The translations under genes were made by a program, and so were the position numbers. A stretch of DNA of 64,000 nucleotides from Mucilaginibacter sp. (GTDB lineage: Bacteria; Bacteroidota; Bacteroidia; Sphingobacteriales; Sphingobacteriaceae). This document shows positions 1-64,000 of the stretch, one piece after another. The number at the start of each line of letters is the position of its first letter. The first letter of the stretch is position 1. The stretch is taken from assembly GCA_035547095.1 (NCBI GenBank), contig DASZVE010000015.1:17306-81305 (forward strand), given 5' to 3'. The notes under the pieces are model-generated. The model was not told the origin of the DNA and searched no databases. It saw only the letters and a list, made by a program, of their open reading frames with translations.

Positions 1-500
1 GCGAACGGAATGTGCTATCCATCCACTATTTTGCTATGCACAGCCAGGAAAAAACTGAGCGCCATATCGAACCGGTAGGTGTATTTTACCAGGACAATTA
101 CTGGCACCTCATCGCCTGGTGCCGCCTGCGGCAGGATTACCGCGATTTCAGGCTCGACCGGATATCCAACATCGCCCTCACCGGCGAACGTTTCCGCACG
201 CTGCACCCCAGTTTGAATGAGTATATTTCTCAACAGGCGCGCGAGCGTAACCTGCAGGAAATAGTGATCCGTGTTGAAAAACGTATTGGCCCTTACCTGA
301 ACGAACAGAAATATTACAACGGCTTCGTATCTGAACACGAGGTAGACGGCATGGTCGAAATGCGCTTCCTGACGGAATTTATTGAAGGTTTTGTACGCTG
401 GCTGATGATGTATGGCGATATGGCGGTTATTATAAGTCCGGATAGTCTGAAGGACAAAGTGCGCGAGCTATCCAACACCATCATGCTTAGGAACAGTTAA
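1..500 (+). CDS. WYL-domain transcriptional regulator, C-terminal part (5-prime end outside the window)
   Basis: The frame is open from base 3 to the stop at 498-500. The segment VGVFYQDNYWHLIAWCRLRQDYRDFRLDRI is a typical WYL-domain core (YafY/PafBC-like). Confidence 0.7.
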   Translation, partial: ERNVLSIHYFAMHSQEKTERHIEPVGVFYQDNYWHLIAWCRLRQDYRDFRLDRISNIALTGERFRTLHPSLNEYISQQARERNLQEIVIRVEKRIGPYLNEQKYYNGFVSEHEVDGMVEMRFLTEFIEGFVRWLMMYGDMAVIISPDSLKDKVRELSNTIMLRNS

Positions 501-535
501 TGCAGTTTTGTTAAGTTAAGTGATTCGTTTATTTC

Positions 536-678
536 ACTCACCCGACCTTTGCTTCGCTCGGTCACCCTCTCCACCGCGAGCGGTAAAGAGGGTTTGGTAA
601 TTTTCAAACACTTTCTTTTTTGCCCTCTTTGCGCGCAGCGTAGAGAGGGCCGACGAACGTAGTGATGTCGGGGTGAGT
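536..678. repeat. Composite nested palindromic GC-rich element (outer inverted repeat plus two internal hairpins)
   Basis: The outer arms are actcacccgac (536-546) and gtcggggtgagt (667-678). The inner hairpins are ccctct..ccgc-ga-gcgg..agaggg (565-592) and gccctct...agagggc (622-650). The unit resembles the element at 53990-54027. Confidence 0.7.
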
Positions 679-752
679 CTAAACGGAATGAGTTAAACCC
701 TGCTGACATAGGGCTGTCATAGGCGCCTGCTTCCTTTGCATAAAAGGAACAG

Positions 753-1193
753 ATGAGCACAGAACGATACTGGATAACTGTGGTATCAAAAGACCACATC
801 AAGCGCGGTGTCGCCGGCGGGTTTATACAGGCTAACCATGGTAAACCGGGTGCGCTGAAGAAGCTGCATGTAAATGACTGGGTGATATTCTATTCGCCGA
901 AAGTCACTTACCAGGGTGATGAGAAATTACAGGCTTTTACTGCGATAGGACAGGTGACAGGGACCGGGATATACCAGCACAAGATGTCGGACGATTTTAT
1001 TCCCTGGCGCAGGGAGGTCCGGTTCTACCCATGTAAGGAGACGCCATTTATCCCCCTGATCCCGTCGATGGATTTTATCAGGGACAAAAAGTCGTGGGGC
1101 TACCACTTCCGTTTCGGTTTCTTTGAGATCGGTAAGCATGATTTCGACCTCATCCGCGAAAAAATGCTGTCAGCGGAAACAATCTCATCTTAA
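753..1193 (+). CDS. EVE (PUA-like) domain protein
   Basis: 146 aa. The N-terminus RYWITVVSKDHIKRGVAGGFIQANHGK...NDWVIFYSPK matches the EVE-domain pattern. Confidence 0.7.
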   Translation: MSTERYWITVVSKDHIKRGVAGGFIQANHGKPGALKKLHVNDWVIFYSPKVTYQGDEKLQAFTAIGQVTGTGIYQHKMSDDFIPWRREVRFYPCKETPFIPLIPSMDFIRDKKSWGYHFRFGFFEIGKHDFDLIREKMLSAETISS

Positions 1194-1246
1194 AGCAATT
1201 AAATAATAAAATGATCTAACAATAGAACAATCCAACGATAATTGAC

Positions 1247-1681
1247 ATGACAAACTTAACATCAAAAACATCCATCGGGATCGATGCCCCGGCTTCGAAA
1301 GTATGGGACGCGTTGACTAAACCAGAAATTGTAAAGCAGTACTTTTTCGGCACTAATGTAAAGTCCGACTGGAAAAAGGGCAGCCCGATAACCTGGGAAG
1401 GGGAGTGGGAAGGCAAAAATTATAAAGACAAGGGAGAAATATTGGATATCCATCCGGGTACACATGTTAAATACAGTTACTGGAGCTCGATGGGCGGGAC
1501 AGAGGACAAACCGGAAAATTATGTCAATGTCTCCTATGATCTGGACGAAAGTGATGGGAAAACAACGCTCATCATTACTCAGGAAAACATTAAAACGGAG
1601 GAAGCGAAGAAACATTCCGAAGATAACTGGCAATGGGTTTTCGGTAAGATGAAGGAAATGATCGAGAGCGGCAGTATTTAA
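1247..1681 (+). CDS. SRPBCC / AHSA1-family ligand-binding protein
   Basis: 144 aa. IDAPASKVWDALTKPEIVKQYFFG...WKKGSPITWEGEW is typical of Aha1/SRPBCC domain proteins. Confidence 0.7.
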   Translation: MTNLTSKTSIGIDAPASKVWDALTKPEIVKQYFFGTNVKSDWKKGSPITWEGEWEGKNYKDKGEILDIHPGTHVKYSYWSSMGGTEDKPENYVNVSYDLDESDGKTTLIITQENIKTEEAKKHSEDNWQWVFGKMKEMIESGSI

Positions 1682-1751
1682 AGTATCATGTTATATGATA
1701 TTTATAAAAAATTGGCACATAAATAATTAAGTTATAATATAACCATTCGTT

Positions 1752-2222
1752 ATGACTCAAAATTCAGGCGTTGAGCACATAAAAACTCAAGGTTTTTTTG
1801 TTTCGGGCATCCATGTGAGAACCATTAACCGGGAAAATAAAGCACAGCAGGACATCGGCAGTCTTTGGGCAAGGTTCATGTCTGAAAATCTTGGGGCGAA
1901 GATAGAGGATAAGTTGTCCGAAGATATTTATTGCGTTTATACCGACTATGAGACGGATCACACGGGCTGGTATACGACGGTCTTAGGCTATAAGGTTGAA
2001 TGTCCCGATACCGGACAGGGACTGTTTACAGCTTTTGTGCCCGAAGGGAATTACAGGCGCTACAAACCGATTGGCGATCTGCCGGGGTGTGTGGTGGATA
2101 CCTGGATGAAAATATGCGAGGATGACTCGGGCCGCAGTTATATTGCCGATTATGATGTGTACCGGGCCGGCGCAAATTGCCCGGACGGGAGTGGAGTAGA
2201 GGTTTATTTGGGCGTAGTTTAG
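1752..2222 (+). CDS. GyrI-like small-molecule (effector) binding domain protein
   Basis: 156 aa. The GFFVSGIHVRT...IGSLWARF pattern resembles AraC-effector/GyrI-like domains. Confidence 0.6.
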   Translation: MTQNSGVEHIKTQGFFVSGIHVRTINRENKAQQDIGSLWARFMSENLGAKIEDKLSEDIYCVYTDYETDHTGWYTTVLGYKVECPDTGQGLFTAFVPEGNYRRYKPIGDLPGCVVDTWMKICEDDSGRSYIADYDVYRAGANCPDGSGVEVYLGVV

Positions 2223-2245
2223 TAAAGAAATTTCTGTTTATTAAA

Positions 2246-3625
2246 TTATATCCTGTTAAATTTCAGTCGTTTGCCAGATTTACCTTCAATAATACTTCCG
2301 TTGCTATAAGCCACGTTGCCCGAAACGATTGTGTGCATAATACTTGATCGGAATGTAGTTCCTTCGAATGGGCTCCAGCCGCATTTGTACAAAATATTCG
2401 ACTTGTTTACATTCCAGGGTTTGTCCAGGTCGACCAAAACCACGTCGGCCCAATAGCCTTCGCGGACAAAGCCGCGCCTGTCGACCTGGAAACAGGTAGC
2501 CACGTTATGCGCCATTTTCACAGCTATTTGTTCCAGGCTGATCTTGCCATGATGATACAGTTCCAGCATAGCCGGTAAAGCATGCTGTACCAAAGGTCCG
2601 CCGGAAGGCGCCTTCAGGTAAGGCTGTGATTTTTCTTCCAGCGTATGTGGGGCATGATCCGTAGCGATCACATCAATACGGCCGTCCAGCACTGCTTTAA
2701 GGATCCCTTCCCTGTCGGATGCCGTTTTTACAGCCGGGTTCCATTTGATCAGGTTGCCCTTGGTTTCGTAATCTTCGTCGCTGAACCATAGGTGATGGAT
2801 GCAAGCTTCAGCCGTGATGCGTTTGTCCTTAAGCGGAATGTCGTTGCGGAATAAATGTGTTTCCTTTTCGGTGGAGATGTGGAGGATATGCAGCCGTGTA
2901 TTGTATTTCTTAGCCAGCTCTACCGCCATCGACGATGATAGATAACAGGCTTCTTCGCTGCGAATTACTGGGTGCATCCTTATCGGAATGTCTTCTCCGT
3001 AGAGTTGTTTGTAATGCTCCAGGTTACGGCGAATGGTGGCCTCATCCTCGCAATGCACGGCTACCAGCATCGGCGACTGCGAGAAAATGCCCTCCAGCGT
3101 TTTAGGATTATCCACCAGCATATTGCCGGTCGATGACCCCATGAACACCTTTACGCCGCACACGTTTTGGATATCCGTTTTCAGTATCTGGTCGATATTA
3201 TCATTCGACGCGCCCATGAAAAACGTATAGTTAGCCAGTGAGTTACGTGATGCTATCTCATATTTTTGTTCAAGCAGTTCCTGCGTTAAAGTATTCGGTA
3301 CTGTATTAGGCATTTCCATAAAGGAAGTAATACCTCCCGCCACCGCCGCCCGCGATTCGGTATGAATATCGGCCTTATGCGTCAGCCCCGGCTCACGAAA
3401 ATGCACCTGGTCGTCGATACAGCCTGGGAAAAGATACAAGCCCTCAGCGTTGATGGTTTGATCCGCATTTAGATCGATCTGTCCGTCTATCTTTTCGATC
3501 ATCCCATCCTTAACCAGCAGGTCGCTTACAAATTGCTTGTTCTCGTTTACAATGGTGGCGGATTTGATGAGAATGGAAGGCATAATGATTTCGAATTTCG
3601 GATTCAATTGCGGATTTACTTGCAA
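2246..3625 (-). CDS. pyrC: Dihydroorotase (amidohydrolase superfamily). The start is more likely the ATG at 3583 (MPSILIK...)
   Basis: DDQVHFREPGLTHKADIHTESRAAVAGGITSFMEMPNT and VIATDHAPH are dihydroorotase/allantoinase signatures. Confidence 0.85.
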   Translation of the reverse strand: MQVNPQLNPKFEIIMPSILIKSATIVNENKQFVSDLLVKDGMIEKIDGQIDLNADQTINAEGLYLFPGCIDDQVHFREPGLTHKADIHTESRAAVAGGITSFMEMPNTVPNTLTQELLEQKYEIASRNSLANYTFFMGASNDNIDQILKTDIQNVCGVKVFMGSSTGNMLVDNPKTLEGIFSQSPMLVAVHCEDEATIRRNLEHYKQLYGEDIPIRMHPVIRSEEACYLSSSMAVELAKKYNTRLHILHISTEKETHLFRNDIPLKDKRITAEACIHHLWFSDEDYETKGNLIKWNPAVKTASDREGILKAVLDGRIDVIATDHAPHTLEEKSQPYLKAPSGGPLVQHALPAMLELYHHGKISLEQIAVKMAHNVATCFQVDRRGFVREGYWADVVLVDLDKPWNVNKSNILYKCGWSPFEGTTFRSSIMHTIVSGNVAYSNGSIIEGKSGKRLKFNRI

Positions 3626-3653
3626 AGTTACGAGTTTGGACTGACTATGAGCG

Positions 3654-4829
3654 TCATGTAGCTAATTGGCCTTTATTAAACCGCCTTGTCAGCATTTCAT
3701 AAATGATTTTCAGCCAGATTATTAAGCAAGGCAGCGCTATCAGCGCGTAAGGCAGGATATAATTTACCCGGATAAATTGGGGTATGATATCCGAATTGGA
3801 AAAGCTTGTTACGATCAGCGCAAAGAAGAACAGGCACCATTCAAAAGCAGTTATAGGCCGCTTAAGATTCATGAACCAAATACCTACACCAATGAATGCG
3901 ATGATGTACGTTGGAGGCTCGGACCCCGTGCTGTAGATGACGGTGAATATCAGCACCGAGGCCAGCAACTGCAACTGGTATTGCGTGTTCTGCCAGAATT
4001 TAATTCGCATATATGACAAGGCAAGTAGCAGTAATGCGGGCAGTAACACAACTAAATTAGACAAATGCTTTAAGCCGAATATTTTGGTGATCATGCCCAT
4101 TACACAGCGGTCGGCGCGATTGGAAATCACATTCGCCGCATTTTTGGCCACAAGATCAGGGTACCAGTCCTGGTAAGTTTTGATGATGTAGGATGGTGAC
4201 GAGATCAGCATCGGCAGTACAAATAAAACCGCGGACCAGAAGAGAAAGCTAAGAATGAATTTCAGCTTGTTTTCCGAAAAGAAAAAGAAGGCAAGGCCGA
4301 CTATGCCGTACAATTTGATAGCTGTTCCCAATACGATTGCCAGCGCCGCCCAGAAATCCTGCTTGCGTTTGATGAACACATAGCTGAAAATAATGAGTGC
4401 GGTGATGAGCGGATTTACTTCCACGTTGCCCGATGAGCCCACCATGCTGTTGGCGTTGATCAGCAGGATCAGCAGGCAATACTCACGCTTCATGGGCAGC
4501 ATCATTACCGCCTGGTACAGTATCCAGGCATTGAACATCGTCCACAGGATAACGCCGATATGATCAGGGAGCAGCGCAAATGGTGCGATCACCAACGCGA
4601 AAACCGGTCCGTAATGATTCAGGTCGAAATAGAATTGCGACTCCGGTCCGAACAGTGGATGCTGGTGGATCACATTCAGGAAATTGTGTTTGTAAATAAT
4701 ATAGTTGTTAAAATTGGCCGTGGTGCCGTCGCCAAAATATATCCCTTTAACCACCGCCAGCAAACTCGGTACAAACCACAGGAAAAGGATGACATACGGA
4801 TTGGTAAAAAAGGCTTTGAGTTTTTGCAT
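3654..4829 (-). CDS. Polytopic membrane protein, GT-C type glycosyltransferase-like (GT87/DUF2029-like)
   Basis: 391 aa with about 10 hydrophobic spans. The family assignment is by recollection of general architecture only. Confidence 0.45.
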   Translation of the reverse strand: MQKLKAFFTNPYVILFLWFVPSLLAVVKGIYFGDGTTANFNNYIIYKHNFLNVIHQHPLFGPESQFYFDLNHYGPVFALVIAPFALLPDHIGVILWTMFNAWILYQAVMMLPMKREYCLLILLINANSMVGSSGNVEVNPLITALIIFSYVFIKRKQDFWAALAIVLGTAIKLYGIVGLAFFFFSENKLKFILSFLFWSAVLFVLPMLISSPSYIIKTYQDWYPDLVAKNAANVISNRADRCVMGMITKIFGLKHLSNLVVLLPALLLLALSYMRIKFWQNTQYQLQLLASVLIFTVIYSTGSEPPTYIIAFIGVGIWFMNLKRPITAFEWCLFFFALIVTSFSNSDIIPQFIRVNYILPYALIALPCLIIWLKIIYEMLTRRFNKGQLAT

Positions 4830-4875
4830 GTAGCGACTTACGGGCTGCTAAAATAGGAAATACTCCGATACAAAA

Positions 4876-4935
4876 CCTTTCACCTTTGACCTTTCGCCTT
4901 TCACCTAACTCCCCGACTTCCGCAGACTTCCGGAC
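4876..4935 (-). repeat. CCTTTNN heptad array (complement of NNAAAGG, 4 units, 4876-4903) plus a GTCCGRAA-type element in reverse orientation (4912-4935)
   Basis: The units read cctttca cctttga cctttcg cctttca, then ccgacttccgcagacttccggacg. The upstream ORF extension 4886-4954 reads through it. Confidence 0.8.
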
Positions 4936-4954
4936 GAAACACTATCTTTGCCGC

Positions 4955-6295
4955 ATGGCAAAAAGCTTCGACGACTTCAAATTTAACCGGCAGATACTGA
5001 ATGCCATTGCCGATGCAGGTTATACCGAAGCTACCGACATACAGCAAAAAGCCATCCCACCGATACTGAACGGTCAGGATGTGATGGGCATAGCCCAGAC
5101 CGGTACGGGCAAAACCGCGGCTTATGTGCTGCCCATTATTATGCGGCTGAAATATGCGCAGGGCGAAAATCCACGTGCACTGATCGTGGCGCCAACGCGC
5201 GAACTGGCTATCCAGATAGAGGAAAACATCAGGGCCTTTGCCAAATACACCGACTTACGTACAGTAATACTTTACGGCGGTATCGGTCCAAAAGCGCAGA
5301 CCGAACAGGTAAAAAAGGGCGTCGATATCATTGTCGCAACACCGGGCCGTTTTATGGACATTTACCTGGCGGGTAACATCGTTACCAAAACATTGCAAAT
5401 ATTGGTTCTGGACGAGGCCGACAAGATGATGGATATGGGGTTTATGCCACAGATCAACCGGATTCTGGAGGTCGTGCCCCGCAAACGGCAGAACCTGCTT
5501 TTTTCGGCAACCATGTCGGACAAGGTGCGACAGCTTTCGGCCAATTTTCTTGAATTTCCTACGGAAATCGAAGTTACGCCCCAGGCCACGCCCGCACAGA
5601 CCGTCGAGCAGAAACTGTATCACGTTCCGAATATTAAAACTAAAATCAACCTGCTTAAATACCTGCTGGACGAGGAAGGCGATATTAAAAAACTGATGGT
5701 TTTTTGCAAAACGCGCAGCAATGCTGAGAATGTTTACAAATTCCTGGGCCGGCGTTATGGCGAAGAGGAGGTAAAGGTTTTGCATGCCAATAAGGGGCAA
5801 AACACACGTATTAATTCCATTAACGCTTTCAGGGGCGATGAAGTGAAAATACTGGTCGCTACCGATGTTGCCGCGCGGGGCATCGATGTGAGCGATGTGA
5901 GCCATGTGATCAATTTCGATGTGCCTTTTGTAATTGAGGATTATGTGCACCGTATTGGCAGAACCGGACGTGCCTTCCAATCGGGCGAAGCGATTACCTT
6001 TTGTACCCCGGCCGAGGAATATTACATCGGCAAGATCGAGAAACTGACCCGGCAGCCGATCCCGGTTTTAACTTTGCCGGAAGAAGTTTTCGTCGAGCAA
6101 ACGCCGTTCGAGGAGCGCCAGGACCAGGCCCGCGAGATCGACCAGCAAAAACGCCGCGAGAATCCGGAGTTTAAAGGCGCTTTTCACGAGAAGAAGCAGG
6201 TTAAAGGTGAAAGGGTAAAGGCGAAAGGTTTAACCAAAGTCCGAAAGTCCGGAAGTGCGCATAAGTCCGAAAGAAAGGGCAGAGGTAGAAAATGA
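4955..6295 (+). CDS. DEAD-box ATP-dependent RNA helicase with a basic C-terminal tail
   Basis: Contains AQTGTGKT (motif I), VLDEADKM (DEAD box), SAT and HRIGRTGR. The start is taken at ATG 4955 (MAKSFDDFKF). Confidence 0.9.
   Translation: MAKSFDDFKFNRQILNAIADAGYTEATDIQQKAIPPILNGQDVMGIAQTGTGKTAAYVLPIIMRLKYAQGENPRALIVAPTRELAIQIEENIRAFAKYTDLRTVILYGGIGPKAQTEQVKKGVDIIVATPGRFMDIYLAGNIVTKTLQILVLDEADKMMDMGFMPQINRILEVVPRKRQNLLFSATMSDKVRQLSANFLEFPTEIEVTPQATPAQTVEQKLYHVPNIKTKINLLKYLLDEEGDIKKLMVFCKTRSNAENVYKFLGRRYGEEEVKVLHANKGQNTRINSINAFRGDEVKILVATDVAARGIDVSDVSHVINFDVPFVIEDYVHRIGRTGRAFQSGEAITFCTPAEEYYIGKIEKLTRQPIPVLTLPEEVFVEQTPFEERQDQAREIDQQKRRENPEFKGAFHEKKQVKGERVKAKGLTKVRKSGSAHKSERKGRGRK
6201..6273 (+). 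repeat. NNAAAGG heptad array (6201-6228) followed by a GTCCGRAA-type element (6239-6273), lying inside the helicase 3-prime coding end
   Basis: The units read ttaaagg tgaaagg gtaaagg cgaaagg, then gtccgaaagtccggaagtgcgcataagtccgaaag. The region translates as KGERVKAKGLTKVRKSGSAHKSERKG. Confidence 0.85.
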
Positions 6296-6618
6296 AAGAA
6301 GATAATAATAAAGTCTCCCCTTCCGGGGGAGATTTAGAGGGGGCCAGGGGCATTCGCATCACACCGCTCAATTTCGCAACAGCTTTTTTCCTGTTCCTGG
6401 CGGTATACATTTCGATTTACGGTGTCCAGGTTATAGGCGCGCACTACCCCTATGCGCTCAAAAGCTGGATGTTTACCGCCATATTTGTGCTTTTTGCTAT
6501 TGCCGTGTCATTTATGGACCTTATCCTGCGCAATTTTTTCCGCCAGACTAAAAAACTGTGGATAGTGGAGCTAAGCTTTATAACTTTGGCGATTATTTTA
6601 TTTTTACTTGCGAGATAA
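6292..6618 (+). CDS. Hypothetical small membrane protein (start uncertain)
   Basis: The ATG overlaps the helicase stop (ATGA). The first about 20 codons are the 36-nt GC-rich repeat, and three hydrophobic spans follow. Confidence 0.3.
   Translation: MKEDNNKVSPSGGDLEGARGIRITPLNFATAFFLFLAVYISIYGVQVIGAHYPYALKSWMFTAIFVLFAIAVSFMDLILRNFFRQTKKLWIVELSFITLAIILFLLAR
6310..6345 (+). repeat. 36-nt GC-rich hairpin plus mirror-purine-tail element (family C)
   Basis: The sequence reads aaag tctcccc ttccg ggggaga ttt agagggg gcc. The stem pairs 6314-6320 with 6326-6332. The mirror repeat is gggggaga-ttt-agaggggg. Confidence 0.85.
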
Positions 6619-6621
6619 ACA

Positions 6622-6954
6622 ATGAAAAAAGCAGAGATCAAACTCACGATAGACCTGGATGATAACAACGTGCCCGAAAACATCACATGGGAATCGACGG
6701 ATGCGCAGAACAAGGAGGCACTCCCGGTAAAATCGATGATGCTGTCGCTTTGGGACCATAATTACAAAAATACCCTCCGCATCGATCTGTGGACAAAGGA
6801 TATGCCTGTAGACGATATGAAGCGCTTCTTTTACGAGACCCTCCAAACCATGGGCGACAGCTTTCTGAGGGCAACCGGCGAAAAGAACATTGTGGAGGAC
6901 CTGCGCGACTATTGCGCCCATTTTGCCGATAAAATGGAGATCAGCCAGAAATAA
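6622..6954 (+). CDS. gldC: Gliding motility protein GldC
   Basis: 110 aa. LRIDLWTKDMPVDDMKRFFYETLQTMGDSFLRATGEK matches the conserved GldC core as I remember it. Confidence 0.8.
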   Translation: MKKAEIKLTIDLDDNNVPENITWESTDAQNKEALPVKSMMLSLWDHNYKNTLRIDLWTKDMPVDDMKRFFYETLQTMGDSFLRATGEKNIVEDLRDYCAHFADKMEISQK

Positions 6955-6955
6955 C

Positions 6956-7399
6956 ATGAAACTCACGTCATTCGTATCGTTCGCCGGTTTTATAATACTT
7001 ATTGCTGCTACGTTTTGCCCGCTGTTTCGTCCGCTGCACATTGTTAACTGGGACATGTACAAGGCCAACATGCCTTACGGAATCGTGGTATTGCTGATAT
7101 CGGTAGTTGGTATATTGGGAGTGGTTTTGATGCAGCGCAAATTGGTTCGCCTTACGGCCTGGTTATCCGTGATATTGGTGGCGCTGTTTTACGTCCTTTC
7201 GCTGCTGAAGATCCATTACTCATTCACTTTCATACCTTTCCACTCGTTCGAAAAATTCATGGAACGCCAGATCAAATTCAAATGGGGCTGGTGGTTGTTA
7301 TGTATAGGTCCGCTGTTTGCGCTGTTTGGCGCCCTAAAAGACAAACCAAAATATAAAGCGCCTGTTGAGAACACGATGGATCAAAAAGCCGCCGTATAA
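6956..7399 (+). CDS. Hypothetical membrane protein
   Basis: The ATG lies 1 nt after the gldC stop. The protein has four hydrophobic spans. The track ORF 6890 extends upstream into gldC and was trimmed. Confidence 0.5.
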   Translation: MKLTSFVSFAGFIILIAATFCPLFRPLHIVNWDMYKANMPYGIVVLLISVVGILGVVLMQRKLVRLTAWLSVILVALFYVLSLLKIHYSFTFIPFHSFEKFMERQIKFKWGWWLLCIGPLFALFGALKDKPKYKAPVENTMDQKAAV

Positions 7400-7405
7400 T
7401 TTGAG

Positions 7406-8230
7406 ATGACCGAAACACCCGGAATAACCGAGCCACAGCTTTTAGAATTGACAGAACTGGTCAGCCGTGTGCATAGTTTTGATTTTTCGGGTTATTCGCG
7501 TGCTTCGCTAAAGCGGCGCCTGTCGCGCATCATCATGCTCAGGAAGATCAGTGTTGATCAGCTTAAGCAGTTACTTGCCGACGATCCGAAGTTTTTTCAA
7601 TGGTTTTTGGAAGAGGTTACGGTTAATGTAACCGAAATGTTCCGTGATCCGCAGTTTTATAGAGCGCTCAACAGCCAGGTTATCCCTTATTTGACAGCTT
7701 TTCCTAGCGTCAGGGTGTGGAGCGCCGGCTGCTCTTCCGGTGAAGAGGTATACTCCCTCGCTATTTTGTTATACCTTTCGGGTTTGGGCGACAGCTCATT
7801 TATTTACGGCACGGATATCCACACACAGATGCTTAATGAGGCCCGCAACGGCGTTTACAGCCAGCGCAAATTGGATAGCTATGCGGAAAATTATCGTCAG
7901 GCTGAATTGCCTGGCGATTTGTCCGACCATTTCGAAAAAATGAACGATTGCGGGCGCGTTCGCAGCGTTCTAAGGAAAAATACACTTTTTTCGATGCACA
8001 ACCTGATATCCGACAACGCGTTCAATGAATTTCATCTCATCAGTTGCCGTAACGTTTTTATTTATTTCGAGGCTGACATGCAGCAAAAGATATTGCAACT
8101 TTTTTACGAAAGTTTAAGCCCGTATGGGTTTCTATGCCTGGGGTCGAAGGAGACCATACGTTTCCCCGAAATGAAAACCAGGTTCAGGCTGATCAGCTCA
8201 AAAGGAAATATTTACCAAAAGATCGGATAA
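7406..8230 (+). CDS. cheR: CheR-type protein-glutamate O-methyltransferase
   Basis: An N-terminal helical domain (FSGYSRASLKRRLSR) is followed by a SAM-binding segment, VWSAGCSSGEEVYSLAILL. Confidence 0.85.
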   Translation: MTETPGITEPQLLELTELVSRVHSFDFSGYSRASLKRRLSRIIMLRKISVDQLKQLLADDPKFFQWFLEEVTVNVTEMFRDPQFYRALNSQVIPYLTAFPSVRVWSAGCSSGEEVYSLAILLYLSGLGDSSFIYGTDIHTQMLNEARNGVYSQRKLDSYAENYRQAELPGDLSDHFEKMNDCGRVRSVLRKNTLFSMHNLISDNAFNEFHLISCRNVFIYFEADMQQKILQLFYESLSPYGFLCLGSKETIRFPEMKTRFRLISSKGNIYQKIG

Positions 8231-8236
8231 CGGCCT

Positions 8237-8719
8237 TCAGAATAATTTTGTCTGTCCGACTCCCAGCACATTCATTTCATGCTCTAATAACCACTTTTTG
8301 CGCCATAATCCGCCGGCATAACCTGTTAATGATCCGTCCGACCCGATAACCCGGTGGCAGGGCACTACGATGGCCAGGTCGTTTTTGCCGTTGGTTGAGG
8401 CGATAGCACGAATGGCCAGCGGGTTGTTCATCATTTTGGACTGCTGCAGGTAGCTGATGGTCCTGCCGTATGGTATTTTCAGTAAACATTCCCAAACTTC
8501 CTGCTGAAAGGCCGAGCCGGGTTGTTTGATCGGAAAAGTAAACTCCCTGCGTGTTCCGGCAAAATACTCATCCAATTGTTTAGCCGCCTCCAGCAGCAGG
8601 GAAGTAGGCCCATCGCTTTCACCTGTCGCATGGTCCATAACTTTGACGGACGAAATAAACCCGTCTTCTTCCCTTATCCTGGCAACACCGATGGGAGTGG
8701 GGTGGTAGATGATTGGCAT
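8237..8719 (-). CDS. ogt: Methylated-DNA--protein-cysteine methyltransferase
   Basis: Carries the PCHRV active-site motif (VVPCHRVIGSDGSLTGYAGG). Confidence 0.9.
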   Translation of the reverse strand: MPIIYHPTPIGVARIREEDGFISSVKVMDHATGESDGPTSLLLEAAKQLDEYFAGTRREFTFPIKQPGSAFQQEVWECLLKIPYGRTISYLQQSKMMNNPLAIRAIASTNGKNDLAIVVPCHRVIGSDGSLTGYAGGLWRKKWLLEHEMNVLGVGQTKLF

Positions 8720-8722
8720 GTT

Positions 8723-8806
8723 TCAAAGGTACAAAGGCGAAAGGATAAAGGTGAAAGGTTAATCTGGCCATAATCAAACCTTTTACCTTTGGCCTTTTAC
8801 CTTTCA
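8723..8806. repeat. NNAAAGG heptad array (8723-8758) facing its complement CCTTTNN array (8779-8806)
   Basis: The left array reads tcaaagg tacaaagg cgaaagg ataaagg tgaaagg. The right array reads cctttta cctttgg cctttta cctttca. It lies in the divergent ogt/ccmB spacer. Confidence 0.85.
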
Positions 8807-8823
8807 CCTCACAAAAAGTATCT

Positions 8824-9516
8824 TTGCACCGGATGGAACTTCTCGACCAAACCTGGTACCTGCTTAAAAAAGAGATCCTGCTCGAATGGCGCTCGAAGTA
8901 CGCCTTTAATGGGGTGCTGCTTTATGTGGTATCGACCGTGTTTGTTTGCTATATTTCGTTCAAGATCACTCCTGGTTTTGCGGGCAGCTCGGGTTACCCG
9001 GTTGTTTGGAATGTGCTATTCTGGATCATTATGCTTTTTGCCGCGGTAAACGCTATCGCCAAAAGCTTTATGCAGGAGAGCAAGAACCGCCTGCTTTACT
9101 ATTATACCATTGCCGGTCCGCAAGCCGTTATCCTGGCCAAAACCATTTACAATATCCTGCTCATGTCGCTGCTGAGCGTATTGGCGCTGATCATTTACAT
9201 GCTGTTCTTCACCAACACCATTGGCGACCCGCTGTTTTACTTTTTGGCCGTGTTACTGGGCAGCTTTAGCTTTTCTACCGTTTTCACTATGATCTCGGCC
9301 ATCGCTTCCAAAGCAGGCAATAACGGTACGCTGATGGCTATCCTGAGCTTCCCGGTTGTTATTCCCGTCATATTAGTGCTCATCCGCCTGAGCAAAAACG
9401 CCATGGACGGCCTCGAACGCAGCGCTAACTATGAAAACATCGGCGTGCTCTGCGCCATTAATGTCATCGTTGTCGCTACCTCGCTGCTGCTTTTCCCTTA
9501 TTTGTGGAGGGATTGA
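8824..9516 (+). CDS. ccmB: Heme exporter permease CcmB
   Basis: 230 aa with six hydrophobic spans. The CcmB-like C-terminal segment is LSFPVVIPVILVLIRLS. Other ccm genes lie nearby. Confidence 0.7.
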   Translation: MHRMELLDQTWYLLKKEILLEWRSKYAFNGVLLYVVSTVFVCYISFKITPGFAGSSGYPVVWNVLFWIIMLFAAVNAIAKSFMQESKNRLLYYYTIAGPQAVILAKTIYNILLMSLLSVLALIIYMLFFTNTIGDPLFYFLAVLLGSFSFSTVFTMISAIASKAGNNGTLMAILSFPVVIPVILVLIRLSKNAMDGLERSANYENIGVLCAINVIVVATSLLLFPYLWRD

Positions 9517-9520
9517 GGAA

Positions 9521-9548
9521 GTCAGAGGTCTGAAGTCGGAGTGAGTCA
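9521..9548 (+). repeat. Heptad word array GTCNNAG, directly after the ccmB stop
   Basis: The units read gtcagag gtctgaa gtcggag tgagtca. Confidence 0.6.
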
Positions 9549-9672
9549 ACCTTAAAACTCAGAACTTAATAAGTGTAGTGTATCAGCAGAGCCTGCTACA
9601 CTGGCATGATCGTGTCAGTGAGGCTGTATTGATTGAAAATGTTCTGATAACTCATCAATAAGAATTATTTTA

Positions 9673-9701
9673 ATTTTATTTAGACTTAGTCTAAATAAAA
9701 T
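9673..9701. promoter_or_regulatory. Perfect 29-bp palindrome (14-nt arms, 1-nt centre). It is a candidate operator, or alternatively an AT-rich terminator stem
   Basis: The arms are attttatttagact and agtctaaataaaat, separated by a single t. The palindrome abuts the TAnnTTTG box at 9703-9710 and lies 29 nt upstream of the ATG at 9730. Confidence 0.5.
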
Positions 9702-9702
9702 A

Positions 9703-9710
9703 TACTTTTG
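9703..9710 (+). promoter_or_regulatory. Candidate Bacteroidota -7 promoter box (TAnnTTTG)
   Basis: TACTTTTG matches TAnnTTTG exactly, 20 nt before the DUF1111 gene ATG. Confidence 0.45.
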
Positions 9711-9729
9711 CCTCATTAAACTATACCAC

Positions 9730-10962
9730 ATGAGCAAAAGATACATTATCATTTCCGGTCTGTTTATCATGACGCTGGCGATCACGATTGGCTCCATTTC
9801 ATCGTGCAAAAAACTAATGCCTGATATGATCGATCCGAATTTTGGCGTTTGCGGACCGGTCGACGATCTGACCAATAGTCAAACCATCCTTTTTTCGAAA
9901 GGGAACGACCAGTTCTTCGCCATAAGGGACGCAGCGAGCGGTCTGGGGCCATACTTCGTGTCGAATAGCTGCGGCGGCTGTCATTCGAGCGATAACAGAG
10001 GCCATCCTTTTACTATACTAACCCGCTTTGGACAGACCGACAGCACCGGCAATAAATTCCTCGGCCAGGGCGGTCCGCAATTGGGTAGTAACAACCTGCC
10101 CGGCTATACTGCTGAACAGATTCCTGCCGGCGCCACAAGCTCGAAGTTTATCGCGCCTATTACTGCCGGGGTAGGATTCCTGGAAGCCGTGCCCGACACC
10201 GAGATCATCGCTATGGCGCACCGGAATGCAAATAACCCCGACGGCGTGCGCGGCCATCCAAATTACAATACCGTGCCTGCCAACATCACGCCGCTTTACG
10301 GCTCCGTTCCGCGCGCGGATGGCAAATACATCTGCCGGTTCGGACGCAAAGCCTCGACTTACAGCCTTGTCCAGCAAACAGCGGCAGCATATAACCATGA
10401 TATGGGTATCACATCCGCTTTTATGCCTGTCAACCCCTACAATTATTTGGATCAGGCTGCCCCTCCCGTATCGTCACCTGAAATAAATAATGACGATTTC
10501 AACTCGGTGGTATTTTATGTCACCTGCCTGCAAACGCCCAACCAGCGTAATGTCGGTGATCAGGCGGTTAAACGGGGAAACGCACTGTTTGTACAGATCG
10601 GCTGCGAAACATGCCATAAGCAAACATTGACTACCGGCTATTCACCTATTCCTGCGCTTTCGAATAAAACCATCAGCCCGTTTACCGACTTGCTGGTGCA
10701 CGATATGGGCCCTGCGCTGGATGATGGCTATACCGAAGGTGACGCTAAAACGTCCGAATGGCGCACCACGCCGCTTTGGGGACTTGGACTTGCCCGGAAT
10801 GTACAGGGCGGCAACATTTACCTCATGCACGACGGTCGCGCACATAGCATACGGGAAGCCATAAAGCTACATGGCGGCGAGGCCGCGGTAAGCGCGGCAA
10901 GGTTCGGGAAATTAAATGCACAGGACCAGAGCGCAGTTATTACCTTTTTAAACTCACTATAA
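9730..10962 (+). CDS. Di-heme c-type oxidoreductase (DUF1111 / thiol oxidoreductase-like), probable lipoprotein
   Basis: Two CxxCH motifs (CGGCH, CETCH) and SEWRTTPLWGLG. The N-terminal signal has SSC (a lipobox-like Cys). Confidence 0.85.
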   Translation: MSKRYIIISGLFIMTLAITIGSISSCKKLMPDMIDPNFGVCGPVDDLTNSQTILFSKGNDQFFAIRDAASGLGPYFVSNSCGGCHSSDNRGHPFTILTRFGQTDSTGNKFLGQGGPQLGSNNLPGYTAEQIPAGATSSKFIAPITAGVGFLEAVPDTEIIAMAHRNANNPDGVRGHPNYNTVPANITPLYGSVPRADGKYICRFGRKASTYSLVQQTAAAYNHDMGITSAFMPVNPYNYLDQAAPPVSSPEINNDDFNSVVFYVTCLQTPNQRNVGDQAVKRGNALFVQIGCETCHKQTLTTGYSPIPALSNKTISPFTDLLVHDMGPALDDGYTEGDAKTSEWRTTPLWGLGLARNVQGGNIYLMHDGRAHSIREAIKLHGGEAAVSAARFGKLNAQDQSAVITFLNSL

Positions 10963-11394
10963 ATGCAGCGGAAAGAGTTCATCAAAACATGCGGCATGGC
11001 CTGCGTTGGCGCCGCATTTCTTGGGATTGCCTTTGAAGGCTGCAACGGAAGCAAAATGGTTGCCGGTATAATGGACGGATCCGGATTGCTGGTGCCGCTG
11101 TCGGCTTTTGAGCAAGGCAAAGGATCATACTATAAATACGTTGTCGTTCAGCACGAAAAGCTGAGATATCCCGTTTGCGTTTATCGCTTTGATGAAAATT
11201 CATATACCGCGTTATTAATGCGCTGCACGCACCAGGGCGCGGAACTGCAGGTTTTCGGCGACCGGCTTGAATGCCCGGCACATGGCAGCAGGTTCACCAA
11301 CACCGGCGCGGTACAGAACGGCCCTGCCGATGCCGGCCTGCGCTCCTTCCCGGTAAAAATTTTACAAGATCAACTACATATCACTTTATCATAA
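10963..11394 (+). CDS. Rieske [2Fe-2S] domain protein
   Basis: CTHQG...(17 aa)...CPAHGSRF is the Rieske CxH/CxxH pair. The ATG immediately follows the DUF1111 stop. Confidence 0.85.
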   Translation: MQRKEFIKTCGMACVGAAFLGIAFEGCNGSKMVAGIMDGSGLLVPLSAFEQGKGSYYKYVVVQHEKLRYPVCVYRFDENSYTALLMRCTHQGAELQVFGDRLECPAHGSRFTNTGAVQNGPADAGLRSFPVKILQDQLHITLS

Positions 11395-11395
11395 A

Positions 11396-12673
11396 ATGAA
11401 ACGACTTTATTGCATTTATTCGATATTCCTCTTATTGACTGCAGCTACTGCACAAGCCCAGATCGACAGCAGTTTGCTGAAGGGTTCGGCAAAAACTGAT
11501 ACTACCCGGAAAAAATTGAGCATGGATGCCATTTACGACAGGCCTTTCCTTAAAATGGGAAAAATGCCGGTGTCGATCGGCGGGTATATGGAAGCCAACT
11601 GGCAGTATGTCAGCACATCGGGTATATCTATAGGCAACCAATTCCAATTTCGCAGGTTCAGCCTTTTCGCAGCATCTTCTATATCGAACAGGATCAAATT
11701 CCTGTCTGAAATCGAATACGAGGACGATCCGGCAGGCGACCCGGACGAAGCCGCCGAAGGCGGCAAATTTGAAGTGGAATATGCCGCCGTCGACATCGAG
11801 CTGCATCCTTTGCTAAACCTCCGGGGCGGTATGATTGTCAACCCGATTGGCTCATTCAATGAAAACCACGACGGGCCCAAATGGGAATTTACCGACCGCC
11901 CGATTGCCATGACGCAAATGCTGCCCGACACCTGGAGCAACCCCGGTTTTGGCGCCTACGGCAAGGAGTACAGCGGGCACTGGATGTATGGCTATGAGTT
12001 TTATCTGAGCGGAGGCTTTAACGATTCGATCATCGACAATCCGCAGGGAAGGACTTCTTTGTCGGCTGCAAAAACCAGTGCAACCCGTTTTATAAAAAGC
12101 GCCGGCGGCGAGCCGCTCTATACGGGAAAGGTTTCGCTTGGAAATGACAAGATAGGCGAGCTTGGCCTGTCGTACATGGGCGGCGTTTATAACACCTGGC
12201 AAATAGAAGGCGCCACGGCCGATAATAAACGCAGGGTGAATGTCTTCGATGCGGATTTTAATACGACACTGCCATGGACACATACCAATATCATAACCGA
12301 ATGGGCTTATATCGCATTGGACATACCGCCAAATTACCCGCAATCGTATGGCAACAGGCAGTTCGGCGGTTTTGTGGATGTGGTTCAGCCCATTATAAGC
12401 GGCAGGATGCTGGGCTGGCAGCACGCCACGTTGAACCTCGCCGTGCGTGGCGAATATGTGGATTGGAACGTTGGGAATTTTGCCGCAACCGGTACGCCTA
12501 TGTATAACGACGTATGGAGCATCATGCCGGCCATCAGTTTCAGGCCGACCCCGCAAACCGTGCTGCGGTTGAATTACCGCATCCAAAATCAGCGCGATAT
12601 TACCGGCAGCACCATAGGCGCAACCATAGGCCCGACCAGGGGTATCAGTTTAGGCGTTTCGACCTATTTTTAG
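11396..12673 (+). CDS. Outer-membrane beta-barrel (porin-like) protein
   Basis: Has a signal peptide ending AQAQ, alternating beta-strand-like segments and a C-terminal GVSTYF. The ATG lies 1 nt after the Rieske stop. Confidence 0.5.
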   Translation: MKRLYCIYSIFLLLTAATAQAQIDSSLLKGSAKTDTTRKKLSMDAIYDRPFLKMGKMPVSIGGYMEANWQYVSTSGISIGNQFQFRRFSLFAASSISNRIKFLSEIEYEDDPAGDPDEAAEGGKFEVEYAAVDIELHPLLNLRGGMIVNPIGSFNENHDGPKWEFTDRPIAMTQMLPDTWSNPGFGAYGKEYSGHWMYGYEFYLSGGFNDSIIDNPQGRTSLSAAKTSATRFIKSAGGEPLYTGKVSLGNDKIGELGLSYMGGVYNTWQIEGATADNKRRVNVFDADFNTTLPWTHTNIITEWAYIALDIPPNYPQSYGNRQFGGFVDVVQPIISGRMLGWQHATLNLAVRGEYVDWNVGNFAATGTPMYNDVWSIMPAISFRPTPQTVLRLNYRIQNQRDITGSTIGATIGPTRGISLGVSTYF

Positions 12674-12808
12674 TTGGAGATAGTCTGTATTAAGAATTTT
12701 ACCTTGAGGGAATGAATTAGGCACTGTGAGGGACTGGTATTTTATCGATAATTCACAATAAATGCGTTTATTAGCGGCACAATAGCCCTGTTAAAGTATT
12801 TTTGTGAA

Positions 12809-13999
12809 ATGAGTTTCAGAAGGATTATACTGCTTCTCGTTTTTTTACCTTTTTTCTCTAGCGCCCAAACCGTCATCTCAGGTAAAGTAACCACCTCCGA
12901 GTCGCTTACGCCTATTGGAAAAGTCAGCGTTTTCCTGAGCAACTCGTCTTATGGTACTGAAACGGCCGAGGATGGTACATTCAGACTTGTCGGCGTTAAA
13001 CCCGGTCAATACGAACTGGTTGCCAGTTCGGTTGGGTTCCAGGAGTATTCGGAATTCATTTTAGTAGGCAGTTCGCCCATAACAGTCAATATCAAGATGC
13101 TGCCGAAGATGAATATGCTGCGGGGCGTGGTGATATCAAGCAATGCCGACTGGAAAAAGAACTATGAGCTGTTTCGGAAGGATTTTATCGGAGAGTCGGA
13201 GAATGGCAAAAAATGCGATGTTGCAAACCCTCATACTATGAACCTGGTGTACCACGGCAAAAGCCGGATGCTTGAGGCCTGGTCGAACGACTTCCTGGTA
13301 GTGGATAACAGGGCGCTGGGATACCGGGTTAAGTTCCTGGTGGATACTTTTTCGAGCTCGGGCTTGAGTGGTATTGTTGAGTGGCAGGGCAAGGTGGTTT
13401 TCGAGGAAATGAAAGGCAGCGAAGAACAGAAAAAGGAATGGCGTGAGAAACGCGAGCATATCTACTATGGCTCGCAGCGCCAGTTTTTCCGTTCCCTCTA
13501 TAACAACACGCTTACGCAGGATGGGTTCATCATGTATCACCTGAGCCGCGAACCGAACGCCGACAGGCCGCCCGAAGGCGTGATCCTGGCGAAGATCAAA
13601 TACTTCAGGGAAATAAGATTTAACAGGGATTCATTTAATTATTGGGTCGGGAAGGAAAACCTGTCCAAGTATTACCACGAGCACCTGGATAAAACCCCGC
13701 TCCAGCCTTACCAGGTTTTTGCACAAACGAGTAAGCCCGGTTTGTTTGTACTATCGTTTCGGGACTGTTTGTATGTCGTTTATACCAAAAGACGCGAGGA
13801 GACTGATTTTAAGGACGTATACCGGACGCTGGATATGGAAAATTTTGAAACCAGCATACTTACCCTGATGAAGCCCTATGCCATTTTTGATATGAATGGT
13901 GTGGTAGTCGAGAATGTGCCGCTGGCGGAAGGGAGCTGGTCAAAAGCAAAATTGGGAGAACTTTTACCGTTCGATTACGTGCCGGGCGAGAATAAATAG
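12809..13999 (+). CDS. Carboxypeptidase-regulatory-like (CarboxypepD_reg) domain protein
   Basis: A signal peptide is followed by VISGKVTTSESLTPIGKVSVFLSNSSYGTETAEDGTFRLVGVKPGQYELVASSVGF. Confidence 0.7.
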   Translation: MSFRRIILLLVFLPFFSSAQTVISGKVTTSESLTPIGKVSVFLSNSSYGTETAEDGTFRLVGVKPGQYELVASSVGFQEYSEFILVGSSPITVNIKMLPKMNMLRGVVISSNADWKKNYELFRKDFIGESENGKKCDVANPHTMNLVYHGKSRMLEAWSNDFLVVDNRALGYRVKFLVDTFSSSGLSGIVEWQGKVVFEEMKGSEEQKKEWREKREHIYYGSQRQFFRSLYNNTLTQDGFIMYHLSREPNADRPPEGVILAKIKYFREIRFNRDSFNYWVGKENLSKYYHEHLDKTPLQPYQVFAQTSKPGLFVLSFRDCLYVVYTKRREETDFKDVYRTLDMENFETSILTLMKPYAIFDMNGVVVENVPLAEGSWSKAKLGELLPFDYVPGENK

Positions 14000-14108
14000 T
14001 CCGAAAGTCCGGAAGTCCGTGTAAGTCCGGAAGTATAAATAAATGATTGGGCTCAAAACATCCATGTCACTTCTTTCGGACTTTCCGACTTGTGCGGACT
14101 TTCGGACT
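13999..14108. repeat. GTCCGRAA-type element (13999-14034, starts in the stop codon) and its inverted copy (14070-14108)
   Basis: The first copy reads gtccgaaa gtccggaa gtccgtgtaa gtccggaa gt. The second reads cttctttcggactttccgacttgtgcggactttcggact. Confidence 0.85.
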
Positions 14109-14138
14109 CTCTTTCGTACATTTGACCGTTCAATTACT

Positions 14139-14813
14139 ATGAAAATAATTTATCAAACCTGGTGGAAAGTATTGGCTGTTGTGCTGGTATTCTACACATT
14201 GATAGCCGGTTTGCTGATGGGTGTGCCCAGGCTGCCTATTTTACACGAAACCATACGCAACCTGTATTTTCATGTGCCCATGTGGTTTGCCATGCTCACG
14301 GTACTGGTGCTGTCGGTATTTTTCAGCATCCGCTACCTCAGGGATGGACGGGAAGAAGACGACCTGGCGGCAGTAGAATGCGTCAACACCGGCATGATGT
14401 TTTACGCCCTGGGCCTGGTTACCGGTATGATTTGGGCCAAGTATACCTGGGGTGAGTTCTGGAGCGGCGATCCTAAACAAAATAGCGCGGCGATAGCTTT
14501 TTTACTGTATTGCGCCTATATGGTGCTTCGAAACTCGATCGACGAAGAACAAAAACGGGCCAAAATAGCGGCTATCTACAATATCTTTGCTTTCCCGGTA
14601 ATGGTGGTATTACTTTTCGTATTACCCCGAATGACGGATTCACTTCATCCGGGTAACGGCGGTAACCCCGCATTCGGCCGGTACGACCTGGACGACCGGA
14701 TGCGTGCCGTGTTTTATCCTGCCTGTGCCGGATGGATCATGCTGGCCGTCTGGATAGCAACTATACGTTATCGTATCCGTTTAATTCAGCAAAAAAGAAA
14801 TAGCTTAAATTAA
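14139..14813 (+). CDS. ccmC: Heme exporter / cytochrome c assembly protein CcmC
   Basis: Carries the W-rich motif WAKYTWGEFWSGDPKQN. The start is taken at ATG 14139 (MKIIYQTWWK), because the upstream extension reads through the repeat. Confidence 0.85.
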   Translation: MKIIYQTWWKVLAVVLVFYTLIAGLLMGVPRLPILHETIRNLYFHVPMWFAMLTVLVLSVFFSIRYLRDGREEDDLAAVECVNTGMMFYALGLVTGMIWAKYTWGEFWSGDPKQNSAAIAFLLYCAYMVLRNSIDEEQKRAKIAAIYNIFAFPVMVVLLFVLPRMTDSLHPGNGGNPAFGRYDLDDRMRAVFYPACAGWIMLAVWIATIRYRIRLIQQKRNSLN

Positions 14814-14868
14814 TATCTGCTCACGGTTTTGTGAGTTTTTTATAACGAATTTTGAAGCCGAACACCTA

Positions 14869-15078
14869 ATGAAAAAAACTTTTATCCTGGCGCTTTTGAC
14901 CTTATCGCAACTGGCGGTTTTTGGACAGCAATCTTCAAACGTACAAATGGCGGATACCTTGCGTCAATCGGGCAAGATATATGTGGTGGTAGCAATCATT
15001 TGCATCATTTTCGCCGGTTTGGCTATTTACCTGTTCTCGATCGACAGAAAGCTGAAAAAAATAGAAAAAGAGAAGTAG
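14869..15078 (+). CDS. ccmD: CcmD-family small membrane protein
   Basis: 69 aa. One TM segment is followed by IDRKLKKIEKEK. It sits directly after ccmC. Confidence 0.6.
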   Translation: MKKTFILALLTLSQLAVFGQQSSNVQMADTLRQSGKIYVVVAIICIIFAGLAIYLFSIDRKLKKIEKEK

Positions 15079-15235
15079 CATAAAAACCGGGGCTATTTTA
15101 TTTAAACATCGTTTCGAGCCTGTGCAGTGCGTTGTGTAGGTGAAACACTAACAAATAGAAATTTGCAATATTGATAAATTTTGTACCAACTTTGTGCACT
15201 TTTTTGAGAATATAATAATTTATAAATCCTAAATT

Positions 15236-16672
15236 ATGGCAAATAACAACCCGGCCGCCAATAACGAAACCCACTTCTTTGGCGACGTATGCAAGAATTT
15301 CGACTATGCTGCGCAGTTTACCAAACACGATGCAGGCCTGCTCGACCAGATCAAATCATGTAACAGCGTTTACCGTTTCCGTTTTCCCATCCGTAAGGGC
15401 GATGGTTTCGAGGTGATCGACGCCTGGCGCGTGGAGCACTCGCAGCACCAGTCGCCCACCAAGGGCGGTATCCGCTACAGCGAAATGGTGAACGAGGATG
15501 AAGTAATGGCGCTCGCAGCCCTCATGACCTACAAATGCGCTATTGTAAACGTTCCTTTCGGCGGCGCGAAAGGCGGCATCAGGATCAACCCTAAGAATTA
15601 TACTTTACAGGAACTCGAAAATATCACCCGTCGCTATACCGTCGAGCTGGCGAAGAAAAACTTCATCGGTCCGAGTATAGATGTTCCGGCGCCTGATTAC
15701 GGTTCAGGTGAGCGCGAAATGAGTTGGATAGCCGATACCTATGCGACCATGAATCCGGGCCAGTTGGATGCCATGGGCTGTGTTACCGGCAAACCGATAG
15801 CTCTGCATGGCATTCAGGGGCGCCGCGAGGCTACCGGCCGCGGTGTGGCAATTGCTGCCCGCGAATGTGTAAGCGTGGCCGAGGATATGAAGAAGATCGG
15901 CTTGCTTCCGGGTTTGACAGGTAAAAGAGTGATCGTCCAGGGCCTGGGTAATGTGGGGTATCATTCCGCAAAATTCCTCGGCGAATTCGGCGCCACTATC
16001 GTGGGCCTGTGTGAATATGAAGGCGCTATTTATAACGCTGATGGCCTGGATGTCGACGCGGTCCTGCAGCATCGCAAGCAAACGGGCACCATATTGGGCT
16101 TTAAGGGCGCAAAACAGGAATTCAAGAACTCAGGAGAAGGACTGGAACAGCCCTGCGATATATTGGTTCCGGCAGCTTTAGAGAACCAGATCACCGAGCG
16201 TAACGTGAGGAACATCAAAGCAAAAATTATAGTCGAAGGCGCCAATGGACCTACTACGCCATCGGCCGAAACGATATTTTACGAAAACGGCGGTATCATC
16301 GTGCCCGATATGTATGCCAACGCCGGCGGTGTTACGGTATCCTATTTTGAATGGCTGAAAAATTTGTCGCATGTGGCCTTTGGCCGTATGAACAGGCGCT
16401 TTGAGGAAACCGCCAATACCAACCTGGTAAACATGGTGGAAAGTTTAACAGGCGTTGCGCTCAGCCCGCTGCAGCGTTCAACCATCATTAAAGGCGCTTC
16501 CGAACTCGAGTTGGTAAATTCGGGCCTGGAGGACACCATGATCCGCTCGTACCACGAGATCAGGGAAACTTACAATACCGTAGAAAAAATAGATACGCTG
16601 CGGACAGCGGCGTTTGTTGGTGCAATTAATAAAATTGCCGTATCTTACAAAAATTTGGGCGTTTGGCCATGA
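15236..16672 (+). CDS. Glu/Leu/Phe/Val-family (glutamate) dehydrogenase
   Basis: Contains [40 protein letters not shown] and the Rossmann segment VQGLGNVG. Confidence 0.9.
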
Positions 16673-16734
16673 TCCCCTGGCACCCTGTTTCGGGGAGCAG
16701 GCGCCTTGCATAAATATGCTGCCCATATAAGAAT

Positions 16735-16765
16735 AAAGTGCCGTTGTGCTGATCAATGGCACTTT
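16735..16765 (+). terminator. Possible gdh terminator hairpin
   Basis: The 8-bp stem is aaagtgcc / ggcacttt with a 15-nt loop. The T tract is weak (ttatcaatt). Confidence 0.35.
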
Positions 16766-16800
16766 ATCAATTAAACCAAACTTGTGATCATAATTTTACT

Positions 16801-17319
16801 ATGGCAAGCAGGCGCAGGCGAAAAAGACAAGCCCGACGAATTTTCAGAAAGATTAAGGGCATATGGATAGTCAAGGCGGTGCTTTATATACTGGGTATAC
16901 TGTCGTTCTTTTACACACAGCGCCAGTACGAGGTGACCATCGTTAGCCTTAGTACGCTGCTGACTATAGGCATTGTGAGCGGTCTGCTGGTTTCATTGAT
17001 ATTGGAACGGAACATAAGATATTACCTGTTTTCGATCATATTTTTTGGCAGCCTGTGTACAGCGGCATTTTTTTGGGTCAATAAAGCGTTATCAGGCAGC
17101 GATGAAATAAAACTTAAGCAGCGTATTCTTTATAAGGCCCTGGCCTCACCTACTATCGAACATTCAAAGGTGACCATCAGTTTTGATAGCTTTACCAAGG
17201 ATATACCCATCAGCAGCGACCAGGAGTTTAACATCGCACAAGCTTCATTTATCATTCTTACCGTACATCCGGGCGGGCTCGGTCATTATATTATCATAAG
17301 CTCGGAGCTGGCGAAGTAG
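16801..17319 (+). CDS. Hypothetical membrane protein
   Basis: A basic N-terminus (MASRRRRKRQARR) is followed by three hydrophobic spans. No recognisable domain. Confidence 0.4.
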   Translation: MASRRRRKRQARRIFRKIKGIWIVKAVLYILGILSFFYTQRQYEVTIVSLSTLLTIGIVSGLLVSLILERNIRYYLFSIIFFGSLCTAAFFWVNKALSGSDEIKLKQRILYKALASPTIEHSKVTISFDSFTKDIPISSDQEFNIAQASFIILTVHPGGLGHYIIISSELAK

Positions 17320-17414
17320 ACGGACAATAGTCAACAGTGAACGGTGAATAGTGAATAGTGAATGGTCAGAATGCTTGTCCTGTTCAACTTTCTGACTTTT
17401 GCCGACTTTCGGGC
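17317..17414 (+). repeat. Heptad word array TGAAYRG (7-8 units, 17317-17365, starts at the stop codon), then a degenerate reverse GTCCGRAA-type array (17387-17414)
   Basis: The heptads read tagacgg acaatag tcaacag tgaacgg tgaatag tgaatag tgaatgg. The second array reads actttctg acttttgccg actttcgggc. Confidence 0.75.
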
Positions 17415-17462
17415 TATCGATAATGATTCTAAATAGTATTAATGATTTGCAATAAACTTTAT

Positions 17463-17485
17463 TAACTTTGCGTTTCGTATTTTTG
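17463..17485 (+). promoter_or_regulatory. Two candidate TAnnTTTG -7 boxes upstream of ccmE
   Basis: TAACTTTG (17463-17470) and TATTTTTG (17478-17485). The ATG is at 17508. Confidence 0.35.
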
Positions 17486-17507
17486 TATCCGATAAGAAGC
17501 AAACGCG

Positions 17508-17918
17508 ATGAAAAAGAGTTCGATAATTGGTTTAGTAGTCATAGCCATAGCTATAGCCGTCATCATCGGCCTGTATTCCAATGCGAGCAGTTACGGTAGC
17601 TTTGCCGACGCCAAAAAAGCAAGCGGTGAGTTGCACGTAATAGGTTACCTGGACAAACAAAAGGAACTCTATTATGATGCCGCAAAGGATGCCAATTATT
17701 TTTCCTTTTACATGAAGGACAAAAAGGGTGAGGAATGTAAAGTGGTTTTCCCTGGCACGAAGCCGCAGGATTTTGAGCGTTCGGAGCAGATAGTACTCGT
17801 AGGCGAAATGGTGAATGGGGAATTTCATGCCTCCCACATTCAGATGAAGTGCCCCTCTAAATACACGCAAGACAAGGTGGATATCACCGAGGCCAGTGCA
17901 AAAAAGGCCGATATATAA
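17508..17918 (+). CDS. ccmE: Cytochrome c maturation heme chaperone CcmE, CxxxY variant
   Basis: An N-terminal TM anchor and an OB-fold-like body. The heme-binding position reads KCPSKY (Cys115..Tyr119, nt 17850-17864) instead of HxxxY. Confidence 0.85.
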   Translation: MKKSSIIGLVVIAIAIAVIIGLYSNASSYGSFADAKKASGELHVIGYLDKQKELYYDAAKDANYFSFYMKDKKGEECKVVFPGTKPQDFERSEQIVLVGEMVNGEFHASHIQMKCPSKYTQDKVDITEASAKKADI

Positions 17919-17924
17919 ACAGTA

Positions 17925-20462
17925 ATGGATACAGCTTTTAAGGGCGAACACCTTTTTCCGGGGCAGTTGGGCCAATTTTTTATCGTCCTGTCGTTCGGCT
18001 CGGCCCTTTTGGCGGCAATAAGTTATTACTTCGCAACTACAGACAAAACCGGCCTCAATAATTCCTGGCGCCGGCTGGGACGTATTGCTTATATTACCAA
18101 CCTTGCATCGGTTGTAGGTATCGGGGTCAGCCTTTTTTACATTATTTTCAACCACCTTTTCGAATACCATTACGCCTGGGAGCATTCCTCGAAGAGTCTG
18201 CCGGTATATTATATTATTTCCAGCTATTGGGAAGGCCAGGAGGGAAGCTTCTGGCTGTGGTGCTTCTGGCAGGGCGTTTTGGGAAACATACTCATCTGGA
18301 GAGCCAAATCGTGGGAAAGCCCGGTCATGACCGTTATCAGTCTTTCGCAGGCGCTGCTGGCGTCCATGCTGCTGGGCATCGAAATTTTTGGTTCCAGGAT
18401 AGGCAGCTCACCCTTTATTTTGCTGCGCGAGGCTATCGACCTGAGGGCCCAGGCCCCGATCTTTGCCAGCCGTCCGGATATGTATCACAATTATCTGAGC
18501 TATATTACGGACGGTAACGGCCTGAACCCTTTATTGCAGAATTACTGGATGGTGATCCACCCGCCCACGCTGTTCCTGGGTTTCGCATCCATGGTGGTGC
18601 CTTTTGCTTATGCCATTGCAGGCTTATGGCAAAAGAGATATAAAGAATGGGTTCAACCGGCTATTTCATACGCGTTGTTTGCCGTAATGGTGCTGGGGAC
18701 AGGCGTTATCATGGGTTCGTTTTGGGCTTACGAGTCGCTTAACTTCGGCGGCTTCTGGGCATGGGACCCGGTCGAGAATGCGGCTTTGATCCCCTGGCTG
18801 ACGCTGATCGGCGGCGTTCACGTAATGATCGTCTATAAAAACACCGGCCATTCCTATTTTACAGCAACTTTTCTTGTGCTCATCAGCTTCGTGCTGGTAT
18901 TGTACGCATCGTTCCTTACCCGTAGCGGCGTTTTGGGCGACACTTCGGTTCACGCTTTTACCGACCTGGGCATGTTCTGGCACCTGGTTACTGATGTTGC
19001 CGTATTCTTCGTGATAGCGGTTGTGTTGGTGATTATCCGCTGGAAAGAGTTGCCGATCGATAAAAAGGAAGAAGAAACCTATTCGCGCGAATTCTGGATG
19101 TTTGTGGGTGCGGTGTTCCTGGCGTTGTCGTGCCTGCAGCTGGTTATCGTTACTTCAATCCCCGTTTGGAATAAAATGTTCGGCACCAATATCGCTCCGC
19201 CGAACAACCCGGTAACACTTTACAACGTGTTCCAGGCCGCGTTCGCGGTTGTGGTTGCGTTACTGGCCGGGGTTACACAATTCCTGAAATATAAAAAGAC
19301 CGATTCGGGCAAGTTTTATATTACCGGCGCTGTTTACCTGGCGCTGGCTGTGCTTATCACGGCCCTGGTGGTGTATGTGAGCGGTATCTACCGGCTTCGT
19401 ATCGTGTTCAGCCTTACGATGCTGGCTGCGATTTATATGGTATTATCGAATATCAAAGTGCTGACCGATGCCTTTAAAGGCAAGATCAAGTTGGCGGGCT
19501 CGGCGGTGGCGCATATCGGTTTTGCCTTGATACTGGTGGGCGCTGTTATCGCTGCCGGCACAAGCAAAGTGGTTTCCATCAATAACACCGGCGAGCAGTA
19601 TTCGGCCGAGTTCGCTAAGCGTAACGACCCGAAGGAAAACATTATGCTTTATAAAAATACCCCCATTAAAATGGGAGACTACGTGGTTACGTATATCGGC
19701 GATTCCATTGCCATGCCGAACCACTACTTTAAGGTAGATTATAAACGCATGGATGCCAGCGGAAAAGTGGTGGAAGAATTTATGCTGAAACCAAATTCAC
19801 AAGCCAACCGCAAAATGGGCCTGGTTTCATCGCCTGATACCAAACATTACCTGCTGCACGACCTGTATACGCATGTAACCATGGCGCCCATCAAATTTGA
19901 CGACGATCCGCAGAATGACGACGCGCATAGCGAAGCGGAAGACGATAAGAATTACGATCCGCCGATCTCGCACGACATTGCCATCGGCGATACCATCCGT
20001 TACCGCGAGGGCTATATCGTTCTGGAAGGGCTGAATAAAAACGCCCATGTGGAAAATATACAGTTGGCCAAAAACGATATTGCCGTAGGCGCACAATTGA
20101 AGATTGTAACTAACGGCCGCGCGTTTACCGCCGAGCCGGTTTATATGATCAAGAACGGCAGCATGTTCGACTTCTCCCGCAAGATAGACGATGCGGGGTT
20201 AAAGCTGCGTTTTACGAAGATCGATCCTAAGGCAGGCAAGATGACGATCATGGTTTACCAGCAGCCCGAGAACCGCCGGCCATATATCGTAATGAAGGCC
20301 ATCGAGTTCCCTTATATCAACTTCTTCTGGTCGGGCACTATTATTATGGTTATCGGCTTCGTGCTATCGATACGCAGGAGGAATAAAGAGTTGAAGACGG
20401 TTCCAGCCGCACCTCAAACCCACAAAATTTCCAAACGGCCGAGCCCTCAGCAAGTCGGCTAA
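17925..20462 (+). CDS. ccmF: Cytochrome c heme lyase CcmF
   Basis: 845 aa. Contains WEGQEGSFWLWCFW and the WWD motif NFGGFWAWDPVENAALIPWL. Confidence 0.9.
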   Translation: MDTAFKGEHLFPGQLGQFFIVLSFGSALLAAISYYFATTDKTGLNNSWRRLGRIAYITNLASVVGIGVSLFYIIFNHLFEYHYAWEHSSKSLPVYYIISSYWEGQEGSFWLWCFWQGVLGNILIWRAKSWESPVMTVISLSQALLASMLLGIEIFGSRIGSSPFILLREAIDLRAQAPIFASRPDMYHNYLSYITDGNGLNPLLQNYWMVIHPPTLFLGFASMVVPFAYAIAGLWQKRYKEWVQPAISYALFAVMVLGTGVIMGSFWAYESLNFGGFWAWDPVENAALIPWLTLIGGVHVMIVYKNTGHSYFTATFLVLISFVLVLYASFLTRSGVLGDTSVHAFTDLGMFWHLVTDVAVFFVIAVVLVIIRWKELPIDKKEEETYSREFWMFVGAVFLALSCLQLVIVTSIPVWNKMFGTNIAPPNNPVTLYNVFQAAFAVVVALLAGVTQFLKYKKTDSGKFYITGAVYLALAVLITALVVYVSGIYRLRIVFSLTMLAAIYMVLSNIKVLTDAFKGKIKLAGSAVAHIGFALILVGAVIAAGTSKVVSINNTGEQYSAEFAKRNDPKENIMLYKNTPIKMGDYVVTYIGDSIAMPNHYFKVDYKRMDASGKVVEEFMLKPNSQANRKMGLVSSPDTKHYLLHDLYTHVTMAPIKFDDDPQNDDAHSEAEDDKNYDPPISHDIAIGDTIRYREGYIVLEGLNKNAHVENIQLAKNDIAVGAQLKIVTNGRAFTAEPVYMIKNGSMFDFSRKIDDAGLKLRFTKIDPKAGKMTIMVYQQPENRRPYIVMKAIEFPYINFFWSGTIIMVIGFVLSIRRRNKELKTVPAAPQTHKISKRPSPQQVG

Positions 20463-20470
20463 TGTTTATA

Positions 20471-20485
20471 AAACTTCGGAAGTTT
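20471..20485. repeat. 15-bp palindrome AAACTTC-G-GAAGTTT (copy 1 of 3)
   Basis: Lies 9 nt after the ccmF stop. Related copies are at 21251-21265 and 21318-21332. Confidence 0.8.
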
Positions 20486-20494
20486 GGTCTCGAT

Positions 20495-21208
20495 TTAATT
20501 GAATTTGGACGCGTCGGTAGTAGTTGTTCCAAACTTTATCCCAATATCTGTTAGAAATTTTTTAATGAGGTCGAATTGCTGATTGCAATATGCAGAGGTG
20601 AGGAAGAGTTTATTTGATTTTGACTCATAATTCATGCATTCAAAACAAACTTCGATGTAGTCAAATACTTTTCCCTCTTTATTATAGAAAACAAGTGCAT
20701 TGCGCGGCTCAAAACATTTTGTCCCAGGGTCGGGATTATAATTAGGTATTCTAACTCTTGTATTGAACACAATATTAGTTAGCCTATTGATCTCTTCGGG
20801 CGTCAATTGCTTTATTTCGAAAAGATTTGACATATCCAAAGTATCGCTATGAAAGATCAGGCCATGAGGTTTCCTTTTAACCTCTTTGGTAGTGTCATCC
20901 CCGATGTTTATGTCAACATTTGGCTCTGCGGAGCCATCATAAGAAATAGCTAAAATTTTAGCCGCTTTATTAAATGGATATTTCCGTAATCTTTGAGCTA
21001 TTGTATATTGATGCGTAAACACGCAGTCAGTGTAATATGGCTGGCTATCAGGTGGTTGGCCTATTGCGCGCGCCCAATTAGTATGCTTTTTATGATGTGT
21101 GTTTGGAATACGTTTTGTGGTATCTTTAAGCGCTGTTTTCTCAATCCCGAAAGCTTTTACGAAAACGGAGATCAACAGGATAGTGAGAATAATTTTAACG
21201 GAATGCAT
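20495..21208 (-). CDS. Hypothetical secreted protein (orphan, A+T-rich)
   Basis: 237 aa with an N-terminal signal-like segment and paired CxxC-like cysteines (CFEC, YC). GC is visibly lower than in the flanking genes. Confidence 0.5.
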   Translation of the reverse strand: MHSVKIILTILLISVFVKAFGIEKTALKDTTKRIPNTHHKKHTNWARAIGQPPDSQPYYTDCVFTHQYTIAQRLRKYPFNKAAKILAISYDGSAEPNVDINIGDDTTKEVKRKPHGLIFHSDTLDMSNLFEIKQLTPEEINRLTNIVFNTRVRIPNYNPDPGTKCFEPRNALVFYNKEGKVFDYIEVCFECMNYESKSNKLFLTSAYCNQQFDLIKKFLTDIGIKFGTTTTDASKFN

Positions 21209-21250
21209 AACTTTGCGGGCTTAGATATTGCAATTTAAGCAATCCGTCTA

Positions 21251-21332
21251 AAACTTACGAAGTTTTTAAACGGCGAAGCCCTCAACTGGGCCGCTAAAAG
21301 ACGAATTACTACGAGTTAAACTTCGTAAGTTT
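21251..21332. repeat. Palindrome copies 2 and 3 (21251-21265 and 21318-21332, exact reverse complements) flanking a diverged duplicate of the ccmF 3-prime end (21263-21297)
   Basis: The palindromes read aaacttacgaagttt and aaacttcgtaagttt. By hand count, 21263-21297 matches 20428-20462 at 26 of 35 ungapped positions. Confidence 0.7.
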
Positions 21333-21339
21333 GCCCCTA

Positions 21340-22122
21340 ATGCGCATCACTATTATCGGTTCGGGCAATGTGGCCACACATTTGGCGGCAGCGTTCAAAA
21401 ACGCCGGGCATAATATCGTGCAGGTATACAGCCGCGATATGCAGCATGCCGCCATGCTGGCCTATCATGTTAAAGCCGAACCGATCGATGATCTTGATTC
21501 GATAAATCATGCTACCGATATTTTCATTATATCAATTAAAGATGATGCAATAAGGGACATCGCCAAAAAGCTGGCTAAGTATGATGCGGTGATCGCTCAT
21601 ACTTCTGGCGCTACATCGCTGCAAGATATAATGGCATACACGGACAAAGCGGGTGTATTATATCCCTTGCAAACTTTCAGCAAAACGCGGGAGCTTGATT
21701 TCCGCACGGTTCCGCTTTGCATAGAGGGTGCGACTGAAGAGATAACCAGCCAACTGATTGATCTCGGGCGGACCATTTCCAATCATGTTTACCGCGTCGA
21801 TTCCGGTCAGCGTAAAATATTGCACATGGCGGCCGTTTTTGCATGTAATTTTCCGAATTACCTGTATTACGCTGCGAGGCAATTATTGCAGCAGCATAAC
21901 CTCGATTTTAACATGCTGCGGCCCCTGATACTGGAAACCGCCGAAAAAGTACAGGAACACCTGCCTGTCAACGTTCAAACCGGTCCGGCTATACGGAACG
22001 ACGAAAAAACCATGGCCGCGCACCTGCAATTATTACAGGATAACCCTGAGCTGCAAGACCTTTACCGGCAGATAAGTCAGTTGATTATCAAAATGGATAA
22101 AGGCGGGCACGCCGGCGTATAA
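21340..22122 (+). CDS. Rossmann-fold NAD(P)-binding protein with a DUF2520-like C-terminal domain
   Basis: ITIIGSGNVATHLAAAFKNAGHNIVQVYSR is a GxGxxA/G dinucleotide fold. Start taken at ATG 21340. Confidence 0.65.
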   Translation: MRITIIGSGNVATHLAAAFKNAGHNIVQVYSRDMQHAAMLAYHVKAEPIDDLDSINHATDIFIISIKDDAIRDIAKKLAKYDAVIAHTSGATSLQDIMAYTDKAGVLYPLQTFSKTRELDFRTVPLCIEGATEEITSQLIDLGRTISNHVYRVDSGQRKILHMAAVFACNFPNYLYYAARQLLQQHNLDFNMLRPLILETAEKVQEHLPVNVQTGPAIRNDEKTMAAHLQLLQDNPELQDLYRQISQLIIKMDKGGHAGV

Positions 22123-22141
22123 TTTTGTTACTTTTGCGCCA

Positions 22142-22474
22142 ATGGACATCTATAATTTAAAGATTAGCTTTGAGGAGGAGGGACACGAACCGGTTGAACT
22201 GCCCATTGCCGAAGGCGAATCTGTGCTTGACGTTTGCCTGGAAAATGGGATTGAATTGCAGCATAATTGCGGCGGCGTTTGCGGCTGCAGCACCTGCCAT
22301 ATTTATGTGAACCAGGGGATGGACAATATCCAGGAAATATCGGACAAAGAGGAAGATTTCATAGACCGCGCGGTTAACCCTCGCATCAACTCGCGCCTGG
22401 GCTGCCAGTGCGTTGTGATCGATGGCAACATTGAGGTTACACTGCCGGACCAGTCGAATTTTCTGGGCCATTGA
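22142..22474 (+). CDS. fdx: [2Fe-2S] ferredoxin, ISC/adrenodoxin type
   Basis: The Cys ligand pattern is CGGVCGCSTCH ... LGCQC. Confidence 0.85.
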   Translation: MDIYNLKISFEEEGHEPVELPIAEGESVLDVCLENGIELQHNCGGVCGCSTCHIYVNQGMDNIQEISDKEEDFIDRAVNPRINSRLGCQCVVIDGNIEVTLPDQSNFLGH

Positions 22475-22483
22475 CCTTTTGGG

Positions 22484-22557
22484 GTTGTACGTTAGACGTA
22501 GAATCCTGGTAATAGAAAAATTAAAAACGTATAACGTAGCACGTACAACGTAAAACA
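22484..22557. repeat. Heptad word arrays TNNNACG in the fdx/iscX spacer
   Basis: The left array reads ttgtacg ttagacg tagaatc. The right array reads aaaaacg tataacg tagcacg tacaacg taaaaca. gttgtacgt (22484-22492) is complementary to acgtacaac (22541-22549). Confidence 0.7.
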
Positions 22558-22560
22558 TAT

Positions 22561-22803
22561 ATGACAGACGACAAATACGCCCTGCCTATCCACTGGAACG
22601 ATTACGAGGACATTGCTATAGAGCTTTATGAGAAGTTCGGCGATGATTTCGACGAGTCGAAAATATACCGCATCCGTTTTACCGACCTCCTGGAATGGGT
22701 GTTAAGCCTGCCTAACTTTAAGGGTACGCGTGAAGAGTCGAACGAGGGTCACCTGGAGCAGATACAGTCGGCCTGGGTATATGAGTGGCGGGACCACCAG
22801 TAG
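22561..22803 (+). CDS. iscX: Fe-S assembly protein IscX-like
   Basis: 80 aa and acidic. WNDYEDIAIELYEKFGDDFD...IRFTDLLEWV resembles IscX/YfhJ. It sits after fdx, as in isc operons. Confidence 0.6.
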   Translation: MTDDKYALPIHWNDYEDIAIELYEKFGDDFDESKIYRIRFTDLLEWVLSLPNFKGTREESNEGHLEQIQSAWVYEWRDHQ

Positions 22804-22838
22804 GTAGTTTGCAGTTGGCAGTCGTCAGTTTGCATTCC
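22804..22838 (+). repeat. Heptad word array GCAGTTN (5 units), directly after the iscX stop
   Basis: The units read gtagttt gcagttg gcagtcg tcagttt gcattcc. Confidence 0.7.
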
Positions 22839-22904
22839 CTATCGTTGCAATCTCAAACAAATCGGTAAAGTTCTCGCTTAATAATCGGTGTAATCATTCT
22901 TAAA

Positions 22905-23426
22905 GTGGAATCATTTCTAAGTAAGCTCAAAGATATTTCGACGTTTGTTTTTGATGTCGACGGTGTTATTACGGACGGGACAGTGTATGTTACCGAGAGC
23001 GGCGAACAGTTCAAGTCGTTCAACATCAAGGATGGTTATGCATTGCAACTGGCGGTAAAGTTAGGATACAATGTTTGCGCCATTTCGGGCAGCCGCTCTA
23101 AAGCGTCGCTTTACAGGCTCAATAGCCTTGGCGTAATGGACGTGTTGGTCGGCGCGCATAAAAAATCGGACAATTTCAATTCTTACCTCGAGTCGAAGCA
23201 CGTGGGGCCGCTCAGCACGTTGTATATGGGCGACGACATAACCGACCTGGCAGCAATGAAACTGGCCGGCTTGCCCGTATGCCCGGCCGATGCAGCCGAA
23301 GAGATCAAGGCCATTAGCTATTATATATCTCCGTTTCCGGGTGGAAAGGGCGCCGTACGCGACGTAATCGAAAAGGTAATGAAGGTGCAGGGTAAATGGT
23401 TAAATGACGAGGCATATAGCTGGTAA
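22905..23426 (+). CDS. kdsC: KDO 8-phosphate phosphatase (HAD-IIIA)
   Basis: Contains FVFDVDGVITDG, KDGYAL and YMGDDITDLAAMKLAGLPVCPADA. The start codon is GTG. Confidence 0.8.
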   Translation: MESFLSKLKDISTFVFDVDGVITDGTVYVTESGEQFKSFNIKDGYALQLAVKLGYNVCAISGSRSKASLYRLNSLGVMDVLVGAHKKSDNFNSYLESKHVGPLSTLYMGDDITDLAAMKLAGLPVCPADAAEEIKAISYYISPFPGGKGAVRDVIEKVMKVQGKWLNDEAYSW

Positions 23427-23505
23427 TTGGTCAATGGTCGATTGACGATAGTCCATAGCCGATTCAGATGATAAAAACAATGGACCATGGACTATGGTCA
23501 ATGGA
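23423..23505. repeat. Heptad word array GNCNATN (23423-23464) and complementary CNATGGN array (23478-23505)
   Basis: The left array reads gtaattg gtcaatg gtcgatt gacgata gtccata gccgatt. The right array reads caatgga ccatgga ctatggt caatgga. Confidence 0.75.
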
Positions 23506-23514
23506 CGAAAATTA

Positions 23515-24087
23515 ATGAACCATAAAATCATACTCGCTTCTAAATCTCCCCGCCGGCAGGAACTGTTGCGCCTGATGGACGTGGATTTCCGGATTGTACT
23601 GAAAGACGTCGACGAATCCTATCCTGACCATCTCAGTCCCCAGGAGATAGCCGTTTACATTGCCCGGAAAAAGGCTGAAGCTTATGACGAGACTATAGGT
23701 AACGAGATCGTACTTACCGCCGATACTATCGTAGCGGTCGATGGGCAAATACTCGGTAAACCCGAAAGCAAGGAGCATGCAAAGCAAATGCTGCGGACGC
23801 TTTCGGGGAAAGTGCACCGGGTGGTTACTGGCGTTTGCCTGCTTTATAAACATCAATATAATTTGTTCCACGATGTTTCGGAAGTGTTCTTCAGGAAACT
23901 GACCGATGCCGAGATCGATTTTTACGTCGAAAAATATGCGCCGCTCGACAAAGCTGGCGCCTACGGCATACAGGAATGGATTGGCCTGGTAGGCATCGAA
24001 AGGATCGATGGCTCATATACCAACGTGGTTGGCCTTCCGACAGAAAAATTATACCAGCAGCTTATCAAACTATCTTCCGGCAAATAA
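23515..24087 (+). CDS. maf: Maf-family nucleoside triphosphate pyrophosphatase
   Basis: Contains ILASKSPRRQELL...TADTIV...GKP...AGAYGIQ. The start is taken at ATG 23515, past the repeat. Confidence 0.9.
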   Translation: MNHKIILASKSPRRQELLRLMDVDFRIVLKDVDESYPDHLSPQEIAVYIARKKAEAYDETIGNEIVLTADTIVAVDGQILGKPESKEHAKQMLRTLSGKVHRVVTGVCLLYKHQYNLFHDVSEVFFRKLTDAEIDFYVEKYAPLDKAGAYGIQEWIGLVGIERIDGSYTNVVGLPTEKLYQQLIKLSSGK

Positions 24088-24127
24088 TTTTATTAAATTT
24101 ATTCCGTAACTCCTTATTATACGGCGT

Positions 24128-24658
24128 ATGGAAGATCCGGAAGTACCGACCGAGCACTTGCACGAACATATACACGAGGCCGCGCACCACAACCAGGATA
24201 AATGGTCGATGCGGGTAGCTATTTCTACGGCGTTTATGGCTGCGTTTGCAGCGGTAAGCAGCCTGATGGCCGGGCACCAGTCAAACGAGGCGTTGATCAC
24301 GCAGGTAAAGGCGTCGGACCAATGGTCATATTACAATGCCAAAGGCATAAAAGCCGAGGTCGCTGATGCGGTATTGCAATTGAAAAACGAAAAACTGGAT
24401 ACCTCAAAAATGGCTGTTGCAAGAAAGGCCAAACTGAAAAAAGATCAGGAAAAGATACAGGAGGAAGCCCGTGCCCTTGAAAAAGAATCGGCGGAACACC
24501 TGGAAAAGGACATGATCCTTGCGCGCGGAGTTACATTTTTTCAGATCGCTATTTCCATCTCTGCAATATCGCTGCTGGCCAGGAAAAAATCATTATGGTA
24601 CGTCAGCCTGGGCCTTTTCGCCATAGGGATCGTCCAGTTTATAATTGGGTTAGTGTAG
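24128..24658 (+). CDS. DUF4337-like membrane protein
   Basis: A His-rich N-terminus, a coiled middle part and two TM segments. The family name is from memory of a similar architecture. Confidence 0.5.
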   Translation: MEDPEVPTEHLHEHIHEAAHHNQDKWSMRVAISTAFMAAFAAVSSLMAGHQSNEALITQVKASDQWSYYNAKGIKAEVADAVLQLKNEKLDTSKMAVARKAKLKKDQEKIQEEARALEKESAEHLEKDMILARGVTFFQIAISISAISLLARKKSLWYVSLGLFAIGIVQFIIGLV

Positions 24659-24671
24659 CCAAAGTGGTTTG

Positions 24672-24696
24672 ATGACTATGAAAAGATCATAGTCAT
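24672..24696. terminator. Hairpin between convergent genes (10-bp stem, 5-nt loop, no clear U tract)
   Basis: The sequence reads atgactatga aaaga tcatagtcat. Confidence 0.4.
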
Positions 24697-24724
24697 TCGA
24701 AAACCGGCAACATCTTAATACGGA

Positions 24725-26722
24725 CTATTTAAATACAAATCCGTTGTTGCCCCGGTTAATATCAGGCAGTGCCGCGTCCGGGTCTACAACCACACTTTTC
24801 ACCTCAGCCTTGGTAGGCACAATAAACGAAACCATCCTGTTTTGCAGCCAGGCTTCAACAGGTACCTGCATGCGCTGTTTGGAACCATCCCGCAGGGTTA
24901 CTTCAACCGTAAACGGCATGGCCATCTGTTCCAGGTTAGCTACGGTTACCTTAAGCCCCTGTTTCGGGTCGTTGTTCACATATTCTGCGCCCACAAGTTC
25001 CAGGTCGAGCAGCAGGTTATTATAGAACCAGCCTTTCCAGAACCAGGACAGGTCTTCACCCGCTCCGTTATCCATGCAGCGGAAAAAGTCGTCGGGTTGG
25101 GGATGTTTGAAGGCCCATTTGCTGATGTAATTTCTGAACGCATAATCGAACCGGTCGTGTCCCAGTATCTGTTCGCGAAGCAGCACTAATCCGAACGCCG
25201 GCTTAAAATATTCTATCGGGTGGCGGTACTTTTCAGGCACCGCGTCCGCTGCCGTCATAATCGTAGGTGCATCCGGGTCAGCCAGCGTCGGGATGATCTC
25301 ATGCGCCGGGTTGCGGCCGCCCGGCGCGTACTCAGCGTCCCGCTTGGGGCCATATTCGCCGTTGTTAAAAGCATCTGCGGCATATACGTCAATAAAGGTA
25401 TTAAATCCCTCGTCCATAAAAGCATACCGGCGCTCGTCCGAGCCGACGATCATCGGGAACCAGTTATGGCCTATCTCGTGCGCTGTTACCCAGTACAGTT
25501 CTTTGGTCTTGTCGGTTATCCCGTCGAAAACGATTCCAGGATATTCCATGCCGCCGGCAATACCAGCCTCATTCACAGCCACGGGATACGGGTATACATA
25601 CCACTTTTCGGAGAAATATTCGATAGATTTTTTCAGGTATTCCGTTGCGCGGCCCCACGCGGTGTCGCCGGCGCTTTCAATAGGATAAACCGACATCGCC
25701 AGCGACTTTTTACCGCCGGGCAGATTTACTCTTGCAGCATCCCATACATAGGCCCTTGATGCACCGAAAGCTACATCCCGCGTGTTGTTCATACGGAAAT
25801 GCCAGGTCAGAGTGCCTTTATGCACCGGCCGGGAAGCCGGGTCGGTAACTTCGTTCACCTCGCGGATCATTACCGTTTTGTCGCTGTTGCGCGCCGAAGC
25901 CAGCCTGCTCATCTCTTTTTGAGTAAGTACTTCATTCGGGTTAAGCAACTCGCCCGATCCGGCCACGATCATGTCCCAGGGCACGGTTACCGAATAATCG
26001 ATGTTACCATATTCCAGGTAAAATTCTCCGCTGCCCAGGAAGGGCAGGGTATCCCAGCCCTGGCTGTCGTCAAATACGCACATGCGTGGATACCATTGCG
26101 CAATTTCATATATCTTGCCGTTTTTGGTATCGGTATAGTCCGTCCTTCCTCCAAAAGCGGCAGGTATCGTATAATGGTATTTTATAAATATTTTGATAAT
26201 GCTTCCGTTACCCTGCAGGGCCTTTGGCAGCCTGATCTGCATCCTCGTGTCACTAATAATAAAATTAGCCCGTTCCTGTAACTTGCCATTGCTTACCGTT
26301 ACCGACTCGATTTGATAACCATCGGTATGCTGGTTAGGGCTGGCCGTAAAATCGGTATAAAAGTTCGACCGGGCGCCCTGCTTATAGGTGTTTTGGTCCA
26401 ACTGCAACCATAAAAATTGCAACGCGTAGGGACTATTATTGGTATAATCGATATTTTCAGTCGCACTCAGGGTTTTGCTCGTCGTATCGATACCCGCCTT
26501 GATCTGGTAATCCGCGCGATTCTGCCAGTATTTTGGTCCCGGCTCACCGTTTGACGCATGGCGCTCGTTCCCGCGTTCCGGATAAAATGATGGCGAAAAC
26601 AGGTCGGCTGGCTGATAGTTGGACACGATGGTATCCACTGTTACAGGACGGCGCTTGCGCTGCGCCTGTGCCGAAAGTACAATGCAGGTGAGCAATAGGG
26701 GTACAACGAACTTGGTTTTCAT
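24725..26722 (-). CDS. M1-family zinc metallopeptidase (aminopeptidase N-like), secreted
   Basis: Has HEIGHNWF plus the downstream glutamate in MDEGFNTF (HExxH-18-E), and a signal peptide. Confidence 0.9.
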   Translation of the reverse strand: MKTKFVVPLLLTCIVLSAQAQRKRRPVTVDTIVSNYQPADLFSPSFYPERGNERHASNGEPGPKYWQNRADYQIKAGIDTTSKTLSATENIDYTNNSPYALQFLWLQLDQNTYKQGARSNFYTDFTASPNQHTDGYQIESVTVSNGKLQERANFIISDTRMQIRLPKALQGNGSIIKIFIKYHYTIPAAFGGRTDYTDTKNGKIYEIAQWYPRMCVFDDSQGWDTLPFLGSGEFYLEYGNIDYSVTVPWDMIVAGSGELLNPNEVLTQKEMSRLASARNSDKTVMIREVNEVTDPASRPVHKGTLTWHFRMNNTRDVAFGASRAYVWDAARVNLPGGKKSLAMSVYPIESAGDTAWGRATEYLKKSIEYFSEKWYVYPYPVAVNEAGIAGGMEYPGIVFDGITDKTKELYWVTAHEIGHNWFPMIVGSDERRYAFMDEGFNTFIDVYAADAFNNGEYGPKRDAEYAPGGRNPAHEIIPTLADPDAPTIMTAADAVPEKYRHPIEYFKPAFGLVLLREQILGHDRFDYAFRNYISKWAFKHPQPDDFFRCMDNGAGEDLSWFWKGWFYNNLLLDLELVGAEYVNNDPKQGLKVTVANLEQMAMPFTVEVTLRDGSKQRMQVPVEAWLQNRMVSFIVPTKAEVKSVVVDPDAALPDINRGNNGFVFK

Positions 26723-26835
26723 GCGGCTTCGGTAATTATTAAGGATGCAATATACAAAGGATGGGTAAATTTTTAAGGATACATACGAATGATATGGCCG
26801 TTTAATAACTTAGTCTGAAAATTTCATAGGATAAC

Positions 26836-27591
26836 TTGCATTTCCCCCTTCATATTCCTTTTGGCAAATCGACGATTCCGTTGCATTTTATATGCGAAAC
26901 AATAGCGTATTTCCTTGGATATAGGTATTATGTCTACCTCCGAAAGCATACCGGGGACCTTATCGGCGACGAAAAAAGGTTTATTATTTTCGCCGGAGCG
27001 ATTTGCGGCGCTTTTTTGGGATCGCACATCGTCGGGGTTCTTGAAAATCCGCCATTGCTGAACGGAATGGGCCTGGTTTATTTTATGGGGAACAGAACGA
27101 TTGTGGGTGGCTTCCTCGGCGGCCTTGCCGGCGTCGAGATCGTCAAGAAGAAAATCGGTGTGACCGTGTCCTCAGGCGACCTGATGGTTTATCCTATCAT
27201 CCTTGCAATGATCATTGGTCGCCTGGGCTGTTTTTTTACCGGGCTGGATGATGGCACGTTTGGTATACCATCGAACCTGCCGTGGGCCATAGATTTTGGT
27301 GATGGAATATACCGCCACCCCACAAACCTATACGAGATCCTGTTTTGGATATTGCTTTGGATATCGTTAAGCCTGTACGAGCGTTACCGGCAATTTACAA
27401 ACGGCTCAAGATTTAAGCTGCTGATGGTGACGTATCTTGTCTTTCGTTTCTTTGTCGAATTTATCAAACCGGATTACTTTTTCAGCATAGGTTTATCCAC
27501 TATCCAAATGGTTTGTCTTACCGGAATTTTGTATTATTACAAGGTGTTGATTTTTCCTTCACGATTATCGCAACCGAAAGCCTATGCCTGA
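26836..27591 (+). CDS. Prolipoprotein diacylglyceryl transferase (Lgt)-family membrane protein, divergent
   Basis: GRLGCFFTGLDDGTFGIPSNLPWAIDFGDGIYRHPTNLYEILF parallels the Lgt GRxGNFxNgE...PW...RHPxQLYE region. The start is TTG and uncertain. Confidence 0.6.
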   Translation: MHFPLHIPFGKSTIPLHFICETIAYFLGYRYYVYLRKHTGDLIGDEKRFIIFAGAICGAFLGSHIVGVLENPPLLNGMGLVYFMGNRTIVGGFLGGLAGVEIVKKKIGVTVSSGDLMVYPIILAMIIGRLGCFFTGLDDGTFGIPSNLPWAIDFGDGIYRHPTNLYEILFWILLWISLSLYERYRQFTNGSRFKLLMVTYLVFRFFVEFIKPDYFFSIGLSTIQMVCLTGILYYYKVLIFPSRLSQPKAYA

Positions 27592-28984
27592 ACGGCCGTA
27601 CATTTACTACGATTTTACACAGAGTATCTGCTCCACATGTTTGAAAAGAGTCGACGCCAAGATCGTGTTCGAAGGAGACAACGTGTATATGCTCAAAACC
27701 TGCCGTGAGCATGGCTTTGAAAAGGTCCTGATAGCAACGGATGCCGATTATTATAAAAGCTGCCGCAATTATGCCAAACGCAGCGAAATGCCGCTCAGAT
27801 TCAATACAAAAACGCATTTCGGCTGTCCATACGACTGCGGCTTATGCCAGGACCACGAGCAGCATTCCTGCCTGACGATCATTGAAGTGACGGACCGCTG
27901 CAATTTGAGCTGCCCGACCTGTTACGCCATGTCGTCGCCGCATTACGGCAGGCACCGTACCCTGGAAGAGATCGAGCAGATGCTGGATGTAATCGTTGCC
28001 AACGAGGGCCAGCCGGACGTGGTGCAGATCAGTGGCGGTGAGCCTACCATCCACCCGCAGTTTTTCGATATATTGAATGTCGCTAAAAGAAAGCCCATCA
28101 GGCATTTAATGGTCAATACTAACGGTATCAGAATAGCTAAAGACGATGCTTTCGCGCAAAAACTGGCTACTTATATGCCGGATTTCGAGATATACCTGCA
28201 ATTCGATTCATTTAAAAAGGAGGTTCTTGAACAGTTGAGAGGTGAAGACCTGCGCGACGTACGAATGAATGCTATTAAGAATCTGAATAAGTACAATCTT
28301 TCTACCACACTGGTGGTAACTCTGCAAAAAGGATTGAATATGGACGAGATCGGCACCATCATCGAATTCGGCCTGAAACAACGCTGCGTTCGCGGGGTTA
28401 CTTTTCAGCCTACACAACAAGCAGGCAGGCTGGAGAATTTTAATACTGAAACTGATCGCTGCACACTTACCGAGGTAAGATCGGCCATACTGGAACAAAC
28501 AAATATTTTTAACAAGCACGATCTTATACCTGTGCCCTGCAATCCGGATGCGCTGGTAATGGGCTACGCGCTTAAGCTGGGGCCGATGGTATTTCCGCTG
28601 ACGAGGCTGATCAATCCGGATGATCTTTTGGATAATTCCAGGAATACTATCGTCTATGAACAGGATGAAGTATTAAAATCACATTTGCTGAAAATGTTCA
28701 GCACGGGTAACTCTGTGGATACAGCAAGCAATCATCTTAAGTCGATCATGTGCTGCCTGCCGATGATAGATGCACCCGAACTAAAATATGAAAACCTGTT
28801 CCGTATCGTCATTATGCAGTTCATCGATGCGCATAATTTCGATGTCCGGGCTATCAAGAAATCGTGTGTGCATATTGTGAACAAGGATATGCACATCATT
28901 CCGTTCGAAACGATGAATCTGTTTTACCGCGACGACAAGATCAATTACCTGAAACAACTGCAAAACGAAATAACCTTATCATGA
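27584..28984 (+). CDS. Radical SAM enzyme with an N-terminal Cys-rich (zinc-ribbon/rubredoxin-like) region and an extra Cys cluster
   Basis: CNLSCPTCYA is the CX3CX2C motif. Upstream lie CSTC...CREH and GCPYDCGLCQDHEQHSC. The gene overlaps the Lgt-like gene by 8 nt. Confidence 0.85.
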   Translation: MPERPYIYYDFTQSICSTCLKRVDAKIVFEGDNVYMLKTCREHGFEKVLIATDADYYKSCRNYAKRSEMPLRFNTKTHFGCPYDCGLCQDHEQHSCLTIIEVTDRCNLSCPTCYAMSSPHYGRHRTLEEIEQMLDVIVANEGQPDVVQISGGEPTIHPQFFDILNVAKRKPIRHLMVNTNGIRIAKDDAFAQKLATYMPDFEIYLQFDSFKKEVLEQLRGEDLRDVRMNAIKNLNKYNLSTTLVVTLQKGLNMDEIGTIIEFGLKQRCVRGVTFQPTQQAGRLENFNTETDRCTLTEVRSAILEQTNIFNKHDLIPVPCNPDALVMGYALKLGPMVFPLTRLINPDDLLDNSRNTIVYEQDEVLKSHLLKMFSTGNSVDTASNHLKSIMCCLPMIDAPELKYENLFRIVIMQFIDAHNFDVRAIKKSCVHIVNKDMHIIPFETMNLFYRDDKINYLKQLQNEITLS

Positions 28985-29238
28985 GCAAAGAAGAAAATAA
29001 AGCGCAGCGAAGGTGGGCCGTTGTAGGGTATAATATCCTGGGAATGGTTGGCTACACACTATTATGCAGGCTGGCTGGCGAAGGAGGTATTCTTTTCGAT
29101 TGTATTCTCCTCGTTGCGCATTTTATTATATGCGTGATCTTGTCTATCGTTTGGAGCAAATGGGAATGGATACTGAGCGCTTTCCTCGTAGTTGCCATAG
29201 GGTTCTCGGCCTGCGTTACGCTATTAACGCTCAATTGA
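28981..29238 (+). CDS. Small (85 aa) membrane protein, translationally coupled to the radical SAM gene
   Basis: The ATG overlaps the radical SAM stop (ATGA). The protein has three hydrophobic spans. Confidence 0.5.
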   Translation: MSKEENKAQRRWAVVGYNILGMVGYTLLCRLAGEGGILFDCILLVAHFIICVILSIVWSKWEWILSAFLVVAIGFSACVTLLTLN

Positions 29239-29284
29239 GGATATTTTTTACAGTATTTGTACTAAAAAATTAATTAATTCAGGT

Positions 29285-29322
29285 AATAATAATCCCCGCA
29301 CCCCGGTGCAGGGATTATTATT
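29285..29322. terminator. Bidirectional terminator hairpin between convergent genes
   Basis: aataataatccccgcacc cc ggtgcagggattattatt forms an 18-bp stem with one mismatch. A/T runs flank it on both sides. Confidence 0.75.
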
Positions 29323-29332
29323 AATTAGCATG

Positions 29333-31207
29333 TTAACTCAAGAAATCAGGCAAATTCTGTTCCTTTAAGATCATACCGTATGTTGTGCTTACCGGGAACG
29401 CCGCTGTGGAGTTTGCGTCTTTTTTAGTAATGCTTTGCCAGCCGGGGAAATCGGATAATACGGCCGACTGCCCGGTTAACTGCGTTGAAAACGCCTGCGT
29501 AACGGAAAATAGCGAACTGTAAACGTTATTGTCGCATATTCCAAAATTGGTAAAATCACTTTGTGAACTATTGGATGAAAGACATCTGAATCTGAAAAAT
29601 AATTGAGTTGGGGAACCATTCGAAATAATGTTGTTGCTTATAACGAAATTAACCGGCAAAGGAAGATTAGTGGCTATAGGATCTGTTTGAATCCCAATTT
29701 GAGCTACTGCATTATTGTAGCTCAGATTATTCAAACAGGTTATCTCGTGGCTGTTATGAAAATAAATGCCATACTGCCCGCTATTGTAAACTTTATTATT
29801 TGCAAGGGTTAAATTTGATGTATTATCATCGCACATTATTCCATTTGCCCAATTCCGCCCCATTGCGCCGTCGGGCGCTCCCAGGCAGTTTAAGAGAATG
29901 TTGTTGCAGATCGTTCGTCCGATATAAACATGCGCACCCGTTCCGCCTACATCGGTATAGATACAGCCGCCGTCGTCGATCACATAACAGGCGGTGTCGA
30001 TATAATTGCTGTCTACCAGGAACGTATCGCCGAGTATGAAGATGCCGCAATAGCCCGTGCGTAATATCGTGTTATTGGTGACCATGTTGTCGGACGCTGT
30101 AGTAACGTTGTTGATCGTAATCCCTGTATAGGCGCCTGCGCCGTTTGTCCCGTCGGTGGACTGCCCCATACCCGCGATAGAACCGGTGTTATTGATTAGA
30201 TTGGCAAATACGTTATTACCGACGGCATCCGAAAGGTAGATGGCGTTATTAACGCAATCGGTTATCGTATTGTCATTGATAGTGCATGTATTCGCTGCTC
30301 CAAAGTAAATGGCATGGACCCCGATGTCGCTGAACACACAATTATTAACCTGGATATTAGAGCTTGCTGAGTTGCCGTTTATGGCGTAACCGTTCGCACC
30401 CTGGAAACTGATATCGGTGAAGACGTTATAGCTCCTCGCTGCCGAAAAGGATACCAGCGAATCGGTTACGCTTACCTGTATGGTGCCGGCGGGGCCCGAA
30501 GTAAACCACATGCTCAAGGTTTTTGTTGTTGGGTTATAACTCCAGTCGCCAGCTTTGGCAAGCGTACTCTGGTGGTTTTGTACAAAAAAGCCATAGCCGT
30601 TGGTGGGCGTCAATTGGTTGGTGCCGGTATAGGTTATCGATGTGGATGTTTCGGCGGTGATCGTTCCCCGGGTCAGGCCCCAGTTGGTTTTTCGTATCAC
30701 TACTTCGCCGCCGACATAAGTAGTGGGCAGCGAGCCGCTTGCAAAGCTGATCCCTGTGGTCCCCGTCGAGCCGGTATAGGTGATGTACCCTGTGGCCGGA
30801 TACCTGCCCAGCGGCGAAATAGCGTTGTTGTACAAAAGTACATTAATCATCGAAGCCGGAAAATGGGTAGCGTCGGTAATCGTCCACACATTTGAGGTGC
30901 CGACCTGTGTCCAGCCGGTAAGCGGAACGGTGAAAAACCCCGTGATTAGCGGGTTAACACCGGTACCATAAGCTCCAAAAGTGATCGGGCTGTTATTGGC
31001 GCCGCTCTCGCCGATGGTTAAAACCCCGCCGGCATGACCCGATGTGGTATCCCAGGTATTCCATACCCCGCCGCGATTGAATAAAACGGTGTCGCCTGCT
31101 AAAAGAACTTGCGTGGAGACCCGGGTTAATGATTTCCAGGCTGCGCCCGGAGAAGTGCCGGCATTCGTGTCGACACCTGCTGCTGAATCAACATAATAAG
31201 TGGCCAT
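29333..31207 (-). CDS. Right-handed parallel beta-helix repeat protein (polysaccharide lyase / tailspike-like), no signal peptide
   Basis: The N-terminus is MATYYVDSAAGVDTNAGTSPGAAWKSLTRV. Repeated N-x-I/V-x-N turn motifs occur (INDNTITDCVNNAIY, ANLINNTG, NNVTTASDNMVTNNTI). Confidence 0.7.
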   Translation of the reverse strand: MATYYVDSAAGVDTNAGTSPGAAWKSLTRVSTQVLLAGDTVLFNRGGVWNTWDTTSGHAGGVLTIGESGANNSPITFGAYGTGVNPLITGFFTVPLTGWTQVGTSNVWTITDATHFPASMINVLLYNNAISPLGRYPATGYITYTGSTGTTGISFASGSLPTTYVGGEVVIRKTNWGLTRGTITAETSTSITYTGTNQLTPTNGYGFFVQNHQSTLAKAGDWSYNPTTKTLSMWFTSGPAGTIQVSVTDSLVSFSAARSYNVFTDISFQGANGYAINGNSASSNIQVNNCVFSDIGVHAIYFGAANTCTINDNTITDCVNNAIYLSDAVGNNVFANLINNTGSIAGMGQSTDGTNGAGAYTGITINNVTTASDNMVTNNTILRTGYCGIFILGDTFLVDSNYIDTACYVIDDGGCIYTDVGGTGAHVYIGRTICNNILLNCLGAPDGAMGRNWANGIMCDDNTSNLTLANNKVYNSGQYGIYFHNSHEITCLNNLSYNNAVAQIGIQTDPIATNLPLPVNFVISNNIISNGSPTQLFFRFRCLSSNSSQSDFTNFGICDNNVYSSLFSVTQAFSTQLTGQSAVLSDFPGWQSITKKDANSTAAFPVSTTYGMILKEQNLPDFLS

Positions 31208-31326
31208 TTGATGAAAATTTAAGGTTTTATGATAAAGATTAAACTTGAAGAACCGAGCTGGACATTAACGTAAACACTTAGCCTAACTAAATGTTTATCA
31301 ATGTTTTGAACGTTTCTTAACAAGTA

Positions 31327-32280
31327 TTATTTTATCATGCCGGCCAGAACGCCTTCTTTAAGGGAGTAGGTGCTTAATACGACATTTCGGATGCCAAGCC
31401 GCCGAATGATATAGCGCGTAACAACTGCTGAAACGACGATCATATCGACGCGCACGGGGATGATAAGCCTATTGGCTGCACGCTCGGAGTGCGACGAGGC
31501 AATAAGTTTGCCGGTTACCTGCAGTAAGTCTTCAAGATCGAATGCATAGCGCTTTATTTGGTCGAGGTCAAATGTGTCGTTCCGTTCCGATTCGATCAGT
31601 GAGGCAAACGTTTCGAACGAACCGGATGAGCCGATAAGATCGGGTAAAGGCATGGCTTTAACAGCATCGAACAAGTTTGTAAGGGTGTTTTCCAGGCAGA
31701 GTTCTAATGCTTCGACAGAATCGGGCGGAATAGGGTCGGTACGATGGAAACGCTCCATCTGTCGCGCAGCGCCGATCTCAAAACTTTGCTTCCATAATAT
31801 GCGGCTTGCGTTACAAATGATAAACTCGATACTGCCCCCGCCGATATCCATGATCAGTGCGTTCTCGCCGGACAGAAGACCGGTTGCCTTGATCCCCTGG
31901 TAAATAAACCCGGCTTCAGTTTCACCGTCGGCGACCTCGATGCTGATACCTGTTTCGTTTTTTACTTTTTCAATAAAGGCCGGACCGTTGGAGGCGTTGC
32001 GGACGGCGGACGTCGCGATGGCCCGGATGTATTGAACGTTATGCGCATCTATTTTATCCCTAAAACTTTTCATGGTGTGCACGCCGCGTTCAAAAGCTTC
32101 CGGCTGAATAATACCTTTATCGATGCCGCCTTCTCCGAGTTTTACGGCGACTTGTTCGCGCACAATTGCCTCGAAGCCGTTGGCCGTACTTTCGGCTATC
32201 AACAAATGAAAAGTATTGGTGCCGAGATCCATCACGGCGGCCCCCCGGCCCCCTGAAGGGGGAGATACTTTACTCATCAT
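31327..32280 (-). CDS. Ppx/GppA-family phosphatase (exopolyphosphatase-like)
   Basis: Contains MDLGTNTFHLLIAE, DIGGGSIEF and an actin-like ATPase fold pattern. The first about 16 codons are repeat-derived, so the start is uncertain (32280 or 32232). Confidence 0.8.
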   Translation of the reverse strand: MMSKVSPPSGGRGAAVMDLGTNTFHLLIAESTANGFEAIVREQVAVKLGEGGIDKGIIQPEAFERGVHTMKSFRDKIDAHNVQYIRAIATSAVRNASNGPAFIEKVKNETGISIEVADGETEAGFIYQGIKATGLLSGENALIMDIGGGSIEFIICNASRILWKQSFEIGAARQMERFHRTDPIPPDSVEALELCLENTLTNLFDAVKAMPLPDLIGSSGSFETFASLIESERNDTFDLDQIKRYAFDLEDLLQVTGKLIASSHSERAANRLIIPVRVDMIVVSAVVTRYIIRRLGIRNVVLSTYSLKEGVLAGMIK

Positions 32281-32327
32281 TTTCTAAGATAAACAAAATT
32301 TGTTCCCCCTTCAGGGGCTAGGGGTTG
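32239..32327. repeat. Two degenerate family-C units in inverted orientation (32239-32271 minus, 32301-32327 plus)
   Basis: The first unit reads ggccccccggccccctgaagggggagatacttt. The second reads tgttcccccttcaggggctaggggttg. Confidence 0.6.
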
Positions 32328-33554
32328 TTACTCCTTATAAAAGAACCATTTGGCCAATTCCTTAAAGTTGGTCTTTTTGCCGTACATCAGGATCCCAACA
32401 CGGTATATCCTGGCGGCCACATAAGTAGTAAACAGGAAACCGGCTACCATCAGGCACATCGAAAGCGCCAGTTGCCATCCCGGCACATGGAAGGGTATTC
32501 GCACCATCATGGCCACAGGCGCCGTGAATGGTATGATAGACAGCCAAACTGCCAAAGTGCTGTCGGGCGCCTGGAAAAGATAGGACACCGACAGGATATA
32601 CGTAAACAATAACGGCAGCGTGATGGGGAACATAAACTGCTGTGTTTCCGTCTCACTGTCTACTGCTGATCCTACGGCTGCAAAAAGTGCGCTATAAAGC
32701 AAGAAACCGCTTATCCAGTAAAATCCAAAACAAGCCAGTTCATACCCGGCGCTCGAAGCCATAGTTTGAATGAATTTATAGGTCGAGTTTTGTGCGGCCA
32801 TATTATGGCCCAGCATATTGCTGACCAGGTATGACAAGACGATCCACAAAGCGAATTGTGTAAGCCCCACCAAACCAACGCCGATGATCTTACCGGCCAT
32901 CAACTGGAACGGTTTTACCGACGATACGATCACTTCGATGATACGGCTCGTTTTTTCCTCAATAACCCCCCGCATTACCTGTGCGCCGTAAATGAACAGC
33001 GACATATAGATCAATATCGCCCCTGCAAATGCGAGCGCGTAAGCCGAACCGATACTGGTGCTTTTGTCGCCTTCAGCAGTCATTTCCACCGTCTTAACCA
33101 CCACATTGCTTTTTACTTTGTGAAGCTGTGCGGTATCGATGCCCATCTTTACCAAACTGTCGCCGGACACTATGCTGTTCATTTGCTGCTGAATGTCGTC
33201 CGACAAGGCAAGCGTATTTTTTTTCTTCGCGTACAATTCAGAACTATCCGTCTTGCCGGCCGGGATAAGTAAGGCCATATCATCGTCGTTAAGCGATGCC
33301 TTAACGGCGTTCAGCGGCTTATCCGGATAGTTGAATTTCAAGGTTTTTGTATTGGCGAATCTGCCTTTAAACTGGTGACTGTTGTCGATTACGTTGACAA
33401 TATGAACAGTTTGATCCTTGTTATTGGCCAGGTAAGCTATGGTGCCGAACATCGCGGCAATAAGCGCCGGGACCAATAGGGTCATGATGATGAACGAGCG
33501 TTTTCTTACACGGGTAAAATATTCCCGGTGTATGATCAGAAAGATTTTGTTCAT
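32328..33554 (-). CDS. ABC-2 type transporter permease (NatB-like)
   Basis: 408 aa. An N-terminal TM segment and a large loop are followed by 5 TM segments. It sits directly downstream of the ATPase. Confidence 0.7.
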   Translation of the reverse strand: MNKIFLIIHREYFTRVRKRSFIIMTLLVPALIAAMFGTIAYLANNKDQTVHIVNVIDNSHQFKGRFANTKTLKFNYPDKPLNAVKASLNDDDMALLIPAGKTDSSELYAKKKNTLALSDDIQQQMNSIVSGDSLVKMGIDTAQLHKVKSNVVVKTVEMTAEGDKSTSIGSAYALAFAGAILIYMSLFIYGAQVMRGVIEEKTSRIIEVIVSSVKPFQLMAGKIIGVGLVGLTQFALWIVLSYLVSNMLGHNMAAQNSTYKFIQTMASSAGYELACFGFYWISGFLLYSALFAAVGSAVDSETETQQFMFPITLPLLFTYILSVSYLFQAPDSTLAVWLSIIPFTAPVAMMVRIPFHVPGWQLALSMCLMVAGFLFTTYVAARIYRVGILMYGKKTNFKELAKWFFYKE

Positions 33555-33556
33555 GG

Positions 33557-34465
33557 TCAGGCAGATTTTTTATTTACTTGTTCTACAAATATCTCGTGCA
33601 TGCTGGGTATTACTTCCTGCAGCATGTTCACACGTACTTTTGGCAGCAGGTACTGCAGAATATCATTGGAGCTTTTTCCCGGCTCAAGTTTTACTCTGAT
33701 CGTATAACTATCCTCGGCCGCAATTTCGTCCAAAACCTGGTAAGGCATATTTTCGTCTGCGTCGACGCGGTTGCCGATATATTCCACCAGGTAGGTGTCG
33801 TTCCGGTAGGCATTTTTAATGTCTTTTATCCGGCCGTCGAGTATTTTGTGCGAAAGGTTGATCAGCGCGATCGAATCGCAAAGCTCTTCCACCGACTCCA
33901 TGCGGTGAGTGGAAAACAGAATAGTTGCGCCTTTGCGGTTAAGTTCCAGTATCTCGTCCCTGATGATATCGGCATTCACCGGGTCGAAGCCGCTGAAAGG
34001 TTCGTCGAGGATGATCAGGTCGGGTTCGTGCAGTACAGTAGCCACAAACTGTGCTTTTTGCTGCATCCCTTTGGAAAGTTCCTCTATCTTTTTCTTCCAC
34101 CAGGTTTCCATGCCCAGTTTCGCAAACCAGATCTTTAAACGTTTGATGGCTTCATCCCGGCTCATACCTTTTAATCGCGCCAGGTAGATCATCTGCTCGC
34201 CGATCTCCATTTTTTTGTAGAGGCCGCGCTCTTCGGGCAGATAACCTATGCGTTCGATGTGCGATTGATCGAGCTTTTGGCCGTTGAAATAGATTTCTCC
34301 CGAGTCGGGCGCTGTGATTTGATTGATGATACGTATGAGCGAAGTTTTACCGGCGCCGTTCGGACCAAGAAGGCCGAACACTTGTCCGCTTTCAACTTCA
34401 ATGCTCACATCGGTAAGGGCTTTGTGCCCTGCATATTGTTTCTCGATGTGCCGGATGCTTAGCAT
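33557..34465 (-). CDS. ABC transporter ATP-binding protein
   Basis: Has Walker A GPNGAGKTS, signature LSKGMQQK and Walker B LIILDEP. Confidence 0.9.
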   Translation of the reverse strand: MLSIRHIEKQYAGHKALTDVSIEVESGQVFGLLGPNGAGKTSLIRIINQITAPDSGEIYFNGQKLDQSHIERIGYLPEERGLYKKMEIGEQMIYLARLKGMSRDEAIKRLKIWFAKLGMETWWKKKIEELSKGMQQKAQFVATVLHEPDLIILDEPFSGFDPVNADIIRDEILELNRKGATILFSTHRMESVEELCDSIALINLSHKILDGRIKDIKNAYRNDTYLVEYIGNRVDADENMPYQVLDEIAAEDSYTIRVKLEPGKSSNDILQYLLPKVRVNMLQEVIPSMHEIFVEQVNKKSA

Positions 34466-34771
34466 ATGGATAGATCAGTTTTCTTACTTTGATAAAAAGA
34501 GTTGTTTTTTGTTACCGTAAAGTTATCATTTTATGCTTCAGTTGGTATTGTCTGCCTGGCTTTCAGAAGATTGCAGGTTTGTACAAACAGGTAAAGCAGG
34601 ACTGATACAAGCACCGCCTGGAGTAGTCGCAAATATCAGCAACCATAATGCAGATTACGCTGATGTTAACTATTCTTTGATTGTTGGCAGCGTGACTTTC
34701 ATTTAGGTTGTGGTTTGCTTATCGATTCGTTATAAAAATAATAATTTAGCAACCACCAATTGTAAATCAGA

Positions 34772-35770
34772 ATGAATTGTAAACTGTTTCTTTTCTGTAT
34801 AGGTGTGCTTTTTATGGCGAACGCAAACGCTCAGCTTAAGGACCCTGTACGCATAATCTTCGACAGCGATATGGGGCCGGATTACGACGACGTAGGCGCG
34901 ATCACTATTTTACATGCCTTAGCCGATAAAGGCGAAGCCAGAATACTGGCCACCATGGCAAGCACTAAATATGAGGGCGTGGCCGGCGTTCTCAATGTAT
35001 TCAATACCTATTTTAACAGGGCTAATCTGCCCGTCGGTGTGCCGAAAGGCTACGCCCTGGAATTACGCGACTGGCAGCATTGGACGGATAGTTTACTGGC
35101 GAAGTATCCGCACAAAATAAAAAGTAACGTGCAGGCCTGGGATGCCGTGACACTATATCGTAAACTACTGGCCTCACAGCCCGATAAAAGCATAACCATC
35201 GTAACGATCGGTTTCCTCACCAATCTTTCCAACCTGTTAAATACCGGCGCGGATGAATACTCCAAACTTAGCGGTAGGGAACTCGTCGCAAAAAAAGTCA
35301 GGTTGCTGGTGTCCATGGGCGGCAAATTCCCTTCCGGTTCTGAATTTAATGTGATGAAAGATGCCAAAGCCTCGCAGAATGTTTATCAAAACTGGCCATC
35401 GCAGGTCATTTTCAGCGGTTTCGAAATAGGCGAGAAGATACTCGCCGGACTGCCTTTAATCCATAACGAATCTATCAAAAACGACCCGGCCAAAGATGCT
35501 TTTCGCATCGCTATACCGCAAGCCAAAGAGGATTCACTCGGCCGAAAAAGTTGGGATGAAACCGCAGTCCTGGTAGCGATAAAAGGATACTCGCCTTATT
35601 ACACTCTGCATTCCGGCCATATCAAAGTCGCCGATGATGGTCAGAACACCTGGGACGATAGCGGGACCGGGCAGTCTTATTTGGTTGAGAGGATCGATTA
35701 TAAGGAAGTGGAGAAGCTTATTAATGAGTTGATACAGCATCAACCTGTTCAGGCGAAAGGTAAAAGGTGA
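34772..35770 (+). CDS. Nucleoside hydrolase-like protein, secreted
   Basis: A signal peptide is followed by IIFDSDMGPDYDDVGAITILHALA (the IU-nucleoside hydrolase Asp cluster). The last codons and the stop lie in the heptad array. Confidence 0.65.
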   Translation: MNCKLFLFCIGVLFMANANAQLKDPVRIIFDSDMGPDYDDVGAITILHALADKGEARILATMASTKYEGVAGVLNVFNTYFNRANLPVGVPKGYALELRDWQHWTDSLLAKYPHKIKSNVQAWDAVTLYRKLLASQPDKSITIVTIGFLTNLSNLLNTGADEYSKLSGRELVAKKVRLLVSMGGKFPSGSEFNVMKDAKASQNVYQNWPSQVIFSGFEIGEKILAGLPLIHNESIKNDPAKDAFRIAIPQAKEDSLGRKSWDETAVLVAIKGYSPYYTLHSGHIKVADDGQNTWDDSGTGQSYLVERIDYKEVEKLINELIQHQPVQAKGKR

Positions 35771-35783
35771 AAGGATAAAGGTG
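35751..35783 (+). repeat. NNAAAGG heptad array (4 units) containing the nucleoside hydrolase stop codon
   Basis: The units read cgaaagg taaaagg tgaaagg ataaagg. The 18-mer aggtgaaaggataaaggt (35765-35782) recurs inverted at 37266-37283. Confidence 0.85.
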
Positions 35784-35804
35784 TATTTTCCATATATTTA
35801 GAGA

Positions 35805-37205
35805 ATGGATTTTAAGCTGGAAAAGGAATTCAGCAAGGCTGGAATATTGCAGGAAGTCGATGCTTTAAAAAAGCAGATCAACGATGCAAGGCCGTTGCCA
35901 AACGATGTGGAAGACCGCGTGATGCAAAAGCTTCGCCTGGAGTGGAATTATAACTCCAATGCAATCGAAGGCAATAAGCTGAATTATGGTGAAACGACAG
36001 CTTTGCTGATGCATGGCATTACTGCTAAAGGCAAACCGCTCAAAGATCATTTGGACATACAGGGCCATAATGATGCTATCGATTTTCTTCAGTCGATTAT
36101 TAAAGAGAACAGGCCATTTACAGAAGCGGACATTCGCCAGCTACATGAGATAACATTGGTAGAACCCTACCCGGTTAAAGCACAAACAGCTGATGGTAAG
36201 TCGACTACCAAGCAGATCAAGATTGGTGTTTATAAAACATCACCTAATCATGTAAAAACGATCACCGGCGAAATACATTATTATGCTACTCCTGAAGAAA
36301 CACCAGCCAAAATGCAGGATTTGATGGCGTGGTATAGTGAGATTATAAAAGATAAGGACGTTCATCCTATTGTAATAGCAGCCTTATTTCAGCATAAGTT
36401 TACCGAGATACATCCTTTTGATGACGGTAACGGCCGTGTTGCACGCTTAGTGATGAATTTAATATTGATGAGGCATAGTTATCCGCCCGCCGTGATCAAA
36501 ATGGACGACAGGCACAACTACTATTCGCTATTAAGCCAAGCGGATGCGGGTAATAGTTGGCCGTTTATCGATTATATTGCGGAATTGTCGTTTAGCTCAC
36601 TACAAATCTATATGAGAGCGATAATGGGCGGAGATATTGACGACGATGAAGATATTGATAAAGAGATTGCTCTTTTTAAGCTGGAATTACAGTCCCAATT
36701 GGCGAATAAAAAAGAAATAAACGCGAAAGGAATTTACAATCTATGTATTCAGGAAGTATTGCCACTTGTTAATGGTTTGGCAAAAAAAGCTTTCGCTTTC
36801 AATGATTTATTCTTTAGAAATGAATATTGGATTAATGTAATTTATAAAAATATTACGCGCAATAGTAAAGATCGCTTAAATACGGGCATAGACTTGAACC
36901 AAGGAAATTTATCTCAATTTTTTGATTTTTTTTTAAATGAAAGAAATAAAATCGAAGCGATCGAATTCTCAATAAGGTTATATAATTTTAAGGATGAAGA
37001 TAATACTTTTGATGTAACTGGCTCACTCGTATTCAATTTTCTTAAGTACGAATACGAAATCATTAATTATAATAGGGAGCTATATATGTTGAAACTCTAC
37101 GGTGAAAAGATAAGTCAACAAGATATAAAGAAAATCATAGGCACCGTTGTCAAAGATATAGAGAGTTTAATACGTAATAATCTAAAAAGCCCAGAATCAA
37201 ACTAA
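35805..37205 (+). CDS. Fic-family protein (class II, with internal inhibitory helix) and an A+T-rich C-terminal extension of unknown fold
   Basis: The Fic motif is HPFDDGNGRVARL. The inhibitory (S/T)xxxE(G/N) motif is SNAIEG. The last about 180 aa are N/K/I-rich. Confidence 0.9.
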   Translation: MDFKLEKEFSKAGILQEVDALKKQINDARPLPNDVEDRVMQKLRLEWNYNSNAIEGNKLNYGETTALLMHGITAKGKPLKDHLDIQGHNDAIDFLQSIIKENRPFTEADIRQLHEITLVEPYPVKAQTADGKSTTKQIKIGVYKTSPNHVKTITGEIHYYATPEETPAKMQDLMAWYSEIIKDKDVHPIVIAALFQHKFTEIHPFDDGNGRVARLVMNLILMRHSYPPAVIKMDDRHNYYSLLSQADAGNSWPFIDYIAELSFSSLQIYMRAIMGGDIDDDEDIDKEIALFKLELQSQLANKKEINAKGIYNLCIQEVLPLVNGLAKKAFAFNDLFFRNEYWINVIYKNITRNSKDRLNTGIDLNQGNLSQFFDFFLNERNKIEAIEFSIRLYNFKDEDNTFDVTGSLVFNFLKYEYEIINYNRELYMLKLYGEKISQQDIKKIIGTVVKDIESLIRNNLKSPESN

Positions 37206-37221
37206 TTCCGGGCTCTAAATA

Positions 37222-37283
37222 TTCTTTCGGACTTTCCGACTTATGCGGACTTCCGGACTAAACTAACCTTTATCCTTTCACCT
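37222..37283 (-). repeat. Reading on the dnaJ strand: NNAAAGG array starting at the dnaJ stop (37283 down to 37266), then a GTCCGRAA-type element (37259 down to 37222)
   Basis: The plus strand reads ttctttcggactttccgacttatgcggacttccggact ... acctttatcctttcacct. Confidence 0.85.
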
Positions 37284-38440
37284 CATTCAAAATACTCCTT
37301 CATCCGTTCGAAGAAACTCTTTTCGTTCTTACCCGGACTCGGTTTAAAATTCGGCGAGTTTTGCAGCTTTTCCAGCAATTCGCGTTCTTCCCGGCTTAAT
37401 GCTTTTGGCGTCCAGATATTGATGTGGATCAGTTGGTCGCCGCGGTGGTATGAATTTACCTCCGGAACGCCTTTGCCCTTCAGGCGCAATATCTTACCGC
37501 CCTGTGTGCCGGGGTCGATCTTGATCTTGGCTTTGCCGTCTATTGTCGGCACTTCGACGTTCGTACCCAGAGCCGCATCGATAAAGCTGACATGCAGGTC
37601 GTAGATAATGTTATTGCCGTCGCGTTTTAAGGTTTCGTGGGGTATTTCTTCGATCAGGATGATCAGGTCGCCCGCAATGCCGCCGCGCGGCGCGGCATTA
37701 CCTTTGCCGCCCATGCTCAATTGCATGCCTTCGCTAACGCCTGCGGGTATGTTTATGCTGATCAGCTCTTCATCGCGTACTACTCCTTCGCCATGACAAA
37801 CCGTACATTTGGCAGTGATCACCGTGCCTTCGCCGTTACAGGTGGGGCAGGTGCTGGTGGTTTGCATCTGGCCGAGGATGGTATTCGTTACCCGGCGCAC
37901 TGCACCCTGGCCGCCGCAGGTCTTACAGGTCTGCACCGACGAGCGGTCTTTCGCGCCCGTACCGTCGCACGTTTTACAGGCGACCTGTTTGTTTACCTTA
38001 ATTTTCTTTTCGGCTCCGTTAGCGATCTCTTCAAGCGTTAGCCTTACCTTTATGCGCAGGTTGCTGCCGCGTTGCACACGGCGGCCGCCGCCTTGTCTTC
38101 CGCCGCCAAAAAAGCCCTCGAAGGGACTTCCGCCGCCGAAAATGTCACCAAACTGGCTGAATATATCTTCCATATTCATGCCGCCGCCGCCAAAACCGCC
38201 TCCATTGGCCGATTGTGCGTTGGCCGCATGCCCGAACTGGTTGTAACGCTGGCGCTTATCCGGATTGCTAAGCACCTCGTATGCTTCGGCCGCCTCCTTG
38301 AACTTTTCCTCTGCCTCTTTGTCACCCGGATTTTTGTCAGGGTGGTATTTGATGGCCATCTTACGATAAGCCTTTTTGATCTCTTCGGCATCGGCGCCCC
38401 TGGCGACACCCAGTACGTCGTAATAATCTCTTTTTGACAT
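37283..38440 (-). CDS. dnaJ: Molecular chaperone DnaJ
   Basis: Has the J domain (HPDKNPG), a G/F region and four CxxCxGxG zinc-finger repeats. Confidence 0.95.
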
Positions 38441-38447
38441 AGATCCA

Positions 38448-38541
38448 ATTATTGAATTATTGAATTACAGAATTATCGAATAGGCCTCATTAGCAAACTA
38501 TCAATAACTCATTAATTCAATAATTCAGTAAATCAATAATT
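38448..38541. repeat. Octad word array AATTAYNG (38448-38479) and complementary CANTAANT array (38502-38541) in the dnaJ/grpE spacer
   Basis: The left array reads aattattg aattattg aattacag aattatcg. The right array reads caataact cattaatt caataatt cagtaaat caataatt. Confidence 0.8.
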
Positions 38542-39094
38542 AATTTCCAACAACAACCTTAGCGTGACGCGCCACCTTATCGTTCAGGTAGTAGCCTTTT
38601 TCCACTTCGTCTACCACCTTACCCTTCTGATCGTCGCTTGCGGGTATATTGGTTATTGCTTCATGCAGTTCGGGGTCAAAGTCGGTGCCTATAGACGGCA
38701 TTTCTTTCAAGCCCTTTTGGCCAAGTATATTTCTTAGCTTCTGCTGTATTAGCAAAACACCCTCTTTTACGGAATTTATATCGGTGGTGTTCGCCATTGA
38801 ACGGATAGCCCGGTCGAAGTCGTCCAGTACGGGAAGCAACGAAACAATCACATCCTTGCCGGCGGTCTGCAGCAGTTCTGCACGTTCTTTGGTCGTACGG
38901 CGACGGAAATTATCGAACTCGGCATACAAACGCAGGTATTTATCATTTGCCAGCGCCACTTCCTGTTTTAGAAGCTGCTCGGGTGTTTCCTCTTCGGTTT
39001 CCACCTCGTTGCCTTCCGTTGCAGGAGCCTCATCCGTCATATTTTCAATATCGTCTTCTTTCTTTTTTTTCTTTAGCATATCATTCATATTCAT
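38540..39094 (-). CDS. grpE: Nucleotide exchange factor GrpE
   Basis: Contains LRLYAEFDNFRRRTTKE and a GrpE C-terminal beta domain. The start is taken at ATG 39094 (the track ORF starts at TTG 39109). Confidence 0.9.
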   Translation of the reverse strand: MNMNDMLKKKKKEDDIENMTDEAPATEGNEVETEEETPEQLLKQEVALANDKYLRLYAEFDNFRRRTTKERAELLQTAGKDVIVSLLPVLDDFDRAIRSMANTTDINSVKEGVLLIQQKLRNILGQKGLKEMPSIGTDFDPELHEAITNIPASDDQKGKVVDEVEKGYYLNDKVARHAKVVVGN

Positions 39095-39153
39095 GATCCG
39101 GTACCGCAAATCAAGTATCCTGCCAAGGCTTAAAAGACGACAAGCTGACAGAG

Positions 39154-39281
39154 AGTTTTGAGTTGGCAGTTCTAAGTTGACAGTAAGCAGTAGTCAGTTG
39201 GCAGTTTACAGTTATCGGTTGGCACAATTGGTAAGTTGATTTAAATACTGCCCACTGTGAACTGCCCACTGGAAACTGATT
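39154..39281. repeat. Ten in-register heptads AGTNNNN (39154-39223) followed by five in-register heptads ACTGNNN (39247-39281)
   Basis: The first array reads agttttg agttggc agttcta agttgac agtaagc agtagtc agttggc agtttac agttatc ggttggc. The second reads actgccc actgtga actgccc actggaa actgatt. Confidence 0.9.
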
Positions 39282-39963
39282 ACGCTATCTGCACATCCTC
39301 GATCACCCGACCGCTTTCGCATTTGATGATACGTGAAGGAAAGGTGCGTATGATGTGATAATCGTGTGTGGCGATAACTACGGCAGTGCCTGCCAATTGT
39401 ATCTGTTTCAACAGCAGTACGATTTCTTCCGATGTCTCCGGGTCGAGATTGCCGGTGGGTTCGTCGGCGAGGATGATCTCGGGGTCGTTCAGTAAAGCAC
39501 GGGCGATCACCACGCGCTGCTGTTCGCCGCCAGATAGTTCGTGCGGCATCTTCTTCAGCTTCGAGCGGAGGCCCACTTTTTCCAGTACGTCCAGTGTGCG
39601 TTCAGCTATGAGCTTTTTGTCTTTCCAGCCTGTGGCCTTCATCACAAATTCAAGATTCGCCTCCACCGTGCGGTCCGTTAGTAACTGGAAGTCCTGGAAA
39701 ACAATACCGAGCTTTCGGCGCAGAAAAGGGATATCCTTGCCCGCAATGTCTTTTAGTTCGTACCCGCAAACATGCCCCTCGCCCGATTTGATGGGCAGGT
39801 CGCAATAAATAATCTTTAGCAAGCTGCTTTTGCCCGATCCGGTTTGCCCGATCAGCCAAACAAAGTCGCCTTTATCGATGTGCAGATTAACATGCGTGAG
39901 AACCGGGTGACTTTGCTGAAAAATATCAACCCCGCTAAGTTTTATAATAGAATTTCCGATCAT
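39280..39963 (-). CDS. ftsE: Cell division ATP-binding protein FtsE
   Basis: Has Walker A GQTGSGKSS, LSGGEQQRVVIARAL and ILADEPTGNLD, with an FtsE-like length. Confidence 0.85.
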   Translation of the reverse strand: MIGNSIIKLSGVDIFQQSHPVLTHVNLHIDKGDFVWLIGQTGSGKSSLLKIIYCDLPIKSGEGHVCGYELKDIAGKDIPFLRRKLGIVFQDFQLLTDRTVEANLEFVMKATGWKDKKLIAERTLDVLEKVGLRSKLKKMPHELSGGEQQRVVIARALLNDPEIILADEPTGNLDPETSEEIVLLLKQIQLAGTAVVIATHDYHIIRTFPSRIIKCESGRVIEDVQIA

Positions 39964-39964
39964 T

Positions 39965-40168
39965 TTACAATTCCAATTTTAGGATCTGTCCGAAAGGCAG
40001 CTCCCTGACAATATTCATAATATATTCCGTCCTGGCGCCCAAACCAACCTTTTCCAGTGATTTTTCAGGCCTGTCTACCCTGAAATAAGCCAGCAAAGTG
40101 AACTGGTCGTCGCGCAGCTGCACGTAATCCGGTATCTTGGCGACGCCTTTTACTTTGATAATATACAT
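39965..40168 (-). CDS. Hypothetical 67-aa protein
   Basis: The stop lies 1 nt before the ftsE start. The start is taken at ATG 40168, because the upstream extension reads through the heptad array. Confidence 0.4.
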   Translation of the reverse strand: MYIIKVKGVAKIPDYVQLRDDQFTLLAYFRVDRPEKSLEKVGLGARTEYIMNIVRELPFGQILKLEL

Positions 40169-40175
40169 TTTGAGG

Positions 40176-40248
40176 TTACAGGTAAAAGGACCAAGGTTAA
40201 AGGTTGATGCGGACTTACCTTTCACCTTTTACCTTTTGGCTTTCACCT
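40176..40248. repeat. NNNNAGG heptad array facing a CCTTTNN array, with one GTCCG-type unit between them
   Basis: The left array reads ttacagg taaaagg accaagg ttaaagg. The middle reads ttgatgcggactta. The right array reads cctttca cctttta ccttttgg ctttca. Confidence 0.8.
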
Positions 40249-40268
40249 CCTCCAAAGGTATTGTTATT

Positions 40269-41291
40269 TTAAAGCTTTGTCAAGAAATCCATCGTATCCA
40301 CGCCGTCGGCATAGTCCCATAACTTTGGATGCTGGCTTTGGCCGGGAGCTACGCTGCAGTTTCCCGGCGGCAAGGTTAGCATTGTTACAATGCACTGGAT
40401 ATTGTCCTTTTGCCCGGCTAAAATTTCCTGCAAGGCATTTATGTCATCATAGTATTCATAAAACAAAACCGCGAGGGGCGAGGACATGCCTTGATCTTCT
40501 TTCAGCAGCAGGAAACCGTTATCGAGATGAGGATCGCGGTTCACCAGGTAGATCGATTTGTTATAATCGTAGTTGTTGTGGTATTTGTGGTGGTGAATAA
40601 TGTCATGGTAAGGCTCGATCGCCTCGAAAAACCGTGTAAAATCATACCCAACCGGTACAAATAATTTTGAAACATTCCTGCAGCCGAGGCCGAAATAATC
40701 AAAAATATCGCGACCAAGGTTATACAATAGTTCATTCGACTCATCACCTGTCAAAACAGCGACGCTATTCCGGTTTTTACGGATGATATGAGGCACTTTT
40801 CCAAAATAGTATTCAAAATACCGCGAGGTGTTGTTGCTGCCCGTGGCGATTACTGCATCAAAATCCTGTAGTTTGTCCACGAAGCTGAATTGTTCGCTAA
40901 AAGCGGGCTCGATGGCACACAGCAGGTCCAAAACCTGCTTTATGAGCCTTGCGTCCTGCGATGAGGCTTTAATTAAAGCATAATTTCCGCTCACTAAAAC
41001 ACAAAGTACATCGTGAAAACCCACAAGCGGAATGTTTCCAGCCAGGATGAGCCCTACCCGTTTCGGGCTTGCTGACTTAAAGTTATAATGATCGAGCCAT
41101 TTCGAAATATCTTCAGCATTCAGCATCTGCGCGTCAGCTTTAACAGCATTCGCTACATTCCCGGGCGTAAACCAGGCATTATAATGGCATTCGTTTTGTA
41201 TAGTATTAGTTAATTCCGCGGCGGGGAAACTTAATTGATGCCCCCACGTAGAAAGTACATTTTGCAGATAGACTTTGTTAAATTTTGACAT
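40269..41291 (-). CDS. Acyl-CoA reductase (LuxC-like) family protein
   Basis: 340 aa. LILAGNIPLVGFHDVLCVLVSGNYALIKASSQD resembles the LuxC-family core as I remember it. Confidence 0.55.
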   Translation of the reverse strand: MSKFNKVYLQNVLSTWGHQLSFPAAELTNTIQNECHYNAWFTPGNVANAVKADAQMLNAEDISKWLDHYNFKSASPKRVGLILAGNIPLVGFHDVLCVLVSGNYALIKASSQDARLIKQVLDLLCAIEPAFSEQFSFVDKLQDFDAVIATGSNNTSRYFEYYFGKVPHIIRKNRNSVAVLTGDESNELLYNLGRDIFDYFGLGCRNVSKLFVPVGYDFTRFFEAIEPYHDIIHHHKYHNNYDYNKSIYLVNRDPHLDNGFLLLKEDQGMSSPLAVLFYEYYDDINALQEILAGQKDNIQCIVTMLTLPPGNCSVAPGQSQHPKLWDYADGVDTMDFLTKL

Positions 41292-41391
41292 ATAAATGGT
41301 AAGGGTTTCAAACCCCCGAGCGTTTTTTTGTTATATTTGCATGCCGTTAATGGCAGGGCAAAGGTAAACGAGATATAAGTATTAAGAAAAT

Positions 41392-41745
41392 ATGGCGATT
41401 AAAATCACCGACGAATGTATAAATTGCGGGGCCTGCGAACCCGAATGTCCGAATAATGCGATCTATGACGCAGGGGCTGCCTGGCGTTTTTCGGACGGTA
41501 CAGGCTTGAAGGGACTGATCGATTTCGGCGACGGCAATACGCTAAACGCCGAAGAAGCCCAGGCTGCATTGTCAGACGACATATATTACATTGTTCCGGA
41601 CAAATGTACCGAATGCGTGGGTTTCCACGACGAGCCACAGTGTGCGGCTGTTTGCCCGGTAGATTGTTGCGTAGATGACGAAGATGTTCGCGAAACCAAG
41701 GAAGAACTGATGGCCAAAAAAGAATGGTTGCATATGAATGAATAG
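41392..41745 (+). CDS. 4Fe-4S dicluster ferredoxin
   Basis: Contains CINCGACEPECP and CTECVGFHDEPQCAAVCP. Confidence 0.9.
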   Translation: MAIKITDECINCGACEPECPNNAIYDAGAAWRFSDGTGLKGLIDFGDGNTLNAEEAQAALSDDIYYIVPDKCTECVGFHDEPQCAAVCPVDCCVDDEDVRETKEELMAKKEWLHMNE

Positions 41746-41767
41746 CAGAAGATATCTTCTCATAAAC

Positions 41768-41807
41768 AGGGGAATGTGTGTTTTCAATACATTCCCCTAT
41801 TTTTTTT
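41768..41807 (+). terminator. Rho-independent terminator of the ferredoxin gene
   Basis: The 10-bp stem is aggggaatgt / acattcccct with an 11-nt loop. It is followed by a-tttttttt. Confidence 0.85.
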
Positions 41808-41869
41808 ATGATATTTTTAACTTATTGTTGCGAAACGCTATTTCTTAACGTTGAAATAATACCCCATTG

Positions 41870-42631
41870 ATGGAATACGGAATTTGTAATTTGGCAGTTA
41901 TACCGCTAAGGGCCGAACCAAGCGATAAAAGTGAACAGGTTTCGCAGATATTGTTTGGCGAAGCTTTTGAGATTGCCGAATGGAAAGACCGGTGGGTTAA
42001 GGTAAAAACGGCTTATGATGATTACGAAGGCTGGATAGGCAGGCTGCAATTTGCCATGCTGGGGCATATCGCCTATAAAACCCTGAGGCAGAGTCCCGCA
42101 CCGCTTACCTATCGAGCCGTAACCCAGGCGTGGAAAAAACCGGATAACAGTGTATTGTATCTGCCCGTAAGCAGTTCGCTGGTATTTCTTAAAGGTACAA
42201 CCTGTCACATTAATAATGAGAAATTCGAGATCATCGGTGAAATAGGAGAGACCGAACCGATTGACGTTACTGCAAAATCGTTTCTCAATACCGCGTACTT
42301 ATGGGGAGGTCGCACGCATTATGGCATCGACTGCTCGGGTTTTACACAAACCGTTTTCAGGCTGCAAGGCATCCATTTGAAACGCGATGCATATATGCAG
42401 GCCGAGCAGGGTAAACCGGTCGATTTTATTTCAGAAGCCAGGTTAGGCGACCTTGCATTTTTTGACAACGAGGTAGGCCGTATTACCCATGTTGGTATTA
42501 TGCTCAACAATGGCCAGATCATCCATGCGTCGGGACGCGTCAAGATCGAAAACATCGACAGCCAGGGTATCTTTTCCGAGGAACAGAAACGATACACTCA
42601 TAAACTGCGGATAATCAAACGTTTTTTCTGA
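41870..42631 (+). CDS. NlpC/P60 (C40) peptidase with N-terminal SH3-like domains
   Basis: Contains YLWGGRTHYGIDCSGFTQTVF (catalytic Cys) and GRITHVGIML (His). Confidence 0.85.
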   Translation: MEYGICNLAVIPLRAEPSDKSEQVSQILFGEAFEIAEWKDRWVKVKTAYDDYEGWIGRLQFAMLGHIAYKTLRQSPAPLTYRAVTQAWKKPDNSVLYLPVSSSLVFLKGTTCHINNEKFEIIGEIGETEPIDVTAKSFLNTAYLWGGRTHYGIDCSGFTQTVFRLQGIHLKRDAYMQAEQGKPVDFISEARLGDLAFFDNEVGRITHVGIMLNNGQIIHASGRVKIENIDSQGIFSEEQKRYTHKLRIIKRFF

Positions 42632-45600
42632 TCAATTTTTTACAAAGCTGGTAACACCTACTACGCTTTTGTTCAGGTTATCAATTACCTGTACTATATA
42701 AGTGCCAGGTTGCAGATTGGTTATATTGGTTTGCCACGTTGATTGCTGCGTTAATTCCTGCCTTACTAACAAACCGCTTGAATTGACTATCCTGATGTCA
42801 TAGGGCGCAGGATTCGGGTCCCGGGTTATTTTCAGATTAATAACGCTGGCCGCGGGATTCGGATAGGCTGTGATAAGCGTCGCCAAAATGTTTTCGTGCC
42901 TTGAATAATTTAATGACGCAATGTTTGAATAGGTGATGTTGTTATTGATGTCATCCAATTTCAGCCGGTATTGATTTTGTCCATGGGCAGGCGATCTGTC
43001 AACGAATGCATACCGACCGGTGCCATCGGATTGCATACTGCCAATCGGGTTAAACTTAATTCCGTTATCAGTGCTCCTTTCTATATAAAAGGCAGTATAG
43101 TCCGATTCGTTTTTTGTTTTCCATATCAACAGCGAACCTTCGGTAATTTTGTTGGCGTTGAAACTCAATAGTTGTAATGCGGGAACGGGATCCTTACTGA
43201 TAACCAATTGAAAGCGTTTGCCGCCAAATGTTGTAGTGTCGGCTTTGTTGATCGTAAACGAATATACCGGATTGGTGCGTAGGTTGATCGAATCGGGCTT
43301 GGTCCTGTCCCTTAACCATACGCCATAGGTGGGCTGCAGGTTAGAGAGCTGGGTTAGTTTTAGCTGGTATTGCCCTGTCGCTGTGCCATCAACCAGCAGC
43401 GGAATTACTTGCGGTGTTTTCGCAGGAAATGGCAGGCGGTCGATACAAAGTTTTATGCTGTCGCTTGCCATGGCCGACAGGCTCACTGCCGGGCTAATTC
43501 CGCCCATGTCCCCGGCATCTTCGGTAATCTTATAGCAATTGCTGGCACTATCGTTCAGGCGGACCACGATCTCGTCCGTATTGATCGAGTCTTTAGATAG
43601 CCGGATACGCACCAGCGGCTCGTCGCCCGAAGGCGTCGCCTTCGGTTTTCCCATCAGAATGTTCAGTTGAGAAGCAGATGGTTGCGTGGTCGTCTTCGCG
43701 GTTTCCCTGAAAGACAGAGTTTGGCTCGTTGAGCTCGCCCTTATAAAAAAACCCTGCCCGCTTGCGATCATATTGCTCGCCGAACCTACAGCCGTTCCGG
43801 GGTTAATATTGCTTATGGTGTCTGCCGAAACAATAGTGCCTGTTTTTTGCATGTAGGCTTCGTATTGTTTATTGGTTGGATTGAACATATATATCGTGGA
43901 CGTCAAGCCTCCACCGCCATAAATAGACGAATTGGCAACGGTGCTGTTGCGGTTGAACTTTTCCCAATTAATGGTGGCGGCATACGGATTGCCGACCAGG
44001 CAATATCCCCTGACAGCCGAATTAGCAAGGCTGGGGCTGTTGGTATAACCCAGGTAGTTATCCTGCCGGTACCACAGTTTTACGTTTACGGTGCCCGTAT
44101 TTAACGTCCCGGTATTTGTAAACGTCACATCTTCGGGGTAATTGTATGGCAGCGACGTTTTAGTACCGCTGGTGCTTCCGTTAGGGGTTGTTTTATTCCC
44201 TCTGAAAAAGAATAATACGCCGTTGCCCACCGGTATTGTAACAGTAGTATCGTTGACGTTGGTTAGTGTTAACCGTTTTTGGGTACCTATATTATAAACC
44301 GGGGAGTTATTGATCTTTGCTATACCTTTAAAATCCCCAGTGGTAAAGTTTACGTCGCTCGGTATAATATCTTCCCGGTAAATGTAGGTTGATGGGTTTC
44401 CAACGCTAAAAAATCCGCCGCCGGATGGACCGGTAATAATCGCGCTGTTTGCCAGCCAGCTTAAGTCAAATACTTTGTTACTGCCGGCGGTACCGGTATA
44501 AACAGTTGACGACATTAACCGGTAGCCGCGTCTCGAAACATCAGTGGGATAGCTGCCCTTAACAAATCGCTGCACGTTAATAGTTCCGCTGATACTTGCG
44601 CCCGATGAAAGTGTTGCAAAGGTTGCCGAACCGGTAGCATCGCTCAGCAACGTCAGGCTATTGGAGGCTGACGCGTCCAGCAGCGCCGGGTTATTTACGG
44701 TCAACACCCCCAGCGGCGAAATATTGTTGTTGCCCTGCAATACCGTGTTTGCTCCGCTGCCTGATGTAGATATCGTAACATTGTTGAAAATAGTGCCCGT
44801 TACGACGTTGCTGGGATAATAATTGTTGCCGGCCGTTCCTCCTTTTATATATTGTGTGCCCGAACCATCCATCAACAGGGTAGAACTGTTGGTCACAAAA
44901 TCAACATTCGTTCCGGCCGAATTGTCAAGGTTTCCGGCCACGTTCATAGTACCGCTGGCGACCTGTTTTGGCGTAGCGCCGGTAAAAACCACATTGTTCT
45001 GATAGTTTACACTGGTCGACACGACCTGCGTGCTGTCCGAGGCATTATTCCCATCGTAGGTTACCACACCGCCTACATTATAATTGGCCGTGTTAAGCCA
45101 GCTTCCGGCAATATTGATGGGCAATGAGCCCGAATACATTGCGCCGTTGCCGATAAAATTATTTCCTATGTCTATTTCTGTAAGCTGTGAATCGAAAGTT
45201 ACGCTATTGGTCGTATTTAAAACCCCGAAGTTTCCAAGCACGTCAAACACAGTGGTATTATCGGGCGATGTCCCGCCGTTAACCGTAATGTTCGCGCCGG
45301 TAAATATTACGTTTGGGGGAAGGTTTGTCCCGGAGGCATTCGGTTTTACTAAATTAATTACCTGGTTCGTCGCAGTAAATTCCAGCGTTGCTGTCGGATC
45401 TATTACATCGTTATCATGAAAATTAAAGGTGCTTCGCGAAATATAAAGCGCATTAGCGCCGATCGTCGCATGGTAGTTGGTTCCTTCCACCAGCGTGGCA
45501 TTGGCATTAAAGATGGCATTTGGCTCGACATATAAATAATTGATGGTCACGTAAGAGCCCGACGCCTGGTTCAGCAATTCCACGCCTTTATCCGTAGAGG

Positions 45601-46126
45601 AGCCATAATAAGTATTTTGTACATCCAGGTAGCCGACATTACCGCTGAATTTGGTTGTTTGAGGAAAATATTGGGCGGCGGTGCCGTTCAAAATTATCTT
45701 TGCGGTAGAGCTTGATGGGAATTTAAGCGTTCCGCTGCTAAAATTGCCCGCTAAGGTAAGCACACCGGTATTGCTTATGCTAAATGTGGTGGTACTGGCC
45801 ATTGATATATTGCCCGGCACTGTGAGCGAGCCATTAAGCGTTAACGTGGCAGTTTTGCTCGTGCCGAAAGTGATGGATGCCGCATACGCTGTTTCCGACG
45901 ACGATATGGTTGGCTGGTTTGTAAACGAAGTGCTGCCGATGCTTACCGCATCGTTTATTGTCGGCACCCCCGACGGCGACCAGTTGCTGGCTGTATTCCA
46001 GTCGGTGCTGGACGAGCCCTTCCAGACATAGGTACTCGCATATGCATTATTTAACGAAAATGCTGTTACTACAACAATAATAATTGCCCGCAAAAAACCC
46101 TTGAATAAAGTGAATGCTGTTTTCAT
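42632..46126 (-). CDS. Large secreted repeat protein with a T9SS C-terminal sorting domain
   Basis: Has a signal peptide and T/S/N/G-rich beta-strand repeats. The C-terminus is YPNPAASVINLKI...LQPGTYIVQVID...VTSFVKN (Por secretion tail pattern). Confidence 0.85.
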   Translation of the reverse strand: MKTAFTLFKGFLRAIIIVVVTAFSLNNAYASTYVWKGSSSTDWNTASNWSPSGVPTINDAVSIGSTSFTNQPTISSSETAYAASITFGTSKTATLTLNGSLTVPGNISMASTTTFSISNTGVLTLAGNFSSGTLKFPSSSTAKIILNGTAAQYFPQTTKFSGNVGYLDVQNTYYGSSTDKGVELLNQASGSYVTINYLYVEPNAIFNANATLVEGTNYHATIGANALYISRSTFNFHDNDVIDPTATLEFTATNQVINLVKPNASGTNLPPNVIFTGANITVNGGTSPDNTTVFDVLGNFGVLNTTNSVTFDSQLTEIDIGNNFIGNGAMYSGSLPINIAGSWLNTANYNVGGVVTYDGNNASDSTQVVSTSVNYQNNVVFTGATPKQVASGTMNVAGNLDNSAGTNVDFVTNSSTLLMDGSGTQYIKGGTAGNNYYPSNVVTGTIFNNVTISTSGSGANTVLQGNNNISPLGVLTVNNPALLDASASNSLTLLSDATGSATFATLSSGASISGTINVQRFVKGSYPTDVSRRGYRLMSSTVYTGTAGSNKVFDLSWLANSAIITGPSGGGFFSVGNPSTYIYREDIIPSDVNFTTGDFKGIAKINNSPVYNIGTQKRLTLTNVNDTTVTIPVGNGVLFFFRGNKTTPNGSTSGTKTSLPYNYPEDVTFTNTGTLNTGTVNVKLWYRQDNYLGYTNSPSLANSAVRGYCLVGNPYAATINWEKFNRNSTVANSSIYGGGGLTSTIYMFNPTNKQYEAYMQKTGTIVSADTISNINPGTAVGSASNMIASGQGFFIRASSTSQTLSFRETAKTTTQPSASQLNILMGKPKATPSGDEPLVRIRLSKDSINTDEIVVRLNDSASNCYKITEDAGDMGGISPAVSLSAMASDSIKLCIDRLPFPAKTPQVIPLLVDGTATGQYQLKLTQLSNLQPTYGVWLRDRTKPDSINLRTNPVYSFTINKADTTTFGGKRFQLVISKDPVPALQLLSFNANKITEGSLLIWKTKNESDYTAFYIERSTDNGIKFNPIGSMQSDGTGRYAFVDRSPAHGQNQYRLKLDDINNNITYSNIASLNYSRHENILATLITAYPNPAASVINLKITRDPNPAPYDIRIVNSSGLLVRQELTQQSTWQTNITNLQPGTYIVQVIDNLNKSVVGVTSFVKN

Positions 46127-46396
46127 AGAGGATTAATCGTAAGAGAGATATGGTTGCAAGTTGAAGGTGAAGCATGGTTAATGAATCTGATAAAGTAACC
46201 TTTAGTTAAATAAATAGGGGAGGGTACACGACAACCGTCACACTATATTACGGTCTATTTTTAATAAATGTTTCGGCTAAGGAGAGACTATTTTTTACTT
46301 GGCTGCAACACAGCCAAATAAATTACTTATTTGAAGATAATAAACTGGTAACCAGTCTGTTGAAGTTGAAAAAAAGTGAAAATTTTAAACGGGATT

Positions 46397-47305
46397 TCAG
46401 TCAAGCGACAACTGCCAGACAATGACGCGCTTATCGTCGCTAACCGAAATCAGCTTGTCGCCATCCCACGCAAGTTTGTTAACTGATAGTTGATGGGATG
46501 GGTAGCCTTTTTCGCGGCTGATAACCTTGTAAAGCTTGAAGTTGTCTGCACCCCATATCTTAATGCTCTTGTCCATACTTGCGGTCGCGAAGTAAGGTTT
46601 ATCAGGATGAAAGAGAATATGGTTTACGGCGAACATGTGTGCGGCTATCGTGTGCTTCAGTTCTAATGAAGAAGTGTCCCATATTTTTACCTGTGCATCG
46701 CGCGACCCGCTGGCGAGGTATGTATTGCGGGGCGAGAACTGAACGGCGAAAACAGGCAGGGTGTGACTGCGCAGGCTTTTAATAATAGAATAATCCTCGA
46801 GGTCGTATAACTTCACCGAATTGTCCCGGCAGCCAAAGGCGACCATTTTTTCATTCGGAGCGATAGAAATGCTCCGGATGGTATCGGCAGAAACTTTTAG
46901 GACGTACAGTTGCTCCAGCGTGTCAAGGCTCCAAACGGAAACGGTACCGTCTTCGGACGCTACCAGTAGCTCCTTTTTACCCGGCGTGGATTTGATATCG
47001 AATACCGGGGCACGGTGGTGTTTAAGCAGCTTAATGACTTTTTGCTCACCAAAATGAAACACGGTGACATCGCCGCTGCGCAAGCCGGCAAAAAGCAGGG
47101 GATAACCCGCCGGGCAATGAATAGCATAGATCGACGCCGGCACGGGAAACATCACCTTGATAAAGGAATTATCCTTCAAGCTCCATTCCACCAGGCCCTT
47201 ATCGTTGCCGCCTGTAAACAGGATACCCGACTTTTGTGAAAGCTCAAGCGTAAATATCGGGTTATTATGGCCGGTGAGTTCGGCTATTTTTTCTGCGGTG
47301 ATCAT
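46397..47305 (-). CDS. WD40-repeat protein
   Basis: 302 aa with about 7 repeats ending in W-x/D-like dipeptides (VSVWSL, VKIWD, IKIWG, VIVWQL). Confidence 0.8.
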   Translation of the reverse strand: MITAEKIAELTGHNNPIFTLELSQKSGILFTGGNDKGLVEWSLKDNSFIKVMFPVPASIYAIHCPAGYPLLFAGLRSGDVTVFHFGEQKVIKLLKHHRAPVFDIKSTPGKKELLVASEDGTVSVWSLDTLEQLYVLKVSADTIRSISIAPNEKMVAFGCRDNSVKLYDLEDYSIIKSLRSHTLPVFAVQFSPRNTYLASGSRDAQVKIWDTSSLELKHTIAAHMFAVNHILFHPDKPYFATASMDKSIKIWGADNFKLYKVISREKGYPSHQLSVNKLAWDGDKLISVSDDKRVIVWQLSLD

Positions 47306-47313
47306 GTTTGGGC

Positions 47314-47383
47314 TTATAGTTCATGGTTCATAGTTCATAGGCAATTCCGTATTTGCCATGAACTATGAACCATGATCCATGAA
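47314..47383. repeat. Heptad word array TCATRGT (47314-47341) and complementary CYATGAA array (47356-47383), directly after hisIE
   Basis: The left array reads ttatagt tcatggt tcatagt tcatagg. The right array reads ccatgaa ctatgaa ccatgat ccatgaa. Confidence 0.85.
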
Positions 47384-47971
47384 CTACTTATGCCTTCCTT
47401 CCAAATTCTTCGCGATCGTCTCTAAACTCATACCTTTTTCGCGAAGCAAAACCAGTAAGTGGAATACCAGGTCGGAGGTTTCATCAATGAATTCAGTTTC
47501 GCTTTGAGCGAGCGCTGCGATAACCGTTTCAACGGCTTCTTCACCAACTTTTTGGGCGATCTTATTCAGCCCCTTGTTGCGAAGCTTGTTCACATACGAG
47601 CCTTCAACCGGATGCTCATACCGATCGTTAACGATTTCCTCCAGCTCCAGGATAAAGTTTTGGTTATATTCTGTCTTAAAGCAGCTTCGCGAACCGGTAT
47701 GACAAGTGGGCCCGTCGGCTTTAACTTTGATGAGCAGGGTGTCGTTGTCGCAATCTTCATGGATGCTTTTCACATGCAAAAAGTTGTTGCTTGTCTCCCC
47801 CTTGGTCCACAAACGGTTTTTGGAGCGCGAAAAGAAAGTGACGATGTTTTCGGCTACAGTCTTTTCATAAGCTTCCTGGTTCATATAACCCAGCATCAGC
47901 ACTTCTAAGGTTTGCTCGTCCTGTATAATTGCCGGGACCAGCCCGTCGCTTTTGTTGAAATCGATATTCAT
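47384..47971 (-). CDS. hisIE: Bifunctional phosphoribosyl-AMP cyclohydrolase / phosphoribosyl-ATP diphosphatase
   Basis: Contains GLVPAIIQD...[22 protein letters not shown], then a HisE helical part. Confidence 0.95.
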
Positions 47972-47992
47972 ATCCTATCAATGTGCGTTGGA

Positions 47993-48067
47993 TGTCATAT
48001 TGAGGCACTCGAAACATGCGGGCAAAGGCCTTCGCGCTCATACTTCCGGTGCCTCAGTATGACACCC
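47993..48067. repeat. 75-nt hairpin element, copy A (hisF/hisIE spacer)
   Basis: By hand count it matches 48865-48939 at 70 of 75 positions. The terminal 14-nt arms are tgtcatattgaggc / gcctcagtatgaca. Confidence 0.9.
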
Positions 48068-48076
48068 TTTTTATTT

Positions 48077-48841
48077 TTAATTATAAATCTGTCTTACTTC
48101 AATTTGGTGCTGCTTCAAAACCTTCTTCAGGTCCGGTATCAATATCTCACCATAATGAAACACCGAGGCTGCCAGAGCCGCATCGACGTTAGTTTTTTCA
48201 AACACGTCCACAAAATGCTGCACCGAACCCGCGCCGCCGGAGGCGATTACCGGTATATGTACTGCATCGTTCACTTGCTTCAGGAATTCATTATCAAATC
48301 CGCCTTTGGTACCATCATGATCCATCGATGTTAGCAATATCTCACCCGCACCGCGGTTTTCGGCCTCCAATATCCAATCGAAAGTTTCCTTCTCGGTTGC
48401 AATGCGTCCACCGTTCAGGTGCACCAGGTTTTGGTCGCCAACGCGCCGCGTGTCAACTGCAACGATAACGAATTGCACGCCGAAAGCCTTAGCCAGCTCA
48501 TCGATCAAAGCCGGGTTGCGCACGGCTGCCGAATTGATCGATATTTTGTCGGCGCCTGCATTCAGCAAAGCATCAGCATCGGCTATTTCATTAATGCCAC
48601 CTCCAATAGTGAAGGGAATGTTTATTTGTCTTGCCACCGCCTTCACTAATTCCACCATCGTTTTACGGCGCTCGTGCGTGGCCGTAATATCCAGGAAAAC
48701 CAGCTCATCGGCGCCCTGTTGCGAATAGTTCCAGGCCAGCTCAACCGGGTCGCCGGCATCACGCAGGTCGACAAAGTTGACGCCTTTTACCGTTCGGCCT
48801 TCTTTAACGTCGAGGCATGGGATGATTCTTTTAGACAACAC
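48077..48841 (-). CDS. hisF: Imidazole glycerol phosphate synthase cyclase subunit HisF
   Basis: Contains [19 protein letters not shown] and the rest of the HisF pattern. The start is taken at GTG 48841 (or TTG 48838). The track ORF extension to 48913 reads through repeat copy B. Confidence 0.95.
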
Positions 48842-48864
48842 TTTAATAAATATTTGAGGGCGGC

Positions 48865-48939
48865 TGTCATGTTGAGGCACTCGAAACATGCGGGCAAAGG
48901 CCTTCGCGCACATACTTCGAGAGCCTCAGTATGACACCC
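48865..48939. repeat. 75-nt hairpin element, copy B (hisA/hisF spacer)
   Basis: See copy A. The internal arms gaggcactcgaa / ttcgagagcctc also pair. Confidence 0.9.
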
Positions 48940-48944
48940 TTTTG

Positions 48945-49694
48945 TTATATCGAAATCAATGATTTTAAATTCCAGTTTTGAATTTCATCGATCGTCACAT
49001 GCCCTTCATATATCGCTTTGCCAACCACACATGATTCCACCTTGATGCGGCTCAACTGGATAATGTCTTTCATGGAACTAATACCGCCCGATGCGATCAG
49101 CTTGATAAACGGCGAATGGTCAAGCAGTTTCTTGTACAACTCGATACCGGCGCCGCCAAGTTTGCCATCTTTTCCAATATCTGTGCACAAAAAACGGAAA
49201 AAACCTAACTGGAGACACTTGTCAACATAATCCATCAGCTTGATGGGCGAGCTTTCCATCCAGCCTGAATATTTGATCACCTCGTCGAGCACATCGATCG
49301 CAACGATCACCTGGTCGGAGCATTTATCCCTGCCGCAAATTTCCTGGCTCAGGGCCGGTAAAAAATTTGGATTGGTCAATGCCTGTGTGCCGACGATCAC
49401 ACGGAAAACGCCGGCGTCGATCAGCTCCTTTACCTTATCAATGCTGCGAACACCACCGCCATACTGAACCTTCATATCTGTTTTTCGGATCACGTCGAAC
49501 AGGTATTCCTGGTTGCTGAAGTCGTTACGGGCGCCGTTCAGGTCGATCACGTGGATCATCTCTGTGCCATGCGACTTATACTGGTCGATCATTTCTTCCA
49601 GCGTAACGTCATATTCCGTCACCTGTTCATAGTCGCCCTCCCGAAGCCTTACAACTTTTTTGTTTAAAATATCTATTGCGGGAATAATGTACAT
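48945..49694 (-). CDS. hisA: ProFAR isomerase HisA
   Basis: Begins MYIIPAIDILNKKVVRLREGDY. The ATG at 49694 lies 5 nt after the hisH stop. Confidence 0.9.
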   Translation of the reverse strand: MYIIPAIDILNKKVVRLREGDYEQVTEYDVTLEEMIDQYKSHGTEMIHVIDLNGARNDFSNQEYLFDVIRKTDMKVQYGGGVRSIDKVKELIDAGVFRVIVGTQALTNPNFLPALSQEICGRDKCSDQVIVAIDVLDEVIKYSGWMESSPIKLMDYVDKCLQLGFFRFLCTDIGKDGKLGGAGIELYKKLLDHSPFIKLIASGGISSMKDIIQLSRIKVESCVVGKAIYEGHVTIDEIQNWNLKSLISI

Positions 49695-49699
49695 ATCTG

Positions 49700-50290
49700 T
49701 CAAATGTTTGAAAAGTTAGTTAGGAGTTGTTCGCCGTATTTGCCCGATTTTTCAGGGTGAAATTGTACGGCGTAGAAGTTTTCCTTCCAAATTGATGCCG
49801 AAAACTTTGTACTATAATCGGTTGAAGCCAAAGTATATGCCGCGTTGAACTCAATAAAGTATGAATGTACAAAGTAAAAATGTGAACTGTTAGGAATTTT
49901 TTCAAAAAGCGGATTGGCCATTTCCTGCTCCACGCGGTTCCAGCCGGTGTGCGGTACTTTGTATTCGGCGCTGTCGGCAAAGCGTTTAGTTTGTATCGGA
50001 AAGATATTCAGCATATTAGCGTCGCCTTCTTCGGAGTGCGCCGTCATCAGCTGCATGCCCACGCAAATGCCCAGCGTCGGTTTTTGCAGCGACTTGATCT
50101 TTTCCACCATGCCGCTCTGCTGCAATTTATTCATGGCAGTGCCTGCGTGTCCTACTCCGGGGATAATAAAGCGGTCAAACTGTTCAAAATCGGCTTCACC
50201 GAAAACCATACCATATTTTATGCCCAACCGCTCCAAAGCAGCAGTCAAACTGAAAATATTCCCGGCGCCGTATCTTATTATGCCTATCAT
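49700..50290 (-). CDS. hisH: Imidazole glycerol phosphate synthase glutamine amidotransferase subunit HisH
   Basis: Contains IGIIRYGAGNIFS, GVGHAG and LGICVGMQL (catalytic Cys). The start is taken at ATG 50290, past the heptad array. Confidence 0.9.
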   Translation of the reverse strand: MIGIIRYGAGNIFSLTAALERLGIKYGMVFGEADFEQFDRFIIPGVGHAGTAMNKLQQSGMVEKIKSLQKPTLGICVGMQLMTAHSEEGDANMLNIFPIQTKRFADSAEYKVPHTGWNRVEQEMANPLFEKIPNSSHFYFVHSYFIEFNAAYTLASTDYSTKFSASIWKENFYAVQFHPEKSGKYGEQLLTNFSNI

Positions 50291-50300
50291 TTTGTTGTTA

Positions 50301-50361
50301 GAACCAAGAATCAAGAGTCAAGACAGAATCTATCTTGGTTCTTGGCTCTTGATTCTTGGTT
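50301..50361. repeat. Heptad word array GARTCAA (50301-50328) and complementary CTTGRYT array (50334-50361) in the hisB/hisH spacer
   Basis: The left array reads gaaccaa gaatcaa gagtcaa gacagaa. The right array reads cttggtt cttggct cttgatt cttggtt. Confidence 0.85.
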
Positions 50362-50365
50362 CTCT

Positions 50366-51514
50366 CTAAAGCACTCCCTTCGTGCTTGGTAAAACCATCT
50401 TATCCGCATCACGCTTTACAGCCATTTTGATGGCCTTGGCGAATGCCTTAAATATTGCTTCTATTTTGTGATGCTCGTTCTGGCCCTCGGCTTTGATGTT
50501 CAGGTTCGATTTGGATGCGTCCGAAAACGATTTGAAGAAATGAAAAAACATCTCCGTCGGCATTTCGCCGATCTTTTCGCGTTTAAATTCCGCGTCCCAA
50601 ACGATCCAGTTCCGTCCCCCGAAATCAATGGCCACCTGCGCCAGGCAATCGTCCATCGGCAGGCAGAAACCGTAACGCTCGATGCCGCGCTTATCGCCTA
50701 ATGCTTTGGCAAACAGTTCGCCTAAAGCGATGCCGGTATCTTCAATAGTATGGTGCTCGTCGATATGCAGGTCGCCCTTAGCTTTAATCTCCAGGTCGAT
50801 ACTTCCATGTTTGGCGATCTGCTCCAGCATGTGGTCGAAGAAATGCAAACCGGTTGATATTTTGGCTTCGCCTTTGCCGCCAAGGTTTACTTTGATATAA
50901 ATGTCAGTCTCTTTAGTTGTGCGCCGGTGTTCAGCCAAGCGCTCACCCAGTTTCAGGAACTCATAGACCTTTTGCCAGTCGGTGGTTTCCAGCGCAATTA
51001 TGTCATGTAAAGCATCGTGCTGTTCCTGCGTAAATTCATGACCGCCGAGGTTCGAGCCGTTATTCAACCAGATCGCTTTTGCGCCCAGGTTTTTGGCTAA
51101 CAGGATATCATTCTTACGGTCGCCTATGACAAAGGAATTCTTAAGATCGTATTTCTCTGTATCGAAATATTGGCCTAGTAAGCCCGTGCCCGGCTTGCGG
51201 GTAGGAGCGTTGTCTTTCGCGAAGGTGCGGTCAACATGTGTGTTGGCAAACTTTACACCCTCGTTTTCGAAGGTTTTCAGCACGAAATTCTGAATAGCAT
51301 TAAAATGCTCTTCGGGGTACACGGAAGTGCCGAGGCCATCCTGATTGGTCACCATAGCCAGCTCAAAGTCCAGCTCTTTGGCTATCCTCGGCAGCCAGGT
51401 GAGCGCGCCCGGATAAAACTCCAGCTTGGCAAATGAATCGATCTGTTCGTCGGCTGTTTCGAGTATCATAGTGCCGTCGCGGTCGATGAAAAGTACTCTC
51501 TTAGGTGCGCTCAT
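50366..51514 (-). CDS. hisB: Bifunctional histidinol-phosphatase / imidazoleglycerol-phosphate dehydratase
   Basis: An N-terminal HAD part (FIDRDGT) is followed by IGPD motifs ([24 protein letters not shown]). Confidence 0.95.
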
Positions 51515-52557
51515 TGGTAATCCTGTAAAGTTTGTAATAGGGTAGTGTTTTCAGTCGGCGTGCCCACGGTAATGCGCAGACATCCCTCACACAATTCAAC
51601 CTTCGAGCGGTCGCGGACAATGATACCTTTGCCTACCAAAAAGTTATAAATGCCCTTCGGATCCGTCGTCTTAACCAGGATAAAATTAGCGTCGGAAGGG
51701 TATATATCGATTACGAAACCGAAGTCTTTCAGCTCGAGTACCAATTTGTCCCTTTGTGCCAAAGTTTCGCGTATCCAATTGTTTACCTGGTCGATATTTT
51801 GCAATGCTTTGAGCGCCAATTGCTGCGACGCCTCATTCACGTTGTATGGCGGCTTCACTTTGTTCATCACCTCGATGACCTCCTCGCTGGCAAAGGCCAT
51901 GCCCACCCGCAGCCCCGCCAAACCCCATGCTTTGGACAGCGTTTGCAGCACCACCAGGTTGGCATATTCGGTGAGCTCCTGTATAAAGCTCTTCTGGCGA
52001 CTGAAATTAATATACGCCTCATCGATCACCACCAGGCCGTTAAAATTGGCCAGTATGGTTTGTATATCATCACGGTGCATTGAATTGCCTGTCGGATTGT
52101 TCGGCGAACAGATAAAGATCAGTTTGGTATGCGCGTCAATAGCTTCGGCAATACCTTCCAGGTTCAACTGGTATTCTTCCGTCAGCGGCACGCGCTTGAT
52201 GGCGATATCATTGATATTTGCCGAAACCTCGTACATGCCATAGGTAGGAGGAACAAGGATCACATTGTCTACACCCGGGTTGCAAAAGCTGCGGAACAGG
52301 ATGTCAATGGCTTCGTCGCTGCCATTGCCCAAAAAGATATTGCGCGGCGGTACACCTTTTATCTCGCTCAGGCGCAGCTTAACCTGGTACTGCAGCGGAT
52401 CGGGATAGCGGTTGTATTGCTGCTCCAGCGGCGAACCGAAAGCGTTCTCATTTGCATCCAAATACACACTTGCCTCGCCCTGGAACTCGTCGCGTGCGGA
52501 GGAGTAGGGCTTGAGGTTTTTGATGTTTTGCCTTATTATATTGTTGATGTCAAACAT
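51511..52557 (-). CDS. hisC: Histidinol-phosphate aminotransferase
   Basis: A class-II aminotransferase pattern, with SPNNPTG and the [17 protein letters not shown] lysine. It overlaps hisB by 4 nt. Confidence 0.9.
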
Positions 52558-52570
52558 TTTAAATCTTGTT

Positions 52571-52634
52571 TGTCATTCCGAGCGCAGCGAAGAATCTAAT
52601 TAAATAAGATGCTTCACTTCGTTCAGCACGACAG
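52571..52634. repeat. Imperfect hairpin element of the cattccgagcgcagcgaagaatc type (hisD/hisC spacer)
   Basis: The arms are tgtcattccgagcgcagcgaagaatc and gatgcttcacttcgttcagcacgaca. By hand count, 18 of 25 arm positions are complementary. Confidence 0.7.
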
Positions 52635-53921
52635 TTATTGCTTAAGTCGTACACTCACTGCATTCCTATGGGCTCTTAACCCTTCCAGTTCAGCCAAAGT
52701 CTCCACAGCCGGACCAATATTTCTGATTCCTTCCGGGCTAATGTGCTGAAAGGTGATCTTCTTAACAAATGAGTCAACTGACATCCCGGAATACGCTCGT
52801 GCATAGGCGCTCGTCGGTAAAGTGTGATTCGTGCCCGAAGCATAGTCCCCCGCGCTTTCCGGCGTCAGGTTACCGAGAAATACTGAACCCGCATTGACGA
52901 TGTTAGCGGTTAGCTGTCGCCAGTTGGCAGTGGCCAAGATCAAATGCTCCGGTGCATAAGCATTGCTGAAATCCATGGCCTCATCCAGGTTGTTTACCAA
53001 AACGATGTATGAATTATCGATCGCTTTTTTCGCGATAGCTGCCCTTGGCAATTCCTTTAGTTGGCGTTCTACTTCTGCGCTTGCTTTTTCGGCTATTTCC
53101 CTGGAGGTCGTTACCAGTATCGACTGACTATCTACGCCATGCTCAGCCTGTGCCAGCAGATCGGCCGCCACAAATTCGGGCACCGCACTGTCATCAGCTA
53201 TGACTAAAACTTCCGATGGTCCGGCGGGCATGTCGATAGCTGTGTTAGTCGTCGATTGAATAATAGTTTTTGCTTTGGTTACATACTGGTTACCCGGGCC
53301 AAAAATCTTATCAACCTTGGGGATACTTTCGGTTCCGTAAGCCATGGCTGCTATTGCCTGCGCGCCGCCGGTAAGATAAACCTTTTCGATTCCTAACAAT
53401 TGCGAAACATAAGCGATGTAACCGTTCACTTTGCCATCTTTCTGCGGCGGCGAACAAACTACGATCTCTCGGCAGCCGGCTATCTGCGCCGGGATGCCCA
53501 GCATTAAGAAGGTGCTTGGCAAAACAGCGGTTCCACCGGGAATGTATAAGCCAACCTTTTCTATTGGCCTTAATTCGCGCCAGCAGGTGACGCCGGGCAT
53601 AGTCTCCACCTTATCCTCGCTTCTCAGCTGTGATTGGTGGAACTTATAAATATTATTATACGCTGTTTGCAGGGCCTTTTTTTGCTCCGGAGCAATAGTA
53701 GAGGATAATTGCTCAAGCTCTTCCTTTTCAATGGCCAGGCTTGTTAGCTCAACCTTATCAAACTTAGCGGCATACTCCAGCAACGCCTGGTCGCCATTCG
53801 TACGGACGTTCTGTATCACATCCTCCACAACGGCACGTATCTCATCCGCCGGATCAACATTTCGCTGAACCAGTTTTTGGATATCCGTTTTGCTTAAGTC
53901 TGAATAGTTGTACGTCTTCAT
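52635..53921 (-). CDS. hisD: Histidinol dehydrogenase
   Basis: 428 aa. Contains DMPAGPSEVLVIAD and AEHGVDSQ. Confidence 0.95.
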   Translation of the reverse strand: MKTYNYSDLSKTDIQKLVQRNVDPADEIRAVVEDVIQNVRTNGDQALLEYAAKFDKVELTSLAIEKEELEQLSSTIAPEQKKALQTAYNNIYKFHQSQLRSEDKVETMPGVTCWRELRPIEKVGLYIPGGTAVLPSTFLMLGIPAQIAGCREIVVCSPPQKDGKVNGYIAYVSQLLGIEKVYLTGGAQAIAAMAYGTESIPKVDKIFGPGNQYVTKAKTIIQSTTNTAIDMPAGPSEVLVIADDSAVPEFVAADLLAQAEHGVDSQSILVTTSREIAEKASAEVERQLKELPRAAIAKKAIDNSYIVLVNNLDEAMDFSNAYAPEHLILATANWRQLTANIVNAGSVFLGNLTPESAGDYASGTNHTLPTSAYARAYSGMSVDSFVKKITFQHISPEGIRNIGPAVETLAELEGLRAHRNAVSVRLKQ

Positions 53922-53922
53922 T

Positions 53923-53958
53923 GGCCCCCTCTAAATCTCCCCTGGAAGGGGAGACTTT
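53923..53958 (-). repeat. Family-C 36-nt element (sense on the his mRNA strand)
   Basis: Its reverse complement is aaagtctccccttccaggggagatttagagggggcc, 1 mismatch from the copy at 6310-6345. Confidence 0.85.
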
Positions 53959-53989
53959 TGATTTTGTTTATGTTTCAACCTCACTTTAA

Positions 53990-54027
53990 GCCCTTCCGCC
54001 AACTGGCGGAGAGGGTTGGGGTGGGGC
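53990..54027. repeat. GC-rich hairpin with a G-rich tail (family D), ending at the hisG stop
   Basis: The sequence reads gcccttccgcc aact ggcggagagg gttggggtgggg. The architecture is as at 565-600. Confidence 0.7.
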
Positions 54028-54879
54028 TTATAAAATTATCTTTTCTATCGGCATCACCACAATACCCTGCGCGCCGGCTTGCTTTAACTGGCTGATCCTG
54101 TCCCAAAAATCGCGTTCCGGGATAACGGTATGCACCGCAACCCAGCCTTCCTCGGCCAATGGCACTACCGACGGACTTTTAACCCCCGGCAGCAGCCTGG
54201 TTATCTCAGGCAGACGGACTTTCTCAACATTTAACACTACATATTTGGTCTCGGCTGCCCGGAGAACCGACTGCACCCTTTGGATCAGTTCTTTAATTAG
54301 CTCTTCGTTTTCACTGCCTCTGCGGCCGATTAGCACCGCTTCCGACGACATCACATCTGCAAAGGGCTTCAATCCGTTGCTTTTGAGTGTTCCGCCGGTA
54401 GATACCAGGTCGCAAATAGCATCGGCAAGACCCAAACCCGGCGATATTTCTACCGAACCCGATATGGTGCGGATGTCGGCCTCGATGTTTTTCGACCTTA
54501 GAAATTTCCCCAATATGACCGGGTACGTAGTGGCGATGGATTTACCGTGCAGCTCCGACAGGTCTTTAGGGTGCTCGGTGTTGGGTACCGCAATTTTCAG
54601 CGAGCAGCGGCCGAAACCCAACTTTTGCAGGTAGCTGACATTAACCTCGGTTTCCTGGATCACGTTTTCGCCTACTATGCCCAGGTCGGCGATGCCATCC
54701 TGTACATATTCGGGGATATCGTCATCACGCAGGAACAATATTTCGAGCGGGAAATTGGAAACGGGGGAGATAAGCGAGCTTTTGTAATTCTCGAAATTTA
54801 AGCCGCAATTTTTCAGTAATTCAACTGATTTTTCGTTGAGCCTGCCAGATTTCTGGATGGCTATTTTGAGTGTTTTCAC
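54028..54879 (-). CDS. hisG: ATP phosphoribosyltransferase (long form)
   Basis: 283 aa. Contains KIAIQKSGRL, DLVSTGGTL and a C-terminal regulatory domain. The start codon is GTG. Confidence 0.9.
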   Translation of the reverse strand: MKTLKIAIQKSGRLNEKSVELLKNCGLNFENYKSSLISPVSNFPLEILFLRDDDIPEYVQDGIADLGIVGENVIQETEVNVSYLQKLGFGRCSLKIAVPNTEHPKDLSELHGKSIATTYPVILGKFLRSKNIEADIRTISGSVEISPGLGLADAICDLVSTGGTLKSNGLKPFADVMSSEAVLIGRRGSENEELIKELIQRVQSVLRAAETKYVVLNVEKVRLPEITRLLPGVKSPSVVPLAEEGWVAVHTVIPERDFWDRISQLKQAGAQGIVVMPIEKIIL

Positions 54880-55038
54880 TTGTATTTTTTAAACTATTAA
54901 ATGGAACGGTTGGGGTTATTTCACGTAGAAACAATACATTATCTTATCGCCTGGTGGCGATGGTGCAGATGAAGATGATGTAGCCTGTAACCGTTCATTT
55001 TTTTTATAGTTAACTATGGACGAAGTGCCGCAAATATA
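54880..55038 (-). promoter_or_regulatory. his operon control region: candidate -7 box, leader ORF and leader RNA structures
   Basis: TATATTTG lies on the minus strand (55031-55038). The 12-bp palindrome atagttaactat is at 55006-55017. The hairpin AUCGCC-ACCA-GGCGAU lies within the His codons. The 8-bp long-range pair is GAACGGUU (54989-54996) / AACCGUUC (54904-54911). Confidence 0.55.
54939..54998 (-). CDS. his operon leader peptide, 19 aa: MNGYRLHHLHLHHRHQAIR
   Basis: Hand translation of the minus strand gives ATG AAC GGT TAC AGG CTA CAT CAT CTT CAT CTG CAC CAT CGC CAC CAG GCG ATA AGA TAA. That is 6 His in 9 consecutive codons. The stop lies 59 nt upstream of hisG. Confidence 0.65.
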   Translation of the reverse strand: MNGYRLHHLHLHHRHQAIR

Positions 55039-55133
55039 AAGTTTATTTAACAAAAGCAAGTGTTAAGTTTAAATTATGTAATGAGCGGTCGATTTTATTG
55101 AGAGTTTGATATAGACATGACGAGGCCAGCCCC

Positions 55134-55168
55134 AAAGTCCTCCCTACCGGGGAGGATTTAGGAGGGGC
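55134..55168 (+). repeat. Family-C element, covarying copy
   Basis: The sequence reads aaag tcctccc taccg gggagga ttt aggaggg gc. The stem and the mirror tail are both changed coherently relative to the copy at 6310. Confidence 0.85.
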
Positions 55169-56664
55169 TCACTCAAATAAACTTTCCCTTCCTTTGCTCC
55201 GCCGATCTCTTTTAGTTGCCGATGTGCCGCGATATCCTTCAGGCTGATGAGCTCCTTGTTATATAAGGAGTCGAACCAGATTACATAAAATTTCTTTTGC
55301 TGGTAGAATTTGTCTACGTCCTTATGAAAGTACCTGTGCGGTACCAACTGCGAGTTGAGCCCTGTACACAGCCACACCGCTTCGTTTGCATCTGAATAGA
55401 TGGGCACGTTTGGCTTAAACATATCTTTATGCTGCTTCAGGTAGGGCGCAAACTCCGATTTGTTCCAACTATCGTCGCTATAGCCGGGCACGCCGTAGTC
55501 GTTCTCATCGTACCAGCGCTGGTAATCCACCAACACGGTCGAATATTCAAAAAGCAGCATGGCAACAATACCAATTCCGGCCACCACGTATTTCCAGGTT
55601 TTTGAATGTACACTCTTCGAGACATCCGGCACCCAACTGGTACACGAAATAAGCAATGGGATAAACATAGGCGACAACAGCCGGCTGTTAATTTGTTCGT
55701 ACCTCGAAATACTGGCCGATATGATAATGAACAGCCCGTAAACTACCGCAAAAGCAATCACAACATTTTCATAGCTGTTAATGCGCCGCTTCCAGGTTTT
55801 CCATACCAGTACACCGATTAATGCAAGCATAATAACGGATGTTACCAATACCGCATAGCTGTCGGCTTTGTTGCTTAGAGCGCCCCAATCATTTATTACC
55901 GTGCCGACATAAAAGAGGTTTTTTGCAAATGGTGTTATTGATGGCTCACGGGTGCCGGTACTTAACCCGGTCGCCACGCTGTTATAAACCAGGTTGATTA
56001 CCAGCAATGAAATAGAGATCGAACCGTAAATGAGTTCATGGACGATCTTTTTACGGAAAGATATTTCGTTCTCAAGTAATATTAACAAGCAGCCGGTACC
56101 AACAATAGTAACTCCCGCATAACGTGTAATGCAGCTTATGGCAGTTATCAACGCAACTATAACTAGTGATTTAATACTATAAGTATGCGTGTATTTCCAA
56201 AAGGCGATAATAAAGAACAATATCTCCAGTATAAATAAGGTTTCGGACCAGAGGTAAGTATAAATCTCTAGAAGAGCGGGACTGATAATAATAGCGATCA
56301 GTATAAGCCACTTATATATTCGTGAATGCGAAAGGAATCTTTCGATAATCCAGCCGCTGGTAAAAACCACCGAAGCGAACAGGAAGCGGTTGATCATTGC
56401 GCCGGCTTCAACCGGGTTCACCCTCGAAATGAAGTCGATTATGCCGAGGAAAAACGGATAAAATATTGGGAAGAAGGTGATCGGAGTACCCGTAAAGGTA
56501 ATAAAATTGCCGTGCGCCTTAAAGTGCTCTGCCGCGCTGGCGTACATCAGCGAATCGGGCGAAAGGCCCACGCCACTATAGGACGTAAATAAGTATATAG
56601 CGTAAAAGCCTATACAGGCAAAGATGAATGAATCGAGGTTGGTCAGGTAGCGGTTAAGCTTCAT
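55144..56664 (-). CDS. Polytopic membrane protein, GT-C/ArnT-like glycosyltransferase candidate
   Basis: 506 aa. About 11 TM segments are followed by a soluble C-terminal domain. The last codons are derived from the family-C repeat. Confidence 0.4.
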   Translation of the reverse strand: MKLNRYLTNLDSFIFACIGFYAIYLFTSYSGVGLSPDSLMYASAAEHFKAHGNFITFTGTPITFFPIFYPFFLGIIDFISRVNPVEAGAMINRFLFASVVFTSGWIIERFLSHSRIYKWLILIAIIISPALLEIYTYLWSETLFILEILFFIIAFWKYTHTYSIKSLVIVALITAISCITRYAGVTIVGTGCLLILLENEISFRKKIVHELIYGSISISLLVINLVYNSVATGLSTGTREPSITPFAKNLFYVGTVINDWGALSNKADSYAVLVTSVIMLALIGVLVWKTWKRRINSYENVVIAFAVVYGLFIIISASISRYEQINSRLLSPMFIPLLISCTSWVPDVSKSVHSKTWKYVVAGIGIVAMLLFEYSTVLVDYQRWYDENDYGVPGYSDDSWNKSEFAPYLKQHKDMFKPNVPIYSDANEAVWLCTGLNSQLVPHRYFHKDVDKFYQQKKFYVIWFDSLYNKELISLKDIAAHRQLKEIGGAKEGKVYLSEPLLNPPR

Positions 56665-56761
56665 GTGTTTATAGTTGTATCAGTTGTAGAAGTTGCATTA
56701 ATTGAATTGGTTTGCTAATCGATCCAAACCAATACAACTAATATAACCAATCCAACCAAAA

Positions 56762-57262
56762 TCAATCGATCAAATCCAGAACCTCACTGATCGGCTGATC
56801 ACTGTTTATTAATATACCTTTTACACCAGCAGCCGTGCCGGCTATCACATCCCGTTCACGGTCGCCGATAAAATAGGACTTTTCCGGGTCGAGGTTATAT
56901 TTTGCTATACCTTGTAATAATAGTCCTGGTTTTGGTTTACGGCAATCGCATTCGCCGGTAAAATCCGGGTGGTGCGGGCAATAGAAAATATCCGTTATTT
57001 CCACACCTCCCGCGCTGTAAATATCCCTTAATTTGCTATGCATTGCACCAAGGTCTTCCTCTGTATACCATCCTTTGGCAAGCCCGCCCTGGTTGGTAGC
57101 GACTAATAGGAGGTACCCGCGGTCCTGGAGTTCTTTTAATGCGGGAATATTATATTCCAGCACATGAAAATCTTCTACCCGGCATACGTAGTCGCCCATT
57201 TCCCGGTTTAAAACACCGTCACGATCCAGGAAAACGGCTTTGTTCTTTGCAGATGTATCCAT
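56762..57262 (-). CDS. gmhB: D,D-heptose 1,7-bisphosphate phosphatase (HAD-IIIA)
   Basis: Contains VFLDRDGVLN, VATNQGG, CPHHPDFTGECDCRKPKPG and GDRERD. Confidence 0.8.
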   Translation of the reverse strand: MDTSAKNKAVFLDRDGVLNREMGDYVCRVEDFHVLEYNIPALKELQDRGYLLLVATNQGGLAKGWYTEEDLGAMHSKLRDIYSAGGVEITDIFYCPHHPDFTGECDCRKPKPGLLLQGIAKYNLDPEKSYFIGDRERDVIAGTAAGVKGILINSDQPISEVLDLID

Positions 57263-57601
57263 CGGCGCAAAGGTAGTTCCTTGGTTGGAAAGTTGTAAAG
57301 CCGGAACGCTGAAAAGTTAAAATAAAGTAACGACACGCGGAAAATATAACTTTTTAACCCTGCAGCCTTGCAACAGTACGGCAAACAATAGCTATGCAGG
57401 CATACTAACTAAATATACCGGATTATGAGATTTATATATTTTTTATTAATTTTTTAACAGATTGCTAATTTTTGAATTTTTGCTGCGATTTTTTTTAACA
57501 TAATCAGAAAAATTTATGAATATTTTAAAAAATATGCAGATAATTTGTAACTTCGTCATTAGCGCCAGTTGCGAATTTTAAGAGAACAACGGTAAGGATT
57601 A

Positions 57602-60600
57602 ATGATGGATAAGACGGATTGCCCCCAGCAGGGCCTGTACAGGCCTGAATTTGAACACGACTCATGCGGAACCGGTTTTATAGCCAATATTAACGGCCAT
57701 AAAACCAATGAAATAATAGATAATGCCCTTACCATGCTGGAAAACATGGAGCACCGCGGCGCTTGCGGCTGCGACCCTGAAACCGGCGATGGAGCAGGTA
57801 TCCTGATTCAGCTTCCCCACGAATTTTTGATGGAAGAATGCTCGAACCTGGAGATCAGCCTGCCTGAACCGGGCGAGTACGGGGTAGGAATGATATTTCT
57901 GCCGAAAGACCCGTCGATGAAAAAGGCCTGCCGCATCGTAATAGCCAATGCGATCGAAAAGCTGGGCATGCAGAAGCTGGGTTATCGTAAGCTCGCCGTC
58001 GATTCGTCTGTGATCGGTGAGACCGCCCGCCTCGCCGAGCCGGAAGTGGAGCAACTGTTTGTACAACGGCCTCACCGCATTACCAATGCAGACGATTTTG
58101 AACGTAAGCTTTACGTTCTGAGACGATACATTAATAAAACCATCACCGAAACTATTGCGGGAGCAGGCGAGCATTTTTACTTTACCTCGTTCTCGTGCAA
58201 GACTATAGTATATAAGGGCCAGCTGACCACATACCAGTTGCGCCAATATTATGCGGATCTGCGTGACCCGAGAATGACGTCGGGCCTGGCGATGATCCAC
58301 AGCCGTTTCTCAACGAATACTTTCCCGTCGTGGAAACTGGCGCAGCCGTTCCGCTTGCTGGCGCATAACGGCGAGATCAATACGCTGACCGGTAACCTTA
58401 ATTGGTTTTACTCGGGCGTACGCTCGTTCGTATCGCAATATTTTACAAGCGAGGAAATGGAAATGCTGCTGCCGGTTATCGACAATAACCAGTCGGACTC
58501 GGCATGCCTTGATAATATTATAGAAGTTCTGCTCCACTCGGGCCGCTCGCTGCCTCACGTGATGATGATGCTGGTTCCCGAAGCATGGGACGGCAACGAG
58601 CAAATGGATCCGATCAAAAAAGCATTCTATGAATACCATGCGACGCTGATGGAGCCATGGGACGGCCCGGCGGCTTTGACATTTACCGATGGCAGACTTA
58701 TCGGCGCAACGTTAGATCGTAATGGCCTGCGTCCGCTGCGTTTCGTAGTAACTAAGGATGGTCGCGTAATCGCTGCGTCTGAAGCAGGCGTTTTAAAGCT
58801 CGATCCGGCGAATGTGCTGAAGAAAGGCCGTTTGCAGCCTGGTAAAATGTTGCTGGTAGACACGCAGAAGGGTAAGATAATTTCTGACGACGAGATCAAA
58901 CACCAGGTAGCTTCACGGCAACCGTATGGTCAATGGCTCGAAAACTATAAGATTAAACTGGAAGACCTGGCCGAGCCTCGGCTGGCGTTCGCGCCGCTGT
59001 CGCCCGAGGCGGTTTTTCGTTACCAGCAGGTTTTTGGCTATAGCCGTGAAGATATCGACACCATTATTAAACCGATGGCGCTAGACGGCAAGGAGCCGAT
59101 CGGTTCAATGGGGACCGATGTACCGCTGGCCGTGCTTTCGGACAAACCACAACATTTATCAAGTTATTTTAAGCAATTCTTCGCGCAGGTAACCAATCCG
59201 CCTATCGACCCGATACGCGAACGCCTGGTGATGAGCCTGGCTACTTTTATAGGCAACAATGGCAACCTTTTAGACGAAGACAAGATGCATTGCCATTGCG
59301 TTGCCCTGAAATGGCCCATCCTTATCGACCACGACCTGGAAAAGCTGCGTAGTATCGATACAGGTTCGTTCCACGCAAAAACGCTGCAGACCTATTTTGT
59401 AGCCGACGGTATGCCGGGTTCGCTCGAAAAGGGTTTGGCAAGGCTTTGCCGCTACGCGGAAGACGCCGTAGGAGAGGGCTTCGAAGTGCTGATCCTTTCG
59501 GATCGCGCTATCGACTCGGAGCATGCGCCGATACCTTCGCTGCTTGCCGTTTCAGCCGTTCACCATCATTTGGTGCGCAAGGGCCTGCGGGGCGCCGTAG
59601 GTTTGGTTTCGGAAGCGGGCGATGCATGGGAGGTACATCATTTTGCTACGCTGCTGGCATTTGGCGCGACGGCGATCAACCCGTATTTGGCGTTGTCGAC
59701 TATTGAGACCATCAAAAATGACGGCACCCTTGACACGACTTTGGACGCCAAGTCGCTCAGAAAGAACTATGTTAAAGCTATCAATGATGGCCTGCTGAAG
59801 ATATTCTCAAAAATGGGCATTTCGACGCTGCAATCGTACCACGGTTCGCAGGTGTTTGAGATACTCGGACTTAACAAGAGCGTCGTTGACCGTTATTTCG
59901 ACGGCGCCGTAACCCGTATTGGCGGTTTGGGCCTCGATGAAATAGCCAAAGAATCGCTTTGCAAGCATAAGATCGGTTTCGCCAGTTCGAAATATACCGA
60001 CCGTCTGCTACCAGAAGGTGGTATTTACCAGTGGAAGCGCAGGGGCGAGGAGCACCTGTTCAATCCGCAAACGGTACACCTGTTGCAGCACGCAACGCGC
60101 ACAGGCGATTATTCAGTTTATAAAAATTATGCTAAACTGGTTAACGAGCAGACCGAGAAACACTTTACGATCCGTGGTTTGCTTGACTTTGCGCATCACC
60201 GCGAGTCGGTAAAACTGGACGAGGTAGAGCCTGCTGAAGAGATCATGAAGCGTTTCGCTACAGGCGCAATGTCGTTCGGATCGATCTCGCACGAGGCCCA
60301 CAGCACTTTGGCCATTGCCATGAACCGCATCGGCGGAAAAAGCAATACCGGCGAAGGCGGTGAAGACGAGATGCGCTATCAAAGACTGCCAAACGGCGAT
60401 TCGATGCGCTCGGCCATTAAACAGGTTGCTTCGGCACGTTTTGGGGTAACATCCAACTACCTCACCAACGCCGACGAGTTACAGATCAAGATGGCGCAGG
60501 GCGCTAAGCCCGGCGAAGGCGGTCAGTTGCCCGGCCATAAGGTGGACGACTGGATTGCACGGACGCGTCACTCGACACCGGGTGTAGGTTTGATTTCGCC

Positions 60601-62128
60601 GCCGCCACACCACGATATTTATTCTATCGAGGACTTAGCTCAATTAATATTCGACCTGAAAAATGCCAACCGCGCAGCGCGTATCAACGTAAAGCTGGTA
60701 TCCAAAGCAGGTGTAGGCACTATAGCAGCAGGTGTTGCCAAAGCGCATGCCGATGTGATCCTGATCGCAGGATACGACGGCGGCACAGGCGCCTCGCCGA
60801 TCAGTTCGATCAGGCATGCCGGTTTGCCATGGGAATTGGGTCTTTCTGAATCACACCAAACCCTGGTACGCAATAAACTGCGCAGCCGGGTGGTGTTGCA
60901 GACGGACGGTCAGTTGAAAACCGGCCGCGACCTCGCTATCGCCTGCTTAATGGGCGCCGAGGAGTGGGGTGTTGCAACTGCGGCGCTGGTAGCGGGCGGC
61001 TGTATCATGATGCGCAAATGCCACCTGAACACCTGCCCGGTAGGGGTTGCGACGCAGGACCCTGAATTGAGAAAATTGTTCAGCGGCAAACCGGAACACG
61101 TGGTGAACCTGTTCCGCTTTATGGCGGAAGAACTTCGCGAGATTATGGCCGAGTTGGGTTTCCGTACCATTAACGAAATGGTAGGCCGTGTTCAGTTCCT
61201 GAAAGTGAAGGACGGACTACAGAACTGGAAGGTGAAACATATCGACCTGAGCGGCATATTGCATCCGGTTAATAACCCGAAAGGCATGACGCTGTACAAC
61301 AGCGAAAAGCAGGATCATGGCATGGACGCGATCCTGGATTGGACGCTACTGGAACATGCCAAACAAGCGCTTGAAGATAAAACACCGGTGTTTGGCACGT
61401 TCGATGTCAAGAATACGGACCGTACCCTGGGCACGATGCTGTCGAACGAAATATCGAAGATATATGGCTCGGCAGGTTTGCCCGACAATACGATCAATTA
61501 TAAATTCACTGGGTCGGCCGGGCAGAGCTTTGGCGCTTTCGCCACAAAAGGCATTTCTTTCGAACTGGAGGGCGAGGCGAACGACTATGTCGGCAAAGGC
61601 TTGTCTGGCGCTCAGTTAGCCATCTACCCATCAGCCGAATCGACATTTACGCCTGAAGATAATATCATTATCGGCAATGTGGCGCTGTACGGCGCAACGT
61701 CAGGCGAGGTATTTATTCGCGGTATGGCCGGCGAACGTTTCGCTGTGCGTAACTCGGGTGCAACAGCAGTTGTGGAAGGCGTAGGCGATCACGGTTGTGA
61801 ATACATGACCGGTGGCCGCGCGCTGATCCTTGGCAATACCGGCAGAAACTTCGCGGCAGGCATGAGCGGCGGTATAGCATGGGTTTACGACAAAGACGGC
61901 TCATTTACCGACAACTGCAACCGCGAGATGGTCGACCTGGATCCGCTATCCCAAAAGGACGAAGAAGAGATTATCGCATTGCTGAAAAAGCATGTGAGCC
62001 TTACAGGAAGCAAGATAGGCAAGGACCTGCTTAAGAACTGGGATGAAGCATCGACGAAGTTCATTAAAGTGTTCCCGCAGGAGTATAAAAAAGTATTACA
62101 AAAGGCAGAATATCAGACAGTAAGTTAA
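57602..62128 (+). CDS. gltB: Glutamate synthase large subunit
   Basis: 1508 aa. It has the N-terminal amidotransferase Cys (HDSCGTGF), FMN and 3Fe-4S regions, and a C-terminal GXGXG beta-helix. Confidence 0.95.
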   Translation: MMDKTDCPQQGLYRPEFEHDSCGTGFIANINGHKTNEIIDNALTMLENMEHRGACGCDPETGDGAGILIQLPHEFLMEECSNLEISLPEPGEYGVGMIFLPKDPSMKKACRIVIANAIEKLGMQKLGYRKLAVDSSVIGETARLAEPEVEQLFVQRPHRITNADDFERKLYVLRRYINKTITETIAGAGEHFYFTSFSCKTIVYKGQLTTYQLRQYYADLRDPRMTSGLAMIHSRFSTNTFPSWKLAQPFRLLAHNGEINTLTGNLNWFYSGVRSFVSQYFTSEEMEMLLPVIDNNQSDSACLDNIIEVLLHSGRSLPHVMMMLVPEAWDGNEQMDPIKKAFYEYHATLMEPWDGPAALTFTDGRLIGATLDRNGLRPLRFVVTKDGRVIAASEAGVLKLDPANVLKKGRLQPGKMLLVDTQKGKIISDDEIKHQVASRQPYGQWLENYKIKLEDLAEPRLAFAPLSPEAVFRYQQVFGYSREDIDTIIKPMALDGKEPIGSMGTDVPLAVLSDKPQHLSSYFKQFFAQVTNPPIDPIRERLVMSLATFIGNNGNLLDEDKMHCHCVALKWPILIDHDLEKLRSIDTGSFHAKTLQTYFVADGMPGSLEKGLARLCRYAEDAVGEGFEVLILSDRAIDSEHAPIPSLLAVSAVHHHLVRKGLRGAVGLVSEAGDAWEVHHFATLLAFGATAINPYLALSTIETIKNDGTLDTTLDAKSLRKNYVKAINDGLLKIFSKMGISTLQSYHGSQVFEILGLNKSVVDRYFDGAVTRIGGLGLDEIAKESLCKHKIGFASSKYTDRLLPEGGIYQWKRRGEEHLFNPQTVHLLQHATRTGDYSVYKNYAKLVNEQTEKHFTIRGLLDFAHHRESVKLDEVEPAEEIMKRFATGAMSFGSISHEAHSTLAIAMNRIGGKSNTGEGGEDEMRYQRLPNGDSMRSAIKQVASARFGVTSNYLTNADELQIKMAQGAKPGEGGQLPGHKVDDWIARTRHSTPGVGLISPPPHHDIYSIEDLAQLIFDLKNANRAARINVKLVSKAGVGTIAAGVAKAHADVILIAGYDGGTGASPISSIRHAGLPWELGLSESHQTLVRNKLRSRVVLQTDGQLKTGRDLAIACLMGAEEWGVATAALVAGGCIMMRKCHLNTCPVGVATQDPELRKLFSGKPEHVVNLFRFMAEELREIMAELGFRTINEMVGRVQFLKVKDGLQNWKVKHIDLSGILHPVNNPKGMTLYNSEKQDHGMDAILDWTLLEHAKQALEDKTPVFGTFDVKNTDRTLGTMLSNEISKIYGSAGLPDNTINYKFTGSAGQSFGAFATKGISFELEGEANDYVGKGLSGAQLAIYPSAESTFTPEDNIIIGNVALYGATSGEVFIRGMAGERFAVRNSGATAVVEGVGDHGCEYMTGGRALILGNTGRNFAAGMSGGIAWVYDKDGSFTDNCNREMVDLDPLSQKDEEEIIALLKKHVSLTGSKIGKDLLKNWDEASTKFIKVFPQEYKKVLQKAEYQTVS

Positions 62129-63606
62129 TGGGAAAGCCAACAGGATTTAAGGAGTATAACAGGGAATTGCCCGATAAAGTGGCGCCGGCTGAACGTGTAA
62201 AAAATTACAACGAGTTTGAAGGCCTTTACAATGAACAAAAGCTGAATGAACAGTCGGCACGCTGCATGAACTGCGGTATACCGTTCTGCCATTCAGGCTG
62301 CCCGCTTGGCAATATCATACCAGAATTCAACGATGCCGTTTACCGCAAGAACTGGGAAGAGGCGTACCGGATTTTATCATCAACCAATAATTTCCCCGAA
62401 TTTACCGGCAGAATATGCCCTGCGCCCTGCGAATCAGCTTGCGTGTTAGGTATCAACAAACCCCCGGTTGCCATCGAAGAGATCGAGAAGCATATTATCG
62501 AAATCGCTTATGAGAAAAACCTGGTAAAACCCACCGCGCCACTGGTTAAAACGGGAAAGAAAGTGGCTGTAGTAGGCTCGGGTCCTGCCGGGTTGGCCGC
62601 CGCGGCGCAATTGGCTAAGGCTGGCCATGCTGTTACGGTTTATGAGCGTGATGACAAACCCGGAGGTTTGCTGCGTTATGGTATCCCGGATTTCAAGCTG
62701 GAAAAATGGGTGGTTGAGCGCCGCGTCCAGATAATGGAAGAGGACGGGGTCGTATTTAAATGTAATGTCGAGGTTGGGAAAGATTTTCCCGCCGACGAAT
62801 TGACGAAAAATTTCGACGCCGTGATATTGGCGGGCGGATCTACAATCCCCCGTAATCTGAATATCCCCGGCAGGGAACTGAAAGGTATCCATTTTGCGAT
62901 GGATTTCCTGAAACAGCAGAACAAGCGTGTAAGCCAAATAGATTTTGATGCCGAGGACATATTGGCAACGGACAAGGATGTGGTGATCATTGGCGGCGGT
63001 GATACCGGCAGCGACTGTGTAGGTACCTCAAACCGCCATGGTGCGAAGTCGATCCACCAGTTCGAGGTGATGATGAAGCCGCCTGTTGACCGCACTCAAA
63101 ATATGCCATGGCCGACCTACCCGATGATCCTGAAAACGACCAGCAGCCACGAAGAAGGTTGCCAGCGTTACTGGGGCATCAATACCAAAGCGTTTTTGGG
63201 CGACGAAAACGGTAATCTTCGAGCCTTAAAAGTGACCGATGTAACCTGGGAGACCGATGTGTTGGGCCGCCCAATGAAATTCACCGAAATTGAAGGCTCG
63301 GAACGCGAGATAAAATGCCAGCGCGTATTCCTGGCGATGGGTTTCCTGCATCCGCAGCATGAAGGGATGATCAATGGCCTGCATGTCCAGCTGGATGACC
63401 GCAAAAATGTGAAAGCTAAAGAAGGCGTCTATCGTACCAATGTGAGCAAGGTGTTTACCGCGGGCGACATGCGCCGCGGACAGTCGCTGGTGGTATGGGC
63501 TATATCTGAAGGTAGGGAATGCGCCCGCAAGGTCGACGAGTTCCTGATGGGTCATTCGATACTGGAAAGCAAGGACGCGGTAAACCAGTTTGAGCAGGTT
63601 TTCTGA
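62128..63606 (+). CDS. gltD: Glutamate synthase small subunit
   Basis: Contains the Cys clusters CMNCGIPFCHSGCP and CPAPCESAC, and VAVVGSGPAGLAAA. The start overlaps the gltB stop (TAATG). Confidence 0.95.
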   Translation: MGKPTGFKEYNRELPDKVAPAERVKNYNEFEGLYNEQKLNEQSARCMNCGIPFCHSGCPLGNIIPEFNDAVYRKNWEEAYRILSSTNNFPEFTGRICPAPCESACVLGINKPPVAIEEIEKHIIEIAYEKNLVKPTAPLVKTGKKVAVVGSGPAGLAAAAQLAKAGHAVTVYERDDKPGGLLRYGIPDFKLEKWVVERRVQIMEEDGVVFKCNVEVGKDFPADELTKNFDAVILAGGSTIPRNLNIPGRELKGIHFAMDFLKQQNKRVSQIDFDAEDILATDKDVVIIGGGDTGSDCVGTSNRHGAKSIHQFEVMMKPPVDRTQNMPWPTYPMILKTTSSHEEGCQRYWGINTKAFLGDENGNLRALKVTDVTWETDVLGRPMKFTEIEGSEREIKCQRVFLAMGFLHPQHEGMINGLHVQLDDRKNVKAKEGVYRTNVSKVFTAGDMRRGQSLVVWAISEGRECARKVDEFLMGHSILESKDAVNQFEQVF

Positions 63607-63663
63607 TGTGCAGATGTTGAGCAAATGTGCAGATGGGGATCAAGTAATAATTTTACGGGAATG

Positions 63664-63701
63664 CTCTTTCGGACTTATGCGGACTTCCCGACTTTCAGAC
63701 T
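63664..63701 (-). repeat. GTCCGRAA-type element (reverse orientation on plus, sense for the minus-strand gene at 63797)
   Basis: The sequence reads ctctttcggacttatgcggacttcccgactttcagact. Confidence 0.8.
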
Positions 63702-63739
63702 AAAATAATTTCAATTCGTTCAGTTAATAAACCTAAGGA

Positions 63740-63773
63740 GAGCCGGGCCGCGAAAGTGGCTCGGTTTGTTTTT
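63740..63773 (+). terminator. Candidate gltBD terminator
   Basis: A 6-bp stem (gagccg / tggctc, incl. one G-T pair) with an 11-nt loop, followed by ggtttgttttt. Confidence 0.5.
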
Positions 63774-63796
63774 ATAAGCGTCGCAGAATGATCCGA

Positions 63797-64000
63797 TTAA
63801 ATGACGTTGGTTCCCGGTTTATTCGCTAATGTCTCAATGCTCATATTTTCAAATAGTTGTATCAACTGACTTTTGATCAATTTATATTGAGCGTGCATCG
63901 CACACGGCTTAGTTTCCGAACATTCAGCTAAGCCGACGATGCATTTTACAAGAACTTCGTCTTCCTTCATAGCGGTTAAAACTGAACGGATCGGCATTTG
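63797..64000 (-). CDS. Rrf2-family transcriptional regulator, C-terminal part (N-terminus outside the window)
   Basis: The three-Cys pattern is C...CSETKPC, in VKCIVGLAECSETKPCAMHAQY. The frame is open to the window edge. Confidence 0.55.
   Translation of the reverse strand, partial: QMPIRSVLTAMKEDEVLVKCIVGLAECSETKPCAMHAQYKLIKSQLIQLFENMSIETLANKPGTNVI

Follow-up and report, generated by a model that had tools for sequence, protein, structure and literature searches.

Tandem heptamer and octamer arrays in the intergenic spacers of a Mucilaginibacter genome, a Bacteroidota counterpart of cyanobacterial STRRs

What are the short periodic sequences that recur between the genes of this Mucilaginibacter genome, and how might they have arisen? 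In the 64,000-nt stretch of DNA analyzed here (hereafter, the window), whose DnaJ shares 94% identity with Mucilaginibacter MAG proteins, about one-third of the gaps between genes contain short arrays in which a word of 7 or 8 bases is repeated in tandem. Across 6.8 kb of intergenic DNA, TRF detected 13 period-7 arrays against 0.26 expected from segment-wise dinucleotide shuffles, along with 5 period-8 arrays (0.2 in shuffles) and 4 period-9 arrays (0.36 in shuffles); higher-order periods of 14, 16, and 21 were also detected. Autocorrelation of the intergenic DNA peaked at lags 7 (z = 8.5), 14 (z = 4.9), 21 (z = 5.7), and 8 (z = 4.3), and none of these peaks was found in coding DNA. The arrays had first been described in an initial annotation based on the sequence alone: as an observation this is confirmed, and its interpretation is partly supported.

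TRF recovered almost all of the arrays originally proposed (4875, 6198, 8733/8778, 17326, 22526, 22798, 23477, 35751, 38447/38501 with period 8, 39161/39247, 40173/40217, 47316/47356, and 50300/50333). Those at 9521, 22484, and 23423 fall under the TRF score and are visible by eye, the first two being weak (2–4 units), and at 37266 the CCTTT units number only 2–3. Arrays absent from the initial annotation comprise octamers at 6236, 13998/14073, and 37224, a period-9 pair at 56673/56727, and AGTCCG-family copies at 17378 and 63664. Units are degenerate, with 63–90% matches. Manual reading of the sequence bore out a link to stop codons: in 10 of 14 arrays the start overlaps a stop codon or lies within 5 nt of one, and among the seven arrays that overlap it, several appear to provide that stop codon themselves.

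Most words occur only once within the window. The propositions that every locus has its own word, and that the arrays are for this reason not REP-like, nevertheless do not hold, since at least two sets of arrays, AGTCCG and AAAGGNN, are dispersed REP-like families with a fixed internal order. The AGTCCG octamer element, also found in close relatives, is present in seven copies with a common order (AGTCCG-R-AAGTCCG-CAYA-AGTCSG-R-AAGTCCG-AAAG). These include a partial element of GACTTCCG units adjoining a CCTTT array (4907–4936); a 4-unit element within the 3' coding end of a rhlE-like DEAD-box helicase gene (6236–6273, plus strand); an inverted pair that begins on the upstream gene's stop codon (13998–14108, with arms at 13998–14034 and 14071–14108); a degenerate copy (17378–17415) that follows a GTGAAYR heptamer array (17326–17366, both plus strand); an element (37222–37259) in a convergent spacer that also holds, up to 37285, the CCTTT units immediately next to the dnaJ stop codon; and an element lying between the gltD stop codon and a canonical terminator (63664–63701). 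AAAGGNN/CCTTTNN arrays occur eight times and end alike, in CCTTTCACCTC. Besides the units next to dnaJ, they comprise a 4.6-unit CCTTTNN array in the divergent GT87 gene/rhlE spacer (4875–4906), an array of ~5 units within the 3' coding end of the helicase gene, as identified by Pfam and translation (6198–6232 in 4955–6295, plus strand), a hairpin between the divergent genes ogt and ccmB (8723–8812), an array overlapping the stop codon of a nucleoside hydrolase gene (35751–35783, plus strand), and a hairpin upstream of a small conserved ORF (40173–40251, minus strand).

The remaining loci carry other words. On the plus strand, these are a weak AAGTCNG-type array of 3–4 units directly past the ccmB stop codon (9519–9553), TNNNACG arrays in the ferredoxin/iscX gap (22484–22561; weak left arm 22484–22500, right arm 22526–22561), a CAGTTGG-type array overlapping the iscX stop codon (22798–22834, 66% matches), and a TGGTCNA/CNATGGA hairpin between genes for a HAD hydrolase and maf (23423–23506). 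On the minus strand, hairpins are formed by octamer arrays of AATTATTG and CAATAATT in the grpE/dnaJ gap (38447–38541), by TCATRGT and CYATGAA arrays in the hisIE/WD40 gap (47313–47384), by GARTCAA and CTTGRYT arrays in the hisB/hisH gap (50297–50363), and by period-9 arrays of AGTTGTAGA and AACCAATAC (56673–56759); an AGTNNNN array of ~9 units and an ACTGNNN array lie between an ABC ATPase gene and grpE (39154–39281). The words at 22804 and 39154 (TRF arrays 22798 and 39161) form one class. Words from the window also turn up in other genomes, at different loci, and were found in at least 120 metagenome contigs, among which TCATRGT/CYATGAA is widespread.

As initially noted, complementary partner arrays form hairpins, here at 10 loci, with predicted RNA folds of about −19 to −55 kcal/mol. 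DNA folds of four pairs from the window and relatives scored z of about −3 to −5 relative to shuffles (−4.2 at ogt/ccmB). Stems are long and often near-perfect, with uninterrupted stems of ~32 and ~36 pairs predicted in the relatives L005 and L084. The arms of the best-preserved pairs are in-register inverted copies with a single best register, which argues against the register-tolerant RNA hairpins suggested at first. The dismissal of CRISPR is accepted, and that of canonical terminators agrees with the lack of a U tract 3' of the periodic hairpins and with the location of conventional GC-stem and T-tract terminators elsewhere in the window (e.g., 41768–41798 and ~63735–63775).

Comparison with a relative ~94% identical in DNA distinguished the two kinds of spacer: all 10 array-free spacers were colinear, none differing in length by more than 5 nt, whereas 6 of 10 array-bearing spacers were restructured, through a ~two-unit indel, loss, a large insertion, or replacement in part or in full. 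Across orthologous spacers, both unit number and word identity vary. At fdx>iscX, where the TNNNACG word is retained down to 80% ANI, the left arm in the window is shorter than in L094 and L096 (94% and 90% ANI) by ~two units, 13 or 14 nt depending on the alignment, the only clean unit-multiple indel seen. The HAD>maf hairpin has the same word in L095, is lost in L094, where only GATCCATGGAC remains, and has changed in both arms in L096, from TAGTCCA/TGGACTA to TGGTTCA/TGAACCA; such joint word changes of both arms were seen in relatives more distant than the 94% one, and in L084 a symmetric GC-rich insert is found in both hairpin arms. In the 94% relative L098, the CCTTTNN array at 4875 is mostly replaced (it is missing in L099), the adjoining AGTCCG element at 4907 is 9 nt (~one unit) longer, AAAGCNG heptads stand in place of the octamer element at 6236, and the inverted pair at 13998 is kept with point changes only. 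Downstream of dnaJ, the 37222 element occupies the same site in L082, L083, and L084. The 39154 arrays differ from those of L087 mainly at variable unit positions, as counted manually from the alignment. In L004 and L007 the hisIE/WD40 word lies in the same spacer, and the hisB/hisH word is found just upstream of hisH in L004 and with a different unit order in L007. At the relatives' loci, period-7 arrays number 10 in 21 kb of M. lappiensis, 7 in Daejeonella, 8 in Sediminibacterium, 5 in Sphingobacterium thalpophilum, and 1–3 in several Pedobacter, and none were found at many other Bacteroidota loci examined.

Taken together, we consider it probable (roughly 60%) that the arrays evolve fast and arise largely at the DNA level, through slippage and copying from one arm to the other, accompanied by a degree of ectopic spread. 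Replication slippage would lengthen or shorten arrays by whole units, as in the ~two-unit indel and in keeping with the higher-order periods, and an inverted copy of an array would yield a hairpin-forming quasi-palindrome. A change in one arm could then be transferred to its partner. The most plausible route is intramolecular template switching at the quasi-palindrome, and the concerted word changes in both arms, symmetric insertions, and near-perfect stems all point to such a transfer. Slippage with inverted duplication, one of the mechanisms put forward initially, fits the ~two-unit indel, the concerted word changes, and the symmetric insertions. Outright hairpin loss, of which one case was seen, would also occur. 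Since gain or loss of a 7-nt unit causes a frameshift, arrays presumably last only where this is harmless, and would therefore fill spacers between a stop codon and the promoter or start codon that follows it. At least two families, AGTCCG and AAAGGNN, additionally reach other loci or take the place of elements there, and so behave like REP-type dispersed repeats.

This dispersal invites an explanation that we regard as possible but doubtful, in which the hairpins are non-autonomous mobile elements (REP/REPIN- or MITE-like) inserted in spacers by a trans-acting enzyme, with the words as repeated binding or recognition sites in the arms. The conserved internal order of the seven AGTCCG copies and the common end of the AAAGG arrays are consistent with such elements, as are two ATAGTTC hairpins in different spacers of L004 that share the loop start CGAAAGC, and the non-periodic 82-nt hairpin repeats (93% identical) in the his operon. 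Filled and empty sites exist as well: the luxC>orf site at 40173 is empty in L005, L006, and L008 and carries AAAGC/GCTTT instead of AAAGG/CCTTT arrays in L088, while the grpE>dnaJ spacer measures 4–16 nt in 13 other Sphingobacteriaceae and elsewhere 59–187 nt, with hairpins of different words; this gain relative to empty sites equally supports our preferred explanation. Furthermore, the ogt/ccmB AAAGG hairpin, kept in L099, is exchanged in L098 for an AGTCCG-family hairpin between flanks 94–97% identical, so that local slippage cannot be its source; together with the phylogenetic incongruence of the grpE>dnaJ "alleles", this requires transposition, ectopic conversion, or allelic recombination. 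However, filled-versus-empty alignments show no consistent termini and no target-site duplications, copies differ in unit number and order, the majority of words are single-copy in the window, and no transposase or RAYT-like gene was found among the 30 window ORFs scanned. The ~two-unit indel and gradual concerted word changes likewise reflect local processes.

Somewhat less probable still is that the paired arrays are selected RNA structures, i.e., intercistronic or 5'-UTR stem-loops protecting upstream mRNA from 3' exonucleases, directing RNase processing, or coupling the translation of neighbors, in a phylum without Shine-Dalgarno-based initiation. At the TRF threshold, arrays are found in 12 of 29 co-directional spacers of at least 30 nt, compared with two of the 8 divergent spacers and none of the 4 convergent ones, yet they also lie upstream of promoters and in one coding 3' end. 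By manual reading, hairpins reach from the stop codon to 3–10 nt ahead of the next start codon, the luxC>orf hairpin being placed precisely between the ATG and a conserved, promoter-like TACCTTTG box, and hairpins can be retained at the same spacer despite sequence change. Selection for pairing would also yield the same arm covariation as template switching, and similar roles have been proposed for cyanobacterial STRR hairpins (PMC2670836). Against such selection, the same spacers have no hairpin in close relatives or in many related genera, where nothing else visibly differs, hairpin quality ranges from perfect to decayed, and none of the hairpins matched an Rfam family. Moreover, over the 64 spacers compared, folds of the transcribed strand are no better than those of the antisense, which has more G-U pairs (279 versus 221) and the better fold in 37 cases versus 22 (Wilcoxon p = 0.09), in a crude test using folds of whole spacers and non-independent orthologues. 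Tandem sites for a protein that binds single-stranded nucleic acid with a ~7-nt footprint (cold-shock, S1, or CsrA-like), as proposed for Beggiatoaceae TAACTGA repeats in a study that also notes the binding of heptamer repeats by CspB, one protein per heptamer (MacGregor 2015, PMC4679880), are very improbable: variation is concentrated at particular unit positions around a constant core at 39154 (P = 0.017), 39247 (P = 0.005), and 38501 (P = 0.049) but not significantly so in most arrays, and one genome holds many unrelated words, flanking genes have no common function, half of the arrays are locked in duplex with their complement, and near-identical genomes lose or exchange arrays.

Slippage and copying between arms, our preferred origin, does not account for the preference for 7 nt, and the degeneracy of the units implies that slippage rates today may be low. 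Transcribed pairs would give long stem-loops, possibly stabilizing or processing mRNA, a role that nothing in the data requires. Functional selection could act on the fdx>iscX, hisB>hisH, and hisIE>WD hairpins, which occupy the same spacer down to ~80% ANI or have words in common with L004 and L007.

Among known systems, both dispersed families (AGTCCG and AAAGG) as well as the 82-nt repeats resemble the REP/BIME and REPIN elements of Proteobacteria, short dispersed intergenic hairpin repeats in operon spacers, including those of his operons. A REP is one imperfect palindrome that carries a conserved tetranucleotide at its 5' end and is mobilized by RAYT transposases, whereas the arms in the window are tandem words of varying unit number. 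The initial view that no described class matches is contradicted by STRRs and heptameric long simple sequence repeats, including inverted pairs (PMC2670836, PMC4692102, PMC4679880). Heptamers are the dominant, intergenic class of long SSRs as summarized from Mrazek et al. 2007 in PMC4679880 and PMC4692102, and have been described in Xanthomonas (GGGAATC) and Nostoc (GGGGAYT; PMC4692102) and in Beggiatoaceae, cyanobacteria, and five Bacteroidetes (PMC4679880). As in the window, close relatives vary in length and sequence at the same spacer, some inverted pairs have stem-loop potential, and polymerase slippage is the proposed origin; however, Xanthomonas has essentially one G-rich, quadruplex-prone word, whereas the window has a dozen or more mostly AT-rich words in short (3–9 units), imperfect arrays. 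TAACTGA repeats are likewise intergenic heptamer direct repeats near start or stop codons, with the same word across phyla, as for ATGAACY from the window, and spacers of Bacteroidetes that have them hold other heptamer repeats too; that study followed a single word, which usually has the same orientation and lies immediately 5' of start codons, with inverted partners rare (one indirect repeat versus 169 direct sets; PMC4679880). The likeness to cyanobacterial STRRs extends to tandem 7-nt units, several heptamer words per genome, and intergenic positions, including spacers within operons. The CAGT-containing words (22798, 39154, and 17326) presumably resemble STRR1 and STRR3. STRRs also occur as inverted, hairpin-forming pairs between genes, as in the hupS-hupL spacer; their function is described as unknown, with proposed roles in transcript stability or translational coupling (PMC2670836). 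Unlike STRRs, the window arrays come from a Bacteroidota host without HIP1 (0 matches in the window), have more degenerate units mixed with octamer and nonamer arrays, and include two families with a fixed multi-unit order dispersed like REPs. The arrays are hence a Bacteroidota counterpart of cyanobacterial STRRs and heptameric long simple sequence repeats, a kind of element already described, here in Sphingobacteriaceae.

Short-period tandem repetition is concentrated in the spacers of the window. At almost every position reported in the initial annotation, a tandem-repeat finder (TRF) detected an array of period 7 or 8, with unit matches of 63–90%. Their frequency also held up against segment-wise dinucleotide shuffles, with 13 intergenic period-7 arrays vs. 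0.26 expected, five period-8 arrays vs. 0.2, and four period-9 arrays vs. 0.36. Across the 41 spacers of at least 30 nt, a TRF-independent base-match test peaked at lag 7 (z = 8.5), lag 14 (4.9), lag 21 (5.7), and lag 8 (4.3), and no such peaks were found in the coding DNA of the window. On a crude, ORF-based gene map, according to which 89% of the window is coding, 13 of the 18 period-7 clusters fall in the non-coding 11%, and the other five mostly overlap gene ends. At the TRF threshold, arrays occupy 14 of these 41 spacers, most of them co-directional (12 of the 29 of that kind). The reported association with stop codons was confirmed by reading the sequence, as 10 of 14 arrays begin within 5 nt of a stop and seven overlap it. 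These arrays are not CRISPR, as already stated initially, since their units of 7–9 nt abut directly, whereas CRISPR repeats span 23–50 nt and are separated by unique spacers of similar length.

Several words are used repeatedly, at odds with the earlier description of one word per locus. Within the 64 kb, an octamer element (AGTCCG family) is present in seven copies (4899, 6238, 13998, 14071, 17378, 37222, and 63664) and AAAGGNN/CCTTTNN heptamers (AAAGG family) form eight arrays, so that both families resemble REP/REPIN elements in having many dispersed copies of a short imperfect palindrome. The internal order of the AGTCCG element is fixed (AGTCCG-R-AAGTCCG-CAYA-AGTCSG-R-AAGTCCG-AAAG), and the end sequence CCTTTCACCTC is common to the eight AAAGG-family arrays. 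No RAYT (Y1 transposase) gene was found among the 30 window ORFs scanned with Pfam. Overall, 96 arrays from the window and related loci comprised 66 word classes, and AAAGG-type, AACTATG/AACCATG, AAGAATC, and AAGTATC words recurred in different spacers of several genomes across the window and 80 related loci. The “N” positions originally written into the words mostly represent ordinary divergence or drift in short arrays: variation was concentrated at particular unit positions in only three of 20 arrays (P < 0.05, permutation test), and a confinement of variation to fixed unit positions was rejected given the 17 arrays without significance. MITEs, with terminal inverted repeats and target-site duplications, did not match either: alignments of filled and empty spacers at luxC–orf, grpE–dnaJ, HAD–maf, and ogt/ccmB yielded no target-site duplications, no consistent duplication, and no fixed ends.

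Non-periodic hairpin repeats were also observed in the window. The his-operon spacers include two copies, 93% identical, of an 82-nt hairpin repeat (47990–48071 and 48862–48943), and further GC-rich, AGTCTCCCCTTCCGGGGGAGA-like hairpin repeats lie near 6313–6330 and 53995–54020. The genome thus holds several REP-like families besides the periodic ones, and since these non-periodic repeats occupy other spacers, the periodic hairpins are one component of a broader set of hairpin repeats between genes.

Complementary partner arrays, as first described, were found 10–50 nt away at ten loci, and folding yielded long stems, some of them near-perfect, with DNA-fold z between about −3 and −5 for those pairs that were compared with shuffles. 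The two arms had been viewed as loosely complementary, but variable positions agree between arms in the best-preserved pairs, which identifies these arms as in-register inverted copies. Consistent with the initial annotation, the periodic hairpins are not simple terminators, having AT-rich stems, none of which is followed by a T tract. An intrinsic terminator identity was rejected because these hairpins were absent from stem-plus-T-tract matches, except for a marginal inner stem at 50319–50337; canonical terminators were found separately from the arrays at 41768–41798 and ~63735–63775. Known structured RNAs were rejected as well, with no Rfam match in the window at gathering scores or at E ≤ 0.1, and so was a shared regulon, as the genes flanking arrays are unrelated (glycosyltransferase, RNA helicase, ogt, ccm, Fe-S assembly, maf, chaperones, and his). 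Fold energies and G-U counts for 64 spacers in transcript orientation revealed no bias toward the transcribed strand, with the antisense fold better in 37 spacers and the sense fold in 22, and 279 antisense vs. 221 sense G-U pairs (p = 0.09). This result argues against strong RNA-level selection, in a test that is crude because it relies on whole-spacer folds and non-independent orthologues.

Spacers could be compared one by one because gene order is conserved across Sphingobacteriaceae around grpE–dnaJ and the his operon. Close relatives were found through identical or near-identical proteins, and included GCA_035545315.1 (~94% nucleotide identity), GCA_018266995.1 (~90%), GCA_018267005.1 (~80%), and GCA_035546675.1 (~77%). 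Turnover is concentrated in array-bearing spacers: over the ~36 kb compared with the 94% relative, 10 of 10 array-free spacers were colinear (90–98% identity, length change ≤5 nt), and six of 10 array-bearing spacers were restructured. The initial annotation had proposed asking whether unit number or word identity varies between orthologous spacers with periodicity kept, and the comparison showed two differences of about whole units alongside word changes, losses, and replacements. Specifically, the left arm of fdx–iscX differs by 13–14 nt (about two units) from that of the 94% and 90% relatives, and an array in the 94% relative has one extra unit of ~9 nt. Words changed on both arms of HAD–maf in one compared locus (L096), and AAAGC/GCTTT stands in place of AAAGG/CCTTT at luxC–orf in another (L088), while the grpE–dnaJ hairpin of a third (L084) includes a GC-rich insert, symmetric in both arms. 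The HAD–maf hairpin is lost in the 94% relative, in which only GATCCATGGAC remains. In the ogt/ccmB spacer of the same relative, an AGTCCG hairpin replaces the AAAGG hairpin, which is kept in the 80% relative. For grpE–dnaJ, a AATTATTG hairpin is common to the window and the 77% relative, the hairpin of the 94% relative is of the AAATCGA type as in other Mucilaginibacter, and the spacer is just 4–16 nt long in 13 other Sphingobacteriaceae; judged from these short spacers, the hairpins are gains. Some hairpins persist: M. lappiensis and M. conchicola have the same words as the window at the orthologous hisB–hisH and hisIE–WD40 positions, with their units ordered differently.

Downstream of ccmB, the spacer spans 783 nt in the 94% relative (locus L098), where it includes an additional opposite-strand ORF of 131 aa (14692–15087 of that locus), vs. 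213 nt in the window, where a weak AAGTCNG array sits. At the 3′ end of the rhlE-like gene (4955–6295), AAAGGNN and AGTCCG arrays (6198–6295) encode the last ~30 residues (VKGERVKAKGLTKVRKSGSAHKSERKGRGRK). The DEAD-box helicase of the 94% relative ends in a different array-encoded basic tail, and in other Mucilaginibacter species the conserved motif ...FKGAFHEKK is followed by basic tails that are unrelated, so that repeat arrays appear to have overprinted a coding C-terminus. A Fic-domain gene (35805–37205) between dnaJ and a nucleoside hydrolase gene has an AAAGG array at one flank and an AGTCCG element with CCTTT units at the other (35751–37285 in all); among compared loci, it is present in L084, L005, and L006 and absent from L082, L083, and L086. 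The related loci compared share a conserved small ORF between the LuxC-like and ABC ATPase genes (39965–40170, minus strand; called as 67 aa in the close relatives L087 and L088), for which Pfam gave no match. Where species lack the hairpin, its ATG follows a TACCTTTG box by only ~6 nt, suggesting that its mRNA is leaderless or nearly so. Finally, the gene at 42632–46126 (minus strand) encodes 1164 aa including a Por secretion tail. L087 and L089 also have this gene and L003 has a partial match to it, but most other Mucilaginibacter and Pedobacter loci lack it in an otherwise syntenic region.

The host setting is that of Mucilaginibacter. Window GC is ~47%, Bacteroidota-type TAnnTTTG boxes lie upstream of window genes, and no tRNA or tmRNA gene was found in the window. 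DnaJ (37283–38440, minus strand) shares up to 94% identity with Mucilaginibacter-named proteins, and the RhlE-like helicase agrees; a cyanobacterial origin was rejected based on these homologues and on zero HIP1 matches in the window. Among 80 loci obtained by a DnaJ scan of species-representative genomes, period-7 arrays were dense in M. lappiensis (10 in 21 kb), Mucilaginibacter sp. FT3.2 (6), Daejeonella (7), Sediminibacterium (8), and Sphingobacterium thalpophilum (5); several Pedobacter had 1–3, and many other Bacteroidota loci had none. The 1.1-kb hisIE–WD40 spacer of strain FT3.2 (locus L009) includes a perfect (TAGTCAT)12.6 array at 3488–3575, an uninterrupted array of the kind expected to slip often, unlike the degenerate arrays of the window.

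A metagenome scan with a single word (2.5 units of ATGAACY) recovered at least 120 contigs (L100–L219). Among the matches listed, contig GC ranged from 28 to 65%, most matches extended to at least four units, 55 of 139 had an inverted partner nearby (often a GGTTCAT array), and only 18 were in long ORFs. Seven of the listed loci were HIP1-rich and thus probably cyanobacterial, and additional heptamer arrays on the listed contigs used many other words. Because ATGAACY units contain both ATG and TGA, each starts a mini reading frame that is terminated shortly afterwards. Over 730 kb of these listed contigs, a sample selected for carrying one heptamer array, period 7 was commoner than any other period, with 273 arrays vs. 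29 of period 8 and 22 of period 6.

Template switching at quasi-palindromes is an established process in E. coli. Alongside the features seen directly, i.e., periodicity, in-register inverted arms, a ~two-unit difference, loss, joint two-arm change, replacement, and dispersed families, we propose that slippage would expand and contract the arrays, and that such template switching may keep the arms alike. Arrays would survive only at sites that tolerate a 7-nt frameshift, which would explain why they extend from a stop codon as far as the following promoter or start codon, several containing the stop itself. Replacements and incongruent alleles need ectopic copying or recombination, beyond these local processes. 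It seems unlikely that the hairpins are instead made and spread by a dedicated cross-phylum mechanism, with a 7-nt-step enzyme or a hairpin-specific mobile system as candidates, and not by generic slippage. Three observations leave this reading a small share of the probability: identical words in unrelated genomes (ATGAACY in the metagenome contigs, TAACTGA in three phyla), the dominance of period 7 wherever such an array was found, in a sample chosen for a heptamer array, and the replacement of one family by another in the same spacer of genomes 94% identical.

Heptamers outnumber other long simple repeats in many bacteria, and their 7-nt preference, origin, and function are unexplained (PMC4692102). 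With many words, many paired hairpins, and close genomes, Sphingobacteriaceae represent a tractable system in which gain, loss, replacement, and two-arm change are traceable at fixed syntenic spacers. For annotation, the arrays account for odd stop-codon contexts, variable C-terminal tails (RhlE), spurious small ORFs, and assembly breaks. Should the hairpins of operons such as his or grpE–dnaJ turn out to influence mRNA fate, they would allow regulation to diverge quickly.

The initial annotation knew of no described class matching these arrays, but cyanobacterial STRRs and heptameric SSRs had already been described (PMC2670836, PMC4679880, PMC4692102). Given these precedents from cyanobacteria, Xanthomonas, and Nostoc, the arrays belong to a known class, not a new one, and are suited to comparative study. 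The STRRs of cyanobacteria consist of 7-bp units in tandem and are able to fold into hairpins, e.g., in the hupS–hupL spacer; their function is unknown, with roles in transcript stability or translational coupling proposed (PMC2670836). According to Mrazek 2007, as cited in PMC4679880 and PMC4692102, many bacterial genomes have an excess of heptameric SSRs, for which slippage tied to the polymerase footprint was proposed as an explanation. Those of Xanthomonas and Nostoc are intergenic, vary in the same spacer between close relatives, and are sometimes found as inverted pairs (PMC4692102). TAACTGA and other heptamer repeats were noted in a few Bacteroidetes (MacGregor 2015, PMC4679880), and our literature search found no paper describing such arrays in Sphingobacteriaceae. 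The host distinguishes the window arrays from STRRs in the original sense, which belong to (heterocystous) cyanobacteria. Strict SSRs have near-identical units; unit matches are 63–90% for the arrays at the positions first reported, and perfect arrays exist in relatives such as strain FT3.2. The window arrays are like STRRs and heptameric SSRs in their head-to-tail 7-nt units above chance, mainly intergenic siting, and several heptamer words per genome.

Follow-up and report, generated by a model that had tools for sequence, protein, structure and literature searches.

Repeat units in the window

The window, by which we mean the whole 64-kb stretch of DNA analyzed here, contains two composite elements, one between hisG and hisD and one between a permease-like gene and ppx, together with two solo units (Table 1). 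The first-pass annotation had placed three copies of a 36-nt element on this sequence. All three are present at those positions, and chance matches numbered 0 in 100 shuffles. The sequence at 6310-6345 (+) is AAAGTCTCCCCTTCCGGGGGAGATTTAGAGGGGGCC, and the copy at 53923-53958 (-) differs from it by a single mismatch, located in the loop. Two degenerate units reported at 32239-32271 (-) and 32301-32327 (+) are likewise real. They are members of a related all-G-stem family, whose design is CCCCC-loop-GGGGG followed by a short linker and a G-run.

Table 1. Units and spacers of the repeat elements in the window
Feature	Position	Strand	Remarks
Solo unit, type A	6310-6346	+	in frame in ORF 6292-6618
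Head AAAG of this unit	6310-6313		
Pyrimidine arm TCTCCCC	6314-6320		
Loop TTCCG	6321-6325		
Purine arm GGGGAGA	6326-6332		
Linker TTT	6333-6335		
Mirror tail AGAGGGG	6336-6342		followed by terminal GGCC
All-G-stem family unit	32239-32271	-	start-codon-side end of second composite; layout AAAGTATCTCCCCC TTCA GGGGG CC GGGGGG CC
A/T-rich spacer, 29 nt	32272-32300		second composite (permease-ppx)
All-G-stem partner unit	32301-32327	+	TTCCCCC TTCA GGGG CT AGGGG
Type A unit	53922-53958	-	start-codon-side end of ORF-less hisG-hisD composite
A/T-rich spacer, 29 nt	53959-53987		separates inverted units of hisG-hisD composite
Degenerate unit	53988-54027	+	head-to-head with 53922-53958; absent from first-pass annotation; layout AAG, CCCTTCCGCC, AACT, GGCGGAGAGGG, TT, GGGGTGGGGC
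Solo unit, type B	55134-55169	+	TCCTCCC / GGGAGGA / AGGAGGG; antisense to ORF 55144-56664

In the hisG-hisD composite, the ...GGGGGC end of the type A unit lies 2 nt ahead of the hisD ATG (53921-53919), and the hisG stop codon (54028-54030) adjoins the end of the degenerate unit. In the second composite, 6-8 nt separate the minus-strand unit from the ATG at 32232 that is the likely start of ppx, and the partner of that unit directly borders the permease-like gene 32328-33554 (-) at its stop codon. Upstream of the solo unit at 6310-6346 we found no partner. Some palindromic element is present at every intercistronic junction inspected in the his operon of the window.

The units had also been described as spilling into coding sequence, which is true of two of the three copies. 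Codons 7-18 of ORF 6292-6618 are the first copy, encoding KVSPSGGDLEGA, and the last 8 codons (EPLLNPPR) and TAG stop of ORF 55144-56664 (-) come from the third, with the stop codon sitting in the hairpin loop (frame derived from sequence). At the Ppx-like gene, the unit lies inside the longest ppx ORF but upstream of the likely true start, and the NCBIfam match starts at residue 15 of that ORF.

Paired architecture and spread

The 36-nt sequence was originally regarded as a free-standing motif. This is contradicted by its arrangement: the unit is one end of a larger element, occurs in inverted pairs and often flanks a DUF559 gene. Among unit pairs, 78 are head-to-head, 1 is tail-to-tail and 3 are in tandem, and partners in an inverted pair are usually of unlike stem families. 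A full element comprises two units with AAAG heads directed inward and G-rich tails outward, its outer boundaries (/) being A/GCCCC...GGGGC/T. The flanks contain no target-site duplication that we could find, and their one bias, for A...T, mirrors the inverted repeat.

The elements take three forms. The first, of about 0.5 kb, carries a DUF559 (Vsr/EDxHD-type PD-(D/E)XK) endonuclease ORF between its units and is often translated in frame within a host gene, where its units code for linkers rich in Gly, Pro and Ser. ORF-less composites measure 80-125 nt, with a spacer of 20-40 nt, or of about 17-60 nt as the typical range over 65 cases, and usually occupy the entire gap from the stop codon of one gene to the ATG of the next. 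Solo units, the third form, are read as remnants. A scan of reference genomes identified at least 119 loci, with at least 132 copies beyond the window within the loci listed, and the taxa among the matches listed are exclusively Bacteroidota or Ignavibacteriaceae. We found no published description of this element family, which consists of previously undescribed small mobile DNA elements of Bacteroidota.

Occupancy of the hisG-hisD junction is polymorphic. The element is absent from the junction in L121, L123, L136, L182 and L186, and the unoccupied gap is about 6 nt. In about 75 other relatives the junction is occupied by differing unit families or other palindromes; the all-G-stem family occupies it in about 25 related loci, and L120 has an arrangement matching the window composite at the orthologous position.

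The proximity of units to genes raises the possibility of an intercistronic host module acting in RNA, with the hairpin as a stabiliser or terminator, the tail (AGGAGG, GAGG) as a Shine-Dalgarno-like site, and mobility as a secondary property. A long-ORF ATG lies at most 60 nt downstream in 55 of 135 copies, before unrelated genes, the commonest distance being exactly 2 nt. Composites fold as two hairpins closed by GCCCC/GGGGC (z = -4.8 as RNA), and the palindromes at the his-operon junctions of the window would suit such a module. Type A and B units lie on the start-codon side of co-directional gene pairs in 48 cases and on the stop side in 19 (crude ORF-based gene calls), a hint of selection tied to transcription or translation. 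The ATG adjacency is mostly trivial, however, because the empty hisG-hisD gap is so short. Moreover, inverted pairing means that one unit of each pair is always antisense in a transcript; units are also found in frame far inside leuS, metH and acs, and a module of this kind leaves the mirror rule described below without any reason. Bacteroidota are generally without Shine-Dalgarno pairing, and RNA has been reported unable to form purine-motif triplexes; both count against an RNA-level role, which we consider unlikely. The two-fold inverted arrangement argues instead for a role at the DNA level, which we infer for the unit.

Association with DUF559 nucleases

Units lie on both sides of all 11 DUF559 genes examined wherever the contig allowed; the gene at L145 reaches the contig end and has a unit on its remaining side. 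These genes match Pfam PF04480 (E 1e-31 to 1e-36) and PDB 3HRL (E 1.6e-17). In the first 955 kb, 7/7 DUF559 domains were bracketed by units, and genes chosen by protein similarity alone (L218/L220, L221, L224) are also flanked on both sides. Seven of the 11 are inserted in frame into leuS, metH, acs or truB. The MetH of L083 has 162 residues at the insertion, versus 6 in E. coli MetH (1BMT), and like inserts were seen in database proteins annotated as IspG, MetH, LeuRS, WecB, DegT, RNase H and GT2 glycosyltransferase. Host sites recur, leuS in L012, L089, P0001 and P0009, and metH in L083, L107 and P0005. Neither an intron ribozyme nor an intein domain was found accompanying the DUF559 insert. 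Only 11 DUF559-bearing copies were seen beside hundreds of ORF-less units, and no lone PD-(D/E)XK/DUF559 nuclease is known to act as a transposase; both points count against the mobile-element reading. The nuclease could alternatively be a homing-endonuclease gene that invaded existing composites.

Alternatively, a Y1 (HUH) transposase, either RAYT-like or IS200/IS605-like, might mobilise the units in the manner of REP and REPIN sequences, with DUF559 as an unrelated passenger. Their AAAG head, a conserved 5' tetranucleotide at the hairpin foot that resembles the IS608 guide sequence, would then act with the tail as guide and cleavage sequences. Short, high-copy, mostly intergenic palindromes whose inverted doublets combine unlike units, an arrangement shared with BIMEs and REPINs, would fit this scheme. 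However, the gene between inverted units is DUF559 in 11/11 cases, and the described REP superfamilies are defined by a GTAG or CGTC head, not AAAG (PMC3733652). Both the transposase and the guide function envisaged here appear improbable.

Mirror rule and proposed fold

Three-way covariation among the two stem arms and the tail was first suggested from two variants only. It holds over 21 stem families (distinct stem sequences drawn from about 1.4 Mb of related DNA), and a statistical test on this larger copy set found stem and tail substitutions to be coupled. In 18 of the 21 families the tail is an exact mirror of the purine arm, where G stays G and A becomes A or T. The summed mirror score is 143, versus a mean of 110.4 (sd 3.9, maximum 126) when tails are shuffled among families; 0 of 20,000 permutations matched the observed score. 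Nearly all homopyrimidine-arm hairpins in the scanned loci obey the rule, including those with arms TCTCCCC (85/86), CCCTCCC (34/35), TCCTCCC (28/29) and CCTTCCC (13/13), plus others. Stem G-C is matched by tail G in 185/197 cells, and stem A-T by tail A in 39, T in 21, C in 4 and G in 5. These counts fit the purine-motif triplet code and agree with the third-strand assignments originally proposed, G.G-C and A.A-T, with T.A-T occurring as well. Tail length also tracks stem length.

Types A and B predominate in the copy set and many copies are near-identical between genera, as expected if a few subfamilies had multiplied with stem and tail co-inherited, leaving a correlation without structural meaning. 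This we judge very improbable. With each purine arm counted once, the mirror is still perfect in 18/21 and no tail permutation comes near; longer stems have longer tails; and the rule is also seen in loci that were selected for hisD and not for the element, where mirror tails accompany 12/37 all-pyrimidine-arm strand instances versus 10/440 mixed-composition hairpins. Shared descent alone as the source of the correlation is disfavoured by the family-level permutation test.

Selection for a G-quadruplex formed by purine arm and tail in competition with the hairpin, as a switch with non-G positions as loops, is another candidate. Most families have four runs of at least 2 Gs, such that a G-quadruplex contribution may exist; the CCCTCCC family, GGGAGGG-TT-GGGTGGGG, is a canonical motif, and single non-G positions favour T over A and avoid C, as do stable quadruplex loops. 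Mirror order is needless for a quadruplex, yet all 17 families whose purine arms are not self-mirrored have mirror-order tails (at least 5/7, most 7/7), and only GGAGGGG among them scores 7/7 in direct order. GGGAAGA/AGAAGGG cannot form an intramolecular quadruplex, and the dominant type A (G5-N9-G5) allows just a weak two-tetrad structure, while its hairpin reaches -8 kcal/mol in DNA and -16 in RNA. Nor does a quadruplex predict the relation between tail and stem length. As the main explanation it seems rather unlikely.

The only simple explanation that we found for the mirror rule is a putative fold-back purine-motif triplex in single-stranded DNA. Each unit has a hairpin of 5-9 bp with pyrimidine and purine arms, followed by 2-4 nt of linker and the purine tail, which mirrors the purine arm, and at both element ends this design is carried by the strand with the outward 3' end. 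If single-stranded or extruded, that strand would form the hairpin, and the tail could lie in its major groove as an antiparallel third strand (G.G-C, A.A-T, T.A-T). The triplex fold may fix the element boundary near the hairpin loop. Recognition or cutting of the folded structure by the DUF559 nuclease, or by host recombination or repair, would then promote spread and turnover of the element. Arms of 5-9 nt are short, and 7-9 nt is little for classical H-DNA, which counts against a triplex, and physiological K+ disfavours G-rich purine-motif triplexes. We lean, with moderate confidence, towards the 36-nt element being the terminal inverted-repeat unit of small mobile elements, with a proposed triplex fold and proposed recognition by the nuclease.

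Comparison with known systems

MITEs, Rickettsia palindromic elements and Neisseria Correia elements are likewise about 100 nt long, end in terminal inverted repeats and seem to be ORF-less derivatives of longer forms with identical ends; the Rickettsia elements also insert in frame in protein-coding genes without inactivating them. Unlike these, the present element shows no detected target-site duplication, its longer form encodes no DDE transposase but a nuclease of Vsr-like type, and each terminal repeat is a hairpin plus mirror tail.

With H-DNA, purine-motif triplexes and polypurine reverse-Hoogsteen hairpins the units share a homopurine mirror repeat over a short T-rich linker and the same triplet substitutions, and their single-strand Y-loop-R-linker-R' design is that of engineered intramolecular triplex oligonucleotides. 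They differ in their short arms and in the putative status of the triplex, in a pyrimidine partner from the cis hairpin rather than the duplex complement, and in being a repeated, mobile genomic element.

At IS200/IS605 ends such as those of IS608, a guide sequence at the hairpin foot recognises the cleavage site through DNA-DNA contacts. Common to both systems are ends that form hairpins in single strands, a short segment beside the hairpin tied to another by a rule other than antiparallel Watson-Crick pairing, and the idea that DNA, not protein, positions the cut. The enzyme family differs, however; covariation here spans the entire stem of 7-9 nt instead of a tetranucleotide, and no sign of single-strand transposition emerged for the present element.

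The RAYT-mobilised REP, BIME and REPIN sequences of Proteobacteria are, like our units, palindromes of 20-40 nt, their doublets combine two unlike unit types across a short spacer, and units also bracket the gene of the associated enzyme. Apart from head and enzyme, the present units differ in their mirror-repeat purine tail covarying with the stem, in sequences that recur over families of one phylum, and in lying frequently in frame in coding genes.

The nuclease itself belongs to the clade (PF04480, 3HRL) of the EDxHD/DUF559 homing endonucleases, e.g. I-Bth0305I (PMC3239194; PMC3424549, table row 58). As in those systems, a selfish gene resides within conserved host genes, with one host site occupied in several taxa (leuS, metH). 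In contrast to them, the present gene lies outside group I/II introns and inteins, is bounded by inverted hairpin-tail units and is read straight through in translation to give a domain within the host protein, and the element occurs at many host sites as well as at intergenic junctions.

Repeat units in the window

The three 36-nt copies of the repeat lie exactly where the first-pass annotation had placed them. Its two degenerate units, which make up the second composite in the table below, are also real and are relatives with all-G stems (CCCCC-loop-GGGGG, a short linker and a G-run). A further degenerate unit, the right-hand partner of copy 2, had been overlooked. When the 36-mer was searched with 3 mismatches allowed, the two near-identical window copies were matched, where none would be expected by chance; the variant third copy was matched by a purine/pyrimidine hairpin pattern. 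The surrounding genes, those of a member of the Bacteroidota, include ones for a GldC-like protein, a DEAD-box helicase and an exopolyphosphatase (ppx), along with a his operon (hisG, hisD, hisA, hisF and hisIE). There is no DUF559 gene in the window, and an Rfam search of the window returned no match.

Repeat units of the window and their settings (window positions; strand in brackets)
Feature	Units	Spacer	Setting
hisG-hisD composite, ORF-less	copy 2, 53922-53958 (-); degenerate unit, 53988-54027 (+)	29 nt	fills the hisG-hisD gap
Second composite	32239-32271 (-); 32301-32327 (+)	29 nt	gap between permease-like gene and ppx
Copy 1, solo unit	6310-6346		within the 5' codons of ORF 6292-6618, in frame
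Copy 3, solo unit	55134-55169		antisense; gives the last eight codons and stop of ORF 55144-56664

Some gene boundaries in the window involve repeat DNA. The longest ORF for ppx opens at 32280 and runs through a repeat unit (32232-32280). Residue 15 is the first to be matched by the family model, and the ATG at 32232 yields the usual MDLGTN start; annotation by longest ORF would give the protein 16 surplus, repeat-encoded residues. Heptamer-repeat DNA (6190-6274) encodes the C-terminal tail of the DEAD-box helicase, whose gene (4886-6295) shares an ATGA at 6292-6295 with a small membrane-protein ORF (6292-6618), the helicase TGA overlapping the start codon of this ORF. The GldC-like gene (6622-6954) lies directly downstream of that ORF.

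Stem families and covariation of the mirror tail

Each unit consists of an AAAG head, a pyrimidine arm, a loop, a purine arm, a linker and a purine tail that mirrors the purine arm. We scanned one genome per species with a pattern in which each of the three segments had four free positions, and obtained at least 119 loci containing at least 132 copies. Among the matches listed, all are from Bacteroidota or Ignavibacteriaceae, and those from Bacteroidota are mostly Mucilaginibacter, with Pedobacter, Chitinophagaceae, Flavobacteriaceae and Cytophagales also represented. Four stem types were distinguished in this first set.

Stem types in the first copy set
Type	Pyrimidine arm	Purine arm	Tail
A	TCTCCCC	GGGGAGA	AGAGGGG (rarely AGTGGGG)
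B	TCCTCCC	GGGAGGA	AGGAGGG or AGGTGGG
C	TCCTTCC	GGAAGGA	AGGATGG
D	TCTTCCC	GGGAAGA	AGAAGGG

Because the scan pattern fixes 18 bases, these copies are biased to types A-D, and the family-level tests therefore rest on the other hairpins of the same loci and on loci selected by hisD. For the wider set, every perfect hairpin with a homopyrimidine 5' arm was taken from the retrieved DNA. Nearly all such hairpins bear the reversed purine arm as a tail on one side only, with G answered by G, and A by A or T. This mirror rule holds without exception in 18 of 21 families, each distinct purine arm being counted once. The summed mirror score is 143, against a permuted mean of 110.4 (sd 3.9, maximum 126), and none of 20,000 tail permutations reached it; the three-way covariation of stem and tail that the first-pass annotation had read from its few copies is thus borne out over 21 families. 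Among unique arm/tail types, stem G stands opposite tail G in 185 of 197 cells, and stem A opposite tail A in 39, T in 21, C in 4 and G in 5. Tail length follows stem length, with stems of 5, 7, 8 and 9 carrying tails of 5-6, 8, 8 and 9, respectively. Polarity is nearly invariant: 218 hairpins have an all-pyrimidine 5' arm and an all-purine 3' arm, versus 5 of the opposite arrangement. In the 80 loci selected by hisD, mirror tails were found on 12 of 37 all-pyrimidine-arm strand instances versus 10 of 440 hairpins of mixed composition. Since the rule holds per family, under permutation and in the hisD-selected loci, the three-way covariation is real and not a product of a few amplified subfamilies.

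In the main families the head next to the palindrome is (A/T)AAG. The 5-nt loop of types A-D nearly always has T or A (in some cases C or G) as its first base and G as its last, as in TACCG, AACCG, TTCCG, TCCCG and TGAAG, so that a T-G or A-G mismatch closes the stem and the purine arm is lengthened to a five-G run; window copy 2, with TTCCA, is an exception. T-G wobbles (about 8) are more frequent in imperfect stems than C-A mismatches (about 4).

Inverted pairs and the hisG-hisD junction

The unit had been described as a free-standing element; instead, units are paired head-to-head in composites or flank DUF559 insertions. Among pairs within 150 nt, 78 are head-to-head (heads inward, G-rich tails outward), 1 is tail-to-tail and 3 are in tandem, and the partners mostly belong to unlike stem families. 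Composites formed in this way measure 70-125 nt, have the ends A|GCCCC...GGGGC|T, and fold well as RNA in computation. They often occupy precisely the stretch between one gene's stop codon and a point 0-5 nt before the next ATG. By crude gene calls, type A and B units lie on the ATG side in 48 cases versus the stop side in 19. In two loci, L021 (about 3180-3290, +) and L101 (-), the left unit, which lies upstream of the pattern match, is interrupted between tail and hairpin, at ...CCTAAA|ATCC..., by 20-55 nt of the form cggc(a/g)(t/a)agccctcatg..., which suggests nested insertion at a fixed point within units.

We compared the hisG-hisD junction in 80 metagenomic relatives whose hisD is 75-86% identical. 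The junction is empty or nearly so in L121 (TAG-ttggcc-ATG), L123, L136, L182 and L186. It holds a type A unit with a partner of another family in L120, L125, L162, L163, L166 and L196, and a solo type A unit in L187, L192 and L199. The all-G-stem family occupies it in about 25 loci and a CCTCTCC family in several, while in about 30 loci a different element, consisting of palindromes of heptamer repeats, extends from stop codon to ATG. A single orthologous site therefore shows both presence/absence and family-replacement polymorphism. No target-site duplication was found in the element flanks or in comparisons of empty with filled hisG-hisD sites. The flanking bases show only an A at -1 and a T at +1, a pattern that is inverted and lacks a direct repeat.

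Other palindromic elements

Intergenic palindromes and tandem arrays with a 7-nt period are found in the window at 22798-22836, 39146-39227, 47316-47380, 50300-50363 and 38449-38531, and further sites with this period at 4873-4936, 6190-6274, 8727-8820, 13998-14108, 35743-35782, 37222-37294, 40165-40259 and 63656-63701. Examples of the heptamers are (CAGTTGG/CAGTTTG)n, (AAGGTGA/AAGGCGA)n, (GTCCGGA/GTCCGAA)n and (GTTCATA/GTTCATG)n. The hairpin into which the element at 47316-47380 folds has a stem of about 23 bp (z = -8.75). Elements of this type also lie beside hairpin-tail units in other genomes (L001, L002, L073, L074 and L078). A different palindromic element is present as two 82-nt direct copies, 93% identical, at 47990-48071 and 48862-48943, with the outer stem GTCATATTGAGGCAC...GTGCCTCAGTATGAC (z = -4.9 as DNA). 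These copies occupy the hisA-hisF and hisF-hisIE junctions. With these fillers, a palindromic element of some kind is therefore present in every intercistronic gap of the his operon examined in the window.

DUF559 cargo and in-frame insertions

Long ORFs contain 21 of the units, and 20 of these 21 share a single reading frame, in which they read KVSPxGGDLEGA or KVLPxGEDLGGA. In-frame insertions were identified in leuS (L012, L089), metH (L083, L107), acs (two different sites, in L118 and L119) and, at its 3' end, truB (L079). Their order is an antisense left unit (APSKSPPVGET and similar), a domain of about 120 residues and a sense right unit; in LeuRS, MetH and Acs the whole insert amounts to 150-170 residues. 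Pfam identifies the domain as DUF559 (PF04480, E 1e-31 to 1e-36), and its nearest solved structure is PDB 3HRL (E 1.6e-17). In MetH of L083, 162 residues stand in place of a 6-residue linker of E. coli MetH (1BMT). The same insert with unit-encoded linkers is found in database entries for IspG, MetH, LeuRS, WecB, a DegT aminotransferase, RNase H and a GT2 glycosyltransferase.

The first 955 kb of related DNA contain seven DUF559 domains, each with flanking units on both sides, and in 11 of 11 cases DUF559 is the gene enclosed by units. Around each of the DUF559 genes picked by protein similarity alone (L218/L220, L221 and L224) there are inverted hairpin-plus-mirror-tail units, here of various families; for the DUF559 gene of L145 the left unit is present and the right side lies past the contig end. 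The DUF559-bearing forms have the same unit families at both ends as the composites. Viral contigs gave only 18 matches among 2.9 million. DUF559 (domain of unknown function) appears to be the cargo of a phylum-wide selfish element.

No Rfam intron family was detected across 10 DUF559 loci, and Pfam detected no intein domain in the inserts, which show only DUF559 and MTES_1575. The only known RNA family in these 10 loci is an unrelated SAM riboswitch (RF00162, 65.6 bits; L083, 2147-2256), which precedes the metH gene with the in-frame insertion. Published accounts group DUF559 with the EDxHD homing endonuclease I-Bth0305I in the Vsr clade (PMC3424549; PMC9403480; PMC3239194).

In L218 and L219, contigs of rumen and gut metagenomes, a DUF559 ORF that stands on its own, with flanking units, lies in a pyruvate:ferredoxin oxidoreductase-like gene, between a POR/PFOR_II part (622 residues) and a TPP_enzyme_C part (350 residues) that are called as separate genes. 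This may be either a single gene split by the element or a natural subunit boundary.

Possible origins of the mirror rule

Several explanations of the mirror rule were considered. Reading of duplex DNA by a protein fails, because no symmetry of B-DNA turns a sequence into its mirror image. Pairing of the tail with the pyrimidine arm, by Watson-Crick or G-U pairs and assessed by hand, gives a good fit only in the self-mirror GGAGG core of type B; it is poor in other families, and the A-to-T changes in tails make it worse. Pairing of the tail with the partner unit is confined to the terminal GCCCC/GGGGC, and since the partners are mostly of other families, such pairing cannot account for covariation within a unit. 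We found no route from codon or linker needs to mirror symmetry in the frames KVSPxGGDLEGA and APSKSPPVGE. A G-quadruplex as the sole cause was set aside on account of the mirror order. The four-G-run motif is clean in the CCCTCCC family, two-tetrad only in most others and absent in GGGAAGA|AGAAGGG; a G-quadruplex contribution in some families is possible, without accounting for the mirror order.

A Shine-Dalgarno reading of the tail was attractive from the sharp 2-nt spacing to the ATG. It was dropped because the empty hisG-hisD gap is only about 6 nt, so that any filler ends beside the ATG. Shine-Dalgarno-like spacing to a start codon is seen in 28 of 135 copies, an adjacency explained by the elements' insertion into gaps about 6 nt wide, and half of the paired units face a stop codon rather than a start codon. 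ATG spacing in the reverse orientation is an invalid control, as the unit head faces the partner unit and not the gene. Shine-Dalgarno use is generally low in Bacteroidota. A role in host RNA, as stabiliser, terminator or ribosome-binding site, may be added on top.

There remains the triple helix suggested by the first-pass annotation. An antiparallel purine third strand needs the triplets G*G-C, A*A-T and T*A-T. The mirror rule matches the requirement of such a strand exactly, and 18 of the 21 families obey this code perfectly. The frequent T variants of the tail likewise fit the purine motif on the tail strand, not the pyrimidine motif on the complementary strand. ViennaRNA, which allows Watson-Crick and G-U pairs only, predicts the hairpin and leaves the tail unpaired. 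With arms of 5-9 nt and a mirror tract of 17-21 nt including the linker, the units lie at the short end of the tracts known to form triplexes; for a stable triplex, classical H-DNA usually needs a total of some 15 bp or more. The design lies at each element end on the strand with an outward-facing 3' end, and this two-fold symmetric arrangement argues for a role at the DNA level.

As our best guess, the putative fold, a hairpin plus third strand, would form in single-stranded or extruded DNA and mark where the element ends, either for recombination or for the DUF559 nuclease. That the units are natural intramolecular triplex modules at the ends of DUF559 elements, with a DNA-only fold setting the cut site of a Vsr-like nuclease, is a speculative proposal that we consider rather unlikely as it stands.

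Implications and comparison with known systems

Whether selection has given triple-helical DNA a function in cells is a long-standing question, which a large natural family of 21 or more "compensatory" stem/tail variants obeying the purine-motif code makes experimentally tractable. If the triplex proposal is true, the elements would be a new class of mobile element, with ends recognised by a triplet code and not by protein-DNA sequence reading, that has spread both between genes and in frame within essential Bacteroidota genes. They would also be the first bacterial case in which comparative covariation revealed selection for a DNA triple helix. Structured inverted repeats around DUF559 represent a new way to carry an endonuclease gene without an intron or intein, and DUF559 in such elements would be read as an internal domain of the essential enzymes LeuRS, MetH, Acs and IspG. 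The elements account for the recurring peptides KVSPTGGDLEGA and APSKSPPVGE and for odd domain fusions in Bacteroidota annotations, and they reveal errors in start codons and gene boundaries such as that at ppx.

We found no published description of the unit family in the literature, in which subscription journals were thinly covered, and an earlier account is possible. We rate the unit as probably the end of a small mobile element with structured inverted-repeat ends, a known kind, that has one unusual and testable structural feature. The closest systems in architecture are the REP/BIME/REPIN doublets and the MITEs, including the in-frame Rickettsia palindromic elements. As in REPs and REPINs, the units form inverted doublets with a short spacer (78 head-to-head pairs). 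REP superfamilies are defined by GTAG or CGTC tags (PMC3733652), however, and this head is absent here, with (A/T)AAG in its place. No RAYT gene came to notice incidentally in the loci. The terminal inverted repeats (AGCCCC...GGGGCT), the small size, the longer coding relative with the same ends, and the presence or absence at orthologous sites, as at hisG-hisD where five relatives are empty, all resemble MITEs, but no target-site duplication was found. EDxHD/DUF559 homing endonucleases share with these elements a cargo of the same clade, which is carried here without a self-splicing intron or intein. From all of these systems, the units are set apart by a mirror-repeat tail that covaries with the stem.

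Follow-up and report, generated by a model that had tools for sequence, protein, structure and literature searches.

Three co-directional, overlapping genes were read from the sequence at positions 26836-29238 of the window (the whole 64,000-nt stretch of Mucilaginibacter sp. DNA that was analysed), with a strong hairpin located 3′ of gene 3. The features, by position and strand, are as follows.

26836-27591, plus strand: gene 1, Lgt paralogue of 251 aa with a TTG start, a 7-helix membrane transferase (activity inferred)
27584-27591, plus strand: overlap of the gene 1 stop and gene 2 start, 8 nt, translational coupling
27584-28984, plus strand: gene 2, GDGT-MAS/Tes-like radical SAM enzyme of 466 aa without a TM segment
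27899-27922, plus strand: radical SAM cluster motif C106-N-L-S-C110-P-T-C113 (gene 2 residues 106-113), read from the sequence and invariant in the family alignment
28981-28984, plus strand: overlap of the gene 2 stop and gene 3 start, ATGA
28981-29238, plus strand: gene 3, 85-aa miniprotein with 3 TM segments, proposed substrate or carrier
29197-29214, plus strand: lipobox-like motif I73-G-F-S-A-C78 of gene 3, with the Cys78 codon TGC at 29212-29214
29284-29323, no strand: hairpin between convergent genes, likely a bidirectional terminator, from folding of the 100-nt region

The ATG of gene 2 was located 8 nt inside gene 1, in the sequence ATGCCTGA (27584-27591), and the TTG start of gene 1 was supported because its homologues start at the same M-x-F-P-V position. 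Both junctions were seen again across dozens of other genomes, in which the gene 1-gene 2 overlap was -8, -11 or -29 nt and a -3 junction of the gene 2/gene 3 type (ATGA) was common to many loci; the arrangement of the trio is thus far beyond chance. The hairpin (13+4 bp) lay between gene 3 and a convergent beta-helix gene, and folding of the 100-nt region gave -24.4 kcal/mol (z = -3.2 versus shuffles); a simple terminator scan had missed it because its A/T runs belong to the stem. The 8-nt and ATGA overlaps reported in the first-pass annotation, which had been made without database searches, therefore held, as did the presence of all the motifs it had listed (GRLGCFF, RHPTNLYE, CNLSCPTC, CxxC...CxxH and a second Cys cluster). 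The hairpin behind its claim of a strong bidirectional terminator was likewise confirmed, the bidirectional role itself being likely.

Gene 1 matched PF01790 LGT with 77.9 bits (cut-off, 24.9) over profile positions 15-234 of 240, and scored far under the cut-off of every Lgt equivalog, namely 30 bits against 118.9 for the housekeeping model TIGR00544 and 45.5 bits against 334 for NF000778. A profile of the gene 1 family matched E. coli Lgt 5AZB (E 7.7e-13), which was also the sole significant PDB match (E 8.6e-8, TM 0.62) to the AF2 model of gene 1 (pLDDT 88). In addition to the GRLGCFF and RHPTNLYE motifs, which were confirmed, a 17-member alignment, aligned in turn to E. coli Lgt, placed R129, G143, Y200, R204 and E208 of gene 1 at the positions of E. 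coli R143, G154, Y235, R239 and E243, respectively, with Asp at the E208 position in some members. Gene 1 and E. coli Lgt (5AZB/5AZC) are therefore alike in Pfam family, seven-helix fold, these residues and the retained RHP..YE motif; moreover, the K-rich loop of gene 1 aligned with the cytoplasmic RRTKR loop of Lgt, which indicates equal topology. In contrast, gene 1 is 40 residues shorter, retains little of the periplasmic head that Lgt carries between TM4 and TM5, and has H17 and V90 in place of Lgt Y26 and H103, respectively. Unlike E. coli Lgt, it also coexists with a separate, better-scoring housekeeping Lgt in the same genome (G000:C23:159114-160217) and consistently accompanies a radical SAM gene and miniproteins whose box is non-canonical. 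The paralogue was carried by only 30 of 401 sampled genomes of the phylum and is not the general Lgt of the cell. These results show that gene 1 is a true Lgt paralogue divergent from housekeeping Lgt, as had been noted earlier, whereas its transfer activity is inferred from homology and conserved residues. The Cys of GRxGC (E. coli N146 position) was considered as a hallmark of the paralogue and rejected, since the housekeeping Lgt of this genome also reads GRIGC.

Gene 2 contained the domains PF23545 Zn_ribbon_HMPTM and PF04055, and no RRE or SPASM/twitch domain was found above cut-off with Pfam and NCBIfam. Its best-scoring NCBIfam model was TrsS (NF045646; 319.4 bits, cut-off 490), aligned end to end (gene 2 residues 12-452 on model positions 3-437 of 441); the Tes model (NF045702) gave 269.9 bits, below its cut-off of 450, with the alignment confined to model positions 2 to 312-320 of 486. 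A phmmer search of the PDB matched 7TOL (E 2.5e-59), and the AF2 model of gene 2 (pLDDT 79, pTM 0.84) matched 7TOM/7TOL over the full length in Foldseek, with a TM of 0.80 by query and 0.75 by target, whereas every other radical SAM structure matched in the core alone (TM 0.39 or less). In the tree, gene 2 fell into a separate clade with 100/100 support. Profile, structure and tree thus show that gene 2 belongs to the Tes/GDGT-MAS (MJ0619, 'HMPTM') superfamily, catalysis being inferred. The resemblance to Tes/GDGT-MAS that had been suggested earlier was thereby supported, and a check for a non-lipid family, such as a cofactor maturase, proved negative.

Compared with Tes/GDGT-MAS (MJ0619; 7TOL/7TOM; PMC9433317, PMC8941075), gene 2 has the same full-length four-domain architecture and shares the rubredoxin-like CX2CX20CX2H site (C16xxC19...C40xxH43), the N-terminal C-X3-C-X2-C cluster plus His (C81/C85/C88 plus His) and the radical SAM CX3CX2C, all three of which were conserved. 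The second Cys cluster, GCPYDCGLCQDHEQHSC, was confirmed, and the Met equivalent to the labile Met439 of Tes was retained within the Bacteroidota orthologues. However, the C-terminal ligand pattern of Tes (Cys-Met, Cys-Cys, Pro-Phe-Cys) was not met: gene 2 aligned with these ligands solely at the Met and one Cys (C428), with the neighbouring Cys replaced by Ile, CC by SC, PFC by PFE and Tyr459 by Ile. Of the three canonical cysteines in the C-terminal cluster (KCC...PFC), two were replaced in the gene 2 clade, as was the Tyr invariant in archaeal Tes, so that the reaction may differ from Tes coupling; conserved instead were C319, C390, C391 and C428, although residues 373-398, containing C390/C391, were modelled with low confidence. 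The second lipid-pocket region is also shorter than that of Tes by about 35 residues, and gene 2 is bacterial and paired with Lgt, a pairing not described for archaeal Tes.

TrsS and gene 2 belong to one superfamily, but the true TrsS proteins (P0318 and P0320; 545-607 bits) formed another clade, apart from that of gene 2, and their neighbourhoods in Firmicutes and Fusobacteria contained AMP-binding, methyltransferase and C_GCAxxG genes but, in the three loci examined, no LGT. TrsS is furthermore a selenoprotein family, whereas gene 2 has no selenocysteine; the in-frame TGA/TAA flagged in three homologues were terminal stops, and the ORFs were intact. Membership of gene 2 in Tes or TrsS was accordingly rejected on score, clade, C-terminal ligands or context. 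Pairing with Lgt as a general property of the superfamily was rejected as well (0/13 loci of clade18, 0/3 TrsS loci).

The Lgt paralogue was found directly upstream in 25 of the 27 loci from other genomes of the phylum sample with a radical SAM enzyme at least 58% identical, upstream in 75 of 80 GTDB loci, and in 18 of 24 metagenomic clade-A loci; when unlinked, it was still present elsewhere in the genome. All 29 sampled genomes with a radical SAM enzyme at least 40% identical carried it, compared with only 1 of 370 without a match. Two independent natural LGT-linker-Zn-ribbon-rSAM fusions were identified, one (P0243/P0510/P0511) on three contigs and the other being P0390. The trio recurred across Bacteroidota, persisted through a change of gene order to gene 1-small gene-gene 2, and was found again in a 33%-identical system, L037; a five-gene variant, in which ICMT-like and DUF4395 genes are added, occurred in Chlorobiales, Ignavibacteriales, Prevotellaceae and CPR bacteria. 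The canonical C-terminal cluster cysteines are retained in the L037 and P0390 lineages, which nevertheless pair with Lgt. All-against-all clustering of the flanking ORFs of 80 loci revealed only gene 1, gene 2 and antisense shadow ORFs and no further recurrent neighbour, and no protease, exporter or immunity gene was recurrent there. Linkage, co-occurrence and fusions therefore show that the trio is a widespread bacterial module, conserved phylum-wide and beyond, so that the second condition under which the first-pass annotation would have failed, a lack of conserved linkage to the Lgt-like gene, does not hold either. No published account of it was found in the non-subscription literature on TrsS, Lgt, radical SAM, DUF4395, COG1964 and bacterial Tes, and the first-pass annotation likewise knew of no characterised system with this trio.

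No Pfam or NCBIfam family was found for gene 3. Positional homologues, in 1-3 tandem copies, were nevertheless present in nearly all loci, with almost no shared sequence apart from a Cys motif; those that carry it end in a TM helix leading into G-x-[G/S]-x-C, after which only a short tail remains, with the consensus V-Y-L-[LI]-I-G-[FL]-G-[IAT]-C-[GAS]-x-[LIM]-[LM]. At least one ORF adjoining the radical SAM gene carried the motif in 68 of 80 further loci (94 ORFs), whereas in the genome to which the window belongs only 0.24% of ORFs of 40-150 aa had it, and it was also present in the five-gene variant and the L037 system. The miniproteins have 2-4 TM segments and 2-25 residues (mostly 5-11) after the Cys, Cys78 of gene 3 being 7 residues from the C-terminus, and the motif Cys was the sole Cys in 65 of 114. 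The loop ahead of the last TM had a mean net charge of +1.7, the tail being neutral, and dN/dS values of 0.04-0.30 in related species indicated purifying selection. In the P0260-type clade, a plausible small protein with a looser Cys motif was seen in 2 of 5 loci and none in the other three, which is only suggestive.

Since its sole conserved feature is a lipobox-like Cys near the C-terminus, the miniprotein looks like the dedicated target of the enzymes, and the conserved Cys, the tandem paralogous copies and the free drift elsewhere together point to a logic of precursor plus tailoring enzymes. The data thus suggest, by inference from sequence alone, that the gene 3 product is a dedicated substrate or carrier. 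It had previously been regarded as a passive membrane component, a view amended here, and the accompanying view that the trio is unlike a RiPP pathway is opposed by the data, as short, variable, often multi-copy genes lie beside the tailoring enzymes. Of the other features of a RiPP-type system, an RRE or SPASM/twitch domain in the radical SAM enzyme was not seen above the Pfam and NCBIfam cut-offs, and no protease or exporter recurred in the cluster. Gene 3 did not, however, pass the test for a canonical lipoprotein (an N-terminal signal peptide ending in [LVI][ASTVI][GAS]C), and the residue at -1 of the main-clade box was mostly Ile, Thr or Val, with Gly/Ala/Ser in only about one quarter.

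These properties bear on a RiPP-like alternative, in which lipidation would be followed by signal peptidase II cleavage to free a diacylglyceryl-Cys peptide of mostly 5-11 residues, with the N-terminal helices acting as leader and the radical SAM enzyme, and in the variant also the ICMT-like methyltransferase, tailoring the product. It is favoured by the precursor-like features (short, hypervariable, tandem copies with tailoring enzymes adjoining), by a last helix that is laid out as n-region, h-region and box, like a lipoprotein signal peptide, and by the FGGC and FGAC boxes of the five-gene variant, which fit canonical signal peptidase II sites; members of the ICMT family methylate the carboxylates of lipidated cysteines. 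On the other hand, the main-clade residues at -1 are poor for signal peptidase II, the module is without a protease, exporter or immunity gene, ICMT requires a C-terminal lipidated Cys, which would not exist without further cleavage, and the tails lack the conservation expected of a bioactive core. A released lipopeptide is considered unlikely.

A pure membrane-lipid pathway, the main reading of the first-pass annotation, remains possible but is considered rather unlikely. The acceptor of the diacylglyceryl or glyceryl-lipid group moved by gene 1 would not be a protein, the radical SAM enzyme would couple or modify the tails to give diabolic-acid or tetraether-type products, and the miniprotein would merely be a scaffold that docks the soluble enzyme, its Cys being structural. 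Such a pathway is supported by the full-length GDGT-MAS fold of gene 2, the need of a radical SAM enzyme without a TM segment for a membrane partner, the retained phospholipid-donor-binding residues of Lgt, and the ICMT/PEMT-family lipid methyltransferases of the cassette variant. However, a scaffold should keep an interaction surface, whereas the miniprotein drifts except for a Cys motif resembling an Lgt acceptor; tandem divergent copies are unusual for a stoichiometric subunit; and in the fusions the Lgt domain already tethers the radical SAM enzyme to the membrane.

The reading we prefer, that of a self-contained module modifying a dedicated small membrane protein with lipid, is inferred, has no experiment or expression data behind it, and in our judgement may as easily prove wrong as right. 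The families, folds, conserved residues, linkage, co-occurrence, fusions, and motif and selection signal of the miniprotein were shown; no chemistry was, although a role in tailoring of lipids or lipoproteins, as proposed earlier, is supported. As inferred from the charge bias, gene 3 would insert in the inner membrane with its last helix in-to-out, so that Cys78 would lie at the periplasmic leaflet, positioned like the lipobox Cys of a prolipoprotein. By homology and conserved catalytic residues, the Lgt paralogue would then move diacylglyceryl from a phospholipid to the Cys78 thiol. The canonical box is [LVI][ASTVI][GAS]C, whereas the one here is G-x-G/S-x-C with a frequently bulky -1 residue, and this difference would call for a dedicated paralogue. 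As inferred from its full-length GDGT-MAS fold, the radical SAM enzyme, which is cytoplasmic but would be kept at the membrane next to the Lgt paralogue, would take hydrocarbon tails into hydrophobic pockets and abstract hydrogen from an unactivated terminal carbon. The new C-C (or C-S) bond that would result may close two acyl chains into a macrocycle or link one chain with a lipid in the opposite leaflet. The iso-branched fatty acids that are typical of Bacteroidota have the same kind of terminus as a phytanyl chain. The two enzymatic steps may be reversed, with the radical SAM enzyme first remodelling the donor lipid.

Against this mechanism, the radical SAM enzyme and SAM are cytoplasmic and the Cys is predicted to be at the periplasmic face, so that the enzyme would have to reach the tails or the donor lipid and not the Cys itself; also, with Ile, Val or Thr often at -1, signal peptidase II may not cleave the miniprotein. 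The Cys might just as well serve as a catalytic or carrier thiol. A specific thiol-carrier model, in which the Cys covalently holds a lipid intermediate during the radical SAM work, replacing the C-terminal Fe-S cluster sulfur of GDGT-MAS, and the product is later released, would make the miniprotein a membrane analogue of an acyl carrier. In its favour, GDGT-MAS makes an intermediate between substrate carbon and cluster sulfur (PMC9433317), two of the three canonical cysteines of the C-terminal cluster are missing from the gene 2 clade, and the miniprotein is constrained only at one invariant Cys. The predicted topology sets that Cys away from the cytoplasmic enzyme, however; the module has no releasing hydrolase; and the L037 and P0390 lineages pair with Lgt while keeping the cluster cysteines. 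We regard this model as very unlikely.

A bolder form of the preferred lipid-modification reading is that the Lgt paralogue lipidates the miniprotein Cys and the radical SAM enzyme then welds the unactivated acyl ends together or onto a lipid from the opposite leaflet; we consider this less likely than not. If true, it would amount to protein-lipid chemistry of a new kind, with a protein joined covalently to a macrocyclic or membrane-spanning lipid as its product, and a large share of the bacterial Tes homologues counted as branched-tetraether markers would make something else. To our knowledge, no membrane-spanning or macrocyclic lipids have been described in these genera, which also weighs against the preferred reading.

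For bacterial Tes homologues there has been only bioinformatic evidence since 2022, with none characterised, and they are used to infer the producers of the branched tetraether lipids behind palaeoclimate proxies (PMC8941075; bioRxiv 10.1101/2024.06.25.600576; review PMC13459092). The published criteria are E <1e-50, >20% identity and >400 aa, with M. acetivorans Tes as the BLASTP query; compared with the M. jannaschii enzyme, not the published query, gene 2 had an E of 2.5e-59, 28-29% identity and 466 aa, and judged from this comparison it would probably be counted. Several whole clades of Tes homologues were locked to the Lgt paralogue and Cys miniprotein, at times fused to Lgt, suggesting protein-linked lipid chemistry rather than bulk lipid synthesis, and genome surveys of tetraether producers may need to drop them. 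One such clade is widespread in cultured, aerobic and partly genetically tractable Bacteroidota, and the trio offers a defined set of three genes, with one residue (Cys78) as an experimental handle, that makes the question testable. If the lipid-modification reading is true, gene 1 would represent the first Lgt paralogue dedicated to a substrate of its own, and gene 2 would supply the first radical SAM step of a lipoprotein-type pathway.

Among known systems, canonical lipoprotein maturation (Lgt, signal peptidase II and N-acyltransferase) resembles the trio in having a positive segment, a hydrophobic helix, a small-residue box ending in Cys and an Lgt-family enzyme, here adjoining. It differs in that the box of the miniprotein lies at the end of the last helix, often with a bulky -1, that the paralogue is dedicated and encoded beside its presumed substrate, and that the radical SAM step has no canonical counterpart. 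By functional analogy only, eukaryotic and archaeal CaaX processing shares a lipid-acceptor Cys a few residues from the C-terminus and, in the five-gene variant, an ICMT/PEMT-family membrane methyltransferase; however, the donor enzyme here is of the Lgt type and not a prenyltransferase, no tail-removing protease was seen, and ICMT is absent from the three-gene form in the window. The Skillet-1 lipocone system with a 'GS' lipobox-like protein, itself only a prediction (PMC12419801), similarly encodes a dedicated lipid-transfer enzyme beside a protein with a non-canonical lipobox, but with an unrelated enzyme family, a Ser acceptor, large extracellular domains and no radical SAM enzyme.

The three genes of the module are co-directional ORFs with overlapping ends, followed by a hairpin.

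Features of the module
26836-27591, + strand, gene 1, Lgt paralogue, 251 aa, TTG start
27584-28984, + strand, gene 2, Tes-like radical SAM enzyme, 466 aa
28981-29238, + strand, gene 3, miniprotein, 85 aa
29284-29323, hairpin of 13+4 bp between gene 3 and a convergent beta-helix gene

Genes 1 and 2 overlap by 8 nt (ATGCCTGA) and genes 2 and 3 by ATGA. Homologues in other genera start at the same M-x-F-P-V position, which supports TTG as the start of gene 1. The 100-nt hairpin region had a folding energy of -24.4 kcal/mol (z = -3.2 relative to shuffles). All motifs quoted in the first-pass annotation, which had proposed an operon of an Lgt-like transferase, a radical SAM enzyme and a membrane protein, were found in the sequence. 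The convergent gene (29333-31207, - strand), which ends 10 nt from the hairpin, encodes a 624-aa right-handed beta-helix protein (PF13229) without a signal peptide; in other genomes it is not a conserved neighbour of the module.

These three genes form a module that is conserved and self-contained. Across an even sample of Bacteroidota, the radical SAM gene was highly conserved, with a patchy distribution (31 of 401 genomes, 22 of 179 genera). The Lgt paralogue was located immediately upstream in 25 of the 27 loci from other genomes with a radical SAM protein at least 58% identical, and was present in all 29 genomes with one at least 40% identical; among genomes without a radical SAM match, it was found in 1 of 370, as an orphan copy. 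On the family profile, paralogues scored 280-374 bits, whereas housekeeping Lgt proteins scored no more than 60 bits. Related genomes are not independent in these counts; nonetheless, the pattern spans many families with patchy presence. Among the best 80 GTDB loci, including those of Mucilaginibacter, Pedobacter, Chitinophagaceae, many Flavobacteriaceae, Hymenobacter, Lewinella and others, a same-strand Lgt paralogue lay upstream in 75, and two of the five exceptions have less than 150 nt of upstream sequence. No further recurrent gene family was found in the flanks of these 80 loci.

It was also noticed that in Hymenobacter and some other lineages the Lgt paralogue and the radical SAM gene are split by 0.7-2.4 kb of unrelated sequence (loci L053, L057, L080, L098, L103, L108, L110, L111 and L113). 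The orphan paralogue (L128:6653-7498, - strand, on G035:C10) scored 245 bits, with no partner radical SAM gene detectable in its genome and no small Cys-motif ORF adjoining; it is possibly what remains of a module since lost.

Gene 1 is an Lgt paralogue distinct from the housekeeping Lgt: it matched Pfam LGT at 77.9 bits, far under every NCBIfam Lgt equivalog cut-off, and a second, better-scoring Lgt is located on a different contig of the same genome. A 17-member profile of the gene 1 family matched E. coli Lgt (5AZB; E 7.7e-13), which was also the sole significant PDB match (TM 0.62) of the gene 1 AlphaFold model (pLDDT 88). Equivalents of R143, G154, Y235, R239 and E243 of E. coli Lgt and the RHP..YE motif are kept in the family, whereas gene 1 differs in having His for Y26, Val for H103 and a much shorter periplasmic head. 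E. coli Lgt has a cytoplasmic RRTKR loop, to which the K-rich loop of gene 1 aligns, so the topology should match. The Cys of GRxGC was considered as a hallmark of the paralogue and rejected, because the housekeeping Lgt of the same genome shares it. That Lgt (G000:C23:159114-160217; L001:1207-2310), which lies within a 422-aa open frame, carries a long Cys- and Trp-rich insert (…WMWGFKFPHNINMMGEQIPGCQLTNYCINKTHCYCYELPLP…) between GRIGC and the conserved Pro-x-Tyr-Pro..Tyr-Glu motif that E. coli Lgt does not have.

Gene 2, which contains an HMPTM zinc-ribbon and a Radical_SAM domain, is a full-length structural relative of the archaeal tetraether lipid synthase GDGT-MAS/Tes belonging to a separate clade; its enzymatic chemistry is inferred. 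It scored 319 bits against TrsS (cut-off 490) and 270 bits against Tes (cut-off 450) in NCBIfam, and matched the M. jannaschii GDGT-MAS sequence with an E value of 2.5e-59. Its model (pLDDT 79, pTM 0.84) aligned with 7TOM/7TOL from end to end (TM 0.80 by query and 0.75 by target); the remaining radical SAM structures covered only the core (TM <= 0.39). By comparison with the published GDGT-MAS structure (PMC9433317), three metal sites are kept.

Metal sites kept in gene 2
Rubredoxin-like site: C16, C19, C40, H43
N-terminal cluster: C81, C85, C88 and a His
Radical SAM cluster: C106, C110, C113

The C-terminal cluster is different: most of the superfamily has KCC...PFC, whereas the window's clade retains C428 alone of these residues. 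In addition, the invariant Tyr of archaeal Tes is replaced by Ile in this clade, in which C319, C390 and C391 are conserved instead. An exhaustive homologue search yielded 667 clusters (50% identity) at E <= 1e-30. A maximum-likelihood tree built from 79 full-length representatives, midpoint-rooted and without verified archaeal Tes sequences, placed gene 2 in a clade of 15 (support 100/100) separate from both true TrsS (545-607 bits) and the Tes-like clade.

Two divergent representatives were single polypeptides consisting of an N-terminal LGT domain, a linker, a zinc ribbon and the radical SAM enzyme. One of them (P0243, found with two cluster mates on three contigs) has the C-terminal pattern of clade A and a gene 1-type Lgt domain; the other (P0390) belongs to another clade and has the canonical KCC...FC pattern. 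In these proteins the Lgt domain has its C-terminus in the cytoplasm, and the radical SAM enzyme is joined there. Two such independent fusions are strong evidence that both enzymes cooperate at the membrane.

The small proteins encoded downstream of the radical SAM gene (42-138 aa, 1-4 TM) have almost no common sequence, and no Pfam or NCBIfam model matched them. What they share is the ending: a hydrophobic helix, G-x-[G/S]-x-C and a short tail, usually of 5-11 residues (range 3-22), close one or more of the proteins in 68 of 80 loci. The consensus reads V-Y-L-[LI]-I-G-[FL]-G-[IAT]-C-[GAS]-x-[LIM]-[LM], and the gene 3 version is VVAIGFSAC78-VTLLTLN. The strict motif adjoined the radical SAM gene in 68/80 loci (94 ORFs), against a background of 0.24% of all 40-150 aa ORFs in the window's own genome. 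At many loci there are two or three divergent copies in tandem, and in one genus the small gene is situated between genes 1 and 2 with the motif retained. The miniprotein genes are real, as dN/dS values of 0.04-0.30 in four groups of related species show. The segment preceding the last helix carries a net positive charge (mean +1.7), the tail is neutral, and the motif Cys is the sole Cys in 65 of 114 miniproteins. Judged by sequence alone, this end has the n-region/h-region/box layout of a lipoprotein signal peptide, and the Cys is predicted, without experimental data, to lie at the periplasmic face, where Lgt works. A rival reading of the same Cys is that the miniprotein serves as a thiol carrier.

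The simplest reading, inferred and without experimental data, is that the Lgt paralogue would have the miniprotein as its dedicated acceptor and would load a diacylglyceryl group onto the conserved Cys; the hydrocarbon tails would then undergo radical chemistry at unactivated carbons, carried out by the GDGT-MAS-like enzyme. Iso-branched fatty acids are the usual chains in these bacteria, and their ends resemble the phytanyl chain, a point made earlier for bacterial Tes homologues (PMC8941075). Alternatively, the radical SAM enzyme may act first, on the donor lipid. In rival readings, the pathway is purely a lipid one and the miniprotein a scaffold, or a short lipopeptide is released. The acceptor reading has weak points: the radical SAM enzyme is cytoplasmic whereas the miniprotein Cys is predicted to be periplasmic, the C-terminal cluster ligands are altered in gene 2, cleavage by signal peptidase II is not established, and lipidation followed by a radical SAM step rests on inference, lacking experimental data.

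In the open-access literature searched (subscription-only papers were outside the scope), no link of Lgt with a Tes-like enzyme and no account of the miniproteins was found, and a 2026 review on radical SAM enzymes that modify lipids lists bacterial Tes homologues as merely detected bioinformatically. The nearest published concept pairs a predicted, unrelated lipocone enzyme with a 'GS' lipobox protein. We infer that the module represents lipoprotein-type lipidation to which a radical SAM step has been added, and there is a real chance that its chemistry is of a new kind.

Among metagenomic loci, an Lgt-like gene flanked the radical SAM gene in 18 of 24 of clade A (at least four of the six exceptions being without flanking sequence), the single locus of clade B, 5 of 6 of the P0260-type clade and none of 13 of clade18. 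A five-gene variant, with a radical SAM protein about 41% identical to gene 2, has the order radical SAM enzyme, ICMT/PEMT-like methyltransferase, DUF4395, Lgt-like protein and small protein. It was found in two further phylum-sample genomes, one matching Chlorobiales sequences at 98% identity, and likewise in Ignavibacteriales, Prevotellaceae and a CPR bacterium (Candidatus Falkowbacteria). Its last small gene ends in ...VFGGC-LVML..., ...AFGGC-MLVI... or ...LLFGAC-MVGI.... In a third system (radical SAM protein 33% and Lgt-like protein 25% identical), a 140-aa, 3-TM protein ending in ...LLSGGMC-IFLPQPL is encoded between both enzyme genes.

DUF4395 genes of the five-gene variant
L129:7010-7459
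L131:6988-7452
L132:7050-7499
L035:7992-8489

The DUF4395 proteins have a conserved Cys-rich C-terminal tail (...[AS]x-G-F-C-[PT]-A-x-K-L-Y-x-C-x5-C-C...) and constitute a second conserved-cysteine membrane protein in the cassette. In one genome only, an ApbC/Mrp-type Fe-S cluster carrier gene (L035:9459-10568) lies directly 3' of the variant; possibly it provides clusters to the radical SAM enzyme, on the basis of this single occurrence. In the P0260-type clade, where the radical SAM gene precedes the Lgt-like gene, candidate small proteins (L183:6325-6642 and L179:3914-4360) have an N-terminal zinc-ribbon-like CxxC...CxxC segment, then TM helices and a C-terminal Cys.

The gene context of true TrsS loci is unlike that of the window's module and represents a different system, likewise uncharacterised. 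Neighbours there (L133, L134 and L135) encode AMP-binding enzymes, class I methyltransferases, C_GCAxxG_C_C proteins and xanthine-dehydrogenase-like proteins, and fusions to DUF5714, or to NTP_transf_3 and HD domains, occur in some relatives (P0385, P0413 and P0360).
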